Shown here: piece by piece, positions 1-64,000 of the stretch
How the letters are laid out: every line of letters begins with the position of its first letter
How positions within the stretch are numbered: position 1 is the first letter of the stretch
Assembly: GCA_047495785.1 (NCBI GenBank)
Contig: JBLDXI010000028.1
Span: 1,860,001-1,924,000, forward strand
Reading direction: 5' to 3'
From: Lepidodermella squamata
Taxonomy: Eukaryota; Animalia; Gastrotricha
Length of the DNA stretch: 64,000 nt
Translations under genes and position numbers: made by a program
Notes under the pieces: model-generated
Databases searched by the model: none
The model's input: only the letters and a program-made list of their open reading frames with translations
Told to the model about the DNA's origin: nothing

Positions 1-34
1 TAAAAGTGAAACCGCCTTTAATGCTGAATTTAAG

Positions 35-1828
35 ATTCAAGCGCCTCCATGACGTGCTCTCCGACACCGAAACACATAACCTTACCCCCGAGAACTATGT
101 GGGCGCTGTCATCACCACCACCAAGTTACTATGGATCACAAGCTGCTTACCTTCAATCCGCGACAGTAGTTTGCAAACCGGGATATTTGCCAGACGATTA
201 CAAATTGAACTGCTTCCACATTTGCGATCCTTTAAGTCCAAACTCCACCAGCGGAAATTGGCGACAGCTAAACTTCAAAATGCCGACTTGCAAGGGTTAG
301 TTAAATTTCCAAGTTTCCAATTTTCATGCACAGAATTTTCTTAGTTGCTGCATGTCCTGATCCGCCTTCGATAAAAAACGGCGTGGCTGTGAACTACACT
401 TCGTCTCCGAACTTCGGGTTTGGAGATAAAGTAACTTACAAATGTGAGACAGGGTATGTCTTAGCTGCAACCTCAAAGCCTGAAGCTAATTGCACCTTGG
501 ATACGAAATCCGGGTGGAGTTGGGCCGATACCATTCCGGAATGTATTCGTGAGTAGAATGACTTACATTACTTCCGATAATTGATAGGAATGTATATTAG
601 TTCCGCCTTGTCTGCCTGTTGAAAGTGGCAGTAATGTCATCGTCAACATATCAAGCAACGAAACTGGCGGAGTCGCTTCTTACTCGTGCTTACCGGGTTA
701 CGAACCTTCTAATGACAAAAAGCTGTTCACGAAAATTTGCCAAATTGACGGCTCATGGACTCCACGTGGCAAACCTATTTGTGAAAGTAAGTTCCTTCAT
801 AATAATATTCACCGACCACACGGCTGATTAATCTTCCCGCAGTTATTAAATGCCCTGCGCCTCCGTATGAGCCTAATACTTACATCGAGGGCGAGAAGCC
901 GAAAGGTGTTCAATACGTATTTGGGGATAAGATCACAGTTTACTGCTCAGCTGGAGCTACGAGTTTGTACACCGAGCCTGGCGATGATTCCGTACCCCTG
1001 GAGAAAATGGAGAAGGCATGCACAGAGTGGGGCACATGGACTACCCAGACCTTGAGTTGTTTACGTATGTTTGCCAAGAGCATTATTGGAATCACTAAAA
1101 ATTTAATTCTCCCAGTTGCTCAGTGTTCCACGCCTCCCAGCTTTGAATTATCGACATTACGCTCACTCAATAGTTCCTCAGAACTTGAAACTCTTCTTTA
1201 TGGGAATATCATTATATTCGAATGCGACTGGAACCAGGGTTTCGAACCTGCCCCGAATCAAACGAAAGTCAACGTTCAGTGGTTTTGCACCGCTAACGCT
1301 ACATGGGAGAAGGATACTATCAAATGCGTGCAAAGTTCGCTGTTGACAGCGCAAACTGTACGGCAAACAAAACAAGTCTACGAATCATCTACAGCCGTTG
1401 CAACTGGAACAACGGTTTTATCCATTCTGGCCTTCATTATTGGAATAGTCATTTGCCTGGACTACGTAACGCTCGCTCGAGACTTGAATCGACTGCGCCA
1501 TAATTTCAACCATTTCCTCAAGCGGATTCGGGATGCTAGTAGAGTCAAACGACTTCACGATCTACGGCAAGTTGTCAGAGGCCGGGTTGCGAAAGAAGAA
1601 TACCTGCGAAGGAAGAACGACATCAATGAAAAGCAGAAATTAGCAGCAGCTGGTTATGTTGTTGATGCAGGCGGAGAGCCCGCATTGGTTCCGAATCCTC
1701 TGGTGCGGGAAAATTCAGATGATCGTCCTGTCACATGTGTAAATTTGTCGAGGTCCCACCATGACGTTCATGTTGAAGGCGTCATGGAGCTTCCTGAAAA
1801 CCCAGAGCTGTTGAATCCTGTTGAATAA
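35..1828 (+). CDS. Multi-Sushi/CCP-domain single-pass membrane protein (5' part outside window); exons ~35-295, 345-548, 601-786, 843-1064, 1116-1828
   Basis: Five successive phase-1 exons each encode a C..C..C..W..C CCP module (e.g. CPDPPSIKNG...YKCETGY...W..PEC), separated by 49-56 nt GT-AG introns. A hydrophobic TM segment (TTVLSILAFIIGIVICL) is followed by a basic cytoplasmic tail. Confidence 0.85.
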
Positions 1829-4683
1829 AATTGATATTATTTAACACTCATTTTTCTAATTTATTGCCCATGAAATAGGAGCTTTTATAGGCTTTCGACC
1901 ACTTCTGCATCTTCAAGGTCAATCTCGGGTATCCTCTAGTGCCAGTGCTCCCGGAAGTGTTTATCCGTCAGGCTGCGTCCTCAATTAGTGGGAGCTGGTA
2001 TCAGGAAATTGAGAGCATTCACTTCTCACTTCGCATCAAAATGTCTAGATAGGTGCGAAAAGCGGCCTAGTTCGAGACTTTTGCGTGAAAAAATAAACTG
2101 GCCATTCGTTAAGACATCTGTTATCGCTCTTTATTAAGGCAAGGAAAAATGCGCATTTTTGAATGAAATCCGCCTCCAACTTGGTACTCAGTAGCCGTTA
2201 TTGTTGTTGTTGTGCGTTATCAAAAACCAAGGTCAGTTAGAAACGGGTTAAAAAGCATTATCGCAAAAATGTTTAGCTACCGGGCAATGTGACCAAAGGT
2301 CGAATGACCATGATTCATGGTCACTTTTTTCTTTCAGACAGCCGCCCCTGGCCTTTGGGCTTTTATCACAATAATGAAGCCGAGTTTTGCCGAAGATTAT
2401 AGAATTATTTATTTATTGTTTACTCAGCCGTTGAAATTTTTTATCATTAGGGACGCCGCAAAAGCGGGCTTATCGTCACGTTCGCTTTTTGTCTCACGGG
2501 CGACGGCGGTCAGGTAGACAGAAAATAATAGGTAATAATCAGCAGTAATTATCCGCTAGCGGCTATATTATTTTCTCGAATTATCTCGCGCGGTGGTCAC
2601 TTTGTAGCTTTTTATTACTCGAAAAAAGGTGTCCAGATATTTATTTTGCGCGTTGCAATTAACAATTTTCAGCTCCGCCCTAAATTGATAGCCCACGGTG
2701 TTTTTTAGGATCTAGCTCATCGCGTACCTATGAATGTTATTTTCTCCCATTTTACCACCATCGTTTCGCCTCTTTATTTTCGCCGGTTATTACGAGAAGC
2801 GTGTAATACGCGCCATTACCGCGCAGGAAAAGCGGCTTATTACGGTCGACTTGAGACATGCGCACTATGGCATGCACAGGCTACATCAATGGCGCGTTAA
2901 CTGCTGTTTTTTGCGGCCATGTGACCAGTAGTGCGCTGTGCGCAATATGCAACGGCTTATTCCTACTCGCTACAAGAAACTTGTTTGCTACCTGCTGCCT
3001 TTTTGACGACCTACGATGAGGGCATCTGGACGAGGCTTGCTTGTTTGATTTAACCAACCGGTACCTCAAGGAGTGATCGACTCCCTTAATTCTGAGGCTA
3101 CCAATTACTGATAACGAAGCCAAGGCTCTTGCTATTGTTATTTTACTTTGCTTAGATGAATTTTCAGCGTAGACCAAGCGGCGCATGATTAGTGAAATTG
3201 GGTAGGTTAAGCGAATCTACTATCTGTCAGACAAGTCAAAACAAGCCCAATCCATAAGTTCTGCACGTGTCATCGACCTGCCCTCGCTTAAATTTTGTGG
3301 CGAATTGATGCTTTCCCAAAAGTGGGACAGAATGACGGTTTTTTCGAAATTGCAACCACTTATCACCCACAATCGTTACAAGGGAAACATTTTGCCTTGG
3401 TCTGATTCTTTGTTGTATAGGAGTTCAGGAGGAATCATTCTTAATGCCCCTCTGATGGTTTCTGAATGATGTGAAAAAATTATGTTTTCTGGGATCTGGG
3501 CGAATCTTCGAAATTGCTCTGGCTAGGGGAGCGCTTTCTTTATAATTTATTAGTTGTATTTGTGACCACCCCTTTGTTCTAATAAAAGACATTACTTAAT
3601 GACCTTTGTTCAGGGTGAGTATCTTTCGATGAGGCCATAACTGAGCTGTTTATTTATGCTCCCTGCCTCATTTTTCCGGTATGTCAGCTTGCTGACCAGA
3701 CATATTCTTTCAGTCGCAAAAAAACTCCATTTTGCATTAACATTAATACCGCATAATACGTTATTCATTTGGCGAAAAATTACGCGCATACCTGGACAAA
3801 GGCGGTTTATTTACCGCGCGCAAAATAGCGACTGGTGCGCTGCTACTTTTGTTTTGTTTGCGTCTTCGGCCCGCCCAGACGTCCGACGAGCGCGCCCGTC
3901 TTTGTCCTGCGAGCGGTTATTAACAGCCCTACTCGTTGCCTCCTCGACGTATTTTTCCTGCAGCCGTGCGCGTGTTATTCCATCTGTGCTATTTCTAGTA
4001 TTTTTTGTTTTCGCAAAATGAACAGCTTCTGGTGTTCAACCGCGAGATCAAGTAGCACGCGGCTTCCGTTTTGCTAATTCTCCAGTAACTTTTGTAGCCG
4101 ATTACCGTGTAATAATTGCATTATTTTTGTGATATAACATCCGGTGTAAATATACATGGTATACATCAACAACATGATGCATGTTTTATTGCCCCTTTTT
4201 AAAACGCGCAAACAAACGCCTCGTCGCGCGCCTTTTTGCGTATGTATGATGTCTAAACGGAAACAGACCGACGTTTTATATGCTTAGGCACCTAGAAACC
4301 CACTGCCGTATTTTATCGGCGGGTTTCCTGCTCTCTTGTTTGTTGCCTCATCGAGCGCGTCACTTTGATAATTGCGCGGCTAATTCAACAACGCGCGCGC
4401 TTTTTCGCGATAACGTCATATTTGTGAGCGTATTTCTCGAGGTCAAGTTCTTGACCAGGGTGACACGTGACTCGGCCGACCGCATCTTGGCGTCTTCCCA
4501 CGCCGGAATTTTTCGAACACCTGCAGTTATCGCTAATCGATTAATTAGCTCGCTTGAACGCACATTCCTTACGTTTGTATTACGTGCTAAATAGGAATTT
4601 AACATTACAACCCAATTACCACGACATGACTTGAAGCGATGACAAGCCGCCCTGTTTCTTGTCACCGAGTTTTGGCTTCAAGG

Positions 4684-7600
4684 ATGCTCGGTTTCCGACT
4701 TCGACAACTTATATCCTCGTCATCGCCCTGCCTGCTTCTTCTCGTTGTCCTGTCATTTTTCACATTTTCGGCTAAAGCCGCACACAATTACGGTGATAGT
4801 GGAGAGGTAAATTTTTTCTTCTTTTCGAACACCTGAATATCATGTTTTCTTATTTCTGCAACGAATCTTTATCGAAGGTTCTGTAGTGTAGTGGTTATCA
4901 CGTCTCCTTCACACGGAGAAGGTCGCGAGTTCGAACCTCGCCAGAACCTTGCTTTTTACTGATCAATTAAATCAATCGAGGTTCCTAAATTCCGAAGTTC
5001 CTCATTTTTATTTTCGTCGTTCGTGACGCAATTTTTAAATCTAGCCAAAAACATATTAAGGTTCAAATGGCGAGGTTCAAACTCGCGTGAAGGAGGCGTG
5101 ACTACACTACAGAACCTTGGTTGGTACAAGGCTGATTTAAGTAATCAGCTGTGGGCAGTTTCGTTTTAAAAATCCTCCATCGTTGTTCTTTAGATTCTCG
5201 AACGAGTACCCGGTCGATGGACAGACTTTTCAGTGTGGTCGACTTGCAGCCGGCCATGCGGCGGAGGCTTGCAATTACGCACACGCCGATGCACCAACTC
5301 ATCACATGCGGCCGGCAGCCATCGCGGCCGATCAGCACCTACACACTCATCCACTAGTAGCCACACCTCTTACTGTTCCGGGCCCTACAAACAGTTTCGT
5401 ATATGTAACACCCAGACGTGTCCGAATGGAGATGTCGACCTTCGCCTAGAAGAGTGTTCCAAATACGACTCGCGCCCTTTCAACAACCGCCGCTATAAAT
5501 GGGTGCCGAAAGAAGGTACCGAGGACCGCTGTGAGCTTGTCTGCAAGGCGCACGGTTACGACTTCCACGCAAGATTGGCGCACAGGGTGCCTGACGGTGT
5601 GAGATGCGGTGCTGCCTCTAACCCTGCTCACTCGAACGGAGCGGTTTGCATTCGAGGAGAATGTCGAACTGTTGGCTGTGACGGTGTGATTGACAGTGGC
5701 GCAACTCGAGACGCCTGCGGGATATGCGGCGGTTCCGGTAAAACCTGCCAAACCTATTCCGGAATCTTCATGCGAACAGAGGTGGTCAATGATTTGTTAC
5801 ACGTCGTCACGATCCCGGCCAGCACTTCAAACCTGAACGTAACCGACTTGAAGCCGACAGTCAATTACTACGTCGTTCAAGACTCCGTTGGGCAGACGAT
5901 TTTGGATGGCAGTAGGCAGGTCGAACGCACACAAGAGTATCAAGGCCTCGGTACTAGCATGACTTACTACAAACCAGGAGGTGGCAGGTCTCAGGCTTTG
6001 ATTTTAAATGGCCGGCTCACTGAACCTCTTCGGCTGCTTATTTACTCAACCGAGGAAAACCCTGGTATCATCTATCAATATCTCAGGCCGACCGACGACC
6101 GCCCAGCGCCAAGTCTTCAAGTTGTCCCGTCGCAAAGCCAGAGTCTAGTCGGCGTGAATCAGGCTCGCCTGGATCAACAGCAGCAGCAAGCGCCTCAGCC
6201 AGCCGCAGTTCAATACGCGCCGGAAGGATACCAGAGCAGCCAGTACCAACTCGACGTCGCTTCGTCTGAAAATGGCTTTGGCTACCAGCAGGGGCGGGCT
6301 GTGGAATATTATTACCCAGTTGGAGCATCGGGCGTGCCCAGCCAAGGAGCTCAATCTAGGCCGGGAAGTCAACAGCACGTGGCCAGGCAGCACGGCCAAC
6401 ATCGAAGCCAGCAGCACCCGCCACCGTATGGTGCCTACCCTCAACAACAAATCCAACCTCAACCACCACCCTATGGGCAGGTCTATCAGCCTCAGCAGCA
6501 ACAGCCTGGGGCAGTAGGGCCTTACCTACCTCAGCAGCAACAAGCTCAAGAAAGTCGTCCAGTTCAATATGCTCCTTACCAGGGTTATCCGGTGCCTCAA
6601 AATTCTCAACTGGCGCCCCAACCCTACGGGCCACCTCGCAGTAGTGCTTACCAGCAACAGCCCTATCAACAACAGCCATATCAGCAGCAGCAGGCACCCT
6701 ATGCACCTGCCCAGCAGCCTCCACCTCAGCAGTATCAGCCCCCAGTCATCGCCCCTCGAGCAAGGGAGGAACATTTGGAAGACCTCGATGAATACGTATG
6801 GCGTAAAAGTGGCTTCACGGAATGCTCTAGAACATGCGCCGGGGGTGTTCAGGAATCGATTATTCTCTGCATCCAACGCAGAACAAAAGCTCAAGTTACT
6901 GACGAGAATTGCGATCCGAAGAAGAAGCCCCAGAGAGATGTGGCGCCTTGCAAAACACAACCTTGTGATAAACCAGAGTGGTTCGTGAAAACTAACTGGA
7001 GTGACTGCAGCGCCACGTGTGGACAAGGGAGACAGACCCGTGTTGTTGAATGCGTTCATAGGATAGGACCAACTCCCAAAGAATTTGTCTACGTTTCGGC
7101 TAGCCTCTGCGATGCAGCCAAAAAGGCGCCTAGTGTTCAGAATTGCAGAAGAAGAGGCTGCGGAGTGTGGAACTTGGGTCCTTGGGGAGAATGCAGCTCC
7201 AGGTGCGGTCGCGGATTCAAGTCACGCGATGTTCGCTGCGTCGATCAAGCCAATCGCCTACTTCCCGATTCAGAATGTGATGGACCCCGACCTCGAGATA
7301 AAGACTCGTGCCAAGGTGATTCCGCCAGTTGCTGGTTCTTCACTAAGTGGTCAGACTATGTTCGTTCTTTTTACTTTATTAACTTTCCCTTACATCAATT
7401 TTCTATTACAGTGTTCCTCGGACTGCGGACAAGGTGTGTACACTCGAAAGGTTCAGTGCCTTTCTGCTAACGACATGTCACCAGGCGAATGTGACAACAC
7501 TGAGCGCCCGAAAGAGTTTGCTCCTTGTGGAACAGAGGGCACTCAAACTTGCGGTGGAAAGTGGTTTTCTGGCCCATGGAGTAAATGCACTTCATCGTGT

Positions 7601-8125
7601 AGTGGCATGCGGCATCGCGAGGTCGTCTGTATGAAGCAGTACCAAAATACCTGGGTCGCGGTTACCGATCAATATTGCGTTGAGGGCGAAAAGCCTCGAG
7701 GCGTCGATAAATGCCCTGAAACTAAATGTGAGGCTGAATGGTATACTACCCGCTGGTCCAAGTGCTCCGTCACATGCGGAGCTGGCTATCAAACACGAGA
7801 AGTTCGTTGTCTTGATGCTAAAAGTGGCGAGGCAAGCGATAATTGTCCGGGTGATGAACGACCTGACGAACGGAGGGTTTGCGAGGAACCGAAATGCCCA
7901 GCTAAAGAATCAGCCACGGTTTGCGAAGATCGATTCAACAACTGTTATATTTTGGCCAAGAATCCTAAACTATGCGAGTATGCTTACTACAAAGACTCTT
8001 GCTGCAATACTTGCGCTTCAGCTGCGGCTTACGGTGCGTCACAACGTGCGCAAATCAATGCCACCGAACACCCCACAACAACCCCAACTCTCAAGTCATC
8101 CTCAGCTGAAGAAACTTTCCATTAA
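4684..8125 (+). CDS. ADAMTS-like secreted matrix protein (THSD4/ADAMTSL4/6, lonely-heart type); exons 4684-4806, 5194-7359, 7412-8125
   Basis: Signal peptide in exon 1, then TSP1 (WSTCSRPCGGG), an ADAMTS Cys-rich module (VGCDGVIDSGATRDACGICGG), a spacer, a Q/P/Y-rich insert, ~6 further TSP1 repeats and a C-terminal PLAC (CEDRFNNC...CCNTC). There is no metalloprotease domain. Confidence 0.88.
4877..4949 (+). tRNA. trnV-CAC: tRNA-Val (CAC), inside intron 1 of the ADAMTS-like gene
   Basis: Cloverleaf with acceptor GGTTCTG/CAGAACC, A-box TAGTGTAGTGG, anticodon arm TCTCC-TTCACAC-GGAGA and T arm GCGAG-TTCGAAC-CTCGC. A Pol III terminator TTTTT lies a few bases downstream. Confidence 0.95.
5058..5118 (-). 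pseudogene. Inverted, internally deleted copy of the adjacent tRNA-Val
   Basis: The reverse complement reads GGTTCTGTAGTGTAGT-CACGCCTCCTTCAC-GCGAGTTTGAACCTCGCCATTTGAACC, i.e. the tRNA missing GGTTAT (D-loop) and ACGGAGAAGGTC (3' anticodon strand/variable loop). Confidence 0.85.
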
Positions 8126-8615
8126 CTATGAAATACTTTCAATATTATATAACCTCCAAAGTTTCTGTTGAACAGCTTTAGCAATCATCCCTTCTTCCGA
8201 CTCAAGTCATACTATAGTATGAAAAATGGCATTGACCATGAAAGCGGTCATCTTGATAGTCTCTTCGACGTTGTGCCGCGTGTAAAGTCTAACGATTTCA
8301 GTTACCGAATATTTTGCTAACACTATTGTTGTTTCCTTACTCTTACTGTTTTAAACGTTGAAGTAAGTCTTTGTTCTAATTGTAAAAAAGTTTGTTGCTG
8401 CAGTTGCAAGTGTCATCAAATGAATGAACGAATTTTAATAAAATGGGTGTTGCTAAAACGCTCTTTAGTGCCTTTCAGGTGACAAACACAGCTTCTTTTC
8501 AAAACAATCGACGACTTTTTATTTTTGAAAATTAGGCATGTATTACAAACTCAAGTAGACGAAAATCTATAATTAAGAATCAAGATTTGCATTGTCTTAT
8601 ACGTCTTCATTTCTT

Positions 8616-9695
8616 TTAGTGCGTTCCTCCACGGCGCATGTTCTCTAGATTTTGGAAAGGAGGCATGAAAAAGACCCAGAGGCTGCAATCTTTCTCAGCT
8701 TTGTGAGTGTCGTAATAGTTGTTGCAGGCAATTTCGTATTCGTAGCCCAGTAGGGTGCTAAATATTTAGGGAAAATGAGGCTGAGTTGCATTGGTCTATT
8801 GGTAAATCAAGTTAGTCTCACCGAATCGAATAAGCTTCCTCGACAGATAAATTGCTGTTAGTTTTCCAATGAGTGATGATAGTCAAAGCATTCGCATGAA
8901 CAGGTTGGAACTCCATTTCCATACGCAGCTGAGGATTGGAGTGCTGCACCTTCCATTCTGCCAGTTGAGAAGCTCCTTTGCTAAGATAAACCAGTTGATG
9001 CCGAGATTTCCGGGCGCATTTTTGGAAAGTTATCACGTCAGAGCATAGGTAATACTGAAAAATATGACTTGAACACATATATAGTAAACGAGCAGCGAGA
9101 AACGTACATCAGTTCCTGCGAGTCGAAGATAAAACTTTTCACCATATCTTAACACTTCGCTAGGTCCGAGGCGATTGTCAGCCCTAAAATTTCCACAAAT
9201 TAATGGAACCATTTGGGAGAACGAGTTTGAGTCATCACCTTTCGACGGTGAACGAGTTTCGCGACGAAGGATCAACAACGCACGATCCCGTTATTTCTAC
9301 GTCTTCGCTGCCCGCAACTGGGGAGTCTTTGGGCGCGACCACAGATGGGTCGAAAGAAAAATTTGCCGACAACAGGCTACTCTTCCTTCCTCCTTTGGCA
9401 CATGGATCTGGGGCTCCGGGATTGAGCAAGCATAACGTTTCCCCAAATCGAATAAAGCCGTCAGCTGACGCTGTCAACTGTACAGGTTGGGTTGCCTGAG
9501 AGACAAAATCTCCCACGCGCTGCACAACCAATTCTCCACGCTGCTTTTTCTCTAAATAAATCCGCAGTTTGTCCTAAAACATTGAATGAGTTGCTAAAAG
9601 CACATGATAGTATAAGAACAAACCTCTTCGAGTGAAATGTCTTCAAACCAGTTGCCGACCCTGACACTTGGCCTATATGGTCTCACGTGTGCCAT
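8616..9695 (-). CDS. CFAP161: Cilia- and flagella-associated protein 161 (C15orf26) homolog, 4 exons
   Basis: The spliced N-terminus MAHVRPYRPSVRVGNWFEDISLEE|DKLRIYLEKKQRGELVVQR matches the CFAP161 motif VRxGNWxED. Later motifs are DGFIRFGETLCLLNP and LRYGEKFYLR, and the C-terminus is EYEIACNNYYDTHKAEKDCSLW. Confidence 0.88.
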
Positions 9696-10271
9696 ATTTG
9701 ATATGATCCTCAAATTTAAATCCTTAGGAACAGTCCTTGTAATAGTTGAATGATTGCGGCTAGAATAGTACTACCGCTGAATTTCGAAACATTGCACCAA
9801 GCAACAATGCAAATAGCCGTATCTAAGCGACTTTAAAAAAGTAAATTGCAGTAAACCGTTTTAAAGCGCATTTATTTTTACTTTGCAGTGACCAGTTTAT
9901 TTATGTGAAATTACGCCTAAGATTTGGCGCGCTATTTCTTCAGCAGGCTTATCTTTTCGGGAAACGAGCAGGCCGCTGAGGTTTTGGCCCCCTTTTTACG
10001 TGTTCGGATTTTTCTTGCGGCTGCATTTGTCCTCAGTTTCTCTCTGGTCCCACAGATGGTTCAGTTTGCGTTTTTGCTCAGGCTAGTGGCTTTGCGCTTA
10101 CTTGTTTGTCTGAACTCGAGATGTATGATGTATGTTGTACGCCTTTAGAGGATCTAAGCTTATACGGCATAGGCTTAAGCCTATACGGGATAAGCGATAT
10201 TTTAACTAAATTTACTTTGTGCGTTTATTCCACTGTAGAAATAGTCAAACTGACTTGCTTTTAGAGAGAAG

Positions 10272-11686
10272 ATGGCCGGATCAAGTATAACCTTCGCAGC
10301 TATTCTTTGCGTAGTTGCATACTGCGCAGATGCTCGAACTGTGAGTTAAGATTCAGATTCAGCTATGTATTTTCATTCAACACGGTTTCAATTATCTTCA
10401 TTTTTCAGATCAACGTAGTTCCGAATCCCGGCTGTGGAAACTGCACTGACAATCTGCAGTTGCTTCAAGTCACATCGACAGATGGTCACGATCAAATCGT
10501 TTACATGATTTCGTCTGTAGGAGCGCCCACGCTTCTGACTGCCGCTTTTAATTCGTCAACACCAGTGGAAGCCAAGGTCGATTTCGAATGCGTCCAGAAA
10601 ATGGATCAGAACTGCATTAAGTTTAATATCGATCCCGTTTTCACGTCAACATACGTCTTTTATAGAGTAAGCAACTTGTCAGTAATCTCTCAGTCTGTTA
10701 TTTTGCAATAATTTCTCAGCTTGTTGAATATGATGACGAAAAAGACACTCGTGACGTGCGCTCGTTTTCATACAAACCCGAATCTGTGAAGAACACTTAT
10801 TTGGCTGACACTAAATGGCTTCCTATCTCTGCTAAAGATTTCACTCGCGCCGGTATGACCCTGAATGTCACACAGCACCTCGACGATCAAGACCTGCTGA
10901 TGAAAAATGCTACTAATGCCTTTTTCTCGATTGATTTCAATATCATGAAAGAAGCCGGTCGAACGTCGGTTAATCCTAGTATTTCCCACGATGCCGCAGC
11001 CGGAATGTTCGACGTTCAGATGGTCAATTTCACAACGCATTTCAACAAATCTCGATTTGCGCTGGAATTTGTTATCGTTAGCGATGCTTTGCCCGACGCG
11101 AGTGATTTCTCATCTGTGGCCACGATTGACGATGAATACTCGCCTGGCGTGTTCCAAGTCGTGACATGGTTGATGAATGCTGATCCGAACTTCCCTCTAC
11201 CAAGCTCTTTTATGCACTACAAGCCAGTCAGTTATATGAATGTTGAGCGGACGCTTGAGAGGTATTTTTATCTAAGGTTTAATGTTTAGTTGTTAAATGA
11301 GATTTCTTTAAAGCATTGAACCGGCTCTGTTGAGCAAAGTGAGATTTTTCGATTACGCTGGTCTAGTCGCCTCCAAACAAGCTGGTTTGTCTCGTGCTTA
11401 TTACGGTGACGATACTCGCTATCGGAATGTGCAATCTGCGAACTTGACTATTGGAAGTTACCAGGACGGTTTCTACACAAACTTCAATTATTCGTCATTC
11501 ACGGCTGTATACAGCGTTGGACAGCCTGTCCTCGACTCGATGAGTGCCGAAGTTATTGCTGCTATATCTGTTGGTGTTGGTGTTCCGGCGGTTTTGATTG
11601 TCGTTGCCGTTATCGTTGTGGTAGCGCGTATGATTCGAAAGCGAAAGGAAGCAGCTGAATCCCAACTTCTGGTCAACGAGCAGTAG
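10272..11686 (+). CDS. GLMP: Glycosylated lysosomal membrane protein (NCU-G1 family), 4 exons
   Basis: Signal peptide MAGSSITFAAILCVVAYC, family motifs IDDEYSPGVF and YKPVSY, many N-glycosylation sites, a C-terminal TM helix and a short tail. Confidence 0.88.
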
Positions 11687-12807
11687 TGAAAACCACCCTA
11701 AAATTTTAACTGTTTTAACATTACATGTCATGTTTCTAATTAATGTGATTTAATGCTTCGAAAATTGCTGCGAAAAAATTATTCGTCTTTCCAGATTTAA
11801 TATTATATCAAGCTTTGAGAATTAATAGTATTAATGTATTATGAACGCCTTGAATAAAAAACACGATTTTCTGATATCCGATCCGCGTCGTTTTATTGTC
11901 GCTTTAATTCAGTCGCTGAATATCAAATTCAAACACACGCACGCATGGACAACTAAAGACGACGCACTGCTGATCTTTTTATTTAACGATATATTTATGC
12001 TTTGCAAATGAAGACACGTCTGCGACGACGTAGATGACCAAAAGAACACAGAAAAAATGTGTATTATTCAGTACGACCAAAGACAAGACAACACGAGACG
12101 ACAAGATTGGATGTTGAATGAACAATAGAAAAAAGCGTTTTCGTTTTTCACGTTGATTTTACTCAATCACTGCTAAACTCTACTAAATCCGAAGTAGTAA
12201 TAATATTAACAATAATAATATAACTTGCGGTTAATATTTTTACATAAGAATGAATGAAACACGCCGAAGATTTTCATAACACATCTTTTCGAGACTTCAG
12301 TTGCAGTTCACATCATTTATAAACCCAAATATATATTTATTCCAATATAGATAGATTTTATTCTCATCAATAGTAGTAATAATTGCCGATGATTAATAAT
12401 TAGTGTATTTACAACTGAAAAATTGATGCTCAAATATCAGTTTTCGGGCGAAATCTGATGATTTTTGCAAACCACTCAAAGTGGCGCTCGAAGCTCGCGA
12501 CATGCTACGAATACGATTATCACCGCACACAATACAATGATATCCTTTACGAAAGTGTGTTCGCTTTCGAACTCGATAAGCTTGGTTACAGTTTTATTCA
12601 AATTTACACGCCATTATCGATATTAAACGTAAATTTTATTAAGTGTAAAGAGCGTGACACGTGTGCTTCTATTAATTCCTGCTGTTGCTGTTGGATAAAG
12701 AGATATAGATAGAGACAAGATTTCTGTAGTGTAACGTGTGTGGTTAAAATGCAAGGTCATGATCCTCGGTTTCCATCCACCATCATGCAGCTGCTATTGC
12801 GGTATTT

Positions 12808-15800
12808 TCACGAATTCTGCGTCCAGTACTGATTCATGTGCGACTGCTTCATGACGCCGGGCTGTTGCGGGGCTTGCCGGCCTTGGCCACCGCCTGCAAG
12901 AAACGCCTGGTTCGGGTTCTGGCCGAACAGACCCGGAGGACCACCAGCGCCCGACGACGGGCCTTTGTCTTGCTGCTGCTGGAAGGCGCGGAATCCGCTC
13001 ATGCCACCATCGTTGTTGTTCGATGGAGCCATGTTCATTCCTGCAAAATATAAGTTGGATTTTCAGAAAAGCAAATGGAAAATTTTGAATTTTATAATCA
13101 AATTAATCACCGTCACGATGACATTTGAAATTAATCGCGCAATTTACGCGTTTTTTCAACCCGAGAAAGGCAGATGAGGTCACAATGCCTGCTGTTTACA
13201 CCCTGCGCATTACTGGTCTCCTTACTCGTAAATAAAGACTTGCTAATATTCAGACGAGAATTAAAATTCTTGCAGGCGACGTAATACAAAAACTATTTTA
13301 ATGGCCTCAGACCCATTGAGTCATGAACAATGTTGCTGATACTTTCTAAATGGTGCTTTCTTGGCTCATCACCGTTCTAATAAATAGCATCATTTGAAAA
13401 CTGGGTCGTGGTCGATAAAAATCGATTTCGGACTGAGTGAATTACGATGCCGAACTACGAGACTTGAAATGCTATTTATTTTTCGATTGAATGACGGCAC
13501 AGGCAAAAAATACTCGCAATGATTTACATGACAAATTTATCAGAAATCTGGGACAGCAGGAAATTTCGGACCCAAAATAGAACATCAAAATAGTCTGGAT
13601 AGCTTAGGAAGCAGTGATAAAAACTATCAATTTCACGGTCTCAGTTACTTGAATGTTAGCATAGAATTCAACGACTGAATTTAAGAAAATCCCCACTGAT
13701 AATCCGAACGAATCTAATATAAATTTTCGCGTCAATTTTCGGTTAGATTAGATTTTATATTTTTCGATTGTTGCAGACTAATTTCATTTTTAGTCGAAAT
13801 TAAACCACCTGCAGAAATTGTTGAATAATAAACTAGCGTCTAACTGACCTGAATTCGACTGCCTGACAGGGAGAAGAAATCCTGGTGGCGGTCTGATGGA
13901 TTGCTGCTGGTGTTGCTGATGGCTCTGTTGCTGGTGCTGGCCGACAATGTTCGACGCGTCCTGCGGGCCCTGATGCCCGACCACCATCGAACCCGGCTGG
14001 CCGGAGTGCTGACCAGCCGCCGCTGCCGCGCTCGCCAACACGTCATCGCTAATCGACGGGTGCGAGGATCCAGGCGTCTGCTGTTGTTGCGGGTAGTGAA
14101 GGAACGGCGACATGCCAACCGCCTGCAAAAACTGCTGTTGCTGCTTGATATCAGCGGCCGGGGGCGGCGGCGGGACTTGCTGCAAGAACGGCGCCATCAG
14201 AGTCGGGTTCGCGGCGAACAACTGCATCAACGGGTAGAAGAGTTGCGGCGTCAAAAACGCAGGCGGGACTCCACCCGGAGGCAAACCGGCTGCCGAGCTG
14301 TGCGGCGGCAGTTGCGCACTACCCGGCGCGCTCGTCTGGCCATGCGCCGCTGCCATGTTCAACAATTGCTCCGGGCCGAGGGGTTGTTGGCGCGAATCGC
14401 CCTGGTTCGGCTTCATCATCGGACTGGCGGCCGCTTGTTGGCCGGCCTGTTGCTGCTGTTGATGACCGGCTTGTTCCAGGAGGTTCCGCTGGTACAAATT
14501 CGCAACATCGTTCGTGTTGAAGTAGTCGCTGACCGACGCGGTTTGCGAGTTTTGCTGGTTCTGTTGCGAGTTTTGCTGCTGTCCTGGATTCGCTTGCTGC
14601 TGCTGTTGACCAGTGTATTGCGGGAAATAGTAGGGCATCGTGCCCTGCTGGGTCGGAACAGCGTAGGCAGCCGGTGGCGGCGCCTGGTTTTGCTGCGGCT
14701 GTTGTTGTTGTTGTTGCTGCTGCTGTTGCTGTTGGAATTTCATCATGTTAGCCTGATCGAAATTTCCCGAGGACGAAGCATTCGAGGTCGGTGGTTGTTG
14801 CTGCTGTTGTTGGGGCTGGGGTTGCGACGCCTGTTGTTGTTGCTGCTGTTGTCTTTGAGGCGATTTCACAACGTCCTGAACGCTCAATTTCGTCATTGAT
14901 TCCGTCAACTTTGTCGCGGCTTGTTGTTGTTGTGATTGTTGACCTAAAATTAGAAAATGATATTATTTAGCTCCAAAATTGAAACTGAATTAGGACCAAA
15001 AAGCTCTATAACTCGATTTCATTAGCAAAAATTCGAATAAACAAATAATTAGCTATCTTACCAGAAAAAGCGCTCGAATTCGACGACGCGCCCGTGTACA
15101 CCGGTTGGCTCGCACCGCTTTGTTGCAACAAAAGAGGAGGAATCGAGGCCTGAGCCGAAGATTGCTGCGGCTGTTGTTGCTGTTGCTGAGTTGATTGCCG
15201 AGTTTGATTCGCGAAATTCTGTTGTTGAGGCTCGGCGGGCTTGACTGATTGCACTGGTTGCTGCTGTTGATACGGGCTCTGCGACTGGTTTCGAGCCGAC
15301 GTGATCGACGGGTCGAGTCCAGCCGGTTTCGACGCCCCGGACGAAGGAGGCCGTTGGAAGGGCGCTGTGTATTGCTGTTCGTTTTGTTGCTGTTGTTGAA
15401 AACCACCTGCTTGTTGAGGGCGAGACGGAGCTCCGACGGCTTGTTGTTGCTGCTGGGCAATTGCAGATCGATTCGCAGCGAAACCCGGCGCTTTCTCAGC
15501 CTGAACCTCAGGCTGTTTCGTCGGGGAGCTGCTTTGCTGCTGTTGTTGATCACGATACGGCGAGGTCGGGAAACCAGATCGGTTCTGCGTCGCATTTTGG
15601 CTCTGAGTGGTCTGTTTCTCACCATTAGCCCCACTGCCGTGGACTGAAAGTCCGATCGAGTCAAGTCCAGATCCGAACCGCAGACCAGCCGGTCCGTGCG
15701 ATTCCACAACATGTCGCCGGTTGTCGAGAATAACCACCGGAGGTTCCTGAGCCGTTTTTGGCTGTTGCTGAGATCTTTGGGGCGGCTGTTGAGTCGGCTT

Positions 15801-17202
15801 TTCCTGTTGTTGCCTTTGAGGCGTGGGCGGTTTCGGCTTCTCCTGAGGCTCCCGGCGAGGCGATTTATTCTTCGCCGAGGCTTCAGCCTCATCCTTATGG
15901 CCTTTATGCGTGGGACCAGCAACGTTCATCACATTATCGAGACTAACGCGAATCGGACCAGCATTTGGGCTGTGTGCGGAATTCGGGCCGTTGACTGAAT
16001 CGTCAACATGCAGAGATTGAACATGCCCTGGCTTGGCACCAATAGCTCCATATGAGGGTTTCGACGAGTCTTGGTTAGCGTTACTACGCTCGAAAACCTG
16101 AGTTTGAGTCAAGCTGCCATCCCACTCATCGATTTCGTAATCGTCAGTGTTACCGCCGCGACCACTTGGGCCGTTTCCGCCAGAATTTTCCCAAGTGCCA
16201 ACAGTAAAGGAGTTGGCATTGTCGGCATTTTCCGAATGACCCCCGCCGCCTTGGCGATCGGCGTATCGGCCTCGACCGACGCCGTTTTGCATGCCTCCAC
16301 GGGCATGGCCATCGCCACCGTTGCGACCACCAAACCACGACCGACCCCGGGCGCTGGCTCCTCCACGAGGTCCGCCGCGACGGCCACTGACTTCGTTAGT
16401 TTCGTCAGCTCCAGGTTCATAATTACGTCTGTGATAAGGCTTGTGATTCGCATGGTTAACACCTTCAGATTCGTTCCAGTCGGCGGCATTTTCGTTATTG
16501 CTGCCGGATAAAGGGTGACGTTCGCCAACAGTGCGGCTTCTACGGTCATCTAAATAAGTACACAGTTAGGCTTTTCGCAAATTAAATATTATTGCAGATA
16601 ACAACCTCCTCGGCCGCGAGTAGGGCGACCAGCATGTGGTTTTGAATTATCCCTGGCATCATTTGACCGATCTTTTTCACCGCGAGATCGGCGATTGCCC
16701 CGGGACGAGTTCTGAGGGTTTTCATTAGCTGTGTGAAAGCCGTCATCATGGTTTTCCGCAGGAACATCGTCAGCGGCCGCTGCTTTCTTCTTCTTTTTAT
16801 TGGCTATGCCGCATTCTTGCCATTCTTCCTATAAAATAAATAAATGGTTCGCGCTACCGAGGACGACAAAAAGTGAACGAACTTTGGCTAGTTCATCGTG
16901 ATCCATCAGGATCTCGATGGCTCTGATGGGATCATAATTGCAATCATGGAGTGCAATTATGACATCGTCACGGAGACGGCTGGTAGCATCGATAACCTGG
17001 AGAATAATGTTTTCGCGCTCGACATCTTGCTGTTTGTCATCGAGCAGCTGCGCTAAGCGCATTTCTTCGGTGGTGGGCTGAAACAATAAACGTAATTGGA
17101 AACTAGCAATAAATGATTTGCACTACTTACTTTTTTGAAACGGATCTGTGATCCCTTGACATCTTCAACCTTGGTGGATTCAACATTTCCCTTCGCCCTC
17201 AT
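12808..17202 (-). CDS. UBAP2L: Ubiquitin-associated protein 2/2-like (lingerer) homolog, ~6 exons
   Basis: N-terminal PTTEEMRLAQL plus a UBA-like segment (ENIILQVIDAT...ALHDCNYDPIRAIEILMD), an RGG-rich segment, the motif EWDGSLTQTQVF, a long Q-rich region, and a C-terminal YW motif. Confidence 0.85.
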
Positions 17203-18461
17203 TGTAATAAAAATCTAACAGAAATAGAAAATATGCCTAGCTGAACAGTTGGATCGTGGAACTGTCAAATTTCACTAAGTTAATAGACATTACACAAAAA
17301 CTCGAAGGTTGAAAGCAAATTAAAAATCGCAAACGACGTGATTCATTCGATGAAACCTTATGAATAATGAGGCGGAAAATGAGTAAAATGAAGAAAGCAT
17401 CAATTGAGGGTGGGGAATCTCCCACTCGAAAACTCAAATAAAAATGGTTAGAAATCACTAAAATCCTGATCAATGGATTTGTCCAAGTTTCAACTTCGAC
17501 TTTCGCACTAATCAACTACTCCACTACACAGTGGGTCACGCCAAAAAACTTCGGCAAAAAACGGATTTTCGGTGGGTGAGGCTTTTCCTCGGGCGCAACA
17601 TTTGGGCGTTTGGGCGCGTATATGAAAAGATTTTTTAAAATATGGCACAAAAAATTGACGAAAAATTACATTTTCAGGATAGGATGTACATAATACACTT
17701 TTTAATAAAATCGATTAAAACTAAATGAAAGTATTTGGCGCCTTCTTGGCTTTTGCCGGCTTTTTCGGGGGTATGTTCTGCTTTTGATTTCATCGTCGAA
17801 GAGCTGTCCTGTGCCTTGAACTGTTAGCTTTGCCAGCAAAGTGCATGTTGCACCGCAGTTGTGACTCGGCGGGGTTGTACTCCGCTACTTTAGTGGCAAA
17901 AAGACCCCCGAAAAGTAAGTATTAACCTGGTTCTTGACGTTAAGCAGAAAACAAAAGCTGCGAGACATCAATCGTCGATACATTTATTCATCTTTCCAAT
18001 TTTCAAATGCCTCTTGAATTAAGAACAACTTTACGTGATTTGACATGAACAATCAGCATATAAATTGTTTTACCCAATTTACGATCAACGATGTTGTCTT
18101 CTTGGCACGAGATTGACACGTAGTATAATGTTGCCATCTGCCATTTCTGCCCGGGCTCTTATCTATGTGCGGCATGATGTTCGTTGAAATAAATCGCTCT
18201 TACTGCGATATCAACGACATGGTTAGCATTTATTGCATAGATGTAAGGCAAGATTGACGGGGTGAAACGTAAGTCTTGCTGTCATCTATCGCTTATTCAA
18301 TATGTGCCTCTTTAGTTATCGTTTAACGGTCTCCATATCTTTTAAATAGTACTTGATCACCATTTTTTTAGGGCTGCCCCTGGTTCATATTTTTATTGTT
18401 TCTTTCGTGCATTCCTACAGTTCATTTATTTCATCTTTTTTCTCATTTCATTAGCAATAGG

Positions 18462-20015
18462 ATGGTGGCTATTACGAAAGCTTTAAGCCGAAATCATATT
18501 TATCTGGCTAGCTTTCGCTCGATTTCGCGGAACTTAGCATCGAGCACTAATGCCACAGTCAACTCTGATGTGAATGCTTCTCGACCATTGAGTGAAATGC
18601 CGGGACCAAGAGGCTTGCCTTATTTTGGAACTTATTTCAACTATCGCTTCGGTAAATGGCCTGTTACTGATTACCACTTGACACTATTGAAAATGTATGC
18701 GGAATATGGACCGCTCGTTCGGGAGGAGAGGCTTGGCGAAACAGTTATTCATATTTTTGAGCCTGAATTTGCCAAAGTTGTTTTCCAAGCAGATGGAAAG
18801 ACACCGTATATAAAACCACTCATGGAGACCACACAGGTATATCGTCAACAGCGAGAGATGAGTCCTGGCTTAGGGAACACTAATGGTGAGCCATGGACAC
18901 GGCTGAGGACTGCCGTTACTCCCTTTCTCATGCGACCGGAAAGATTGGCAGAATCTCTGTTGACAATTGTTGATGATGTTGCTTGCGAAGCCGTTGATTG
19001 GTTTGCTAAGTTTGGCGACGTTTCTGATTTAGAAAAGAAAATTCCTATTTGGCAAATGGAGTCTGGCGCTCGCGTGGTATCGCGTCAACGTCTGGGTTAC
19101 TTCGAAAACCCGGAACCTGGCTATCGCTTGTACGAAGGGAATAGGAACGTCTTTCAATTAACAGCTCGGCTAAAATATAGCCTACCAATTTACCGGTACT
19201 TGCCCTCAATGTGCCCCTCATTTCGCAAATTATCTGTCGAGGAGGATGTTGTTTTTGGCACAGGGCAACGTTGGTTAGACGAAGCTTGGGTCAAATATCA
19301 CGAATTAATGAAGACTGACCAGCGGAAAGCTGCTGAAACTTACCCTGTGCTTTACCATTTTTCTCAACGGGAGGATCTTTCGAAATCAGAGCGTGACATT
19401 ATCTGCCTCGGAATGATGTTTGACGGGCTTTCAACTACATCGCCCACAGTGCTTGCTCTTCTATATTGCCTCGCCAAAAACTCGGATGCGCAAAATAAAG
19501 CAGCTGAAGAAGCACAGGCTGCCTTAAAAATGGGCAACGGATCGCTGAATTATGACATTTTAGCCAGTCATTTAACTTATATTCGAGCTTGCGTCAAGGA
19601 GGCGATGAGATTACACACGATCACAACAGATATTTCTCGAATCCCGCAACGTGATTTAGTCATCGGAGGCTATTTTATACCTGCAGGAACTGTCGTTGAA
19701 ATCAACACGCATTCTTTGTTCAAGGCCAAATCGTTCATTCCATCGCCGCCAGACGTTGAAGCGTATGCCCCAGAGCGGTGGCTAAAATCTGAGGCTGGTA
19801 TTAATCAAGCTCATCCTTTCTTAGTTCTTCCATTTGGACACGGTGCTAGAATGTGTGCTGGGCGGCGTTTTGCTGAGATGGAAATGATGGCTTTAGTAGT
19901 TAGACTTCTTTCACGATTTAAATTGCGCTGGACTGGTGATTCCAGTTTTAATCAAACCTACGAAACTTTATTGTATCCTAAGGGTGTTTTGTCTCTCGCG
20001 CTTGAAAAGCGTTAA
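18462..20015 (+). CDS. Intronless mitochondrial-clan cytochrome P450 (CYP44-like)
   Basis: Arg/Ser-rich transit-peptide-like N-terminus, PGPRGLP, WxxxR, I-helix DGLSTT, EAMR (ExxR), PERW and heme motif PFGHGARMCAGRRFAE. The CYP44 assignment rests on a recalled I-helix similarity and needs phylogeny. Confidence 0.92.
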   Translation: MVAITKALSRNHIYLASFRSISRNLASSTNATVNSDVNASRPLSEMPGPRGLPYFGTYFNYRFGKWPVTDYHLTLLKMYAEYGPLVREERLGETVIHIFEPEFAKVVFQADGKTPYIKPLMETTQVYRQQREMSPGLGNTNGEPWTRLRTAVTPFLMRPERLAESLLTIVDDVACEAVDWFAKFGDVSDLEKKIPIWQMESGARVVSRQRLGYFENPEPGYRLYEGNRNVFQLTARLKYSLPIYRYLPSMCPSFRKLSVEEDVVFGTGQRWLDEAWVKYHELMKTDQRKAAETYPVLYHFSQREDLSKSERDIICLGMMFDGLSTTSPTVLALLYCLAKNSDAQNKAAEEAQAALKMGNGSLNYDILASHLTYIRACVKEAMRLHTITTDISRIPQRDLVIGGYFIPAGTVVEINTHSLFKAKSFIPSPPDVEAYAPERWLKSEAGINQAHPFLVLPFGHGARMCAGRRFAEMEMMALVVRLLSRFKLRWTGDSSFNQTYETLLYPKGVLSLALEKR

Positions 20016-20141
20016 TTTATGCAATTTCCCATGATTCATCGTGATTTTTTTGCCGATTTTTTCTACACGATCAAGCTTTCTTCGATTCAAATTAGAATAA
20101 ATTTGATGATCTTATATTTGTTTAATGTAGAGTTTTGATGT

Positions 20142-23100
20142 ATGGCAGAAGACGAGGGTAGCATATCATTGGATACATTCGATGTTATCGCTGCCCTTCA
20201 AAGTGAGCAGGAAGCTCAGCAATCATCCAGCCAGTTGCGAGTGCCAACAATCGAGGTGACCACAACACCCCGTTTGAGCACCCCAGCTAGCAGTGCCCTT
20301 AACGTCGCCTCTCAGTTCAGAGAAGCCCTGTCAACCGGGCAAACCAGCGTTATCATCGAACATTTTCGCGCAAAACGGCCTTACGATCTAGGATGCATTC
20401 TCGACGCGGCCGAGGGCGAAAGTCTGTTGATGTTGGCGTGTCGGTATGGTCGGAAAGAAGTTATCGAAGAGCTAATGCGATTCGATACTTTTCTATCGCT
20501 CTGCAAGCGGACCAACAAGGATCGGAAAACAGCGCTAATGATCGCGGCTGAAATGGGACATGCCGAGACTATTCGCTGTTTAGTCGAGTTTTTGTTGGAA
20601 CGGCGCGACGATATCGTTATCGACTACAGAGATAGTGTAAGTGATCTTATGGTTGAAAGTATCATAAGTTGGGAAAATTTCAAGGCTTCAGCCAATTCTT
20701 ATACCAAGTGCATTTTCACCCTAATTTTATCGATGAGATTTTTCAACTTTAAAATTTTATGCATGGGAACAAATTGGGGCAAACTTTCTGAATGTTCTAC
20801 GATTTAGGGAGGATTTTTCGAAGTGAAATTCTAGATTTTTCTGAATGGATCGGGAATCACAGCATACTTGGAAAACTTTTCGAAAATGGTGAGAATATAT
20901 TTTGGGATTTTAGATGTATTTCAGAATCAGTAAATTTTTAGCCGTGTCCAGAAATTGACGTGGGAATGTTTTGTGTCGACGAATTAAACAAGTTTATTTC
21001 GATTTTTTAGGGCGGATTTACCGCGCTAATGTGGGCTTGTTACAAAGGCCTGCAGGCGGCTGCCGACGTGCTCGTTCGAGTTGGCCGAGCGAACGTCAAT
21101 CTCCGGGCCGATAACAACATGACTTGCCTGATGTGGGCAGCTGGTCGCGGTCATGAGGACGTTTGCAAGCTGCTGGTGCAAAACAGCGCCTCTGTGAATG
21201 TTACCGATAAGTTCGGCAGTACAGCCTTCTTCTGGGCCTGCCGGCACAATCGCGTCACGGTCGCTAAATATTTACTACAAAACGGTGCAAATCCAGACAT
21301 TCCTGGCCTTGTAAGCAAATAATCGATGCAAAATTAGAGAAAACATCTTGTTTTTTTTGCTAAATTTAGAATGGCAAAACGCCGCTTATGCTGGCTGCAA
21401 AAGCTGGAAATATCGACCTGGTTAACGTCATACTGAACATGTCAAATGCCAATGTCAACATGACTGATGTGGTAAGTCCGCAATATCAAAATTTTATGAA
21501 AAAATTGAAAATTAATTCAAATACCGATTTTGAAAAAATTATTTCCCATATTTTGACTTTCCTCTATATTTAATTGTTTGCATTTTTTAGGAGGGCTGCA
21601 CACCTTTAATGATCGCGTCGAAAGAAGGGCATCTCGAAGTCGTATCAGCCCTGATGCATGCCGGTGCTTCCTTGAACCTGACCGATAAAAAATCCGATTC
21701 AGCCCTCATCTACGCCGTCCGAGCGGGGCGGCTCGAGGTTGTGCGAAAACTATGCGAAGGCCGAATCGATATTAACCACCAGGGTCAGGAGGGCAAAACC
21801 GCGCTGTATTTGGCCGTAGAAAAAATGTACCAAGACACAGTCGGTCTACTACTATCCTACCGGCCTGATGTTGAAGTGGCAGCTGGTGATAAAAGCACGC
21901 CACTTTTGAAGGCGGTCAAGCTAAAAAATGCAACAATTGTTGAAATGTTGTTGAACTCGAACGCGAAACTAACCGCAACAGACAAAAATGGCGATACAGT
22001 TCTCCACATAGCATTAAGGCAGCGTTCGAGAAAAATTGTTCAGTTACTCCTGAGGAATCCTAGAAACGCTAGGTTGTTGTATAAGCCGAATAAGCACAAT
22101 ATAACGCCGTATTCGATCGACGAAGGGCAAGATCAGCCGATTTTGCCGCAGCTATTCGGAACGACAAATTTGAACCGGGCCGAGCATAGTCAAAGTTTAG
22201 TTGGTTACGAGTTGTACTCGAGTTCGTTGGCAGTCATGTTATCAGAACCTACCCTATGCACTCCTTTAACCGTTGGATTGTACGCAAGATGGGGCTCAGG
22301 CAAGTCGTTTGTTGTGTCCCAGCTCAAGGAATATTTGTACCAATACGCAATACAAGACGGCGTTGTGCTATTCAGATTTTCACCCCTTGTCATATTTTTG
22401 AGTTGCATCATCGCGGCATTGGTCGGGCTTGTTTGTACCCTGTCCCTATCGCGAGATGTTTGGTTTCTCGGAATTATTGTTGCGCTATCAGTTCTACTCG
22501 CTCTGATCTGCGCTCTTCTCGCAATTTGGTGGTTTTCGCGACATCGAGCCGCGAAATGGGTGATTTCACTCAGTCAAAACCTCGAATCTTTCATGCGGAA
22601 GTTGTCAATCATAACTAACGTGATTTTCTGCAACCCCGTTGCGAACACTCAATACCTGCAACAGTTGCGTTTCATCGTTGTCAATTGTCCGAAATTCAGC
22701 GGTAATGTCCGACCGGGCGGTATCATTCGAGCTGTTTTAGCAGAAATGTACCTGCAAGTTGAGGCGGCGTACGGCTCATTGACTAGCCGGTTGCTGCTGA
22801 TTTTCAAGCCGAACGAGTCCAGCCATCGGTCTTACCGCCAATTCTGTTGTCTACCTCTCCACTTTTGGGCTTTTGGTTGGGGGCTAATTTTCTACGTTGA
22901 CTGCCTGCTAATTTACGCTACCTGGCCGCCGTTTGCTACGTGGAGAGGAGTTTTCCCCGCGGAGGGTAGCGATGGTAATTATTTTTGGCATCTCCAAAAT
23001 GTTGTTAATCACTTTGATTTTTACTTCAGATACCACTGCCAGCATTTTTATCATAATTTTGTCGGCGATGTCACTCTTTGGCCTGTTGATTTTGTTTTTC

Positions 23101-26100
23101 GCGGTTGTTTGTCGATTCTGCTACCTTTCTATTCGCCCGCCTTACGCCCAGCTTTTGGCTAGCGAGACTGAAAATTCGGTGCTAACAGAGGTAATTTTCG
23201 AATCGATCAAAATTTAATTTTTGAAAATATTCTCGAATTCTGGTTTTTTCGTTAAATTTTGAATAGCCATTCTCGGGCTATAAAATTGAGCTTCAAAATT
23301 CAAATTGTTGAAAAATATTTCGGTGCAAAATATTATTTTTGCCACTTGCTGAGATTACTCACCTTTGAAGCTTGATTCTAAATATTTGATTTCGTGAAAA
23401 TAGGAGGCGCTTGGTCGCTTGGTCAAGTACCACATCAATCTATTGGCTCGATGTGTCCACGCCATCGACGTCTTCGCCAATACCCAGACTCGTTTTCTGG
23501 TCATCCTCGACGAACTGGACACCTACGACCAGGCCAATGTCGTTCACATGCTCGATGTAGTGCATCGATATTTCGCCAGCGAATCACGAGCTCCATTCAT
23601 CAACGTCCTCGTGCTGGATCCTCACATCATAATCAAACATCTAGATGCTCATTTGGCCTCGTCCAATTACGAGGGCGTTCAAATGACGGGCCATGACTAC
23701 TTGAGATCGGTCGTTCATCTGCCGATTTTTCTGCAGGCCCAGCCTTCGATTGCGATTAAACACTCTGCTGTTGAACCGCAGCCGTTTGCCTCGCAACAAT
23801 CCGTGGCAGGAGGAGTTGGACCTGATCCTGTCAAACAGCGTTATTTGATGAGATCGCGGAATAAACAGGTATAAATTGAATATGATTCATGAATCGTTGA
23901 GTTTTAGCCCGAAAACAATAAGTCTTTTCGACGTTTTTCGTCGATTGCAATTCCTGAAAATGTACGTTAAGTAGTCGCGTTTTATTATCCAACCCGCGGA
24001 TAATAACAATATACCTTCTGAGGCTGGAATTTTCCCGCCAACCTGGTTTTTTAGTTGAATTTCTCAAAACTAACTGCTTTATTTATTCTAAATCAATCTT
24101 GACGATATAAATGCATTCCTATTCAGCCCAATTTGTTTGAATTTTCGCTTGAAATAATGAGTTAGCTTTTCTAATTTCAAGTTTTATTCTTTTAAGGCGG
24201 ATACTGTCAGTATCAAGAGCACTGTATCTCAAGCCGCTGGTCGCCACCGAAATTCATCCTACGTACCGAATGAGGAGAATTCATATCTAATGAGCATCCC
24301 CAACGTCGCTGCCATCGCGAAAGGCTCGACCGGTCTGTCCGAACTCATCGGCAGTATGAGTGCGGAGTATTTCAGCGATGTGAATCCTCGAACGCTGACT
24401 CGTGTGACCAACATCTGCGCATTCATGGCTCGCCTTTTACACGCTAGCGGCGTTCATTTCAACTGGTACAATCTAACAGCCTGGGTTAATTTAACCGAAC
24501 AATGGCCGTACCATTTGTCCTGGATTTTGGTCTATATCGAAAACACGGCTTCCAGCTCGCAGAATTACGATATGAAAACACCGATCAGTTCAGCTTATAT
24601 CAGCGTTAAACGGCTAATGCCGCCGAACGATGCAATGCGTTTCATGGATAAAAGCCCTTTAAAACTCGAGGCTGCCTTGAGTAGTTCGAATCCTTTGCTG
24701 ACTTTGAACGATGTAGTCACCTTTCTGCGATTTACCGTCAATCTTGACCCGTATCTGCGTAGAATTGTTCGCGACCACGCGCATCAAAACCGGATTCTGA
24801 TTTACAACCAGCCTGCAGGAATCGGCCACCCTAGTCCATCTCGCCAGCCATCAGTCAACGCTCCAGTTGCGACGAAACCGCCCCCTGCCCCGGTAGTTAA
24901 GGTGGTCAAGTCCGGCAAACCTCTAGCTATGCTGAGCGTTGAGGAAGTGTGCGATTTTATGGCGAAAATTCCATACATTTCGCGGAATAACGTCGATCGG
25001 TACCGCGAGTTGCTGCTTGAGAACAACATTTGCGGCCCAGTTCTGGCGATTTGTAACCTCGAAGACCTGAGACACTCTTTGCCGATGTCTTTCGGCGATT
25101 GGCAGTTGTTTGCCGCCGCGATTTCTTCGCTAAAATCGACGGAATTCGACAGTAGTGGTCAGGTTGGCGTATCGCAAGGCCAATCAACCAGCGTATCTCG
25201 AACTACTAGTGTTATGGATGGTCCTACATCAAAAGAAGCTCCAAAATCAGCCTTGGTGAGTTACAAATTTGAGCCCTTTTAGTCGTTTATCATGGTAGCA
25301 GTATGAATAAGGGATAGAAATACGTTGCCGACTGATTTAGCTTGATTGATTTTTCAGTCCAAGAATGCCGCCTGAAAGCATGGTTGCAAAGTTGAGCTTC
25401 AATCGCAAGCGTGTTTTTCAGCTATTAGTTGACCATATTTCTACTTGCTCTTCCTTTTCGACTTTCTTTCAATTCGACAACATTTTCGATTTTTTCTTGA
25501 AAATTCAGTGTTTTGAAAATTGTTAACTCGGCAGTATTTTTGCCGAAAATTTCGGGAATATCGGGAAAAATACGTTAACTCATATTATCGAAAGTTTTGG
25601 AAAAGTTTAATCAGACCGCATATAGACTTATTTTTACTTGATTTTTAAATACTATTTAAGATCTTGTTTAAAAATCTGATTCAATTACCTGTGTGGGTTT
25701 CAATTTCGAACAAAAAAGAAATTCATGGGACATTAAGGCGAAATTTATTTAGATTTTTCCTTCGCCTTGTTACTTATATCTTGAGTTCTAGTTGCTTGTT
25801 CTTTATCTATCAATATTTTTCTCATGTTGACGCATGTTTTTTCTACCCCTGTAAATTAGATGTTGACTGTTCCGCAAGTGATCGCGGAAGTGCACGATAG
25901 CTATGTCACACCGGATTCAGCAGCCGAAGACTTGAAAACGCCTGTTCAGTCGTACGATGGTGAGGGCGAGTCTGTTATCGGCGACTTGGTCATGACGAAT
26001 GTGGCGAATGTTGTCAACCAAGATCCGCCCGCAATGACCTCATCGGTAATTTTAACCTAGCTTTTTCTTATTCTTGCCACCCGGTTTGAAGTGAATGCTT

Positions 26101-27654
26101 TATTTACTCGGCTATTGATAGCCTCGCGTGTTTTTCGGCGTGTTTAATCAATCCACCTTAATTTGCTCTTGTTTATCACTGCCGTGTATTTTTTTATGGC
26201 CCACGCGCTTTTCAGTTATCTGAAAAGTTTGTGGCCAATCACATTTTGAACCACCATCATAACGAGGCACCCCACGTGATCCAACGCCGGCACTCAAGCT
26301 CTTTGCTGGTTCTCAGCAGCAATAAGCGGCAGAGATATGTGCCAGAAGGGCAGTCGAGCTCGAGCAGTTTTGACGCAGGCCTTCTGCCACGTTCTGAAAA
26401 TAGCTCGTCCAATTCATTGCCCCCGTCAAAGGCAAGAAAAATAAATACACGCTGTTTACATTGATTAATACGTATAGGACGAGGCCGCTGAAGATAACAA
26501 CGATGATGATGACGTCTTTTGCTTACCCGACACAGGCTTTGTGAGCGCAAAAACACGCCAATTTACATAAATAACCTCCTATTTTTCATAGAATAGCCGC
26601 TGAAATTTTACGCTTGAAACGATCCACCTTAATGATAACCGCAATGCATTCTAAAAATACTTATCATTTACTTATACCGCTGTCTTTCTATTTAGATACT
26701 TGACTAAAACAAAGATTTTTCGTGTACAATTTATAATTAACGCGATTTTTATTTTCTCAGGCAAGTGCGACGGCGATTCAAAGCATAGAGGCGTCATTGT
26801 TGCGCCGCGCTGTCTCTGGCATGTTGTTTGAAGAAGAGCCGAACGAGGAGGATGAAGATGCAGTTACGAAGGCGGCTTTCATTCTCGGAGATAATGACGC
26901 GACGACGATTCCGGAAGATACGGTCGATATTACTCGAAGCGTACTCGAGAGGGTAGTACCCGGCTCACCGGCTCTGTCTGAATCCGGCTATCGGCGGAAA
27001 GTTGTCGAATACAGCCCATCAAATGGCAGAGCAGGTAAAATTTCTCCCAAATTTTGAAACAAATTTTTCCTAATTTTATTGCGCAAAATAGCCGAAGAAA
27101 GTGTGATTGATTGGTAGACAATTACCTGCAGACCCATTAATATAGTGTGTGAAAAATATTCATTTTTTCAGTCTTGGCTTCAAATTCTATCACATTCGAA
27201 TTTTTGAAAAAATGCTTGCTTTTTGGTTGCGGGTGTTTAGATATATTTAAAGCGCCTCTTTTGTCAAGACTCCTCACATGTTATCTTTTGATGCTCATCA
27301 CTCCGCCGTATTTTAGAGCCGGTTCCATGGTTAATATAAATCGCTCGCAAAATTTTGATTGTATCTGTAACATATGATTAAGGTGGATTTTTCCCAAATA
27401 TTTTTAGGTACAGTGTTTCGAGTCATAAAAGCCCCGTTATCACCAATATCGTCTGGCGTGTTTTCCAACAACAAGAACGGCCACAATAGAACAGCGTCTG
27501 AAAATTCAGATGGAACCGATTCCATGGAGCCGAACATTGTCAATCCTGAACAGGTAACGCAAGAAATTACAGCTTAGCTAGTTTATATCGGTGATGGGTT
27601 TATTCGATCATATAATTTCGCTTTTTTCACCAGAGACCACTTTTATCTGAGTGA
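20142..27654 (+). CDS. KIDINS220: Kinase D-interacting substrate of 220 kDa (ARMS), multi-exon; 3' exon structure uncertain
   Basis: N-terminal ankyrin repeats, then GYELYSSSLA and the KAP NTPase Walker A GLYARWGSGKS, four TM helices, Walker B region LVILDELD, WVNLTEQWPY and a SAM domain (LSVEEVC...ENNICG...MSFGDWQLF). Confidence 0.93.
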
Positions 27655-28476
27655 TGATTGATGATGATCTCCCGAGCACATACACTGCAAATTTCGGTAA
27701 ATGGTGGCACGTACACTCAGCTGATGAGAACGATCGATTCAAATCTGCCTTATATCTGCTTTTCTTAAATTTCAGACGCATTGCCTTTCAACTAGTTTCT
27801 AAATAATTCGTGGCAATGTTGTAACGGAAAAATCATTCGCCTGTTTTTTCTAGTATGGAATTCAATAAAATACGTAGAAGACGTTCCATTATGATTGAAC
27901 CTTACTACAATTTTATTTTGTGTACATCAATTTACTATGTACACTCTTAACCTCTGTATCAGTATAATTTTAGTCTACTACACTGATTGTTTTGTTTTCT
28001 CTTCTTGTCAATTTAATTTATTCTATTTTCTTCAATACCCGTAAAAAATTGTGCTGTATTTCCAATCACTCGCAGAATTTTCGTATTTTAATTTCTGTGG
28101 CTGAGATTATTAGCCTCATGACTTTGTGCGTGGTCAAGCGGAAAATTTCTTTTTGTGGGAAAAAATGGACACAGTTTTGTTGTTGAAATTGCGCTCAATG
28201 CATATGAATTCATAAATGCATTTTTCACTTTGGCCTTCGTTTATTTCTGTTATTCATATTGAACGCGTATTTACAGCTTGACCACCAATGTATGTGTTGT
28301 TGAAATTGTTGTCGCCTTGATACAATTGAAACCAATATTGTGAACAAAACTTTCGGGCAATTCACTGCGTAGCGCTGACATACTTTTCTAAATGTATACG
28401 ACCGATTTTTATGAAGCAGAACATAATAAATTGAAATGAATATATATTTTGTATATTTTTTGTTAGGGTTTTAATT

Positions 28477-29119
28477 ATGTCACAAGTCGTTTTGCGAATG
28501 ATCGGCAACATCTTTCGCAAAATTTTCGTCGCTTTCGTTTCATTATTTTGTTGTCGATGTCGGGGCCGTGTTTTACGCGTTTTGGGCCTCGACCGCTCAT
28601 CATCATCCAGTGATAAACCCCTCGAAGGCGTGTTTGTAGAGTCCAGCAGTTCCGGTTTTGGCCAATGGCAAGACTGGGAACCGGCCTTACCTGCTCCGAA
28701 AAATAAGATCCTAGCCGCGAAAGCTCAGCAAGCGAAACAACAGGAAGAAGCAGAACCAGAGCCGGATTATTTCGGCGAGTTGGATATGGCGCCTAAAGTC
28801 AGTAAAGCCCCGTTGATTGTGAAAAAATCTCGCGAAATTGTGCGGCCTGATGCGTCAAAACTTGCTCTCAAAGAAGATCTCTTTCCTCCTCTTGTGAGTT
28901 CTAAATTGAAATTGAAATTTCCATTAATTACTGAATATATAATTATAGACCTCAGAATTAGCCGATTGGGACGAACAAAATGGCGGAAATGCGACGGAAG
29001 GCTGGCAAACTATTGACGTTCTGCCTGGATCTACTCCAACCTCTGGCGCTCAATCCGGCCATCAAAGTCATCACCACCACAGTAAACACCCTGCTCGGTC
29101 GAAAGGCCGGCCTCGTTGA
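28477..29119 (+). CDS. EBAG9: EBAG9/RCAS1 homolog; exons 28477-28892, 28949-29119
   Basis: N-terminal hydrophobic/Cys segment, WQDWE, the signature EPEPDYFGELDMAP, and ELADWDE...GW in exon 2. Confidence 0.75.
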
Positions 29120-29506
29120 TGAATTTTTGATCTTCGAATAAAGACCACGACACATTGCCCTTTCATTGCTCGAAATTAAACAATGATTTATTTCTAAAAA
29201 ATGATTGTTTCAGTTTTTCTCGTCAACAAAACTTCGTGCATTATGTTGTGTATGGAAGATATTCCTCTCTTTTCGTGGTGATCGTTTTTGAAAAAGAAAA
29301 TTCTCTATATTTATCTGTATGCTATTTAGTGCTCATATTTGGAAAAGCTGTGACGAGCGTTTTCTCCTTGTATTTAGTGATGAACGTGCTTTTAACTGGG
29401 TTCAAAAACCTATTGAAAGATGATAGTCAATTTGAGACAAAAAGCAATTTTTTCGGTTTTTCAATTAATTTGTTATACCTATTGTAGAAATTTTAACTTA
29501 TTGAAA

Positions 29507-31263
29507 ATGTCGAAAAATCCGCCTAAAAAGTCTGGAGGCCATGAACTTTCGATGAAAGATTGGCTCATGAAAGGACTTACTGACTGCCTGCAATTTGAAC
29601 CACCTGTCGAAGTTGTCAAGTAAGTTTATTACTAATTTTCGGAAAAATTCAAAATCTCAAAATTTTCTATTAGTCATGTAATGATTGCCGAAACCGAAGA
29701 AGCTCTCGTTGATTTCCTTCAAAATCTTTTGGACATGAAACGAGACGTTTGCAAGCGATTTATCAACGATGTGGTTCGGCTGCGAAATTTACCTCGGGAA
29801 TCGAAGAACTCGGTAATCGCCGCCCCGGCCGCGCCCCTTCAAGTGCCACAGCAGCAACCAGCCCAGCAGAAAACATCGCCCAGTTCGAAGCATAAACACG
29901 CGAATGCTCAAGCTATTTCGCTGAAAGACGCGGCTCAACTTGACCGGATGGTTTTACCCGGCCGCCGGCAGTGCCAGTGCCTAGCTAGCCGGCATGGCCT
30001 AGTCGGGAATTGCGTGAAATGTGGGCGAATTATTTGCCTGCAAGAAGGCCCTGGTCCTTGTTTATTCTGCGGTAATCCGGTCGGGGATGTTGGTAAATCT
30101 GCAGCTACCTTGAAAGACGTTATGGGGCCTCAACAGGGTGACAACGTTGACTCAAGTTTAGCCGCTGCCCTTGAACACCGTGATAAATTGCTTGAATATG
30201 AGCGAACAAGTGCGCAGCGTACGAAGATCTACGACGACCAAAGCGACTTTTTCGCGACTGGTTCGGCCTGGTTGAACGAGAAGGAGCGAAAAGCGTTGAT
30301 TGATAAACAGGCTAAGCTATACGACCAACGATTCGGACCTCGACGGCATAAAACTGTTGCGTTGGATTTTGCCGGTCGCCAAATTGTCGAGGTTGCTCAA
30401 AAGGAGTTGACGTTTGATGATGAAGAGGAGGCGAGTGGTAACTCGAGTAGTAACCGACCGCCTGGATTTGCCGGCCGCGAGCAGCTCGAAAACGACCCTA
30501 GCTACCTGAGAAATCCGTTGACTTCAGCAGATTCCGAATACCCAACGCCCAAGTACATGTCTAGCGACTCGAAAAATCAGAAAAATGACGATGATAAGAA
30601 CTCGGTTGTCGATTTGACGGTTCGACCTGGTCGTCTGCAGGATAACCAGTTGATGGAAATGACAGATCGGGGTGTTTGTTTATCCGTCCAGCAACCTTAT
30701 GCTTCGTTGATTGTTCTGGGAATAAAGCTATTTGAAGGCCGTTCTTGGGCAACTTCTCATCGAGGTCGGCTTTGGATTGTTTCTTCGTCGAAACCATGCA
30801 CACAAGAGCAAATCTCTTCGGTTGAAAAATTTTACAAAGCGCTTTATCAAGGTATAATTTACTTCATAATACAAAAAGATTTTTTGGAAAATTACCTTTA
30901 ATTTCCGATCGGATTTTGAATATTTTATTGATTTTAATAAATTTTTTCCAATTTTTTCAGACGATAAGATTCCGTTTCCAAAAGCCTACCCAAATGGGTG
31001 TCTACTGGGTTGTGTTGATGTGGTTGATTGCTTGCCTCAAGATCAATATCGAGAACGATTCCCAGATGGCGAATGTGAGGATTTATTTGTCTGGATTTTA
31101 TCGAATCCGAAACTTCTGTCGATCCAATTCCCTGTCACGGGTCAAAAGCCTAACTTATGCAAGTTTTTTCTGGATTCATCTATTTTTTAATATTTTTCAA
31201 ATTTTAGATCGCTTATCTGCGCACGTTCATCGAGCTGCTTCTCGTGCTCTAATTCCATGTTAA
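29507..31263 (+). CDS. TRIP4: Activating signal cointegrator 1 (zf-C2HC5 + ASCH), 4 exons
   Basis: GRRQCQCLASRHGLVGNCVKCGRIICLQEGPGPCLFCG zinc finger, RTKIYDDQSDF, and ASCH motif LSVQQPYASLIVLGIKLFEGRSW..HRGRLW. Confidence 0.95.
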
Positions 31264-31396
31264 AATCCGGTCTATAAACGCTGCAATTTTTTGAGCTTAT
31301 ATTTTGATCTTCTATTTGATGAAAAGATATCCAAGTTCGAAGGCTCAAAATGTTGAATGTTCATTGATTTTTATAGAGTTTAAATACTGAGCTGAA

Positions 31397-33177
31397 ATGG
31401 GAGCTGTTCCGAGTAAAGTTGGCTCTGCTGCTGGAGCAGACAAAATGGGCTATGATAATCTGCCCATGAGGGCTCAATCCTCCCTCAGTGTGCTCAATAA
31501 CTCTGGCCAAGATTTTACCCATCTATGGCGACCGCATCATCATTTCCGAAAATTGTACCGAAAACACAGCCAAAGTAGTCAGATGTACGGATCCCAAGGC
31601 GCTTTACACCACCACCAAAGCAATTATGACCTGAATAACGAACACTGCCGGCGGTGTGACGCATTATGCCAGTTAGCTGTTGATAAAGACATCATTATCG
31701 GGTCTCTGGAATCTATGGTAGCCGAAATGAGGATCAAACTATCGGCCTATGATGGGCAGCTGCGAGAGCTGAGGTCGAGAACTAGCAGTAAACGGCAATC
31801 TTTGGCGATAAAACTCTTCGAAGCTCGTGAGAGAATTTGCTTTCTCGAGGAACTTTGCTCGTCTAACAGTGAGTCATCTATTTCAGTTGGGATTTGGAAA
31901 GACGAGGTCCTCGCAATATATTTTATTTTTGAATTTTGAATTTTATGAACGAATTTCTTGAGAAAGCTGAAAAATGAGAAACTTTTCTCAGCATTTGCTT
32001 AGAAATTTGATTAAGGTAGCTTTTTCAAATTTTTATAACTTTGAAATTTAAAATTAAAAGGGTGTTGCTATTGGCACATAATTATGTGCCTCTTATTGGC
32101 TATTGGCACATACATTATGTGCCCCTTAATGGCTATTGGCACATAACGCTAATTTCAATTTTCGATGTTTTAGAAAGTCAAGCATCGAAATGTTCCACGA
32201 GTATTGATATTAGGGTTTTCGTCAACGGGGAATCGAATGGCGATATCGAAATTGCAGTCATGGGCCCGCAAATCGGGGTATCCGTCATCCAATGGGTAGC
32301 CCAAGTAGAGTATCTGAAGTCTATCGCATAGTTACGTGAAATCCGACGATTCCAGTGAATTCGCCGCCCCTAGATTGCTAATGCAAGGTTGAAATGCTGG
32401 TATCTGGGAATTAAACTCCCGAAAAACGCAGTTAAATGAAAAATGTTATGTGCCAATAGCCATTAAGGGGCACATAATGTATGTGCCAATAGCCAATAAG
32501 AGGCACATAATTATGTGCCAATAGCCACACCGAAATTAAAATAAAATAATTTGTAATTAACCTGTTTATATTTTTTTAACTTTCCCACGCAATTTTGTGA
32601 TGGAAGTTTTTAAAAATTGACGGAATTGATTTGTCACCGGGTTATTTGTGGAGAATCGGTTTAGCTTACCTATAAAATTCTTTATATTGCGTCTAATTTC
32701 TTAGAAATCTCTACCGAATCCGTACCCTACCGCTCTGCCAAAGCGGGTGCTAGCAACTCGAGTTTCGGCTCTGAGAACGAATCCGACTATGACAACGATG
32801 AAGAAGACGGCTTGAAGCGGCAAATCACTCCTCGCCACCCGCATCAGTCCCACACAAATCGCCCGTCAACTGCCGGGTCGTCGACGAATAACAATCGTGG
32901 GCGAGTGGCACAACGGTCTTCGAGCGTGGTTCAGTACCGCCGTCGACCATCAACCGGGATAAACACGGTCAACGTTCAAAACAATACGAACAATCAGTTA
33001 TCTTGCAACAATAATGCGCTGTTGTCCAGCAGTCAAACTTGGGCACTGGCTAGTTCAGAATGCTCGGATTCAATTTCGGTCCGTAATTCGAATAATTCTG
33101 ACCAGCGTAGTCGCTACGAACCGCGAAGGTCCGCGACAATTTCTGCCGGTACTTTTGCCAATAACCGGAATGGCTAG
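31397..33177 (+). CDS. Uncharacterised protein with a predicted N-myristoylation start and coiled coil; exons 31397-31868 and 32705-33177
   Basis: Starts MGAVPSK. A heptad-rich segment (IIGSLESMVAEMRIKLSAYDGQLRELRSR) precedes a phase-1 GTGAGT donor at 31869, which joins in frame to an acceptor at 32704 and a Ser/Arg/Asn-rich exon. Confidence 0.65.
32060..32532. mobile_element. Non-autonomous DNA transposon (MITE, Mutator/Foldback-like), 473 bp, intronic
   Basis: Near-perfect ~87 bp TIRs built of GGCTATTGGCACATA subrepeats, flanked by the 9-bp direct repeat AAATTAAAA (32051-32059 and 32533-32541). Confidence 0.9.
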
Positions 33178-34627
33178 ACGCCGAGTTTGAAAATCAGGGG
33201 AAAATTCGGACTGATGACTATTTCTTCCACAAAACTTCATATTTTTGCACCGCTGTTGCTCACTTTCATTTCAAAGCTGTGATATATCAGATTTTAATGA
33301 TATGAACTATATTGTGTTTCGACATACTGCTGCTCATGAGAAAGATCTCAATAAATACTTTATTACTGCTGAATTCATATGTCAATTTAATTTAATTTTT
33401 CAGATTTGTATAAACCTGATTGCTCGCGAAAGAAGAATTCGTTCAAAAGCTGTTTCGAATTATTTTCTCAAAATGTTAACCATTAATCAAGGTTTAAGAA
33501 GATGCTGTTGCCCGAGCAAATGCCGATGCTGTTTATCGATCTCTCTCGGACTTGAAGCCGGGATTTATTCCTGAAGATTTCGTACTGGTCAGTTTAGAAC
33601 CGTTTTAACTGCTTGAAACCAAGGGCAGAAGATGAATTACCGGGAAAATAAAACGCCAAATATTAGGTAAAAAGTTATTTTTAGCTTTGACCTTGGTTTT
33701 AAAGTTGTGGCGAAGGGCCAAGATCAATTTGACAGCTCTAATTTACTTACTTTTTGCAACTGCAGGCCAATAGTCAATAAAGTCCAGTTCCGAATAATAG
33801 CGAAACAAGGAAATCAGGTTAATCAAAAGACTTTATGCTTCGGTTCCTATTAACCGACTTTAAATGAGCAAATTTGTTCAGGATCGTCGCAGAAAATAGC
33901 ATCGCATATCAAGCCGATAGATGTAATATCTATAGTGAGAGAATTGATTTATCCCTCGGTATCTCATGTTACTGGGTTTACATAAAAGCATGGTTATTTG
34001 ATGACCTATAATTGATATATTTTGGGAAATGACATGCAAGTTCGCTACGCGATGTTTGCTAATATCTTTCTATCGTGTGCTTAATTGATTGCTACCGCTG
34101 CGCACTGATGCGAGAAAATTAGCACGTTGGAAAATGCTACATGTGAAAGTCCTGGTCATATCGTCGAAAATCACACATTTTAGACCATCTTTTATTTGAA
34201 GAAATCCAAATTGTCATTTTTATAATTTTCATTCGTCCTTTTCAAACATTTGAAATGGTTATTTACCTTTTCCATATTGTTAACGAAACATATGGAGTAC
34301 TCGCCATTTTATTTTCTATTATAGTAGCGATATAATAATAGTTTTATTTAGCCTTTTCTTGACTGACGTCATTTACCGTTTCCGGTTTTGAAGAGGGCGA
34401 AGGCAGTAAAAATAATTCCTTACCCACCCCGTAGTTGAAGGTCCTGCTTTTTCCATTTTATATTTTATTTTCTAAAGTGAGGCGTTCTCATACCTCCCGG
34501 AATCGTACATTGTTTGTACATTGTATTGTTCCGAAATGATCAATAATTCTCACTGATCAGCTGAAACCTGAAGCCTTACGAATCTTGAAACGAACTTATT
34601 TCATGATATAGGGCAACAAGCTGGAGA

Positions 34628-35794
34628 ATGCAAAATTTAGTGTATGCGGTTATTTTTGCCCTGATCGGAATTTCTGAAGGGCAGTTGTCTGATTTTGGAC
34701 CACCAGATCGCCTCGCCGAGTTGCTAACTAACTGCAGCCATGTTTCAATGCAATCCTATGTTCCTAACTGTCGAGACAGCCTTTTCGACTTCGGAATCGG
34801 CTGGCCGCGGTGCAATTTAACCAATATAACAGCGATCATAAATATCGAAAATTTCTACGATATCAATGAAGTTCAAGAAACTTGGACAGCTACCGGGTCA
34901 GTTCGACTCAACTGGGAGGTACCTTGCTACCGTTATTCATGGCCTGGTCCTCAAATGGTATTTTACATCGATGAAAACCAGGTTTGGAAACCGAAAGTTA
35001 ACCACAAAAATACGGTGACTAACTACGGAATGATCGACGGATTTTCCAGTAGAATGTACTGTAAAATGACGAAAAATAACACGCTGCAGTTTGTATGGCA
35101 GCGATATGGCATTCTATCCTCCTCATGTTCAATGGATTTACAACATTTCCCATTCGACCGGCAAAAGTGCTCGATAGTTCTGATGTTGCAAGAGGCATAT
35201 AACGGCGCGAGATTTGTTCAGAGCATTTTAAGGCTTCAGCCTGATTTTTTGAGGCCCGGGCAAGGCTGGTCATTTTTGAACTCTAGTTCTTATCAATCAA
35301 TCATGGATATGGAGGGCAATCGAAGTGTAGCCGTTTTTACCCTTGAATTTCTGCGACAGCCTGATTATTTCATCTATAATTTGATGGCTCCGACTGTGCT
35401 ATTAACTTCTTTAGAGCTGTTCGCGTTGGCCATGGACCCGGATTTTCCGGACCGACCAGCTTTTACCATGACTATACTCCTCGCTTTGACGTTCCTCCAG
35501 TCTCAGATTTCCAGTGATGTTCCAAAGAAACCGACTCGAATTTTCCTAAGCAATTATTGCGACATTTGCGCCATCATTTCCTGGTCGAGTACGATCTATG
35601 CGTTATTCTTGTGCGGCTTGTCAAATGATGTGAAGTTATTACAAGGAAAGGTGAAGCTTAGATGGTTGTCGACTAAAGGCAAAGTGTGGAAAATCAAGGT
35701 GGTACGAATTGTTGACATTGTGGCTGCAATACTAACTTTGTTTAGCCTTATTGGAGTGAATATTTATGCATTTTCGGTAGCATCAAGCAGCTGA
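34628..35794 (+). CDS. Divergent Cys-loop ligand-gated ion channel subunit 1 (intronless)
   Basis: Signal peptide, VWKP motif, Cys-loop CSMDLQHFPFDRQKC, pre-M1 LRQPDYF and four TM helices. Confidence 0.92.
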   Translation: MQNLVYAVIFALIGISEGQLSDFGPPDRLAELLTNCSHVSMQSYVPNCRDSLFDFGIGWPRCNLTNITAIINIENFYDINEVQETWTATGSVRLNWEVPCYRYSWPGPQMVFYIDENQVWKPKVNHKNTVTNYGMIDGFSSRMYCKMTKNNTLQFVWQRYGILSSSCSMDLQHFPFDRQKCSIVLMLQEAYNGARFVQSILRLQPDFLRPGQGWSFLNSSSYQSIMDMEGNRSVAVFTLEFLRQPDYFIYNLMAPTVLLTSLELFALAMDPDFPDRPAFTMTILLALTFLQSQISSDVPKKPTRIFLSNYCDICAIISWSSTIYALFLCGLSNDVKLLQGKVKLRWLSTKGKVWKIKVVRIVDIVAAILTLFSLIGVNIYAFSVASSS

Positions 35795-36646
35795 AGCGAA
35801 CTAAACGTTTTGTGAAAATGGATCGAAATGGCCCGGTTTCTTCGAAGTCATCGTGATAAGTCATTCCCATTGATTATATTGTCAAATTTTCTTTTATTTA
35901 TTCGTAACCATTCTCGAGAAACTATTGGTTAAATAAATAAATGAGTTACGACGTTGAATAGCTGAAGTATTTAGATTCTATTGATAGTAATTGGGTCCAG
36001 GAATGCCGAGGTCTATTTGGAAAGAGATAAATTAAATATCCTCTATGGTATGAAAACTGAGACTTATCGCCGAGTTGACTTTTATTTTCGGTTACGCATG
36101 GCCCATTGAAGTCATGGAAGTCCATTGAAAAAAAGCAAAAATTAGGGAGTTGAAATAATTTTATCTTATTTTATACACCGTAAACCGTCCACTTATCCCT
36201 CTATAACTCAGTTTTGATGATGATTCAACGCCATCCCAGGATACTTGATTGCTTTCGGGTGAAGAATAGAAAACTGGATGAAAATTGTTTCTTGGTAGCC
36301 CCAAGCGAAAAATCTGCGTTCATCAATTTTTTTGCCACCTCCGGCAGGTGTTGTTGTGACATAAGGTTTCACCCTCAATATATTCTGAATTTCCCGTAAA
36401 TCGATTGTGCCCTGTAACCGTTCTGATTGATTAAATAAATTTTTATTGGTTGGGCTTGGATCTGTTTACCGATCCATATCTATTAATATTTAACGCAAAA
36501 TTTACACCGGATAACAAGAAAGTTGTTTGATGAATTGTTTAATGTTTAATTATGGTCATTAACATGACATCGCATTACCATCAAATCCTACGACTAAAAA
36601 TTAATGAAGATTACCATATTTGATTGCTATTATAACCTAAGAACTT

Positions 36647-37816
36647 ATGGCATCGCCCGCCACGCATACCTTTCTGTTCATATTATTTCGATTATCATCG
36701 AGCCAGTTGTTTGAGATTGGCCCTCCAAATCGGCTAAATGAACTCCTGACCAACTGCAGCCATGTTGCGACTCAGTCTTACGTGCCTAACTGCTTTGACT
36801 GCGATTTTGACTTCGGAATCGGTTGGCCGAGGTGCAATCTAACAAACATAACATCTGTTCTAATAATCGAAAATTTCTACGGAATCGACGAGGTTCATGA
36901 AACATGGACTGTCACTGGGTCTCTCCGTCTCAGCTGGGAAGCTCCTTGTCCGAATTTCTTTTGGCCCGGGTTGCAAATGATTTTTTACGTCGACGAAAAT
37001 CAGGTGTGGAAGCCGCGAGTGAACCACAAAAATACGGCGAATAATTACGGAATGATCGAAGGCTTTTCGAGCAGGATGTACTGTGACATGGTTAAAAATC
37101 ACACATTACTATTTGTCTGGCAACGATACGGTATTTTCTCTTCGTCATGCTCGATGGATCTCGACGATTTCCCGTTTGACAAGCAGCAATGTTCGATCAT
37201 TCTCATGCTGCAAGAGGCGTATAATGGTGCGCGATTTCTTCAGCCCACCCTGAAATTCCAGCCAGATTTTATCAGACCGGGACAAGGCTGGACTGTACTG
37301 AATTCCACCGTTCGTCGGTCTATTATGGACATGCAGGGCAATCGAAGCGTCGCAATTTTCACGTTATTTTTCAGAAGGCAACCGGAATACTTCATCTACA
37401 ACTTGATGGCGCCTACTTTGCTACTGACTTCTCTGGAATTATTTTCATTTGCAATGAACGCGGAATTTCCGGACCGGCCAGCTTTTACAATGACAATTCT
37501 TCTTGCACTAACTTTTCTACAAGCGCAAATTTCGAGTGAAGTGCCTAAAAAACCGACTCGAATTCTTCTGAGCAATTATTGCGATATTTGTGTGATTATC
37601 TCTTGGGCTTGTACTATCTACGCCTTGTTAACATGCGGCTTTGCGAATGATTTTAAATGGTTCTTGGGGAAGTTTGAATTTCGGTTCATTTCATGGAAAG
37701 GAAAACCTTTCAGAATTAAACACTGTTCAGTGATCGATTTTGTTGCCGCTTTGCTTGTGTTAGCTAGTCTAATTGGTGTTAATGTGTACGCATTTTCGGT
37801 AGCATCTACAAGCTAG
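36647..37816 (+). CDS. Divergent Cys-loop ligand-gated ion channel subunit 2 (intronless, close paralog of subunit 1)
   Basis: Cys-loop CSMDLDDFPFDKQQC and four TM helices; colinear and highly similar to 34628-35794. Confidence 0.92.
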   Translation: MASPATHTFLFILFRLSSSQLFEIGPPNRLNELLTNCSHVATQSYVPNCFDCDFDFGIGWPRCNLTNITSVLIIENFYGIDEVHETWTVTGSLRLSWEAPCPNFFWPGLQMIFYVDENQVWKPRVNHKNTANNYGMIEGFSSRMYCDMVKNHTLLFVWQRYGIFSSSCSMDLDDFPFDKQQCSIILMLQEAYNGARFLQPTLKFQPDFIRPGQGWTVLNSTVRRSIMDMQGNRSVAIFTLFFRRQPEYFIYNLMAPTLLLTSLELFSFAMNAEFPDRPAFTMTILLALTFLQAQISSEVPKKPTRILLSNYCDICVIISWACTIYALLTCGFANDFKWFLGKFEFRFISWKGKPFRIKHCSVIDFVAALLVLASLIGVNVYAFSVASTS

Positions 37817-38325
37817 TTACTCGGTGATTAGTTGATTAAACTTGATTTACGTTCGAAATAAAGATTTTTGATTTGACTGCTTCGATAATTCCTCTACCTC
37901 GCGTTTATCTATTTTTCTAAATTTCAGATATTTCACTGGTTCGGTCCACTTGCACTATTAGGATTCGTTTTGATGAAAAGCGATGAAAGCTCCTTGGAAT
38001 TTGTAGAACTCAATATTCTGTACTCGAGCCACTAGTTAAGGCCTGCGTGGAACAGCCCAAGACTATTCTGAGGTTAAACACAAGTTATGCATGTGTCCCT
38101 CGTTCCAGTTTGTTTTCTTCTGGTAACAATAGTGCAATGGTTAACCGCTATAAGCATTTTCTGGTTTTTGATGTCTGGGTAAATACGCCTCTTGACACGA
38201 CAGAACACGACAAAGGACCTGTCTGTAAGCGCACATAATAGATACGTTTTTTGCGCAGATGCGTAAGCACATCTAGATGCTAAAAGCTGCGGTTCCATTA
38301 ACAAGTCTTTCATATTCGTCAGAAG

Positions 38326-39480
38326 ATGAGTAGGGCATTGATCTTGTACTCGCTTTTGATGACATTGGGGATGGCTAACGAGTTGGTACATGTCTCTAAT
38401 CGCTGGACGATAGATTTACTAAAGAAGTGCCCGAATTTGTCGAGAGAAGTTTGCGCTCCATCCTGTGTATTCGGCCCTGGTGAAGGTGGTATATGTGACT
38501 CCACCAATGTGGCGATATCTTTCGAACCTGAACATCTAGGTGAAATTGACGACATTTCTGAACACTTCACTTTGGTTGCCTACTTGGAGCTTGAGTGGCC
38601 CGTTGTTTGTTTGGACTACCAAGTCAACAGCTCAAGGTTACTGAACGTTGATAAGGACGCGATTTGGAAACCAATAATTAACCAGCAACAGGCGCCGAGA
38701 AATTTTGGCGTGGATGAAGGATTTTCGAATCGGTTCTTTCTGGAAACTTCGGAGAGTGATTCATCTCTCAGCTTCACGTGGATACGTCACGGCGCCTTTC
38801 AATCTCATTGTAAAATGGACTACACTTATTTTCCTTTCGATAAACAAAGATGCAAGCTCGTCTTCACAATGCAAGAAGCAGCCGAATCTGTTATTTTTAC
38901 TGAAAAACCTGAAATTCTTACCGCAGCGGAATTTCCCAACTCGAATGAAAAGTGGCAAGTTTTTCATCTGGATCATGAGCGCACTTGGGTTGAAATTGAT
39001 CATTCCAACCATAGTGAAGTTGCTTTCATCATTGAGTTTCGTCGGAAGCCTACATACTACATATTTCACATAATGATTCCGTGCATATTTCTATCTTTCC
39101 TCGTGCTAGTAGCTTTCGCTATGTCGCCATCCCTTCCTGATAGACCCATGTTTGGCATCTCCATCGTCCTTGCCCATACGTTCTTCCAAGGTGTGATTTT
39201 AGATAGGGTGCCGCCTAAATCTGAGCAAATTTTCATCCTGAATTTCGCTGATTTGTGTCAGCTATTCTCCTGGGCCTGTACAGTCTATTTTTTGATCAGC
39301 TGCGGTTATTCAAAAGCTAAGCGAGACCACTTCTTAACTCCGGTGAAACTGCACTGCTTTCGGTTTACTATTCCGCTTCATCGATTGCTCGACAAAGCTA
39401 TGTTTGCTGTTGCTTTTCTGAGTTTCCTTGGAATCCTTATTTACGCTTTTGATACGATGTTTAAGCACGGTGTGTTTTGA
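38326..39480 (+). CDS. Divergent Cys-loop ligand-gated ion channel subunit 3 (intronless)
   Basis: IWKP motif, Cys-loop CKMDYTYFPFDKQRC, RRKPTYY and four TM helices. Confidence 0.9.
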   Translation: MSRALILYSLLMTLGMANELVHVSNRWTIDLLKKCPNLSREVCAPSCVFGPGEGGICDSTNVAISFEPEHLGEIDDISEHFTLVAYLELEWPVVCLDYQVNSSRLLNVDKDAIWKPIINQQQAPRNFGVDEGFSNRFFLETSESDSSLSFTWIRHGAFQSHCKMDYTYFPFDKQRCKLVFTMQEAAESVIFTEKPEILTAAEFPNSNEKWQVFHLDHERTWVEIDHSNHSEVAFIIEFRRKPTYYIFHIMIPCIFLSFLVLVAFAMSPSLPDRPMFGISIVLAHTFFQGVILDRVPPKSEQIFILNFADLCQLFSWACTVYFLISCGYSKAKRDHFLTPVKLHCFRFTIPLHRLLDKAMFAVAFLSFLGILIYAFDTMFKHGVF

Positions 39481-39604
39481 ATAAATAAATAAAGCTTTTA
39501 TACCATATTTTTGTTTAAACGGCGTGCGAAAATTGGATGCCGTGACCTACTCGATGAGCCTATGAAAAACTGTCGTGAATTCGTATGCTATAGGGATTTT
39601 AAAG

Positions 39605-40895
39605 ATGGGTGATTACATGAACTGGACTGATGACATTTTGAAAGCCAGACGAGAATTTTTGGGGTCTTTAAATATTGGAAGTATCGCAGCTGAATTGAAA
39701 GCTGAAATACAGCCATCCGGTTCGAAGAAGCCCTCTTCGAGTAGAGTCGCGAAATTCAACTCATTTGAAGAAATCGCTGACTCTTTAGGAAAATACTGCT
39801 ACGAACCAGATGGAGCGGTGAATTTGAACAAAGACACCGCCGATTATCCTCAAAATTATCATATCTCATCGGTGACGAGGTTCCGCCTGCCGTTCGTCAC
39901 AGCCATTTCGTCTGTACTCGTCCACCCTAGTCAGGAAGCTATTATCGCATTTGTTGGTTGTAAATCAGGAAAAGTCGCCGTGGTCATCGAGTCGCCTAAT
40001 TTCGGTCCGACTATTGGAATTCAGCGATACAGCTTTGAAATCTGCTCGGAACCGATTACTCACTTAGCTTTTGCTTCTTCGCGTGAATTGCTTGCGGCGA
40101 GCAAAGATGGATGTCTTTACCAAGTATGGCATTGCTAATTCATTCTGATTTTATAATTTCCCAGTATTTTAGATGAATCTGGATCGACTTGATTGTGGCT
40201 TCCAGGAGTTGAATCGCCACCCTGGGCATTGCATTCATTCAATAAGCATCGCTTCGTCTAATGACATATGGTATTCGCTTGATGATGGTGTTATCTGTCA
40301 TTATGACAGGCGTTCAAAAACTTCGCGAGAATTCAAAATCGGTCGAAAAACCTACAACTCAGTTTCTGTTCACTCGGGCGCAAATTTGCTTTGCACTGGT
40401 ACAATGGGGCTGATGGAACTGTATGATGTGCGAAAAATGTCTTCTTCAGACGATGCCAAGAAAAGTAATCTCACGTCAATTGATGTGAGAAAGGACCAGA
40501 ATTTTCGGGCTTTCATTCACCCTGATGATCCGTCAATTATTTTATCAGCCGGCGGAAAATTTCTTAACTTATGGCGGTGGGATGAATCGAAATTGGTTCC
40601 ATTTTACCAAGCCGCCAATGACAATGGGCGATACCCTCCTACCTGGCAGCCTAGCGGTCCTGATTCTTACTTATTCGGCATGGGCAAAGGCTGGTTTGAC
40701 GGCGGAATACTGCTGTACTCGGCTCGGCGAGAAATCGGGCAAAAGTTTCCGAATTTTCGAGGCACTCAGCTAAGGCATGAAATGAGTGATCGCTCAAAAC
40801 TTAATTTCGTCTCCTGCCATCCCACTCTACCGATTGTTGTAGCGGCTGATAGTGGCCAAGTCCACTTGATGCACCTTCGACCAAATATTGATTGA
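39605..40895 (+). CDS. WD40-repeat protein, possibly WDR76/DDB2-like; two exons
   Basis: Beta-propeller-like repeats (ISSVLVHPS, ITHLAF, YDRR, YDVR, LNLWRWD, VSCHPTLP) and a short intron at ~40124-40172. The family assignment is tentative. Confidence 0.65.
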
Positions 40896-41003
40896 AGTAA
40901 CAAAAACTTTGTTGTTCCAATTTGCATGATTCATTTTTAATAAATCGGAGTTTCAAGCTGAATTTTCTTTACGGACATTTTAGGATTATTTCATATTGAT
41001 CGA

Positions 41004-44000
41004 ATGGCTAGCTCGTCCAGCAATGCTATTTTTGAGGTTTGACACTTTTTCAGCAATTTTGCTACAACATTTTGCCTTAATTTTAGGCTGTTTGCTGTGC
41101 TGTCTGCCTAGAAGTGCCTTCTGACACGAAAATTCTTTCTGCCTGCGGTCATACAATCTGCGCTGAGTGCCTCGCTAAGCTGACTGAAAAGTCGAAAACC
41201 TCGGTGAATTGCCCAGAATGCAGGGAGGAGACGAAGATTCCCCCACTGGGCTTGCGTACAAATTACGCTGTGAAACGAGTCGCTGAGGTTTACCATGAAG
41301 CGCAATCGAAGCGCGCCAAGTGGTCAAAACCTGGTGAACAGTGCGGGCATGTTCATTTTCTCACGAAAGATGAACGAGAGCTTTGTTCGCATTGTAAAGA
41401 ATGTTTCTGCTCATCATGTTACCTGCTTCACTTGGAGCGCGTTAAGCTGGAAGCCATTTTCGCATGTCACGACGTAATTTAGTACCACTGCAATTTAATG
41501 ATTAACACTTTAACTGCCAAAAATAGACTGCGAGGTCCGATATTTGGGTATAATTCCTGGGTCTGTCAAAAAGTCATCTTTTTTCGGGTCAACAATGCGT
41601 TGAGCGGCAAAATGCCTGACGGCAAAGTGTAGGCCATGACCTGGCGGTTCTTTTGACACCGAATTCGGGGCCAAAAGGTCTCAGCAGGTCATTGAAAATG
41701 ACAGTGAAATAACGTCGAAATTTTGGATTAGAGCCAAAAATCAGACCCACGAATTGGACCTAATTATTAGACCCAGATTATGGCGCAACAATCGAAATTT
41801 CACTGTTTTTCAAGTTTGATTTCTGTGCGTTCCTTGATGTCTTTGGCTCCAAATTTGGTGTCAAAAGAACCGCCAGGTCATGGCCTACACTTTGCCGTCA
41901 GGCATTTTGCCGCTCAACGCATCGTTGACCCGAAAAAAGATGACTTTTTGACAGACCCAGGAATTATACCCAAATATCGGACCTCGCAGTCTATTTTTGG
42001 CAGTTAAAGTGTTAATTGGCGGGTTGTCACTTTTTTAGATCAAAGAGCAGTTTGAACGCAACAGGGTCAAGACTAACGATGCAGCTAATGCAATTCAAAA
42101 TAAAATTGACTCAAATTTGAGTTCGGTAAAAAAGGAAATAAAGTCCTCGGGTGAAGCTTTGGTCAACTGGTTTAGAGACTTGGTTAATGAGCGCTGTGAT
42201 GTCTTGATAAAAGCTGCGGAGGATCTGGGAAATCAGCAGCACGAAGAGTTGAGTGAGCTGCTATCGGAAGATTGGCGTGAAAAGCTCAATGAGTTGGAAA
42301 AGCTGTCCAGCACCCTTGAGAGCTCATCAATGCTGAGCACGTCTTGTGAGGATGTTATTGCGCTTCACTGCTTTGCGAAAGAGATGAGAACCAAGGTAAT
42401 TTCCAAATTGAAAACCGATACAATAAATTTACCCTAATCCATTACAAGTTTGAACATTTCTCGCAAATCAGCTTTTCTCCGAAACTATGGGGATCTACTG
42501 CTTGGGGATTTTATTGAATATAGATATTGTTGAGATCTAACATTTTGCCAAGTTTCATCAACACATGGTTAATATATAAGAATGTTTAGTTATGCCAGTT
42601 GCTGAGCATGGGCAACCAAGCTGCCAAGTCGAAGATTGGTTTAACATGGAATGAATCTATTCGCGAAACCGTGACTTCCGTGCTGTATGAAAACACAAAA
42701 GTTTCCCTGGAATGTTCGGATAATGGTGAAAATGGCAATGCCGAGGTGATTTCTTCCACTTCAACCACCTGACTTTTATACATTCTTTTATTGAACACAT
42801 TAAGGCTGATTCATATCAAAAGTTTCACTTGGCTGCCGCAGAAGGAAATTTGAAAAGCTTCCAAGATTTGCTGAGCGGACTTCAAAAGAAGTGGATCAGA
42901 TTTGTGCTAGAACACACTGATGAATGGGATGACAATCGAACCGTTCTTCTACAAGCTGCTGCTCAAGGCTCTGCAGAACTGGTGAGCTATATTCTATCAC
43001 AAGGCGCAGATATATTGGCCCGTGATTCTGAGTGCATGACCGTGGCCCAAATCGCGGCTGAGCAAGGTCATTTAGACATCCTGGCATTGGTTCTCGAGCG
43101 AAAACCCCAACTCAAAGATGTCAGGGATAAACAGGGGCTCACTTTGTTTCATACAGCGTCGTCTTTCGGCAAAGTGGATGTTGCAAAATATCTGGTCGAC
43201 AGATTCTCTGTGGATTTGGATGCAATAGACAGTGAGAAAACTCGGCGAACTGCTGCATATTTTGCCGCATATAATGGGCATGTGGAAGTTGTGGCTTATC
43301 TATACGAAAAGGGTGCGAAGTTTGATATTGGCGAAACACAAGGCCTTACGCCGATACTTGCTGCTGCTTCGAGTGGGAATCTAGCTGTGATTGACTATCT
43401 GCTAGAGCGTTCCGTTAACGTGAGTTCGATCAAAGATAAGGACGATAACTCTATTTTGGCAATTGCCGCTTCACTTGGTCATCTGGAAATGACAAGCAAA
43501 GTTACCGAGGTAATGCCAAATTTACTGGAAATTGCTGATAAAACCAGATCCACTCCGCTGCTTCTCGCCGCTAAAAATGGTTATTTTGATGTCGTCAAGT
43601 TGTTGATTGAACGTGGCGCTAATCTTGAGGCGAAAACGATTTTCGGCGAGACCTTGGTTCACCTTAGTGCACAATCTGGCAATGTTGAGCTACTGAAGTA
43701 CGCCATGGCACTAAGCCCGAATTCTGAGCGGGTAATGGATAATCAGAAATGGACACCGCTGCACTCAGCTGCATTCGGTTCTCAAGGCACCGCCTGCGTC
43801 GATTATTTACTACAGCTTAATTGGCAGGATATAGAGTTACCAAGCGCTGAAGGAACGCCGCTTATGATTGCAGCTACGTATTCAAAATTGCCAAGTTTCA
43901 AACATTTGCTATCGAAGGGTGCGAGCATTTGGACGACGGACAATAATGGTTTCAATGTCCTAGGCAAAGCTCTCGAGAAAAAATGGTATGACTTGGTGAA

Positions 44001-44142
44001 ATTTTTGCTTGACCTACCCGAAGCCAAGTTTCTTGCTATGCGCAAGAACAATGCGGGTAATACGCCTGTTCAAATCGCCCAGAAGGACGCGAACTTACCC
44101 GAAGATATTGGCCGCAAGTTAGCTTTGCTTGCTTCGAATTAA
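41004..44142 (+). CDS. RING / B-box-like / coiled-coil / ankyrin-repeat protein, copy A; exons 41004-41036, 41087-41473, 42039-42395, 42589-42745, 42806-44142
   Basis: C3HC4 RING (CAVC...CGHTICAEC...CPECR), TRIM-type linker LRTNYAVKR, Cys/His cluster CGH..CSHCKECFCSSCYLLH, helical exon and ~12 ankyrin repeats. Exons join in frame through GT-AG introns. Confidence 0.85.
41506..42011. mobile_element. TTAA-flanked MITE (piggyBac-like), 506 bp, in intron 2 of copy A
   Basis: ~165 bp near-perfect TIRs (CACTTTAACTGCCAAAAATAGACTGCGAGG... / ...CCTCGCAGTCTATTTTTGGCAGTTAAAGTG), with TTAA at 41502-41505 and 42012-42015. Confidence 0.9.
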
Positions 44143-44396
44143 GACATGCTGCAGAACAAAATACTTGCATCTCAGTATTTCCTTCTACTTCATCCTTTTT
44201 ACATTGTTAGCAGTTTTGTTAGTTTGGACCCATTTGAGAATATTGCATTGAAACTATTCAGTTTTACACCAGTCTTTTTTTTAACAATTGGTATATCGAT
44301 TCACGTAAAGTCAAACGTAAAGCCTCGATATCTTTCCCCGAAAAAAGCATTTTTATTTAGAAACATCAATCATTTGTTATTATATCGAACTATTAG

Positions 44397-46924
44397 ATGG
44401 ACATTGGCATGAATTCGTCTAATACTGGCTGCCCAGTGGAAGCGGTATGTGCGTTTAGGGTCGTTCTCTATGTTACCTTTTCTATTATGAGTCCAGGCTC
44501 TTACGTGCACAATATGTCTCGAATTGGCGAATGACCCGAAAATTCTTCCACAATGTGGTCATTCATTCTGCTCCAAATGCATCGAATCGATATTGATTAA
44601 AATGCCAAAATTCACCCAAGTTGTTTGCCCAGAGTGCCGCAGTAAGGCGAATGTTACGATGGATACAATTAAGTGTAAGCGCAGCAAATTTGAAATAGTC
44701 TTACTCTAAGTCGATTTTTTAGCCAATATCGCAGTGAAACGAGCCGTACAAGTTTTGAAGGAGGAAAATGACAACATGAAAAAGTCGAAGCTGGGCGAAT
44801 CTTGTCTGCACCTGTCCAACTTATCGCGATCTAACGCGAGACTATGCGGCCATTGCGACACACAATTTTGTCCATCTTGTTTCGTTGCTCATCTTGAACA
44901 CATGCGAAGTGAGATTTTCTTCGCTCACAGCTGGGTATTTTTTGCAATTTCCATGTGCGATATAACTCTTTCAAACTTTTAGCTTGAATCTAAACGCGAA
45001 AACGCTCGCTCGCATGCCTTAAGCCAGCTCGATGTTATTCGGCCGAAAATCAAAAGCAGCGCTGTGCAAATCAAGGAGGAAATTCGAAAAACCGGAGAAA
45101 ATTTGATTGCTTCATTACAGGATGCCATTAAACAGCATTGCGACCATTTAACAAGCCAAGTTGACCATTTTATAGCGGATCAGCTGCACTCGTTGGAAAA
45201 CAGTGCCGAACTGATGGACGCCACAGCCGATATTGATGGACTGATCAAAGATGTACAATCAGCCCCACTTTTGTTCAACTCGGGCGAGAAATTTATCCGT
45301 CTTCATGCGACTGTAACAGAACAGTGTCAAAATGTAAGCTTGTGTCATTAAGATGAGTCATAATAGAACACTAATTGTGCTCGTATTGCCATTTCCATTT
45401 TGAGGTTGTCGAAATGCTGGCGATTGAGAACAGCGAAGCTGCCAATTCAAATTACGCGACACTCATTGACGTCAGCTTTGTAGAATCAACGAAACGCCTA
45501 TTGAGCAAAAGCTTCACGTTTCACCGCGTTGTTACTCATGTGGAGAAATTGGATGCCAAGGTAAGTTTTTATCGCTTATTTCGTATCAAAACTTCATTCC
45601 CTACAATATCCAGGAATATATGTACTGGGAATTTCATCAATCAGCGAAAAATGGGAAAACTGAAAACTTCAAAGATTTGCTAAGCAAGGTTCCGGAAGCT
45701 GGACTTGATTTGATAATTCGGCATGTAGATGAAACTGATCAAGGAAGAACGGTTCTTCATCAAGCAGTTGCTTCAGGATCTTTGGAAATTTTTCAAATGT
45801 TGTCGCCTCGCTTGTCATTTGAAGACTTGAAACAAGGCGATTCCAATGGCGAAACCATCTGCCACCTTGCGGCTAGTTTCCCTGGAATACTTGATCATAT
45901 CTTGAAAATCGACCCTTCAATCTTACCAGTTCGTGATAAAAAGGGTCGAACAGTTTTGCATTTGATGGCTTCTAATGGCAGAGTCCCCATCAGTGCTGTT
46001 GAGAATTTCAAAGCAATAGTTGACTTGGTTGATTCCGGTAAGAACACTGCTCTTCTTGTCGCATGCGAAAAGGCTAACTCGCAAATGGTCAAGTTTCTCT
46101 TGGAAGTTGGCGCAAATATGCGGTTGTCAAGGGGAGCCATGATGCCAATTCACGTCGCCGCAAGTAATAATCACGTTGAAGCTGTGAGAATGATAGCGAG
46201 CAAGGATGCTACTATGTTGGATGCTTGTAGTGAAACTGGCTACACTGCTTTTCTGGCCGCTTGCTTCAAGGGTAGTGTTGACGTAATGAAGGAATTGTTA
46301 GCAACCTGTCGAAATCAAAAGCTCAGTACGCTTTCTGCGATCCATGTAGTCGTTTATAGTTGCAAAGTCGAAGCTGTTGCGCTTCTCGTCGAAAACGGCT
46401 TCGATGTGAATTGCAAACAAAATTCCGTAATGACAGCCTTCTTCCGCGCTGTTGAGAGTGGCAGCTTACCTGTTGTAAAATATATAATTGAGAAATGCCC
46501 AACGGCTTACAGCGAAACGGCACTGCATTACGCCGCTTCTTGTAAAAATGACGATACTGCTACGGCAATGATTTCCTATTTCATTGAGTCTCATTCAACG
46601 CCTGTTAATCTGAAAGCTTCTGTAAAAAAGCAGCCGCCAACTACTGCGTTGATGATTTGTGCCGAAGCTAATCACGTTCTAGCGTTTGATTATCTCATCA
46701 GCAAAGGAGCTGATCCAGTTATTGTTGACGATAGCGGGAACAACGTCCTTCATATTGCGATTGAAAAGCTGTCTCGTGATGTGATTGAAAGCATTCTGAA
46801 ACTTCCTGTTGCTGGACAGCTGTTGCGAAGCAAAAATGGATCTGGCGTCACGCCAATCGTTGTTTCAAAGCCCAATTTTCCCGATGATCTTATCGAACGA
46901 ATGCGTCAAGTCATCGCGGCTTGA
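44397..46924 (+). CDS. RING / B-box-like / coiled-coil / ankyrin protein, copy B (type II)
   Basis: Exon 1 MDIGMNSSNTGCPVEA, RING CTIC...CGHSFCSKC...CPECR, Cys/His cluster, helical exons and a terminal ankyrin exon (~45614-46924). Confidence 0.85.
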
Positions 46925-47059
46925 ATTTACACATTTTTAATGAGCTGAATTGTTTTCTAATGCTCCTATTGCTGAATGCTTAAATCTAAAATTAAAAACA
47001 TGAAACATACATATAGGAATCCCATTAGCTTTTCTCAGTTGATTCGTTATCGGTCCGTC

Positions 47060-49150
47060 ATTTCATTTCATTTATTTATTTAGGTATTTATTTACTCAGT
47101 ATAAATCCCATTATTGAGAGCTCGAATTATGAAAAGTGGCGAGTGAAAGAAACAATATAAGGCAGAACAGTTCCTGTATGTTCAGGGCGTTTCTTGAGTC
47201 GCAACAATCTGGCTTACTAACTGTGAACAAGTCAAGTGCAATTACTAGTGTGATGGCGTCGGGGGTCGGAGGCTTCGCCTATGCCGCATCGAAACGTTAC
47301 CGTAACCAAATGGACGTTGCGTTTCCGAGCACCCTAGGCATAAGGCCATGGCTAACTCTGGCGCTTGCTTGACCGTTAGCTCGACCGCATAGCATGGGTA
47401 TGATCAATGACTGAAAGTGCCCTCTGGTGATCTGGTGATCGTGATCGTAGGGGAAGTCGCGTTATTCGCGTTTGATGTTGCTTTCGTTGTCGCTGTTGGT
47501 TGACGTGAAACCAGGGGCGAAACATTCGAACCACGTGTTACGTTAGCCAAGTTGCCCTGCCATTTCTCTCGAAAGTTGGCGATAAGCGACTTACTCTTAG
47601 CGACTTCCTGACTATTTAGCCAGAAGAAAGTGTTTCATAGCAAATACCCTGAATGTTCGGGGAGCGTGCGAGTTGTAGGCATGCAATGTCATTACGCAGT
47701 AGGCCTCAGATCGGCTGTCGCTCTGATTCGAGTGACAGGTTTTTGGTTCCGCTTACGTAAATTTGGCCCTGGCAAGAGGCGGAAAAGTAATAGTAAGCAC
47801 GAATGAGATAAAAGTAAGTTATTATTCCTCGCCAATGTTTAACTCCAATGTAGTGACCAGGTCGGGCCGGGTCACGCTCAGGATCAGGCGGATCATTTAG
47901 TATTTATTTATTTAACGAGATTGAATCCAGTAAGAAAGCTTAAGGAATCATTATAGGAGAAAGAAGGTGCAATTCACAAGTGTTCGGTCAGAGTCTCGGG
48001 AGATCCGTTTCCCTTCTATTTCATATTCCGTTTTACAATTATTTGTTGGAAAAAATAAATGGCAGGCTGAGCAGGTGGTTGTACGTCAACTGGTTGATGC
48101 ATTCTGTGCATCAGGGGGCAGAGAGTTGAAAAGCACCACTCCTCTGTAAGCTAGCGTCTTTTGAGGTTGCTGCGATGATAAGGCGGGAACGACTAGCCGG
48201 CCGCGGAAGACGGTACGAGTCAGGTGCTGGTTTGCCTCTAGCGATTAGTGCCTCGCAGTGACTAGATACTGATTTAACTCCGATGTGAGACTCGGCAAAG
48301 ACGAACACGCAGGACAGACGGATTTTCTGTACCGATTGAAGATCAGCAAATCGGATCGGCTGAACAATTCAAGTAAATGTCAATAATCTTCCAAAAGAAT
48401 TACGATGGGTTAGATTGAGCTGTCGTCGAAGCCGCTTGTCAGTTATTTGTGTGATAATTTATGGGCTTGTTCTTATTATTCCTCGTCAATGTTGGACTCG
48501 ATTTCTGAGCTGATAAGTCCACCCCGGGCGAATGGAAGAATGTTTGAATAGGCCGCCTAACGTAGGCTCCTGTTGATCATTTATAGCGCGGTTGGGATGG
48601 TCAGCACTTCGTAATGCTTTGCGCTTTCGAGATAACAGAGTAATCGAGAAGAATCGCACGATCTTGGGTGACGAGGCCGGATTCGAGTAGACATCGGCTC
48701 CACAGCGCGTTTTCTACTAATGATAAGCCTTGGCAACGGCCATACTAGAAATTTCAACAGCGCACGCTGCCGAAGCGCCACCAGGCAACTAGAGCTGAAG
48801 CAATGATGAAAATGAAAACAGCGATCGCTGCTGCGGCTGCGGCCGAAGGTGAAATGGATGGAGTAGCTACAGAAAGAGCCGTATATCACGCGCTGGAGCA
48901 AGCTAGCGCCGTTAGATCATCCGTAGCCTCTGGCGAATAGAGGATAGAGGATGTTGAGCCTAGTTTCGTTCAGCAGTGGGTTGCTTGAAAACAGAAACAT
49001 AAACGCCGACTCGACTCAGGCCAACGTCAATCTCGGCTCTCTGACGATTCCAGTGACTCCCGGATTTGAATATTACTTTGTCATGAAGAGTCAATGTTTC
49101 AAGCCGGAGATGCTTTACTGTTTCATTGGAAATAACCAGAATACTGAAAA
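47060..49150 (-). mobile_element. Highly decayed interspersed repeat, probably a CR1/L2-type LINE 3' remnant
   Basis: Homologous to 52633-53640. Minus-strand peptide fragments (AYVRRPI, LQSVQK, TTLE, LLFRLLPG) occur in the order expected for a LINE ORF2 C-terminus, with an (AAAT/GAAAT)n microsatellite tail near 47060-47085. There is no intact ORF. Confidence 0.45.
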
Positions 49151-49451
49151 TGATACATCTACGCCTTATTATAGGCCACAGCTATGACTAATGAGGGAAA
49201 CGCAATAGAAGCCAAGTTATAAATGAGCTGATACTACAATGGCCAAATGCCAAACAATCATGAACAACAATATCATGAATCACAACAATAACTAATCGTT
49301 ACATACTTTTACTTCCACGCATTGACGCAAATAGAGGATTTAGCATCCCACATCAGCATATGGATCTAGACATAGTTTCACGTGCCCCACTTCCTGTGAG
49401 GAACATTTCTTGCTGATTCCTACTTTTAGTTTATTATTGATATTGTGGATA

Positions 49452-52151
49452 ATGGCTGATGCAAAACCGAAGTCTGTCCGGAGTTCGATTGTTGAGGTAC
49501 CTAATCATTTTAAAAACCTGTTGCAAACATTTATAGTGAGTATGTTTTCAGGCTTTGAGGTGCACCGTATGCTTGGAACTGAGCCCTGAAGTTAAAATGC
49601 TGAATGAATGCGGTCATTCGATTTGTGCCACATGTCTCTCTAAGCTGAACGAAGATAACAAGAAATCGGTATTTTGCCCTGAATGCAGAACTGAGACTGT
49701 TCTGCCGAAGAATGGTCTCGCAGCTCTGCGGACAAATTTTGCCGTGAAAAGAGCAATCGAAGCTTTAAAAAGCGATGAGCCGATTGATACGAAGAAGAGA
49801 AAATTAGGCGAAGGCTGCAATCATCTGGCGTTCGTTGAGAAAGATGAGATCACACGGTGCAAACACTGCAGAGAGGACTTCTGCGAGAACTGCTACCGGT
49901 GTCACCTGGAAAAAATACGCCTGGAGGCTAGATATGCCAGTTATAACGTAAAAACCCAGCTTAAAATATCAAAATATACCTATATTCATTTATATTCAGC
50001 TTCGAGAAACTTTCACCTCGTCGATGACCTGCGTTAGAAAACGGTGCCAAATCATTCGCTCGAAAATTGAAAGCGTTTCCGATGCGGTCAATGTGGAGAT
50101 TGACAGCAGTTGCAGAGCGCTCTTAGAAGCTTTGGAGATAACTATTCAGAAGCGGGCTGGGCAGCTTAAGGCAAAAACAGCTGAGTTCAAAATGGCCCAG
50201 CTCGAAATATTCGAGAAAATGACTTCTAGCGATGAAGCGGATGGATTGCAAGAACTTGAAAAGCTGGCTTCCGAATGCATCAATGCTTCGCTGTTATTCG
50301 TCTCAGACAGCAGTATTTTGAAATTTCATGAATTATCAGGAGCGATTCGACGAAAGGTTGGAAACCCTGCTTTACAACTTGGTTTTTACAAATTTTTCTA
50401 ATTTTAGTGCGGTAAGCTGATGCGATACGAGCGTGACGAATGGAATCCTTCTGAGGTCAAATTAACGTGGCCTGAATCTGATCTTGTCAAAACATTTGCG
50501 GACATCCTGACCAAGACAACCGACGTTGATTCTACACCTGTGGCTATATATGAAGCAATAAGGACGGTACATTTTACGGCTTTTCCTGATCTTTTCTCTC
50601 TATATCTGGTTCAATAGCGCGATTCGCGATTTCATTATAGCTATAGTAAATTTGATTTTCTATTGTTTTTGCATTTCAGGGCACTGAATACCACGTAATC
50701 CATGACGCTGCTCGAACTGGTAGTTTTGAATCGCTTCAAGCGCTCTTCCAGCAAATACCAGCCGGCTGCGAACCCATCGTTATTGATCATCAGGATGCGC
50801 GAGATGGCTATAAAACATTGCTGCTCCAAGCTGCAGCTGACAGTTCGATTGAAAAAGTCGAATTTCTTCTGTCAAGACCTAAAATCGATACGCTAGCGAT
50901 GGATTTCGAACAGCGAACGGCGGCTCACCTTGCTTCGCGAAATGGCAACTTGGCTGTCCTAAAGCTTTTGCTGGCAAGGGAGCCTAGTTTGAAAGGATTA
51001 CGTAGCTGCAAATGGTTCAATTTGCTACACGAGGCTGCGAGTGGCGGTCACCTGAATGTCGTAAAATTCTTGGTGGAAGATGAGAAATTCGACTTGGAAG
51101 CCACTGATGAATTGAATGGATATACTGCTGCAATTTTGGCTGCGATTAACGGCAATTGCGATGTTGTAAAGTATTTGCTTGAGCGGGGTGCTAATTTCGC
51201 CCATCGTGACTCTACAGATGGCGGACTGCCAATAATGCATGCTGCCTGGAATAAAAAACTTGATGTGGTGAAGCTGCTGTTGAAGAAGAACCCTGATTTC
51301 CTGAACCAGGTTGACTCAAAAGGGAGGTCGCTGCTGCGGCATGCAGTTGATGGCGGTGATATTAATGTCATAAAGTAAGTCAGATGAGCCAGATGTTTTC
51401 GACAAAATGGCCCCGTGGCCCTAAAATCGAATAATTATTCAAGTAGTCGTGATTGTATTTCATTTGGGCAAATTTTCAATTTTCCCTGCCTCTCCTCTAA
51501 TTTAGATGGCTCCTCAAGAAACCTGTCGAAATAGACCGCCTTGATGAAAATGGCGAAACTGCTCTGTTACAAGCTGCCAGGGAAGGGTATTACGATGTTG
51601 TTAAAATTCTGATCGATCACGGAGCAAATATCCAGGCTGAAAATACGAATGCGGAGAAATTCTACCACGTTTGTGCCGAGTCTGGTAATGTTGATTTATT
51701 AAAATTGGCATTTGAGCTGTTTCCTGGCTCCGAATTGTTGCCTGATAATTACGGATTCACGAGTTTGCACGCTGCTTCTTATGGGAAAGATGCTATAGAT
51801 TGCTTGAAATTCCTTCTCGAACGCGTCGGTCACGCCATCGATATGCCAACTGAGCCTATGAAGTGGACCCCTCTGTTGTTAGCTGCGCGACGGGGAAACA
51901 TTGGAAATTTGGCATTTCTGCTCGAAAACGGCGCTGATATCAAGGCACGCAATAGTAACGGGAAAAACGTGTTACATGTAGCCATTGAAGAAGAGCAATA
52001 CAGAGTTGTATCGTTCTTGATCAAACGTCCAGAAGCTGCTTTTTTGTTGAACCAGGCTGATGAAAATGGGTACACGCCGTTAAAACTGGCTTACGATGAT
52101 GAGTGTTTTCCGTCAGAACTGGATGATGAAATGCTAAAATGGCAATTATAG
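49452..52151 (+). CDS. RING / B-box-like / coiled-coil / ankyrin protein, copy C (type I)
   Basis: Exon 1 MADAKPKSVRSSIVE, RING CTVC...CGHSICATC...CPECR, Cys/His cluster, coiled coil, and ankyrin exons 50680-~51374 and ~51506-52151. Confidence 0.85.
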
Positions 52152-52501
52152 GTCCATAACTATGAGAAATATGTATACGCAGATGATTTTCTTCGCTCTT
52201 TTCTACCCGATTTATAAAGCTACTACATTCTTGGTAAATTAATAAATATCTGAAGCATTGACCCGATCACTCTTTTTGGTTAATCATGAACACCATTGGC
52301 GTATTTTTATTTTATTTCAATTTTAGTGTTTAGAGACAGTGTTTTTGTGATTCTGAAGCGCGGAATGTGATTGACTTTTGACATACTGGTGCAAAGACAT
52401 GCTCATAGGGCATAACGAAGGGTAACAAGTGATGAAGTTTTGTGAAATTTATTGATTCTTCTAAGATTATTAATTGAATACTTTATCCATCAAGTTGCCA
52501 A

Positions 52502-52635
52502 ATGGAAGTTGGTATGAATTCGTCGAATACGAGTGGTTCAGCAGTGAAAGCGGTATATTTATTAGATGTCATTAGATGTCATTAGATCACTTTTGCGAAT
52601 TTTAGGTTAACCAACTCGGGCAACTCAAGACTGAC
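52502..52635 (+). pseudogene. Deleted relic of a type II (B/E-like) RING-ankyrin gene
   Basis: Exon 1 MEVGMNSSNTSGSAVKA plus an intron, followed directly by CCAACTCGGGCAACTCAAGACTGAC (matching coiled-coil exon sequence of copy E at ~58328-58352), then by the repeat remnant. Confidence 0.75.
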
Positions 52636-53640
52636 TGTGAACACGTCAATGATCGGGGGCTACGCCGATGCCGCTTCGAAACATAAGGATAGGTAAAGGG
52701 AAGCTGCGGTTCCGACTACCCGGGCATAAGGCCGTGGCTAATTTGTCTGCTCGAGTTGTGAGGGTGGCGACTGCGGCTCCGGGCCGGAAGAGCCCTTGAG
52801 GTAAATATGTCAACGCCGAGGGTCCGATCGGACCTGTTCCTGTTCTTCCGCGTCTTCAGCTGTCTCCGCTGTCGATGTGGTTGCTGCGATTTTTTTCAGC
52901 GCCATCGTAACCTTCAACTTTGTTGTTGCAAATAATCTGTATTTTTTCTGTCGTCCCGTCCAATGGCATTTGATCGCGATAGGCGAAGTCGCGTTTAATA
53001 ATTGCACTGTAGCTTTTGTTACCGTTGTTGGTTGACGGTATACCAGGTGCGATACTGTCAGGGAAACATTAAGACTTGGCTAGGTACTACTCTATACTTT
53101 ATTGTGAATGAATCGAACATTGATCGTTGGAATTCAAGGCCTTAAATATTGGCGATACAATTCTAAGTCGAACACGCGATCACTTCCTAATTAGATATCA
53201 CATGAGAATCACAATATTGTTCATAGCCATTGCGTAGAAGCCAGCTGCCAAACGGCACATCGTTACAGATACCTTTGATCCACGTGTTATGTCACTAGCC
53301 ATTTTCCTCGAACGTGGGCGATAAACGGCCCAGCCTCGGCGAAATCCGACCATTTAGCCAGAAACAAGTCTTCAAAGAAAGAATAAGACGTTCGGGGAGC
53401 GTGCGATTCGTAGGCAGGTAATATCATTACGCAGCTGGCCTCAAATTGGCTGTGCACTGATTCCGCTTACAGTAAATTTGATCCCGGATGAAGTTAATTT
53501 TCTTCGTCAATGTTGGTCTCCAAGGTAGCGATCAGGTTGCGCCGGGTCGATCTAAGGATCAAGCCGAAATTGAGTGACTAGATGATGATGTAGCTTCGAT
53601 GTGGGACTCAGCAAAGGCGAGCACCCGTGACAGTCGCAGG
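52633..53640 (-). mobile_element. Second copy of the decayed LINE-like repeat
   Basis: Shares blocks with 47210-48315, e.g. ACTGTGAACA, GGCATAAGGCCrTGGCTAA, GTTCGGGGAGCGTGCGA, CATTACGCAG and GACTCrGCAAAG. Confidence 0.5.
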
Positions 53641-54509
53641 GACATTCATGAAACTGTAGAGAGAAATGTGTGGTTTATTATTAATCTAGTTCGGGTATAA
53701 TTCCAGCCCACCAGCCCGCAGGCTAAACATGGGCGGCAACGAAGCGAGTTAGCAACCACAACCATAACAATCAATTGATCACAAAAATTATGTACATAAA
53801 AATCTAAGCGTCCATGGCCGCCAACGCCGGCCGAGTCGAGGCGCCGAAATGCGGCAAGCCACCCGCCGCCCATCCACCACCGCCAAACCGACACCGCACC
53901 GACAGCCAGCCATCCGCCGCCCGCCTCATCCAGGTCGCGGGCCGGCACCGGCTCCCGAACAGCACCGACCCGCGCCGGGTCAAACGGGTCCAACATGAAA
54001 CTTGAATAGGTCGACAGGCAACGGTCGCTTAGCCGCCAGAGCAGGCCAGTGTACGGCAGCTTCAGAACGAAAGGCAGCCCGCCCCAAGTCAGGCAGGCTC
54101 GCACCGCCAGAGAGGCCGCCGGAATAAGCCACAGGGCTTACGCCAGGCAGAAATCGTCGGAAAAAAGCGCCACCGATGGCGCTGGCATTGCCGGAAAATA
54201 CGGAATTATAAAATATCCACGAATCGAAATGATTCGACGGCATTAACAAAAAAAACGTGAGAAGCACGGAGGATGTACAGCTATGTACAGCGAAAACAGC
54301 AGCATAGTACATTATAGTCCAGAAAATTTTAAAATGAGTCCTGGATTTAAATGTTTGTATCACCTCCATGCATAGGCACAGATAGAGGATTTAGCATCCT
54401 ACATCACCATCTGGATCTGGGCATAGTTCACGTGCCACGTGCCCCACTTCCTGTGAGGAACATTTTGTAGTTTATTCCTAATTTTAGTCTATTATTGATA
54501 TTGTGGATA

Positions 54510-57149
54510 ATGGCTGATGCTAAACCGAAGTCTGTCCGGAGTTCGATTTTTGAGGTACCTAATCATTATAAACCTGTTGGAAACATCAGTTCTTATGTTT
54601 TCAGGCTTTAAGCTGCGCCGTGTGCTTGGAACTGAGACCTGAAGCTAAGATTCTTAACGAATGCGGCCATTCGATCTGTGCCACTTGTCTTCCGAATCTG
54701 AATAAAAATAACAAAAAATCGGTCTTTTGCCCTGAATGCAGAACTGAGACTGTTCTGCCGAAGAATGGTCTCGCAGCTCTGCGCACAAATTTCGCCGTGA
54801 AAAGGGCAATCGAAGCTTTAAAAAGCGATGAGCCGATTGAAGCGAAGAAGAGAAAATTAGGCGAAGGGTGCAACCATCTGGCCTTCGTTCAGAAAGATGA
54901 GATCACACAGTGCAAACACTGCGAAGAGAACTTCTGTGAAAATTGCTATCGATTTCATCTGGAAAGAATTCGCCTGGAGGCTAGATACGCCAGTTATAAT
55001 GTAAAATCTCAGCTTAAAATCTCAGTAAATATATTTTTATTTATTCAGCTTCGAGAAACTTACAACTCGTCGATTACCCGCGTCAGAAAGCGGTGTCATA
55101 TCGTTCGCTCCAAAATTGAAAGCGTTGTCTATGCAATCAATGAAAAGATTGACAGCAGTTGCAGAGCGCTCTTGGAAGTTATGGAGAAAACTATTCAGAA
55201 GCGGGCTGGACAGCTTAAGGCAAAAATGGCAGAATTAAAAAAGACCCAGCTGGAAATTTTTGAGAAGATGGTTTCAAACGATGAACTGGATGGACTGGAT
55301 GAACTTGAAAAGTTAGCTTCCGAATGCATCAACGCCTCTCTGTTATTCGTCTCAGACAGCAGTATTTTAAAATTTTATGAACTATCAAAAGATACTCGAC
55401 GGAAGGTTTAAAGTTTGAAACCATGCTTCACTTTTTGATTTTATCATTTCTCCAACTGCTAGTGCGACGAACTGTTGCGATTCGAAAATGGTGAATGGAC
55501 TTCCTCGGTGGTCAAGTTAACGTGGCCTGAAACCGATCTTGTCAAAAAAATTTCTGACATCTTGACTAAGGCAACTGATATCAGTTGTACACCTGTGGCA
55601 ATAGATGAAGCACAATCGGAGGTAAAGATCCGTTTCTGATATATTTCTCTTCACCGACTTCGATAATGCTGTTATTAAATTAAGAGTGTGGTCCTTTGAA
55701 TTCTAGAACACTGAATACCACGAAATACATGACGCTGCTCGGACTGGTACTTTCGATTCTCTTCAATCGCTCTTCGAGAAAATACCGATCGGCTGCGAAC
55801 CCATCGTAATTCAACATCAGGATGCGCGAGATTATGATAAAACATTGTTGCTGCAAGTTGCAGCTGAAGGCTCGGCTGAAAAACTAAACTTCCTTCTGTC
55901 AAGACTTGGCATTGATACGCTAGCGACTGATGCAGATGGCAGAACAGCATCTCACCTTGCTTCGCGGAATGGCAACTTGGATGTCCTAAAGCTTTTGCTG
56001 GCTAGGGAGCCTAGGCTGAAAGAATTACGTAGCAACGAAGGGTTCAATTTGCTACATGAGGCTGCGAGTGGCGGTCACCTGAATGTCGTAAAATTCTTGG
56101 TGGAAGATGAGAAATTCGACCTAGAAGCCACTGATGAATTGAATGGATATACTGCTGCAATTTTGGCTGCGATTAACGGCAATTGCGATGTTGTAAAGTA
56201 TATGCTTGAGCGGGGTGCTAATTTCGCCTATCGTGGCTCTACAGCTGGCGTCTTACCGATAATGCATGCTGCTGCGAATATACACATTGATGTGGTAAAG
56301 CTGCTGTTGAAGAAGAACCCTGATTTTCTGAACCAGGTGGACTCAAACGGAAGGTCGCTGCTCAATCATGCAGTTGGGAGCGGAGACATCGATGTCGTAA
56401 GGTTAGCCAAACAAAAAATTAGTCAAAAAGCAGGGGCGTAACTAAGGGGGGCGGGGCAGGGTAACCCAAATTTTGAAATTTTTATTTATCTTCCCTCTTC
56501 TAGATGGCTCCTCAATAAACCTGTCGAAATTGACCGCCGAGATGGCTATGGCGAAACCGCTCTGTTACGAGCTGCTAGGGAGGGATATTACGACATTGTT
56601 GAAATTATGATCGATCACGGAGCTGATGTCCGTGCTGAAACGTCGAAGGCGGAAAAATTCTACCACCTTTGCGCCGAGTCTGGTGATGTCGATTTACTGA
56701 AATTGGCCCTTGGATTGTTTCCTGGCTCGGAATTGACACCCGATGGTTACGGATACACAAGTTTGCACTGCGCATCTCATGGGAAAGATGCTATAGATTG
56801 CTTGAAACTCCTTCTTGAACGCGTCGGTCATGCTATCGATATGCCAAATGAGCCTGGTAATTGGACCCCTCTGTTGTTAGCTGCGCGACGAGGAAACATT
56901 GGAAATGTGGAATTTCTGCTTGAAAGTGGAGCTGATATTAAGGCGCGTAATAATGACGGGAAAAACGTGTTACATGTAGCCATTGAAGAATCACGATACA
57001 ACATAGTATCATTTATGATCGAACGTTCTGAAGCCGCTTTCTTATTGAACCAGACTGATGAAAATGGGGATACGCCGTTAAAACTGGCTAGCAACGATGA
57101 CGATTTTCCGCCAGAAACGTTTGGTAAAATGCAGAAATGGGAATTATAG
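54510..57149 (+). CDS. RING / B-box-like / coiled-coil / ankyrin protein, copy D (type I, closest to C)
   Basis: Same exon structure as C. The upstream ~130 bp and the downstream spacer are also homologous to those of C. Confidence 0.85.
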
Positions 57150-57556
57150 GCTCATTACTACGAGAAATGTGAGAAATGTGAGAAATGTGAACAAGCAGCT
57201 AATTATTCTCGATCTGTCTTACCCATTTTTCAAAGCTAAAAGTTGATAAACCTCCAATTTCCAATCGAATAAATCTCCAAATTATTTACCGAAGCATTCA
57301 TTTTGGTTAAAGATTAACACGATTGGCATATATTTATTTATTTCATTTCGATTTTGAGCCTAGAGTTTTAGAGTTGGAAGATATTAATAATGTTTGGTGA
57401 TTCTGAAGCACCGAATATGACTGACATATTGGTGCAAATACATGCCCATAGTTCCTAGTTCATTACGAAAAAGGGTAAAAAGTGATGATGATGTTGTGTT
57501 CAATTTATTGCTTCGTCTAAGATTTGTGATAAATACTTTATCTATCGAATTGTCTA

Positions 57557-59896
57557 ATGGAAGTTCGCGTGAATTCCTCGAATACAAGTTGTCCAGTGGA
57601 GGCGGTATGTGCATTAATGTTAATGATCATTCTTTAATTTTAAAACTTACCCCTTGAAGGCTCTTACGTGTGCAGTCTGCCTCGAATTGGCAACTGACCC
57701 AAAAATGCTCCCACAATGCGGTCATTCATTCTGCTCAAAATGCATCGAATCAATATTGAAGAAAACGCCGAAATTCGCTCAATTTGCGTGCCCAGAGTGC
57801 CGCTGTAAGGCCAATGTATCCATGGATTCTATCAAGCGTGAGATCTGCAATATTTGTTCATCGTTTACGTCATTGATTCATATTTTTTATAGCTAATATT
57901 GCAGTGAAGCGAGCTGTTCAAGTGTTGAGGGAAGAAAATGAAAACATGAAAAAATCGAAGCTGGGCGAATCTTGCCTGCATCTGTCTAATTTATCGCGAT
58001 CTAACGCCGAAATATGTGGCCATTGCGCCACACAATTTTGCCCATCTTGTTTCGTCGCTCATCTGGAACACATTCGTGGCGAGATATTTCTCTCCCACTA
58101 TTGGGTTAGATTGTTTCAAAAATATCAACTGGACCTTTACTTTTGCTATTACAGATCGAAACCAGGCGTGAAGCTGCACGATGCCATGCCCAGAGTCAAC
58201 TTGATGTTATTCGCACGGCAGTCAGCAAGGATGCAGAATATTTTGAGAAGGAAATTCAAAAGACGGGAGAAAATTTGGTGGCATTGTTCAAAGATGCCAT
58301 TAAACAGCGTTGCGATTTTCTGATTAGCCAACTCGGGCAACTTAAGGCTGATCAGCTGCGTTCATTGGAGAGTATTGCGGAACCGATGGCCGAAGAAGCT
58401 GATATTGCCGAATTGCTCAAGGATGTGCAATCGGCTTCGCTTTTATTTAACTCTGGCGAAAAATTCACGCGGCTACATAAAACTGTAACAAGACAGGCTC
58501 AGAATGTATGATTGATTATCAGCTTTCTCATTTTTTACCAGTTGTTGATTTCCAGGTTGCTAATATGCTGACCATTGAGAGCAGTGAAATAGCGAGCCGG
58601 AGATTCATGGCGGTTCTCTTCGAGGAAAATTTTGTGGATACAATTAAGAGTAAATTGGAGCAAAGTTTCTTGTTTGTCAATCAACTACCGACAAGGGAGA
58701 AAACGGATGCCAAGGTCAAATTTAACCATTAAACACACAAAATATTCAGATGTATTGCCTTTAACCAGGAATTGATATACCGCGAATTTCATCAGGCAGC
58801 AAAAAATGGAAAGGCCGAGGAATTTAAAGATTTCCTTAGCAAGGTCCCGGAAGCTGGACTAAATTTGATAATTCGGCATGTTGATGAAACTGATCAAGGA
58901 AGAACTGTTTTGCATCAAGCAGTGGCTTCAGGATCAATGGAAATCGTCAAACTTCTATTGCCTCGCTTTTCATCGGACGAACTGAAATCAGCTGATTCGA
59001 ATGGTCAAACCATTTGCCATCTTGCAGCATGCTTCCCAGAGATACTAGATTATATCTTGACAGTCGAATCATCAATCGTGCGCATGGTAGATGGAAATGG
59101 CCGAACGGTTTTGCATTTGATGGCTAACAATCACGTTGAAGCTGTTCGAATGATAGCGAGCAGAGATGTAAGCATGTTGAATGCCACTTCTTGGAATGGC
59201 TATACTGCTTTCCTCGCGGCTTGCTTCAAGGGCAAAGTTGAGGTGATGAAGGAGTTGCTAGCGACATGCCGTGATCAAAGGGTCAATGATTACTCCGCAA
59301 TCCATGTGGCCATAATCAGAGGTAATTTGGAAGTAGCAGCGTTTCTCATAGATAATGGTTTCGATGTGAGATGCACGAAAGGCTCCAGTCTGTCACCATT
59401 TTCTCGCGCTGTTGAGGCAGGGTGTTTACCTATTGTCAAATACATGCTCGAAAAATGCCCTGCAGCTTACAGCGAAACGGCGTTGCGCCATGCTGCCAGA
59501 TGCAAAAGTGACGCCGATGCCAAATTAATGATTTCTTATTTCGTTGAGACGTACTCCACCCCGGTTAATTTGAAATATTCATTCTCACCGCCTACCGCAT
59601 TGATGATTTGCACTTCGGCTAATCATCCACTATCGTTTGAGTACTTGATGAGCAAGGGGGCCGACCCTGCTCTTGTTGATGATTGCGGGAACAACGCCCT
59701 TCATATCGCGGTTGAAAAGCAGTCACAGGCCGTGATCGACTGCATTCTGGGACTTCCCGTCGCTGGACAGCTGTTGCGGTGCAAAAATGCATCCGGTCTG
59801 ACGCCGATCGGTGTTGCGAAAGCTAACTACGCAAACGATCTTGTCAAACGGATGCGTCAAATCGTCAAGGCGCAGATTGGCTGCGAACATGTGTGA
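57557..59896 (+). CDS. RING / B-box-like / coiled-coil / ankyrin protein, copy E (type II, two ankyrin repeats shorter than B)
   Basis: Exon 1 MEVRVNSSNTSCPVEA; colinear with B except for an in-frame 65-aa loss in the ankyrin exon. Confidence 0.85.
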
Positions 59897-60327
59897 CTTA
59901 TATGCCTGCTTAACGTAGTTTTTGTCCTTATTTTTTAGCGAAAGTGAAGTATGGGCAAAAGAGATTCTTTCTGAATACATTTTCGGCAATTCTTACCGGC
60001 CCAAAACTTGTTTAAGATTTGGAATACTGCGAATAGTTTTAACCATTTCAAAGTTGAGTTAATAATGAATAATTGTTGAGGATCCGATTCCAGATATTAT
60101 TGATTTCTCTCTACGGCCTACGGCTGGTTTATCTTGAAACGTATCTGCCATTCTAGAACTGCATTTTATTAGCTGAAGCTCTTCAGTCGACATGGTAAAC
60201 GACTTGCCAAACAGTGCAATTTTTGAGGTTTTTTTGGATACAAATTATGCTACGAAGTAGAATAAATGGAATGAGAGCAAACATAATTAGCTCTTTTGTA
60301 TAGTTTTTCTTATTTATTTTATTTGTA

Positions 60328-63300
60328 ATGGCTGATTCAAAACCGAAGACTGTCCGGAGTTCGATCGCCGAGGTAATTTTCGACAACCCTCAGCAAATGA
60401 AATTTAGCGCTCATTATTCAGGCTTTAAGCTGTGCCGTATGCTTGGAACTGAGCTCTGAAGCTAAAATGCTGAATGAATGCGGTCATTCGATTTGTTCCG
60501 CATGTCTTACAAAGCTGATTGACGATAAGAAAAGATCTGTGAAGTGCCCTGAATGCAGATCCGAGACTGTTTTGCCAAAAAGTGGACTCGCAGCCCTACG
60601 CACAAATTTCGCCGTCAAACGGGCAATCGAAGCTCTGCGTAGTAATGAAACAACCGCTGCGAGGACGGCGAAATTGGGCGAATGTTGCAACCATTTGGCG
60701 TTTGCTCAAAAAGACGCTATCACGCAATGCAAGCACTGCGGAGGGAACTTCTGCTCAATGTGCTACCGGTTTCATTTGGAAAGGATAAGGCTCGAGGCCA
60801 GATATGCCAGTTATAATGTGAGCTTTTCCGTTGATTGATATTCTAGAGGCCATTGACCTGAAAAATCTGTTATTTCAGCTTCGAGAAATGTATGATTCAT
60901 CAATTTCCCGCATGAACGATCAGTATGAAGAAATTCGTTCAAAAATTGAAAAGGAAGCTAACGAAATCTACGAGAAAATTGATGCGAGTTGCAAGGCGCT
61001 GATTGGCGCACTTGAAAAAGCTGTGATGGAGCGGGCTTTGCAGCTTAAGACGAAAACTGGAGAGCTAAAAAAGACTCAACTTGAACATCTGGAGAAAGTA
61101 ATTTCAAACAAGCAGCTTGATGGATTGGAAGAAACTGAAAAGTTGGCCACGGAGTGCATTGATCAGTCGCTGTTATACGTCTCCGACAGCAGCGTCTTGA
61201 AATTTTATGAACTATCGAAAGCGACACGCCGCAAGGTATCTGCAACTTTATGTTTTGTATTTCTATTTGGGCTTGAGTTGGAGAGAAAAGTAGAGCAAAG
61301 GAAAAGTATTTATGATTTTTATGATAAACTCAAGCTTTCGTCTTGCCGATATAGCCCACCGCTAAAATGAGCAAGTTTTACGATATTTTTTGTCGTTGCA
61401 AACGTCTGGCGAAAAAATATAAATAGGAGTATGTTGGTGTCCTTTTTGTCAAGTAACAGAGAGCTTCGTAGCTGATGTGGGATATAAGGCCGTCGAGGAT
61501 CAGCGTGCGACGTGGGTTTAGCGCTTCGAGTCAAGCCATTCAAATATCGCGACTTGCGCGCCAGAACAGTGTGGCGGAAATAAAAATATGTGGCGTTCTG
61601 TCCAACAAGTGGTTTCGATCTTACCATTAAATATTGCTTTCAACGCTCGAAATATGCGCCGATAGCAAGGCTCCTTCTTGGACGTCTTACGGACGAATAT
61701 TTTCGGAATCACATTTTCCCCACCCTGCCACAATGTGTATCGTAAATAGTTGAAGGAAGATCGCGGAACAATCGAAATCATTGGAAAAAGGATGTAAGAA
61801 AGATAGTTTTGAATAATTCGTCCCATTCGGAATAATTCGTCGTGAAATAATGTGTCAATCGGCGCTTCGACCTGTCGCCCGCGCCATTTCGGGCAGAATT
61901 ATTGCCACGGCATTCCAGCGCCGAATCTTATGCGAACTTTCAGTTTATTTCTATCTCACTTGCTCATTTCCAAGCAGACAACTCGCGAGCACAGAGGTGA
62001 TTTGCCTTTCTTGTTTTTCAACTGGCTGGAGAAGTTCGGCTTTGCTTTGAAATCGATGAAATCCTGGAAGCCGATGTTGAGAGCCAGCGGGCAGATAAGC
62101 CGCCAAATCAGACGATTGCCGGTTCCCTTGAAGATCTTACCAGGCGTTAGAAATATGCCATTAGCTGGAGCGGTAGCCTTAACAGTAATCGCACCTCGCC
62201 CAGACGAGCAAGCCTTGTGTAGTGACCTTCTTCATGAAAACCCAAGGAAAATTTTATTTTAGGTAAAAGAGACACAGTGTAAAATGAAACAAAAACTTAC
62301 CCTTTTCTTCGTGTTCAGTCGAAGGCCGCTTTGCGGTAGATTCGCATTGGATCTGTTTCTTATCAAAATTTACGAGTTGCAACGCTGAAGATACCAGGTC
62401 GAAATAGTGCCGTATAGCTGAACAGTTGAACGCCTTTGCTCGATTTCACGGCAGATTTTGGGCCAGTCTTCATAATCGATGATAACAAATGTCTCCTTCG
62501 CCTTGGGCGGCGGTTTTCGCCCTAGTAACATCGGAATTCCCTTGTTAGCTGGACGAAGTTTCGACGAAGTTATGAGAAAAATGGCTCTCATGATGAATAA
62601 AGCCGCGATTTTACGATTGTTGAGAAAAGGGTGTAGAAAATTGAGACGCCCACCTACACAGTTTTCTTGTTAGGCACACCCACCGGGCAGAACTGATATA
62701 CCAGCTGCGAAGTATCATTTTCAACTCATTTTCAACATTCGGGAATTATGGGGGCGTTTTCAGTCAGGTCATAGACGACTTTTATTGACTTATCCTTCTT
62801 CGCGCCATTACTGTCAGCAGAGAACATAAGAACTGTGTTACGTGAATGGAAAATGTGGAGCTAGAAATCATACCAATTCCCGTTTTTTCTTCGAAACAAC
62901 AGATTAAAAGCGTCTGCGTTCTCAAAATCCGTGCCCAAACGGCGATTGTTTAGGGCGTTGCCATTCATACAATTAGCCAAGTAGTTAATGTAAATTAATG
63001 TAAAAATCAGATTATAGTAAAACAACCATTCAATTAATCATTGCTGCTTTATAATTTCTATTTGTTTCCCAAATACTAGTGCCATGAACAGTTGCAATAT
63101 GAACACGGGGAATCGGAATATTCGAAAATCGAATTTTCATGGTTCGAAAATGATCTGCTCGGCAAATTTTCGGACACGCTGACTAAATTTTCTGCCGTCG
63201 GTTTCAAGCAGCCTGTGACCGAGTGCATAACCTATTTGAAGGTAAAAAATTGATATTCCATCGTGAAATGGCATTTGGTTACTAATATATTAGAACATTG

Positions 63301-64000
63301 AGTACCACGAGGTGCATGACGCTGCTCGTACTGGTGATTTCACCGCGCTCAAACGGCTATTCGATCAGATTCCGAAATGCTGTGAACCCTTGTTAATCGA
63401 ACATCGGGATCCTCGTGACTTCAATAGAACACTGTTGCTTCAAGCAGCTGCTGTTGGTTCCATTGAAATGACAAATTATCTACTGCAAAAACCTGGAATT
63501 GACTACCGAGTAATTGACGCTGCTGGTAGAACTGCTGCTCACATGGCTTCGCAGAATGGTCACAAAGAAGTACTGAAAATGTTGCTAACAAAGGAACCTA
63601 AATTAAAATCATTGCGGGACAACGAAGGGTTCAATTTGCTTCATCAGGCTTGTTTCGGAGGTCGCCTTGATGTCGTCAAATTCCTGGTGGAGGATGAGAA
63701 ATTCGACCTTGAAGCGACTGTTGGAACAAACGACAATACCGCTGCTTTTATAGCAGCTTTTCGGGGAGTCCTCGATGTTGTCAGTTATTTATTCGAACGA
63801 GGAGCAAATTTCGCTCACCGGTCTAAAGATGGAACACTACCCGTAATGCGCGCTGCTGCAAACAATAAATTGGACGTGGTTCAGCTGCTCGTTATGAAGA
63901 AACCTGAATATTTGAACCAGGTTGATTCAAACGGAGCGTCACTTCTCAATTACGCTGTCTTGAGCGGTCGTATCGATGTTGTGAGGTAAGCAAGTTTATA
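60328..64000 (+). CDS. RING / B-box-like / coiled-coil / ankyrin protein, copy F (type I; runs off window end)
   Basis: Exon 1 MADSKPKTVRSSIAE, RING exon from 60422, coiled-coil exon to 61235, linker exon 63080-63241, ankyrin exon ~63294-63985, then a GTAAG donor. Confidence 0.82.
61270..63053. mobile_element. ~1.8 kb unclassified insertion in intron 3 of copy F
   Basis: Flanked by the 11-bp direct repeat ATTTCTATTTG (61259-61269, 63054-63064). Removing it restores a 49-nt intron like those of paralogs C and D. Confidence 0.6.

What the first reader, a model, noticed from the sequence alone, without database searches (positions are those of the whole stretch)
41004..64000. Tandem array of TRIM-like E3 ligases ending in ankyrin repeats: a candidate diversified intracellular recognition system
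Seen: six co-oriented multi-exon genes (A-F) plus one relic. Each splices a C3HC4 RING, a TRIM-style linker (LRTNFAVKR / SNIAVKR), a Cys/His cluster, a helical coiled-coil region and ~10-12 ankyrin repeats. Established: canonical TRIM C-terminal modules are PRY-SPRY, NHL, FN3/COS, PHD-bromo, MATH, ARF or TM, and familiar ANK+RING ligases (Mind bomb, plant XBAT) place the RING C-terminally. Tandem expanded TRIMs such as fish finTRIMs and TRIM5 act as restriction factors. Inference: this is a lineage-specific family using ankyrin repeats as a variable substrate or pathogen receptor coupled to ubiquitination. The ORF track splits these genes, so the architecture is easy to miss.
Basis: partly seen in the sequence, partly recalled or inferred. 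Interest (0 to 1): 0.9.

Follow-up and report, generated by a model that had tools for sequence, protein, structure and literature searches.

The report
Tandem TRIM-like ligases with ankyrin arms
A microscopic animal, probably a gastrotrich, has a row of six intact genes for ubiquitin ligases that join the front half of the Thin/NHL-1 type of TRIM protein to a long ankyrin-repeat binding arm; I found no description of this design, it also occurs in other unidentified animals, and an immune role is possible but not shown.

Summary
Confirmed. Six co-oriented genes (A-F; five complete at 691-765 aa, F cut by the window end) and one relic splice, through GT-AG introns at shared positions, into RING, zinc knuckle, coiled coil and ankyrin repeats (13 counting caps; 11 in E). 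One probable RNA run shows three introns spliced and a poly(A) end. The linker-to-ankyrin joint was not displayed, but homologues encode coiled coil and ankyrins in one exon. New here: (1) the knuckle is the B-box variant of the Thin/Abba-NHL-1 TRIM-NHL branch (hhalign 98% against 5% for B-box2), so ankyrins probably replaced an NHL propeller; (2) the family is not genome-specific: metagenome contigs from five samples carry it with the same intron, in a separate tandem expansion and as one apparently lone copy among housekeeping genes; (3) selection is purifying overall (dN/dS 0.19-0.33), and the ankyrin binding face changes about twice as fast as the back face but never significantly above neutral. 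The host is probably Lepidodermella squamata (circumstantial). The scan noted this family before on at least 11 other stretches of this genome. New variant of a known kind; immune role about 30%.

The parts
41004..44142 (+). Gene A (type I), 756 aa; exons 41004-41036, 41087-41473 (RING+B-box), 42039-42395 (coiled coil), 42590-42745 (linker; acceptor may be 42599), 42805-44142 (13 ankyrin repeats)
41501..42016 (.). 516-nt MITE-like insertion in intron 2 of A; 175-nt arms 98% complementary, TTAA at both ends
44397..46924 (+). Gene B (type II), 751 aa; exons 44397-44444 (start may be 44409), 44497-44674 (RING), 44723-44934 (B-box), 44983-45333 (coiled coil), 45405-45560 (linker), 45614-46924 (13 ankyrin repeats)
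49452..52151 (+). Gene C (type I), 765 aa; exons 49452-49496, 49552-49947, 50000-50356, 50408-50566, 50680-51374, 51506-52151; introns 50357-50407 and 51375-51505 seen spliced in run X2
52241..52264 (+). AATAAA at 52241 and probable poly(A) site of gene C near 52264 (adapter plus T-run loose end in run X2)
52502..52634 (+). Relic of a type II (B/E-like) gene: first exon 52502-52556 (78% to B) and a scrap of coiled-coil exon 52574-52634 (79% to E)
54510..57149 (+). Gene D (type I), 765 aa, 79% identical to C; exons 54510-54554, 54605-55000, 55049-55405, 55463-55621, 55707-56401, 56504-57149; intron 55001-55048 seen spliced in run X2
57557..59896 (+). Gene E (type II), 691 aa, 67% identical to B, in-frame loss of 65 aa (two ankyrin repeats); exons 57557-57604, 57660-57837, 57893-58104, 58155-58505, 58556-58714, 58769-59896
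60328..63985 (+). Gene F (type I), runs off the window; exons 60328-60372, 60422-60817, 60879-61235, 63080-63241, 63294-63985; intron 3 is 1844 nt
49311..57620 (+). Tandem duplication unit: 49311-52569 (C plus relic exon 1) matches 54362-57620 (D plus E exon 1) at 78% over 3.3 kb; array order is type I-II-I-(II)-I-II-I

Best explanation
These are TRIM-like E3 ubiquitin ligases of a family that arose once in a group of small animals (probably gastrotrichs), when the RING-B-box-coiled coil half of a Thin/Abba-NHL-1 type TRIM-NHL gene acquired ankyrin repeats in place of its NHL propeller. Inferred working: the coiled coil makes an antiparallel dimer as in other TRIMs; each ankyrin arm grips a protein substrate on its concave face; substrate-driven clustering brings RINGs together, they bind E2~ubiquitin and tag the substrate. 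The family spread by tandem duplication (here apparently as a two-gene cassette) and by loss. The ligase half stays constrained while the binding face and repeat number change faster, giving a repertoire of ligases with different substrates. Shown: gene structure, domains, intact RING ligands, splicing of three introns, homology to NHL-1/Thin, occurrence in other animals, rate pattern. Inferred: dimerisation, ligase activity, substrate binding, differing specificities. Substrates are unknown; foreign proteins about 30%, host proteins or a mixture more likely.
For: Stop-free GT-AG models with shared intron positions. Ankyrin exons have no usable start: no upstream in-frame Met, first Met 57-166 aa in for five of six, and only 52-113 nt of AT-rich intron before them. 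Run X2 joins B-box to coiled coil (D), coiled coil to linker (C) and ankyrin to ankyrin (C), with a poly(A)-like end after the last exon. Coiled coil and ankyrins lie in one open exon in homologues L001, L002, L005, L006. RING model (pLDDT 86) matches TRIM2 RING, rmsd 1.4 A over 72 aa, Z 10.4; top PDB sequence hits are TRIM2/TRIM3. Helical periodicity P<=0.02 in all six and a long-helix/short-helix model. Knuckle versus NHL-1/Thin B-box: hhalign 98.2%, E 5.5e-14, 75 columns; versus canonical B-box2: 5%, 19 columns. Tree groups the family with NHL-1/Thin at 97/94 (names). dN/dS 0.19-0.33 for close pairs. Concave versus convex ankyrin face omega 0.82/0.45 (C-D, p 0.03), 0.66/0.41 (C-D-F, p 0.02), 0.36/0.21 (B-E, p 0.06).
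Against: The linker-to-ankyrin splice was not among the joints displayed (three were hidden), and contigs cannot prove one transcript. The alternative tree grouping with B-box2 TRIMs is not rejected (p-AU 0.28). Pfam zf-B_box hits none of 19 members, and the B-box fold was not searched on its own. No activity, substrate or expression-response data. Surface classes were assigned by hand from the ankyrin consensus.
Confidence: 0.72

Rival explanations
1. One reading: a diversified intracellular immune receptor system in which ankyrin arms recognise proteins of viruses, microsporidia, bacteria or transposons and send them for destruction, like TRIM5 or fish finTRIMs. This is a more specific form of the best explanation.
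For: Separate tandem expansions in two lineages (window clade 92/90, metagenome array clade 100/98); relic, repeat-number change and short conversion-like tracts between C and D (66 and 63 nt identical, permutation p 0.012); faster concave face, hairpin tips omega 1.7 in C-D (p 0.07, chosen after seeing the data); unchecked scan notes of ankyrin-SOCS, F-box-ankyrin and TIR-NB-ARC-ankyrin clusters in the same genome.
Against: No site class is significantly above omega 1, and in C-D-F and B-E the concave face is significantly below 1. Paralogues are old (dS 0.38 to saturated). Coding differences listed for gene C in run X1 are 11 nonsynonymous to 10 synonymous, far below the roughly 3.5:1 site ratio (partial list). 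No infection data. One homologue stands alone on its contig in a housekeeping neighbourhood (L009).
Confidence: 0.3
2. Host-protein turnover ligases (development, muscle, stress or quality control) whose copy number grew mainly by drift in a genome prone to tandem duplication. The faster binding face reflects weaker constraint after duplication, not a race with pathogens.
For: Purifying selection everywhere; descent from Thin/NHL-1, which act in muscle and neuron upkeep (own knowledge); expression in an RNA run with no known challenge; neighbouring tandem triplet of ion-channel genes in the same window; lone homologue on L009.
Against: Large expansions arose separately in two lineages; the concave face outpaces the equally exposed convex face in all three comparisons.
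Confidence: 0.4
3. The RING-B-box-coiled coil exons and the ankyrin exons are separate neighbouring genes, or the array is an amplification or assembly artefact.
For: The final joint was not displayed in RNA; the probable source genome was whole-genome amplified (PMC11660948).
Against: Copies are only 27-79% identical as proteins, so they are not assembly duplicates; there is no room or Met for a separate ankyrin gene; the joint is intron-free in homologues; same phase-0 GT-AG intron in six genes.
Confidence: 0.03

Closest known systems
Thin/Abba (Drosophila) and NHL-1 (C. elegans) branch of TRIM-NHL proteins (with TRIM32, per PMC9070667; subfamily C in PMC3503706)
   Same: RING with the same C-terminal helix, a single B-box variant with C-x-H-C and a last His running straight into the coiled-coil helix (no H-x2-H), then coiled coil; hhalign 98%; sister group in the tree at 97/94.
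   Different: Ankyrin repeats instead of the NHL propeller; first knuckle pair C-x-H instead of C-x2-C; multi-copy and fast-turning-over, whereas the NHL-1/Thin hits are highly conserved across animals.
TRIM2/TRIM3 (class VII TRIMs)
   Same: Best solved-structure match for the RING (rmsd 1.3-1.4 A, 36% identity).
   Different: They have a canonical B-box2, filamin and NHL domains.
TRIM5 and fish finTRIMs (own knowledge)
   Same: Tripartite motif plus a variable C-terminal binding module; tandem expansion.
   Different: PRY-SPRY module, vertebrate, with demonstrated positive selection and antiviral roles; none of these is shown here.
BARD1 and plant KEG (own knowledge)
   Same: N-terminal RING with downstream ankyrin repeats.
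   Different: No B-box-coiled coil tripartite motif; BRCT or kinase/HERC2 domains; not tandemly expanded.
Mind bomb, plant XB3/XBAT (PMC3596331), ASB and Fem1 ankyrin E3 systems
   Same: Ankyrin repeats coupled to ubiquitin ligation.
   Different: RING is C-terminal or supplied by a cullin complex; no B-box.

Membership tests
TRIM/RBCC | N-terminal C3HC4 RING with intact zinc ligands | tested here: met
TRIM/RBCC | One or two B-boxes after the RING | tested here: met
   Variant C-x-H..C-x-H-C..C-x2-C-x3-H, invariant in 19 sequences; homologous to the NHL-1/Thin B-box. Caveat: Pfam zf-B_box does not hit it.
TRIM/RBCC | Coiled coil after the B-box, order RING-B-box-coiled coil | tested here: met
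   Periodicity test; single-sequence model with long plus short helix (low confidence overall); profile matches to TRIMs extend through the region
TRIM/RBCC | All domains in one transcript | tested here: inconclusive
   Three splices seen in X2, final joint not displayed; indirect support strong
TRIM/RBCC | Dimerisation and E3 ligase activity | not testable with these tools
   Needs biochemistry; E2-contact motif CPxCR intact
TRIM/RBCC | C-terminal module of a described class (SPRY, NHL, COS/FN3, PHD-bromo, MATH, ARF, TM, none) | tested here: not met
   Ankyrin repeats instead; the word ankyrin does not occur in the TRIM classification of PMC3503706. Not required for being a TRIM, but it fits no described class.
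TRIM-NHL, Thin/NHL-1 subfamily | NHL-1-type RING-B-box sequence | tested here: met
   (alternative tree not rejected, p-AU 0.28)
TRIM-NHL, Thin/NHL-1 subfamily | C-terminal NHL propeller | tested here: not met
   Only ankyrin families hit the C-terminal exons; derived from, but not a member of, this subfamily
Restriction-factor TRIMs (TRIM5, finTRIM) | PRY-SPRY recognition domain | tested here: not met
Restriction-factor TRIMs (TRIM5, finTRIM) | Positive selection on the recognition surface | tested here: inconclusive
   Concave face faster than convex, never significantly above 1; only 2-3 sequences per test
Restriction-factor TRIMs (TRIM5, finTRIM) | Induction by, or action against, pathogens | not testable with these tools
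   No challenge data
Mind bomb / XBAT ankyrin-RING ligases | RING C-terminal to the ankyrin repeats | tested here: not met
   RING is N-terminal in all six
BARD1 | RING plus ankyrins plus C-terminal BRCT pair | tested here: not met
   A-E end right after the last ankyrin repeat; no BRCT hit in the exons scanned

The most novel reading that the evidence does not exclude
A new TRIM class (tripartite motif plus ankyrin arm) serves as a large, germline-encoded repertoire of intracellular receptor-ligases against parasites in gastrotrich-like animals. It would be an ankyrin-based counterpart of PRY-SPRY TRIMs, expanded separately in several species from one Thin/NHL-1-derived founder.
Probability: 0.28. 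Interest if true: 0.8.

Novelty: new variant of a known kind. Interest (0 to 1): 0.55.

Why it matters
TRIM ligases are classed by their C-terminal module, and I found no ankyrin class in the papers or protein collections searched. This family shows how a new class can arise: a conserved Thin/NHL-1 scaffold swaps a propeller for an ankyrin arm and then multiplies separately in different species. It is also a natural version of the ankyrin-binder-plus-TRIM design used in engineered protein degraders (own knowledge). If the substrates are foreign, it would be a first handle on intracellular immunity in a phylum whose defence I found nothing on; if they are host proteins, it is still a large unannotated ligase family that gene callers split into pieces.

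Tried and rejected
Word-indexed homologue search with the D RING-B-box-coiled coil piece found nothing (limited to 147-467 aa). The A ankyrin exon found only generic ankyrin proteins at 22-32% identity, none with a RING. None of the 150 best profile hits contains ankyrin repeats; the family shows up only as split exon fragments. The single-sequence fold of the tripartite part was poor (pLDDT 57). ESM Atlas gave generic RING/B-box and ankyrin clusters only. NDK from L009 has no named relative above about 78%, so its host could not be placed. Paper searches for TRIM plus ankyrin found no description. No Rfam hit in 40-64 kb; no Pfam hit in the spacer or F-intron ORFs tested. The sigma-70 scan does not apply to an animal and was ignored. 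Rejected: canonical B-box2 origin as best fit (hhalign 5%); gene conversion as the reason X1 variants match D (12 of 21 is about what shared ancestral states would give); depth as a measure of expression (contigs only). As the operators asked, joined spliced models were not sent to any search or fold tool: exons were searched by reference, and joins were made only inside local scripts for frame checks, rate estimates, trees and comparison with already fetched sequences. The D query 54605-55405 contains its 16-codon in-frame intron.
Full report
Observation. The region 41004-64000 holds six co-oriented multi-exon genes and a relic. Using only GT-AG introns, each gives a stop-free frame: A 756 aa, B 751, C 765, D 765, E 691, and F 550 aa up to the window end. 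Pfam finds a C3HC4 RING near the start (five genes scanned) and strong ankyrin hits at the end (A, B, E scanned). All six RINGs keep eight zinc ligands and end in CPECR. Between RING and ankyrins lie a Cys/His knuckle, a 117-119-aa helical exon with significant 3.5-residue periodicity (P<=0.02) and a 52-54-aa linker. There are 13 ankyrin repeats counting caps; E has lost 65 aa (two repeats) in frame. Two subtypes alternate: type I (A, C, D, F) and type II (B, relic, E), 27-28% identical to each other where compared. The block C plus relic matches D plus the start of E at 78% over 3.3 kb, so a two-gene cassette probably duplicated.

One gene or two? Run X2 (2015, RNA by the tool's guess) shows the splices 55001-55048 (D, B-box to coiled coil), 50357-50407 (C, coiled coil to linker) and 51375-51505 (C, within ankyrins), and an adapter/T-run end at 52264, 23 nt after AATAAA at 52241. 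The linker-to-ankyrin joint was not among the joints displayed, and contigs cannot prove a single transcript. Indirect evidence is strong. The gap is only 52-113 nt, AT-rich and phase-0 GT-AG in all six genes. There is no upstream in-frame Met, and in five of six the first Met is 57-166 residues into the ankyrin exon. In homologues the coiled coil and ankyrins are one uninterrupted exon.

Host. I could not name it directly. The evidence points to the gastrotrich Lepidodermella squamata. Its published assembly is 122 Mb, 157 contigs, 43% GC, 83x coverage, 66% k-mers shared between haplotypes, and was sequenced alongside C. elegans (PMC11660948). Here GC is about 43%, the scan lists 1993 windows on 147 pieces, the best DNA run holds 0.65 of the words with long contigs at depth 57-93, and its companion run is 101 Mb. 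This is circumstantial.

Relatives. A profile search of 1.84 billion proteins gave no full-length protein with ankyrins among the best 150. Several short hits were RING plus knuckle exons from unannotated eukaryotic contigs. Their loci show the same design: tandem arrays on L001, L002, L005 and L010, single genes on L004 and L009, and short contigs L006 and L007. They come from five samples (three ENA assemblies of CAOS or k141 type counted with their duplicates, and Logan run SRR23086389) at 36-43% GC and about 30-38% identity, so at least two or three other species. In 22 of 22 distinct genomic copies a phase-0 donor lies exactly 14 codons after the last knuckle His; L008 lacks it and may be a transcript or an intron loss. 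The window genes and the metagenome array genes form separate clades (92/90 and 100/98), which implies separate expansions. On L009 one copy with clean ankyrins lies between a TRIM-NHL gene and NDK, as a conserved founder might. Its host is an animal with no close named relative (NDK at most 78%).

Origin. The RING and its C-terminal helix match TRIM2/TRIM3 best by sequence and structure (model pLDDT 86). The knuckle is missed by Pfam zf-B_box and matches canonical B-box2 poorly (hhalign 5%). Many long hits named thin or nhl-1-like carry the same unusual knuckle: C-x-H-C, then C-x2-C-x3-H running directly into the coiled-coil helix. Profile comparison gives 98.2%, E 5.5e-14 over 75 columns. 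A tree joins the family with NHL-1/Thin at 97/94, although grouping with B-box2 TRIMs is not rejected (p-AU 0.28), and groups were picked partly by the motif itself. Thin/Abba, NHL-1 and TRIM32 form a distinct TRIM-NHL branch (PMC9070667). The simplest history is replacement of the NHL propeller by ankyrin repeats.

Selection. Pairwise dN/dS is 0.33 (C-D), 0.20-0.25 (with F) and 0.19 (B-E). The RING and B-box are most constrained (0.07-0.31) and the post-coiled-coil linker least (0.38-0.51). In a fixed-site codon model the concave ankyrin face has omega 0.82 against 0.45 for the convex exposed face (C-D, p 0.03), 0.66 against 0.41 (C-D-F, p 0.02) and 0.36 against 0.21 (B-E, p 0.06). No class is significantly above 1; hairpin tips reach 1.7 in C-D only (p 0.07, post hoc). 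This fits changing substrate specificity but does not show an arms race. Power is low with 2-3 sequences.

Mechanism. By established TRIM biology (own knowledge) the coiled coil forms an antiparallel dimer with RINGs at the ends, and clustering on a substrate activates them. Ankyrin arrays bind proteins on their concave face. I therefore infer a repertoire of substrate-selecting ligases (confidence 0.72). Whether the substrates are foreign (0.3) or host proteins under relaxed constraint (0.4) is open; separate genes or artefact 0.03.

Comparison and novelty. It works like a TRIM and meets the tested defining features of the tripartite motif, with a variant B-box. It is not a TRIM-NHL (no NHL), not a PRY-SPRY restriction factor, and not a Mind bomb, XBAT or BARD1 protein. 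The TRIM classification in PMC3503706 never mentions ankyrin, and five further paper searches found no description; the library lacks most subscription papers. The scan itself noted this family on at least 11 other stretches of this genome (unchecked notes, some possibly adjacent windows of one cluster), so this array is one of many. What this window adds is the Thin/NHL-1 ancestry, the spread to other animals with a shared intron, and the binding-face rate pattern. Verdict: real; new variant of a known kind; interest 0.55.

Noticed in passing
window 41501-42016: 516-nt palindromic MITE-like element in intron 2 of gene A; 175-nt arms 98% complementary, TTAA at both ends.
   Followed up: partly
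window about 53600-54350: High-copy repeat: DNA run X1 depth up to about 10,500 against about 80 elsewhere, no X2 coverage, no Pfam or Rfam hit, no terminal repeats found. A weaker peak lies at 53000-53400.
   Followed up: partly
window 47266-48320 and 52653-53636: Decayed shared spacer sequence (73-80% in four blocks) after both B and the relic; nature unknown.
   Followed up: partly
window 61236-63079: 1844-nt intron in gene F where paralogues have 50-194 nt; no terminal repeats, no Pfam hit in three ORFs tested; possibly an insertion.
   Followed up: partly
window 34628-39480: Three tandem single-exon Cys-loop ligand-gated ion channel-like genes of 384-389 aa with a very short cytoplasmic loop; Pfam checked for the third only.
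   Followed up: no
window 49550: Run X2 has two contigs joining a different first exon to a C-like RING exon, suggesting another expressed paralogue elsewhere in the genome.
   Followed up: no
L001 3192-3767 (also L002 8390-8965): OTU-like cysteine protease ORF (E 7.5e-4) inside the metagenome ligase array; could be a deubiquitinase or part of a transposon.
   Followed up: no
L009 212-3148: A TRIM-NHL gene resembling mei-P26/nhl-2 (resemblance from memory) lies directly upstream of the lone RING-B-box-coiled coil-ankyrin gene, with NDK downstream.
   Followed up: partly
window 5233-31263: Ordinary neighbours judged by eye from translations: thrombospondin-repeat ADAMTS-like gene (5233-8125), cytochrome P450 (18396-20015), KIDINS220-like ankyrin gene (20142-25282), TRIP4/ASC-1-like gene (29681-30901); WD40 gene at 39575-40895.
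   Followed up: no
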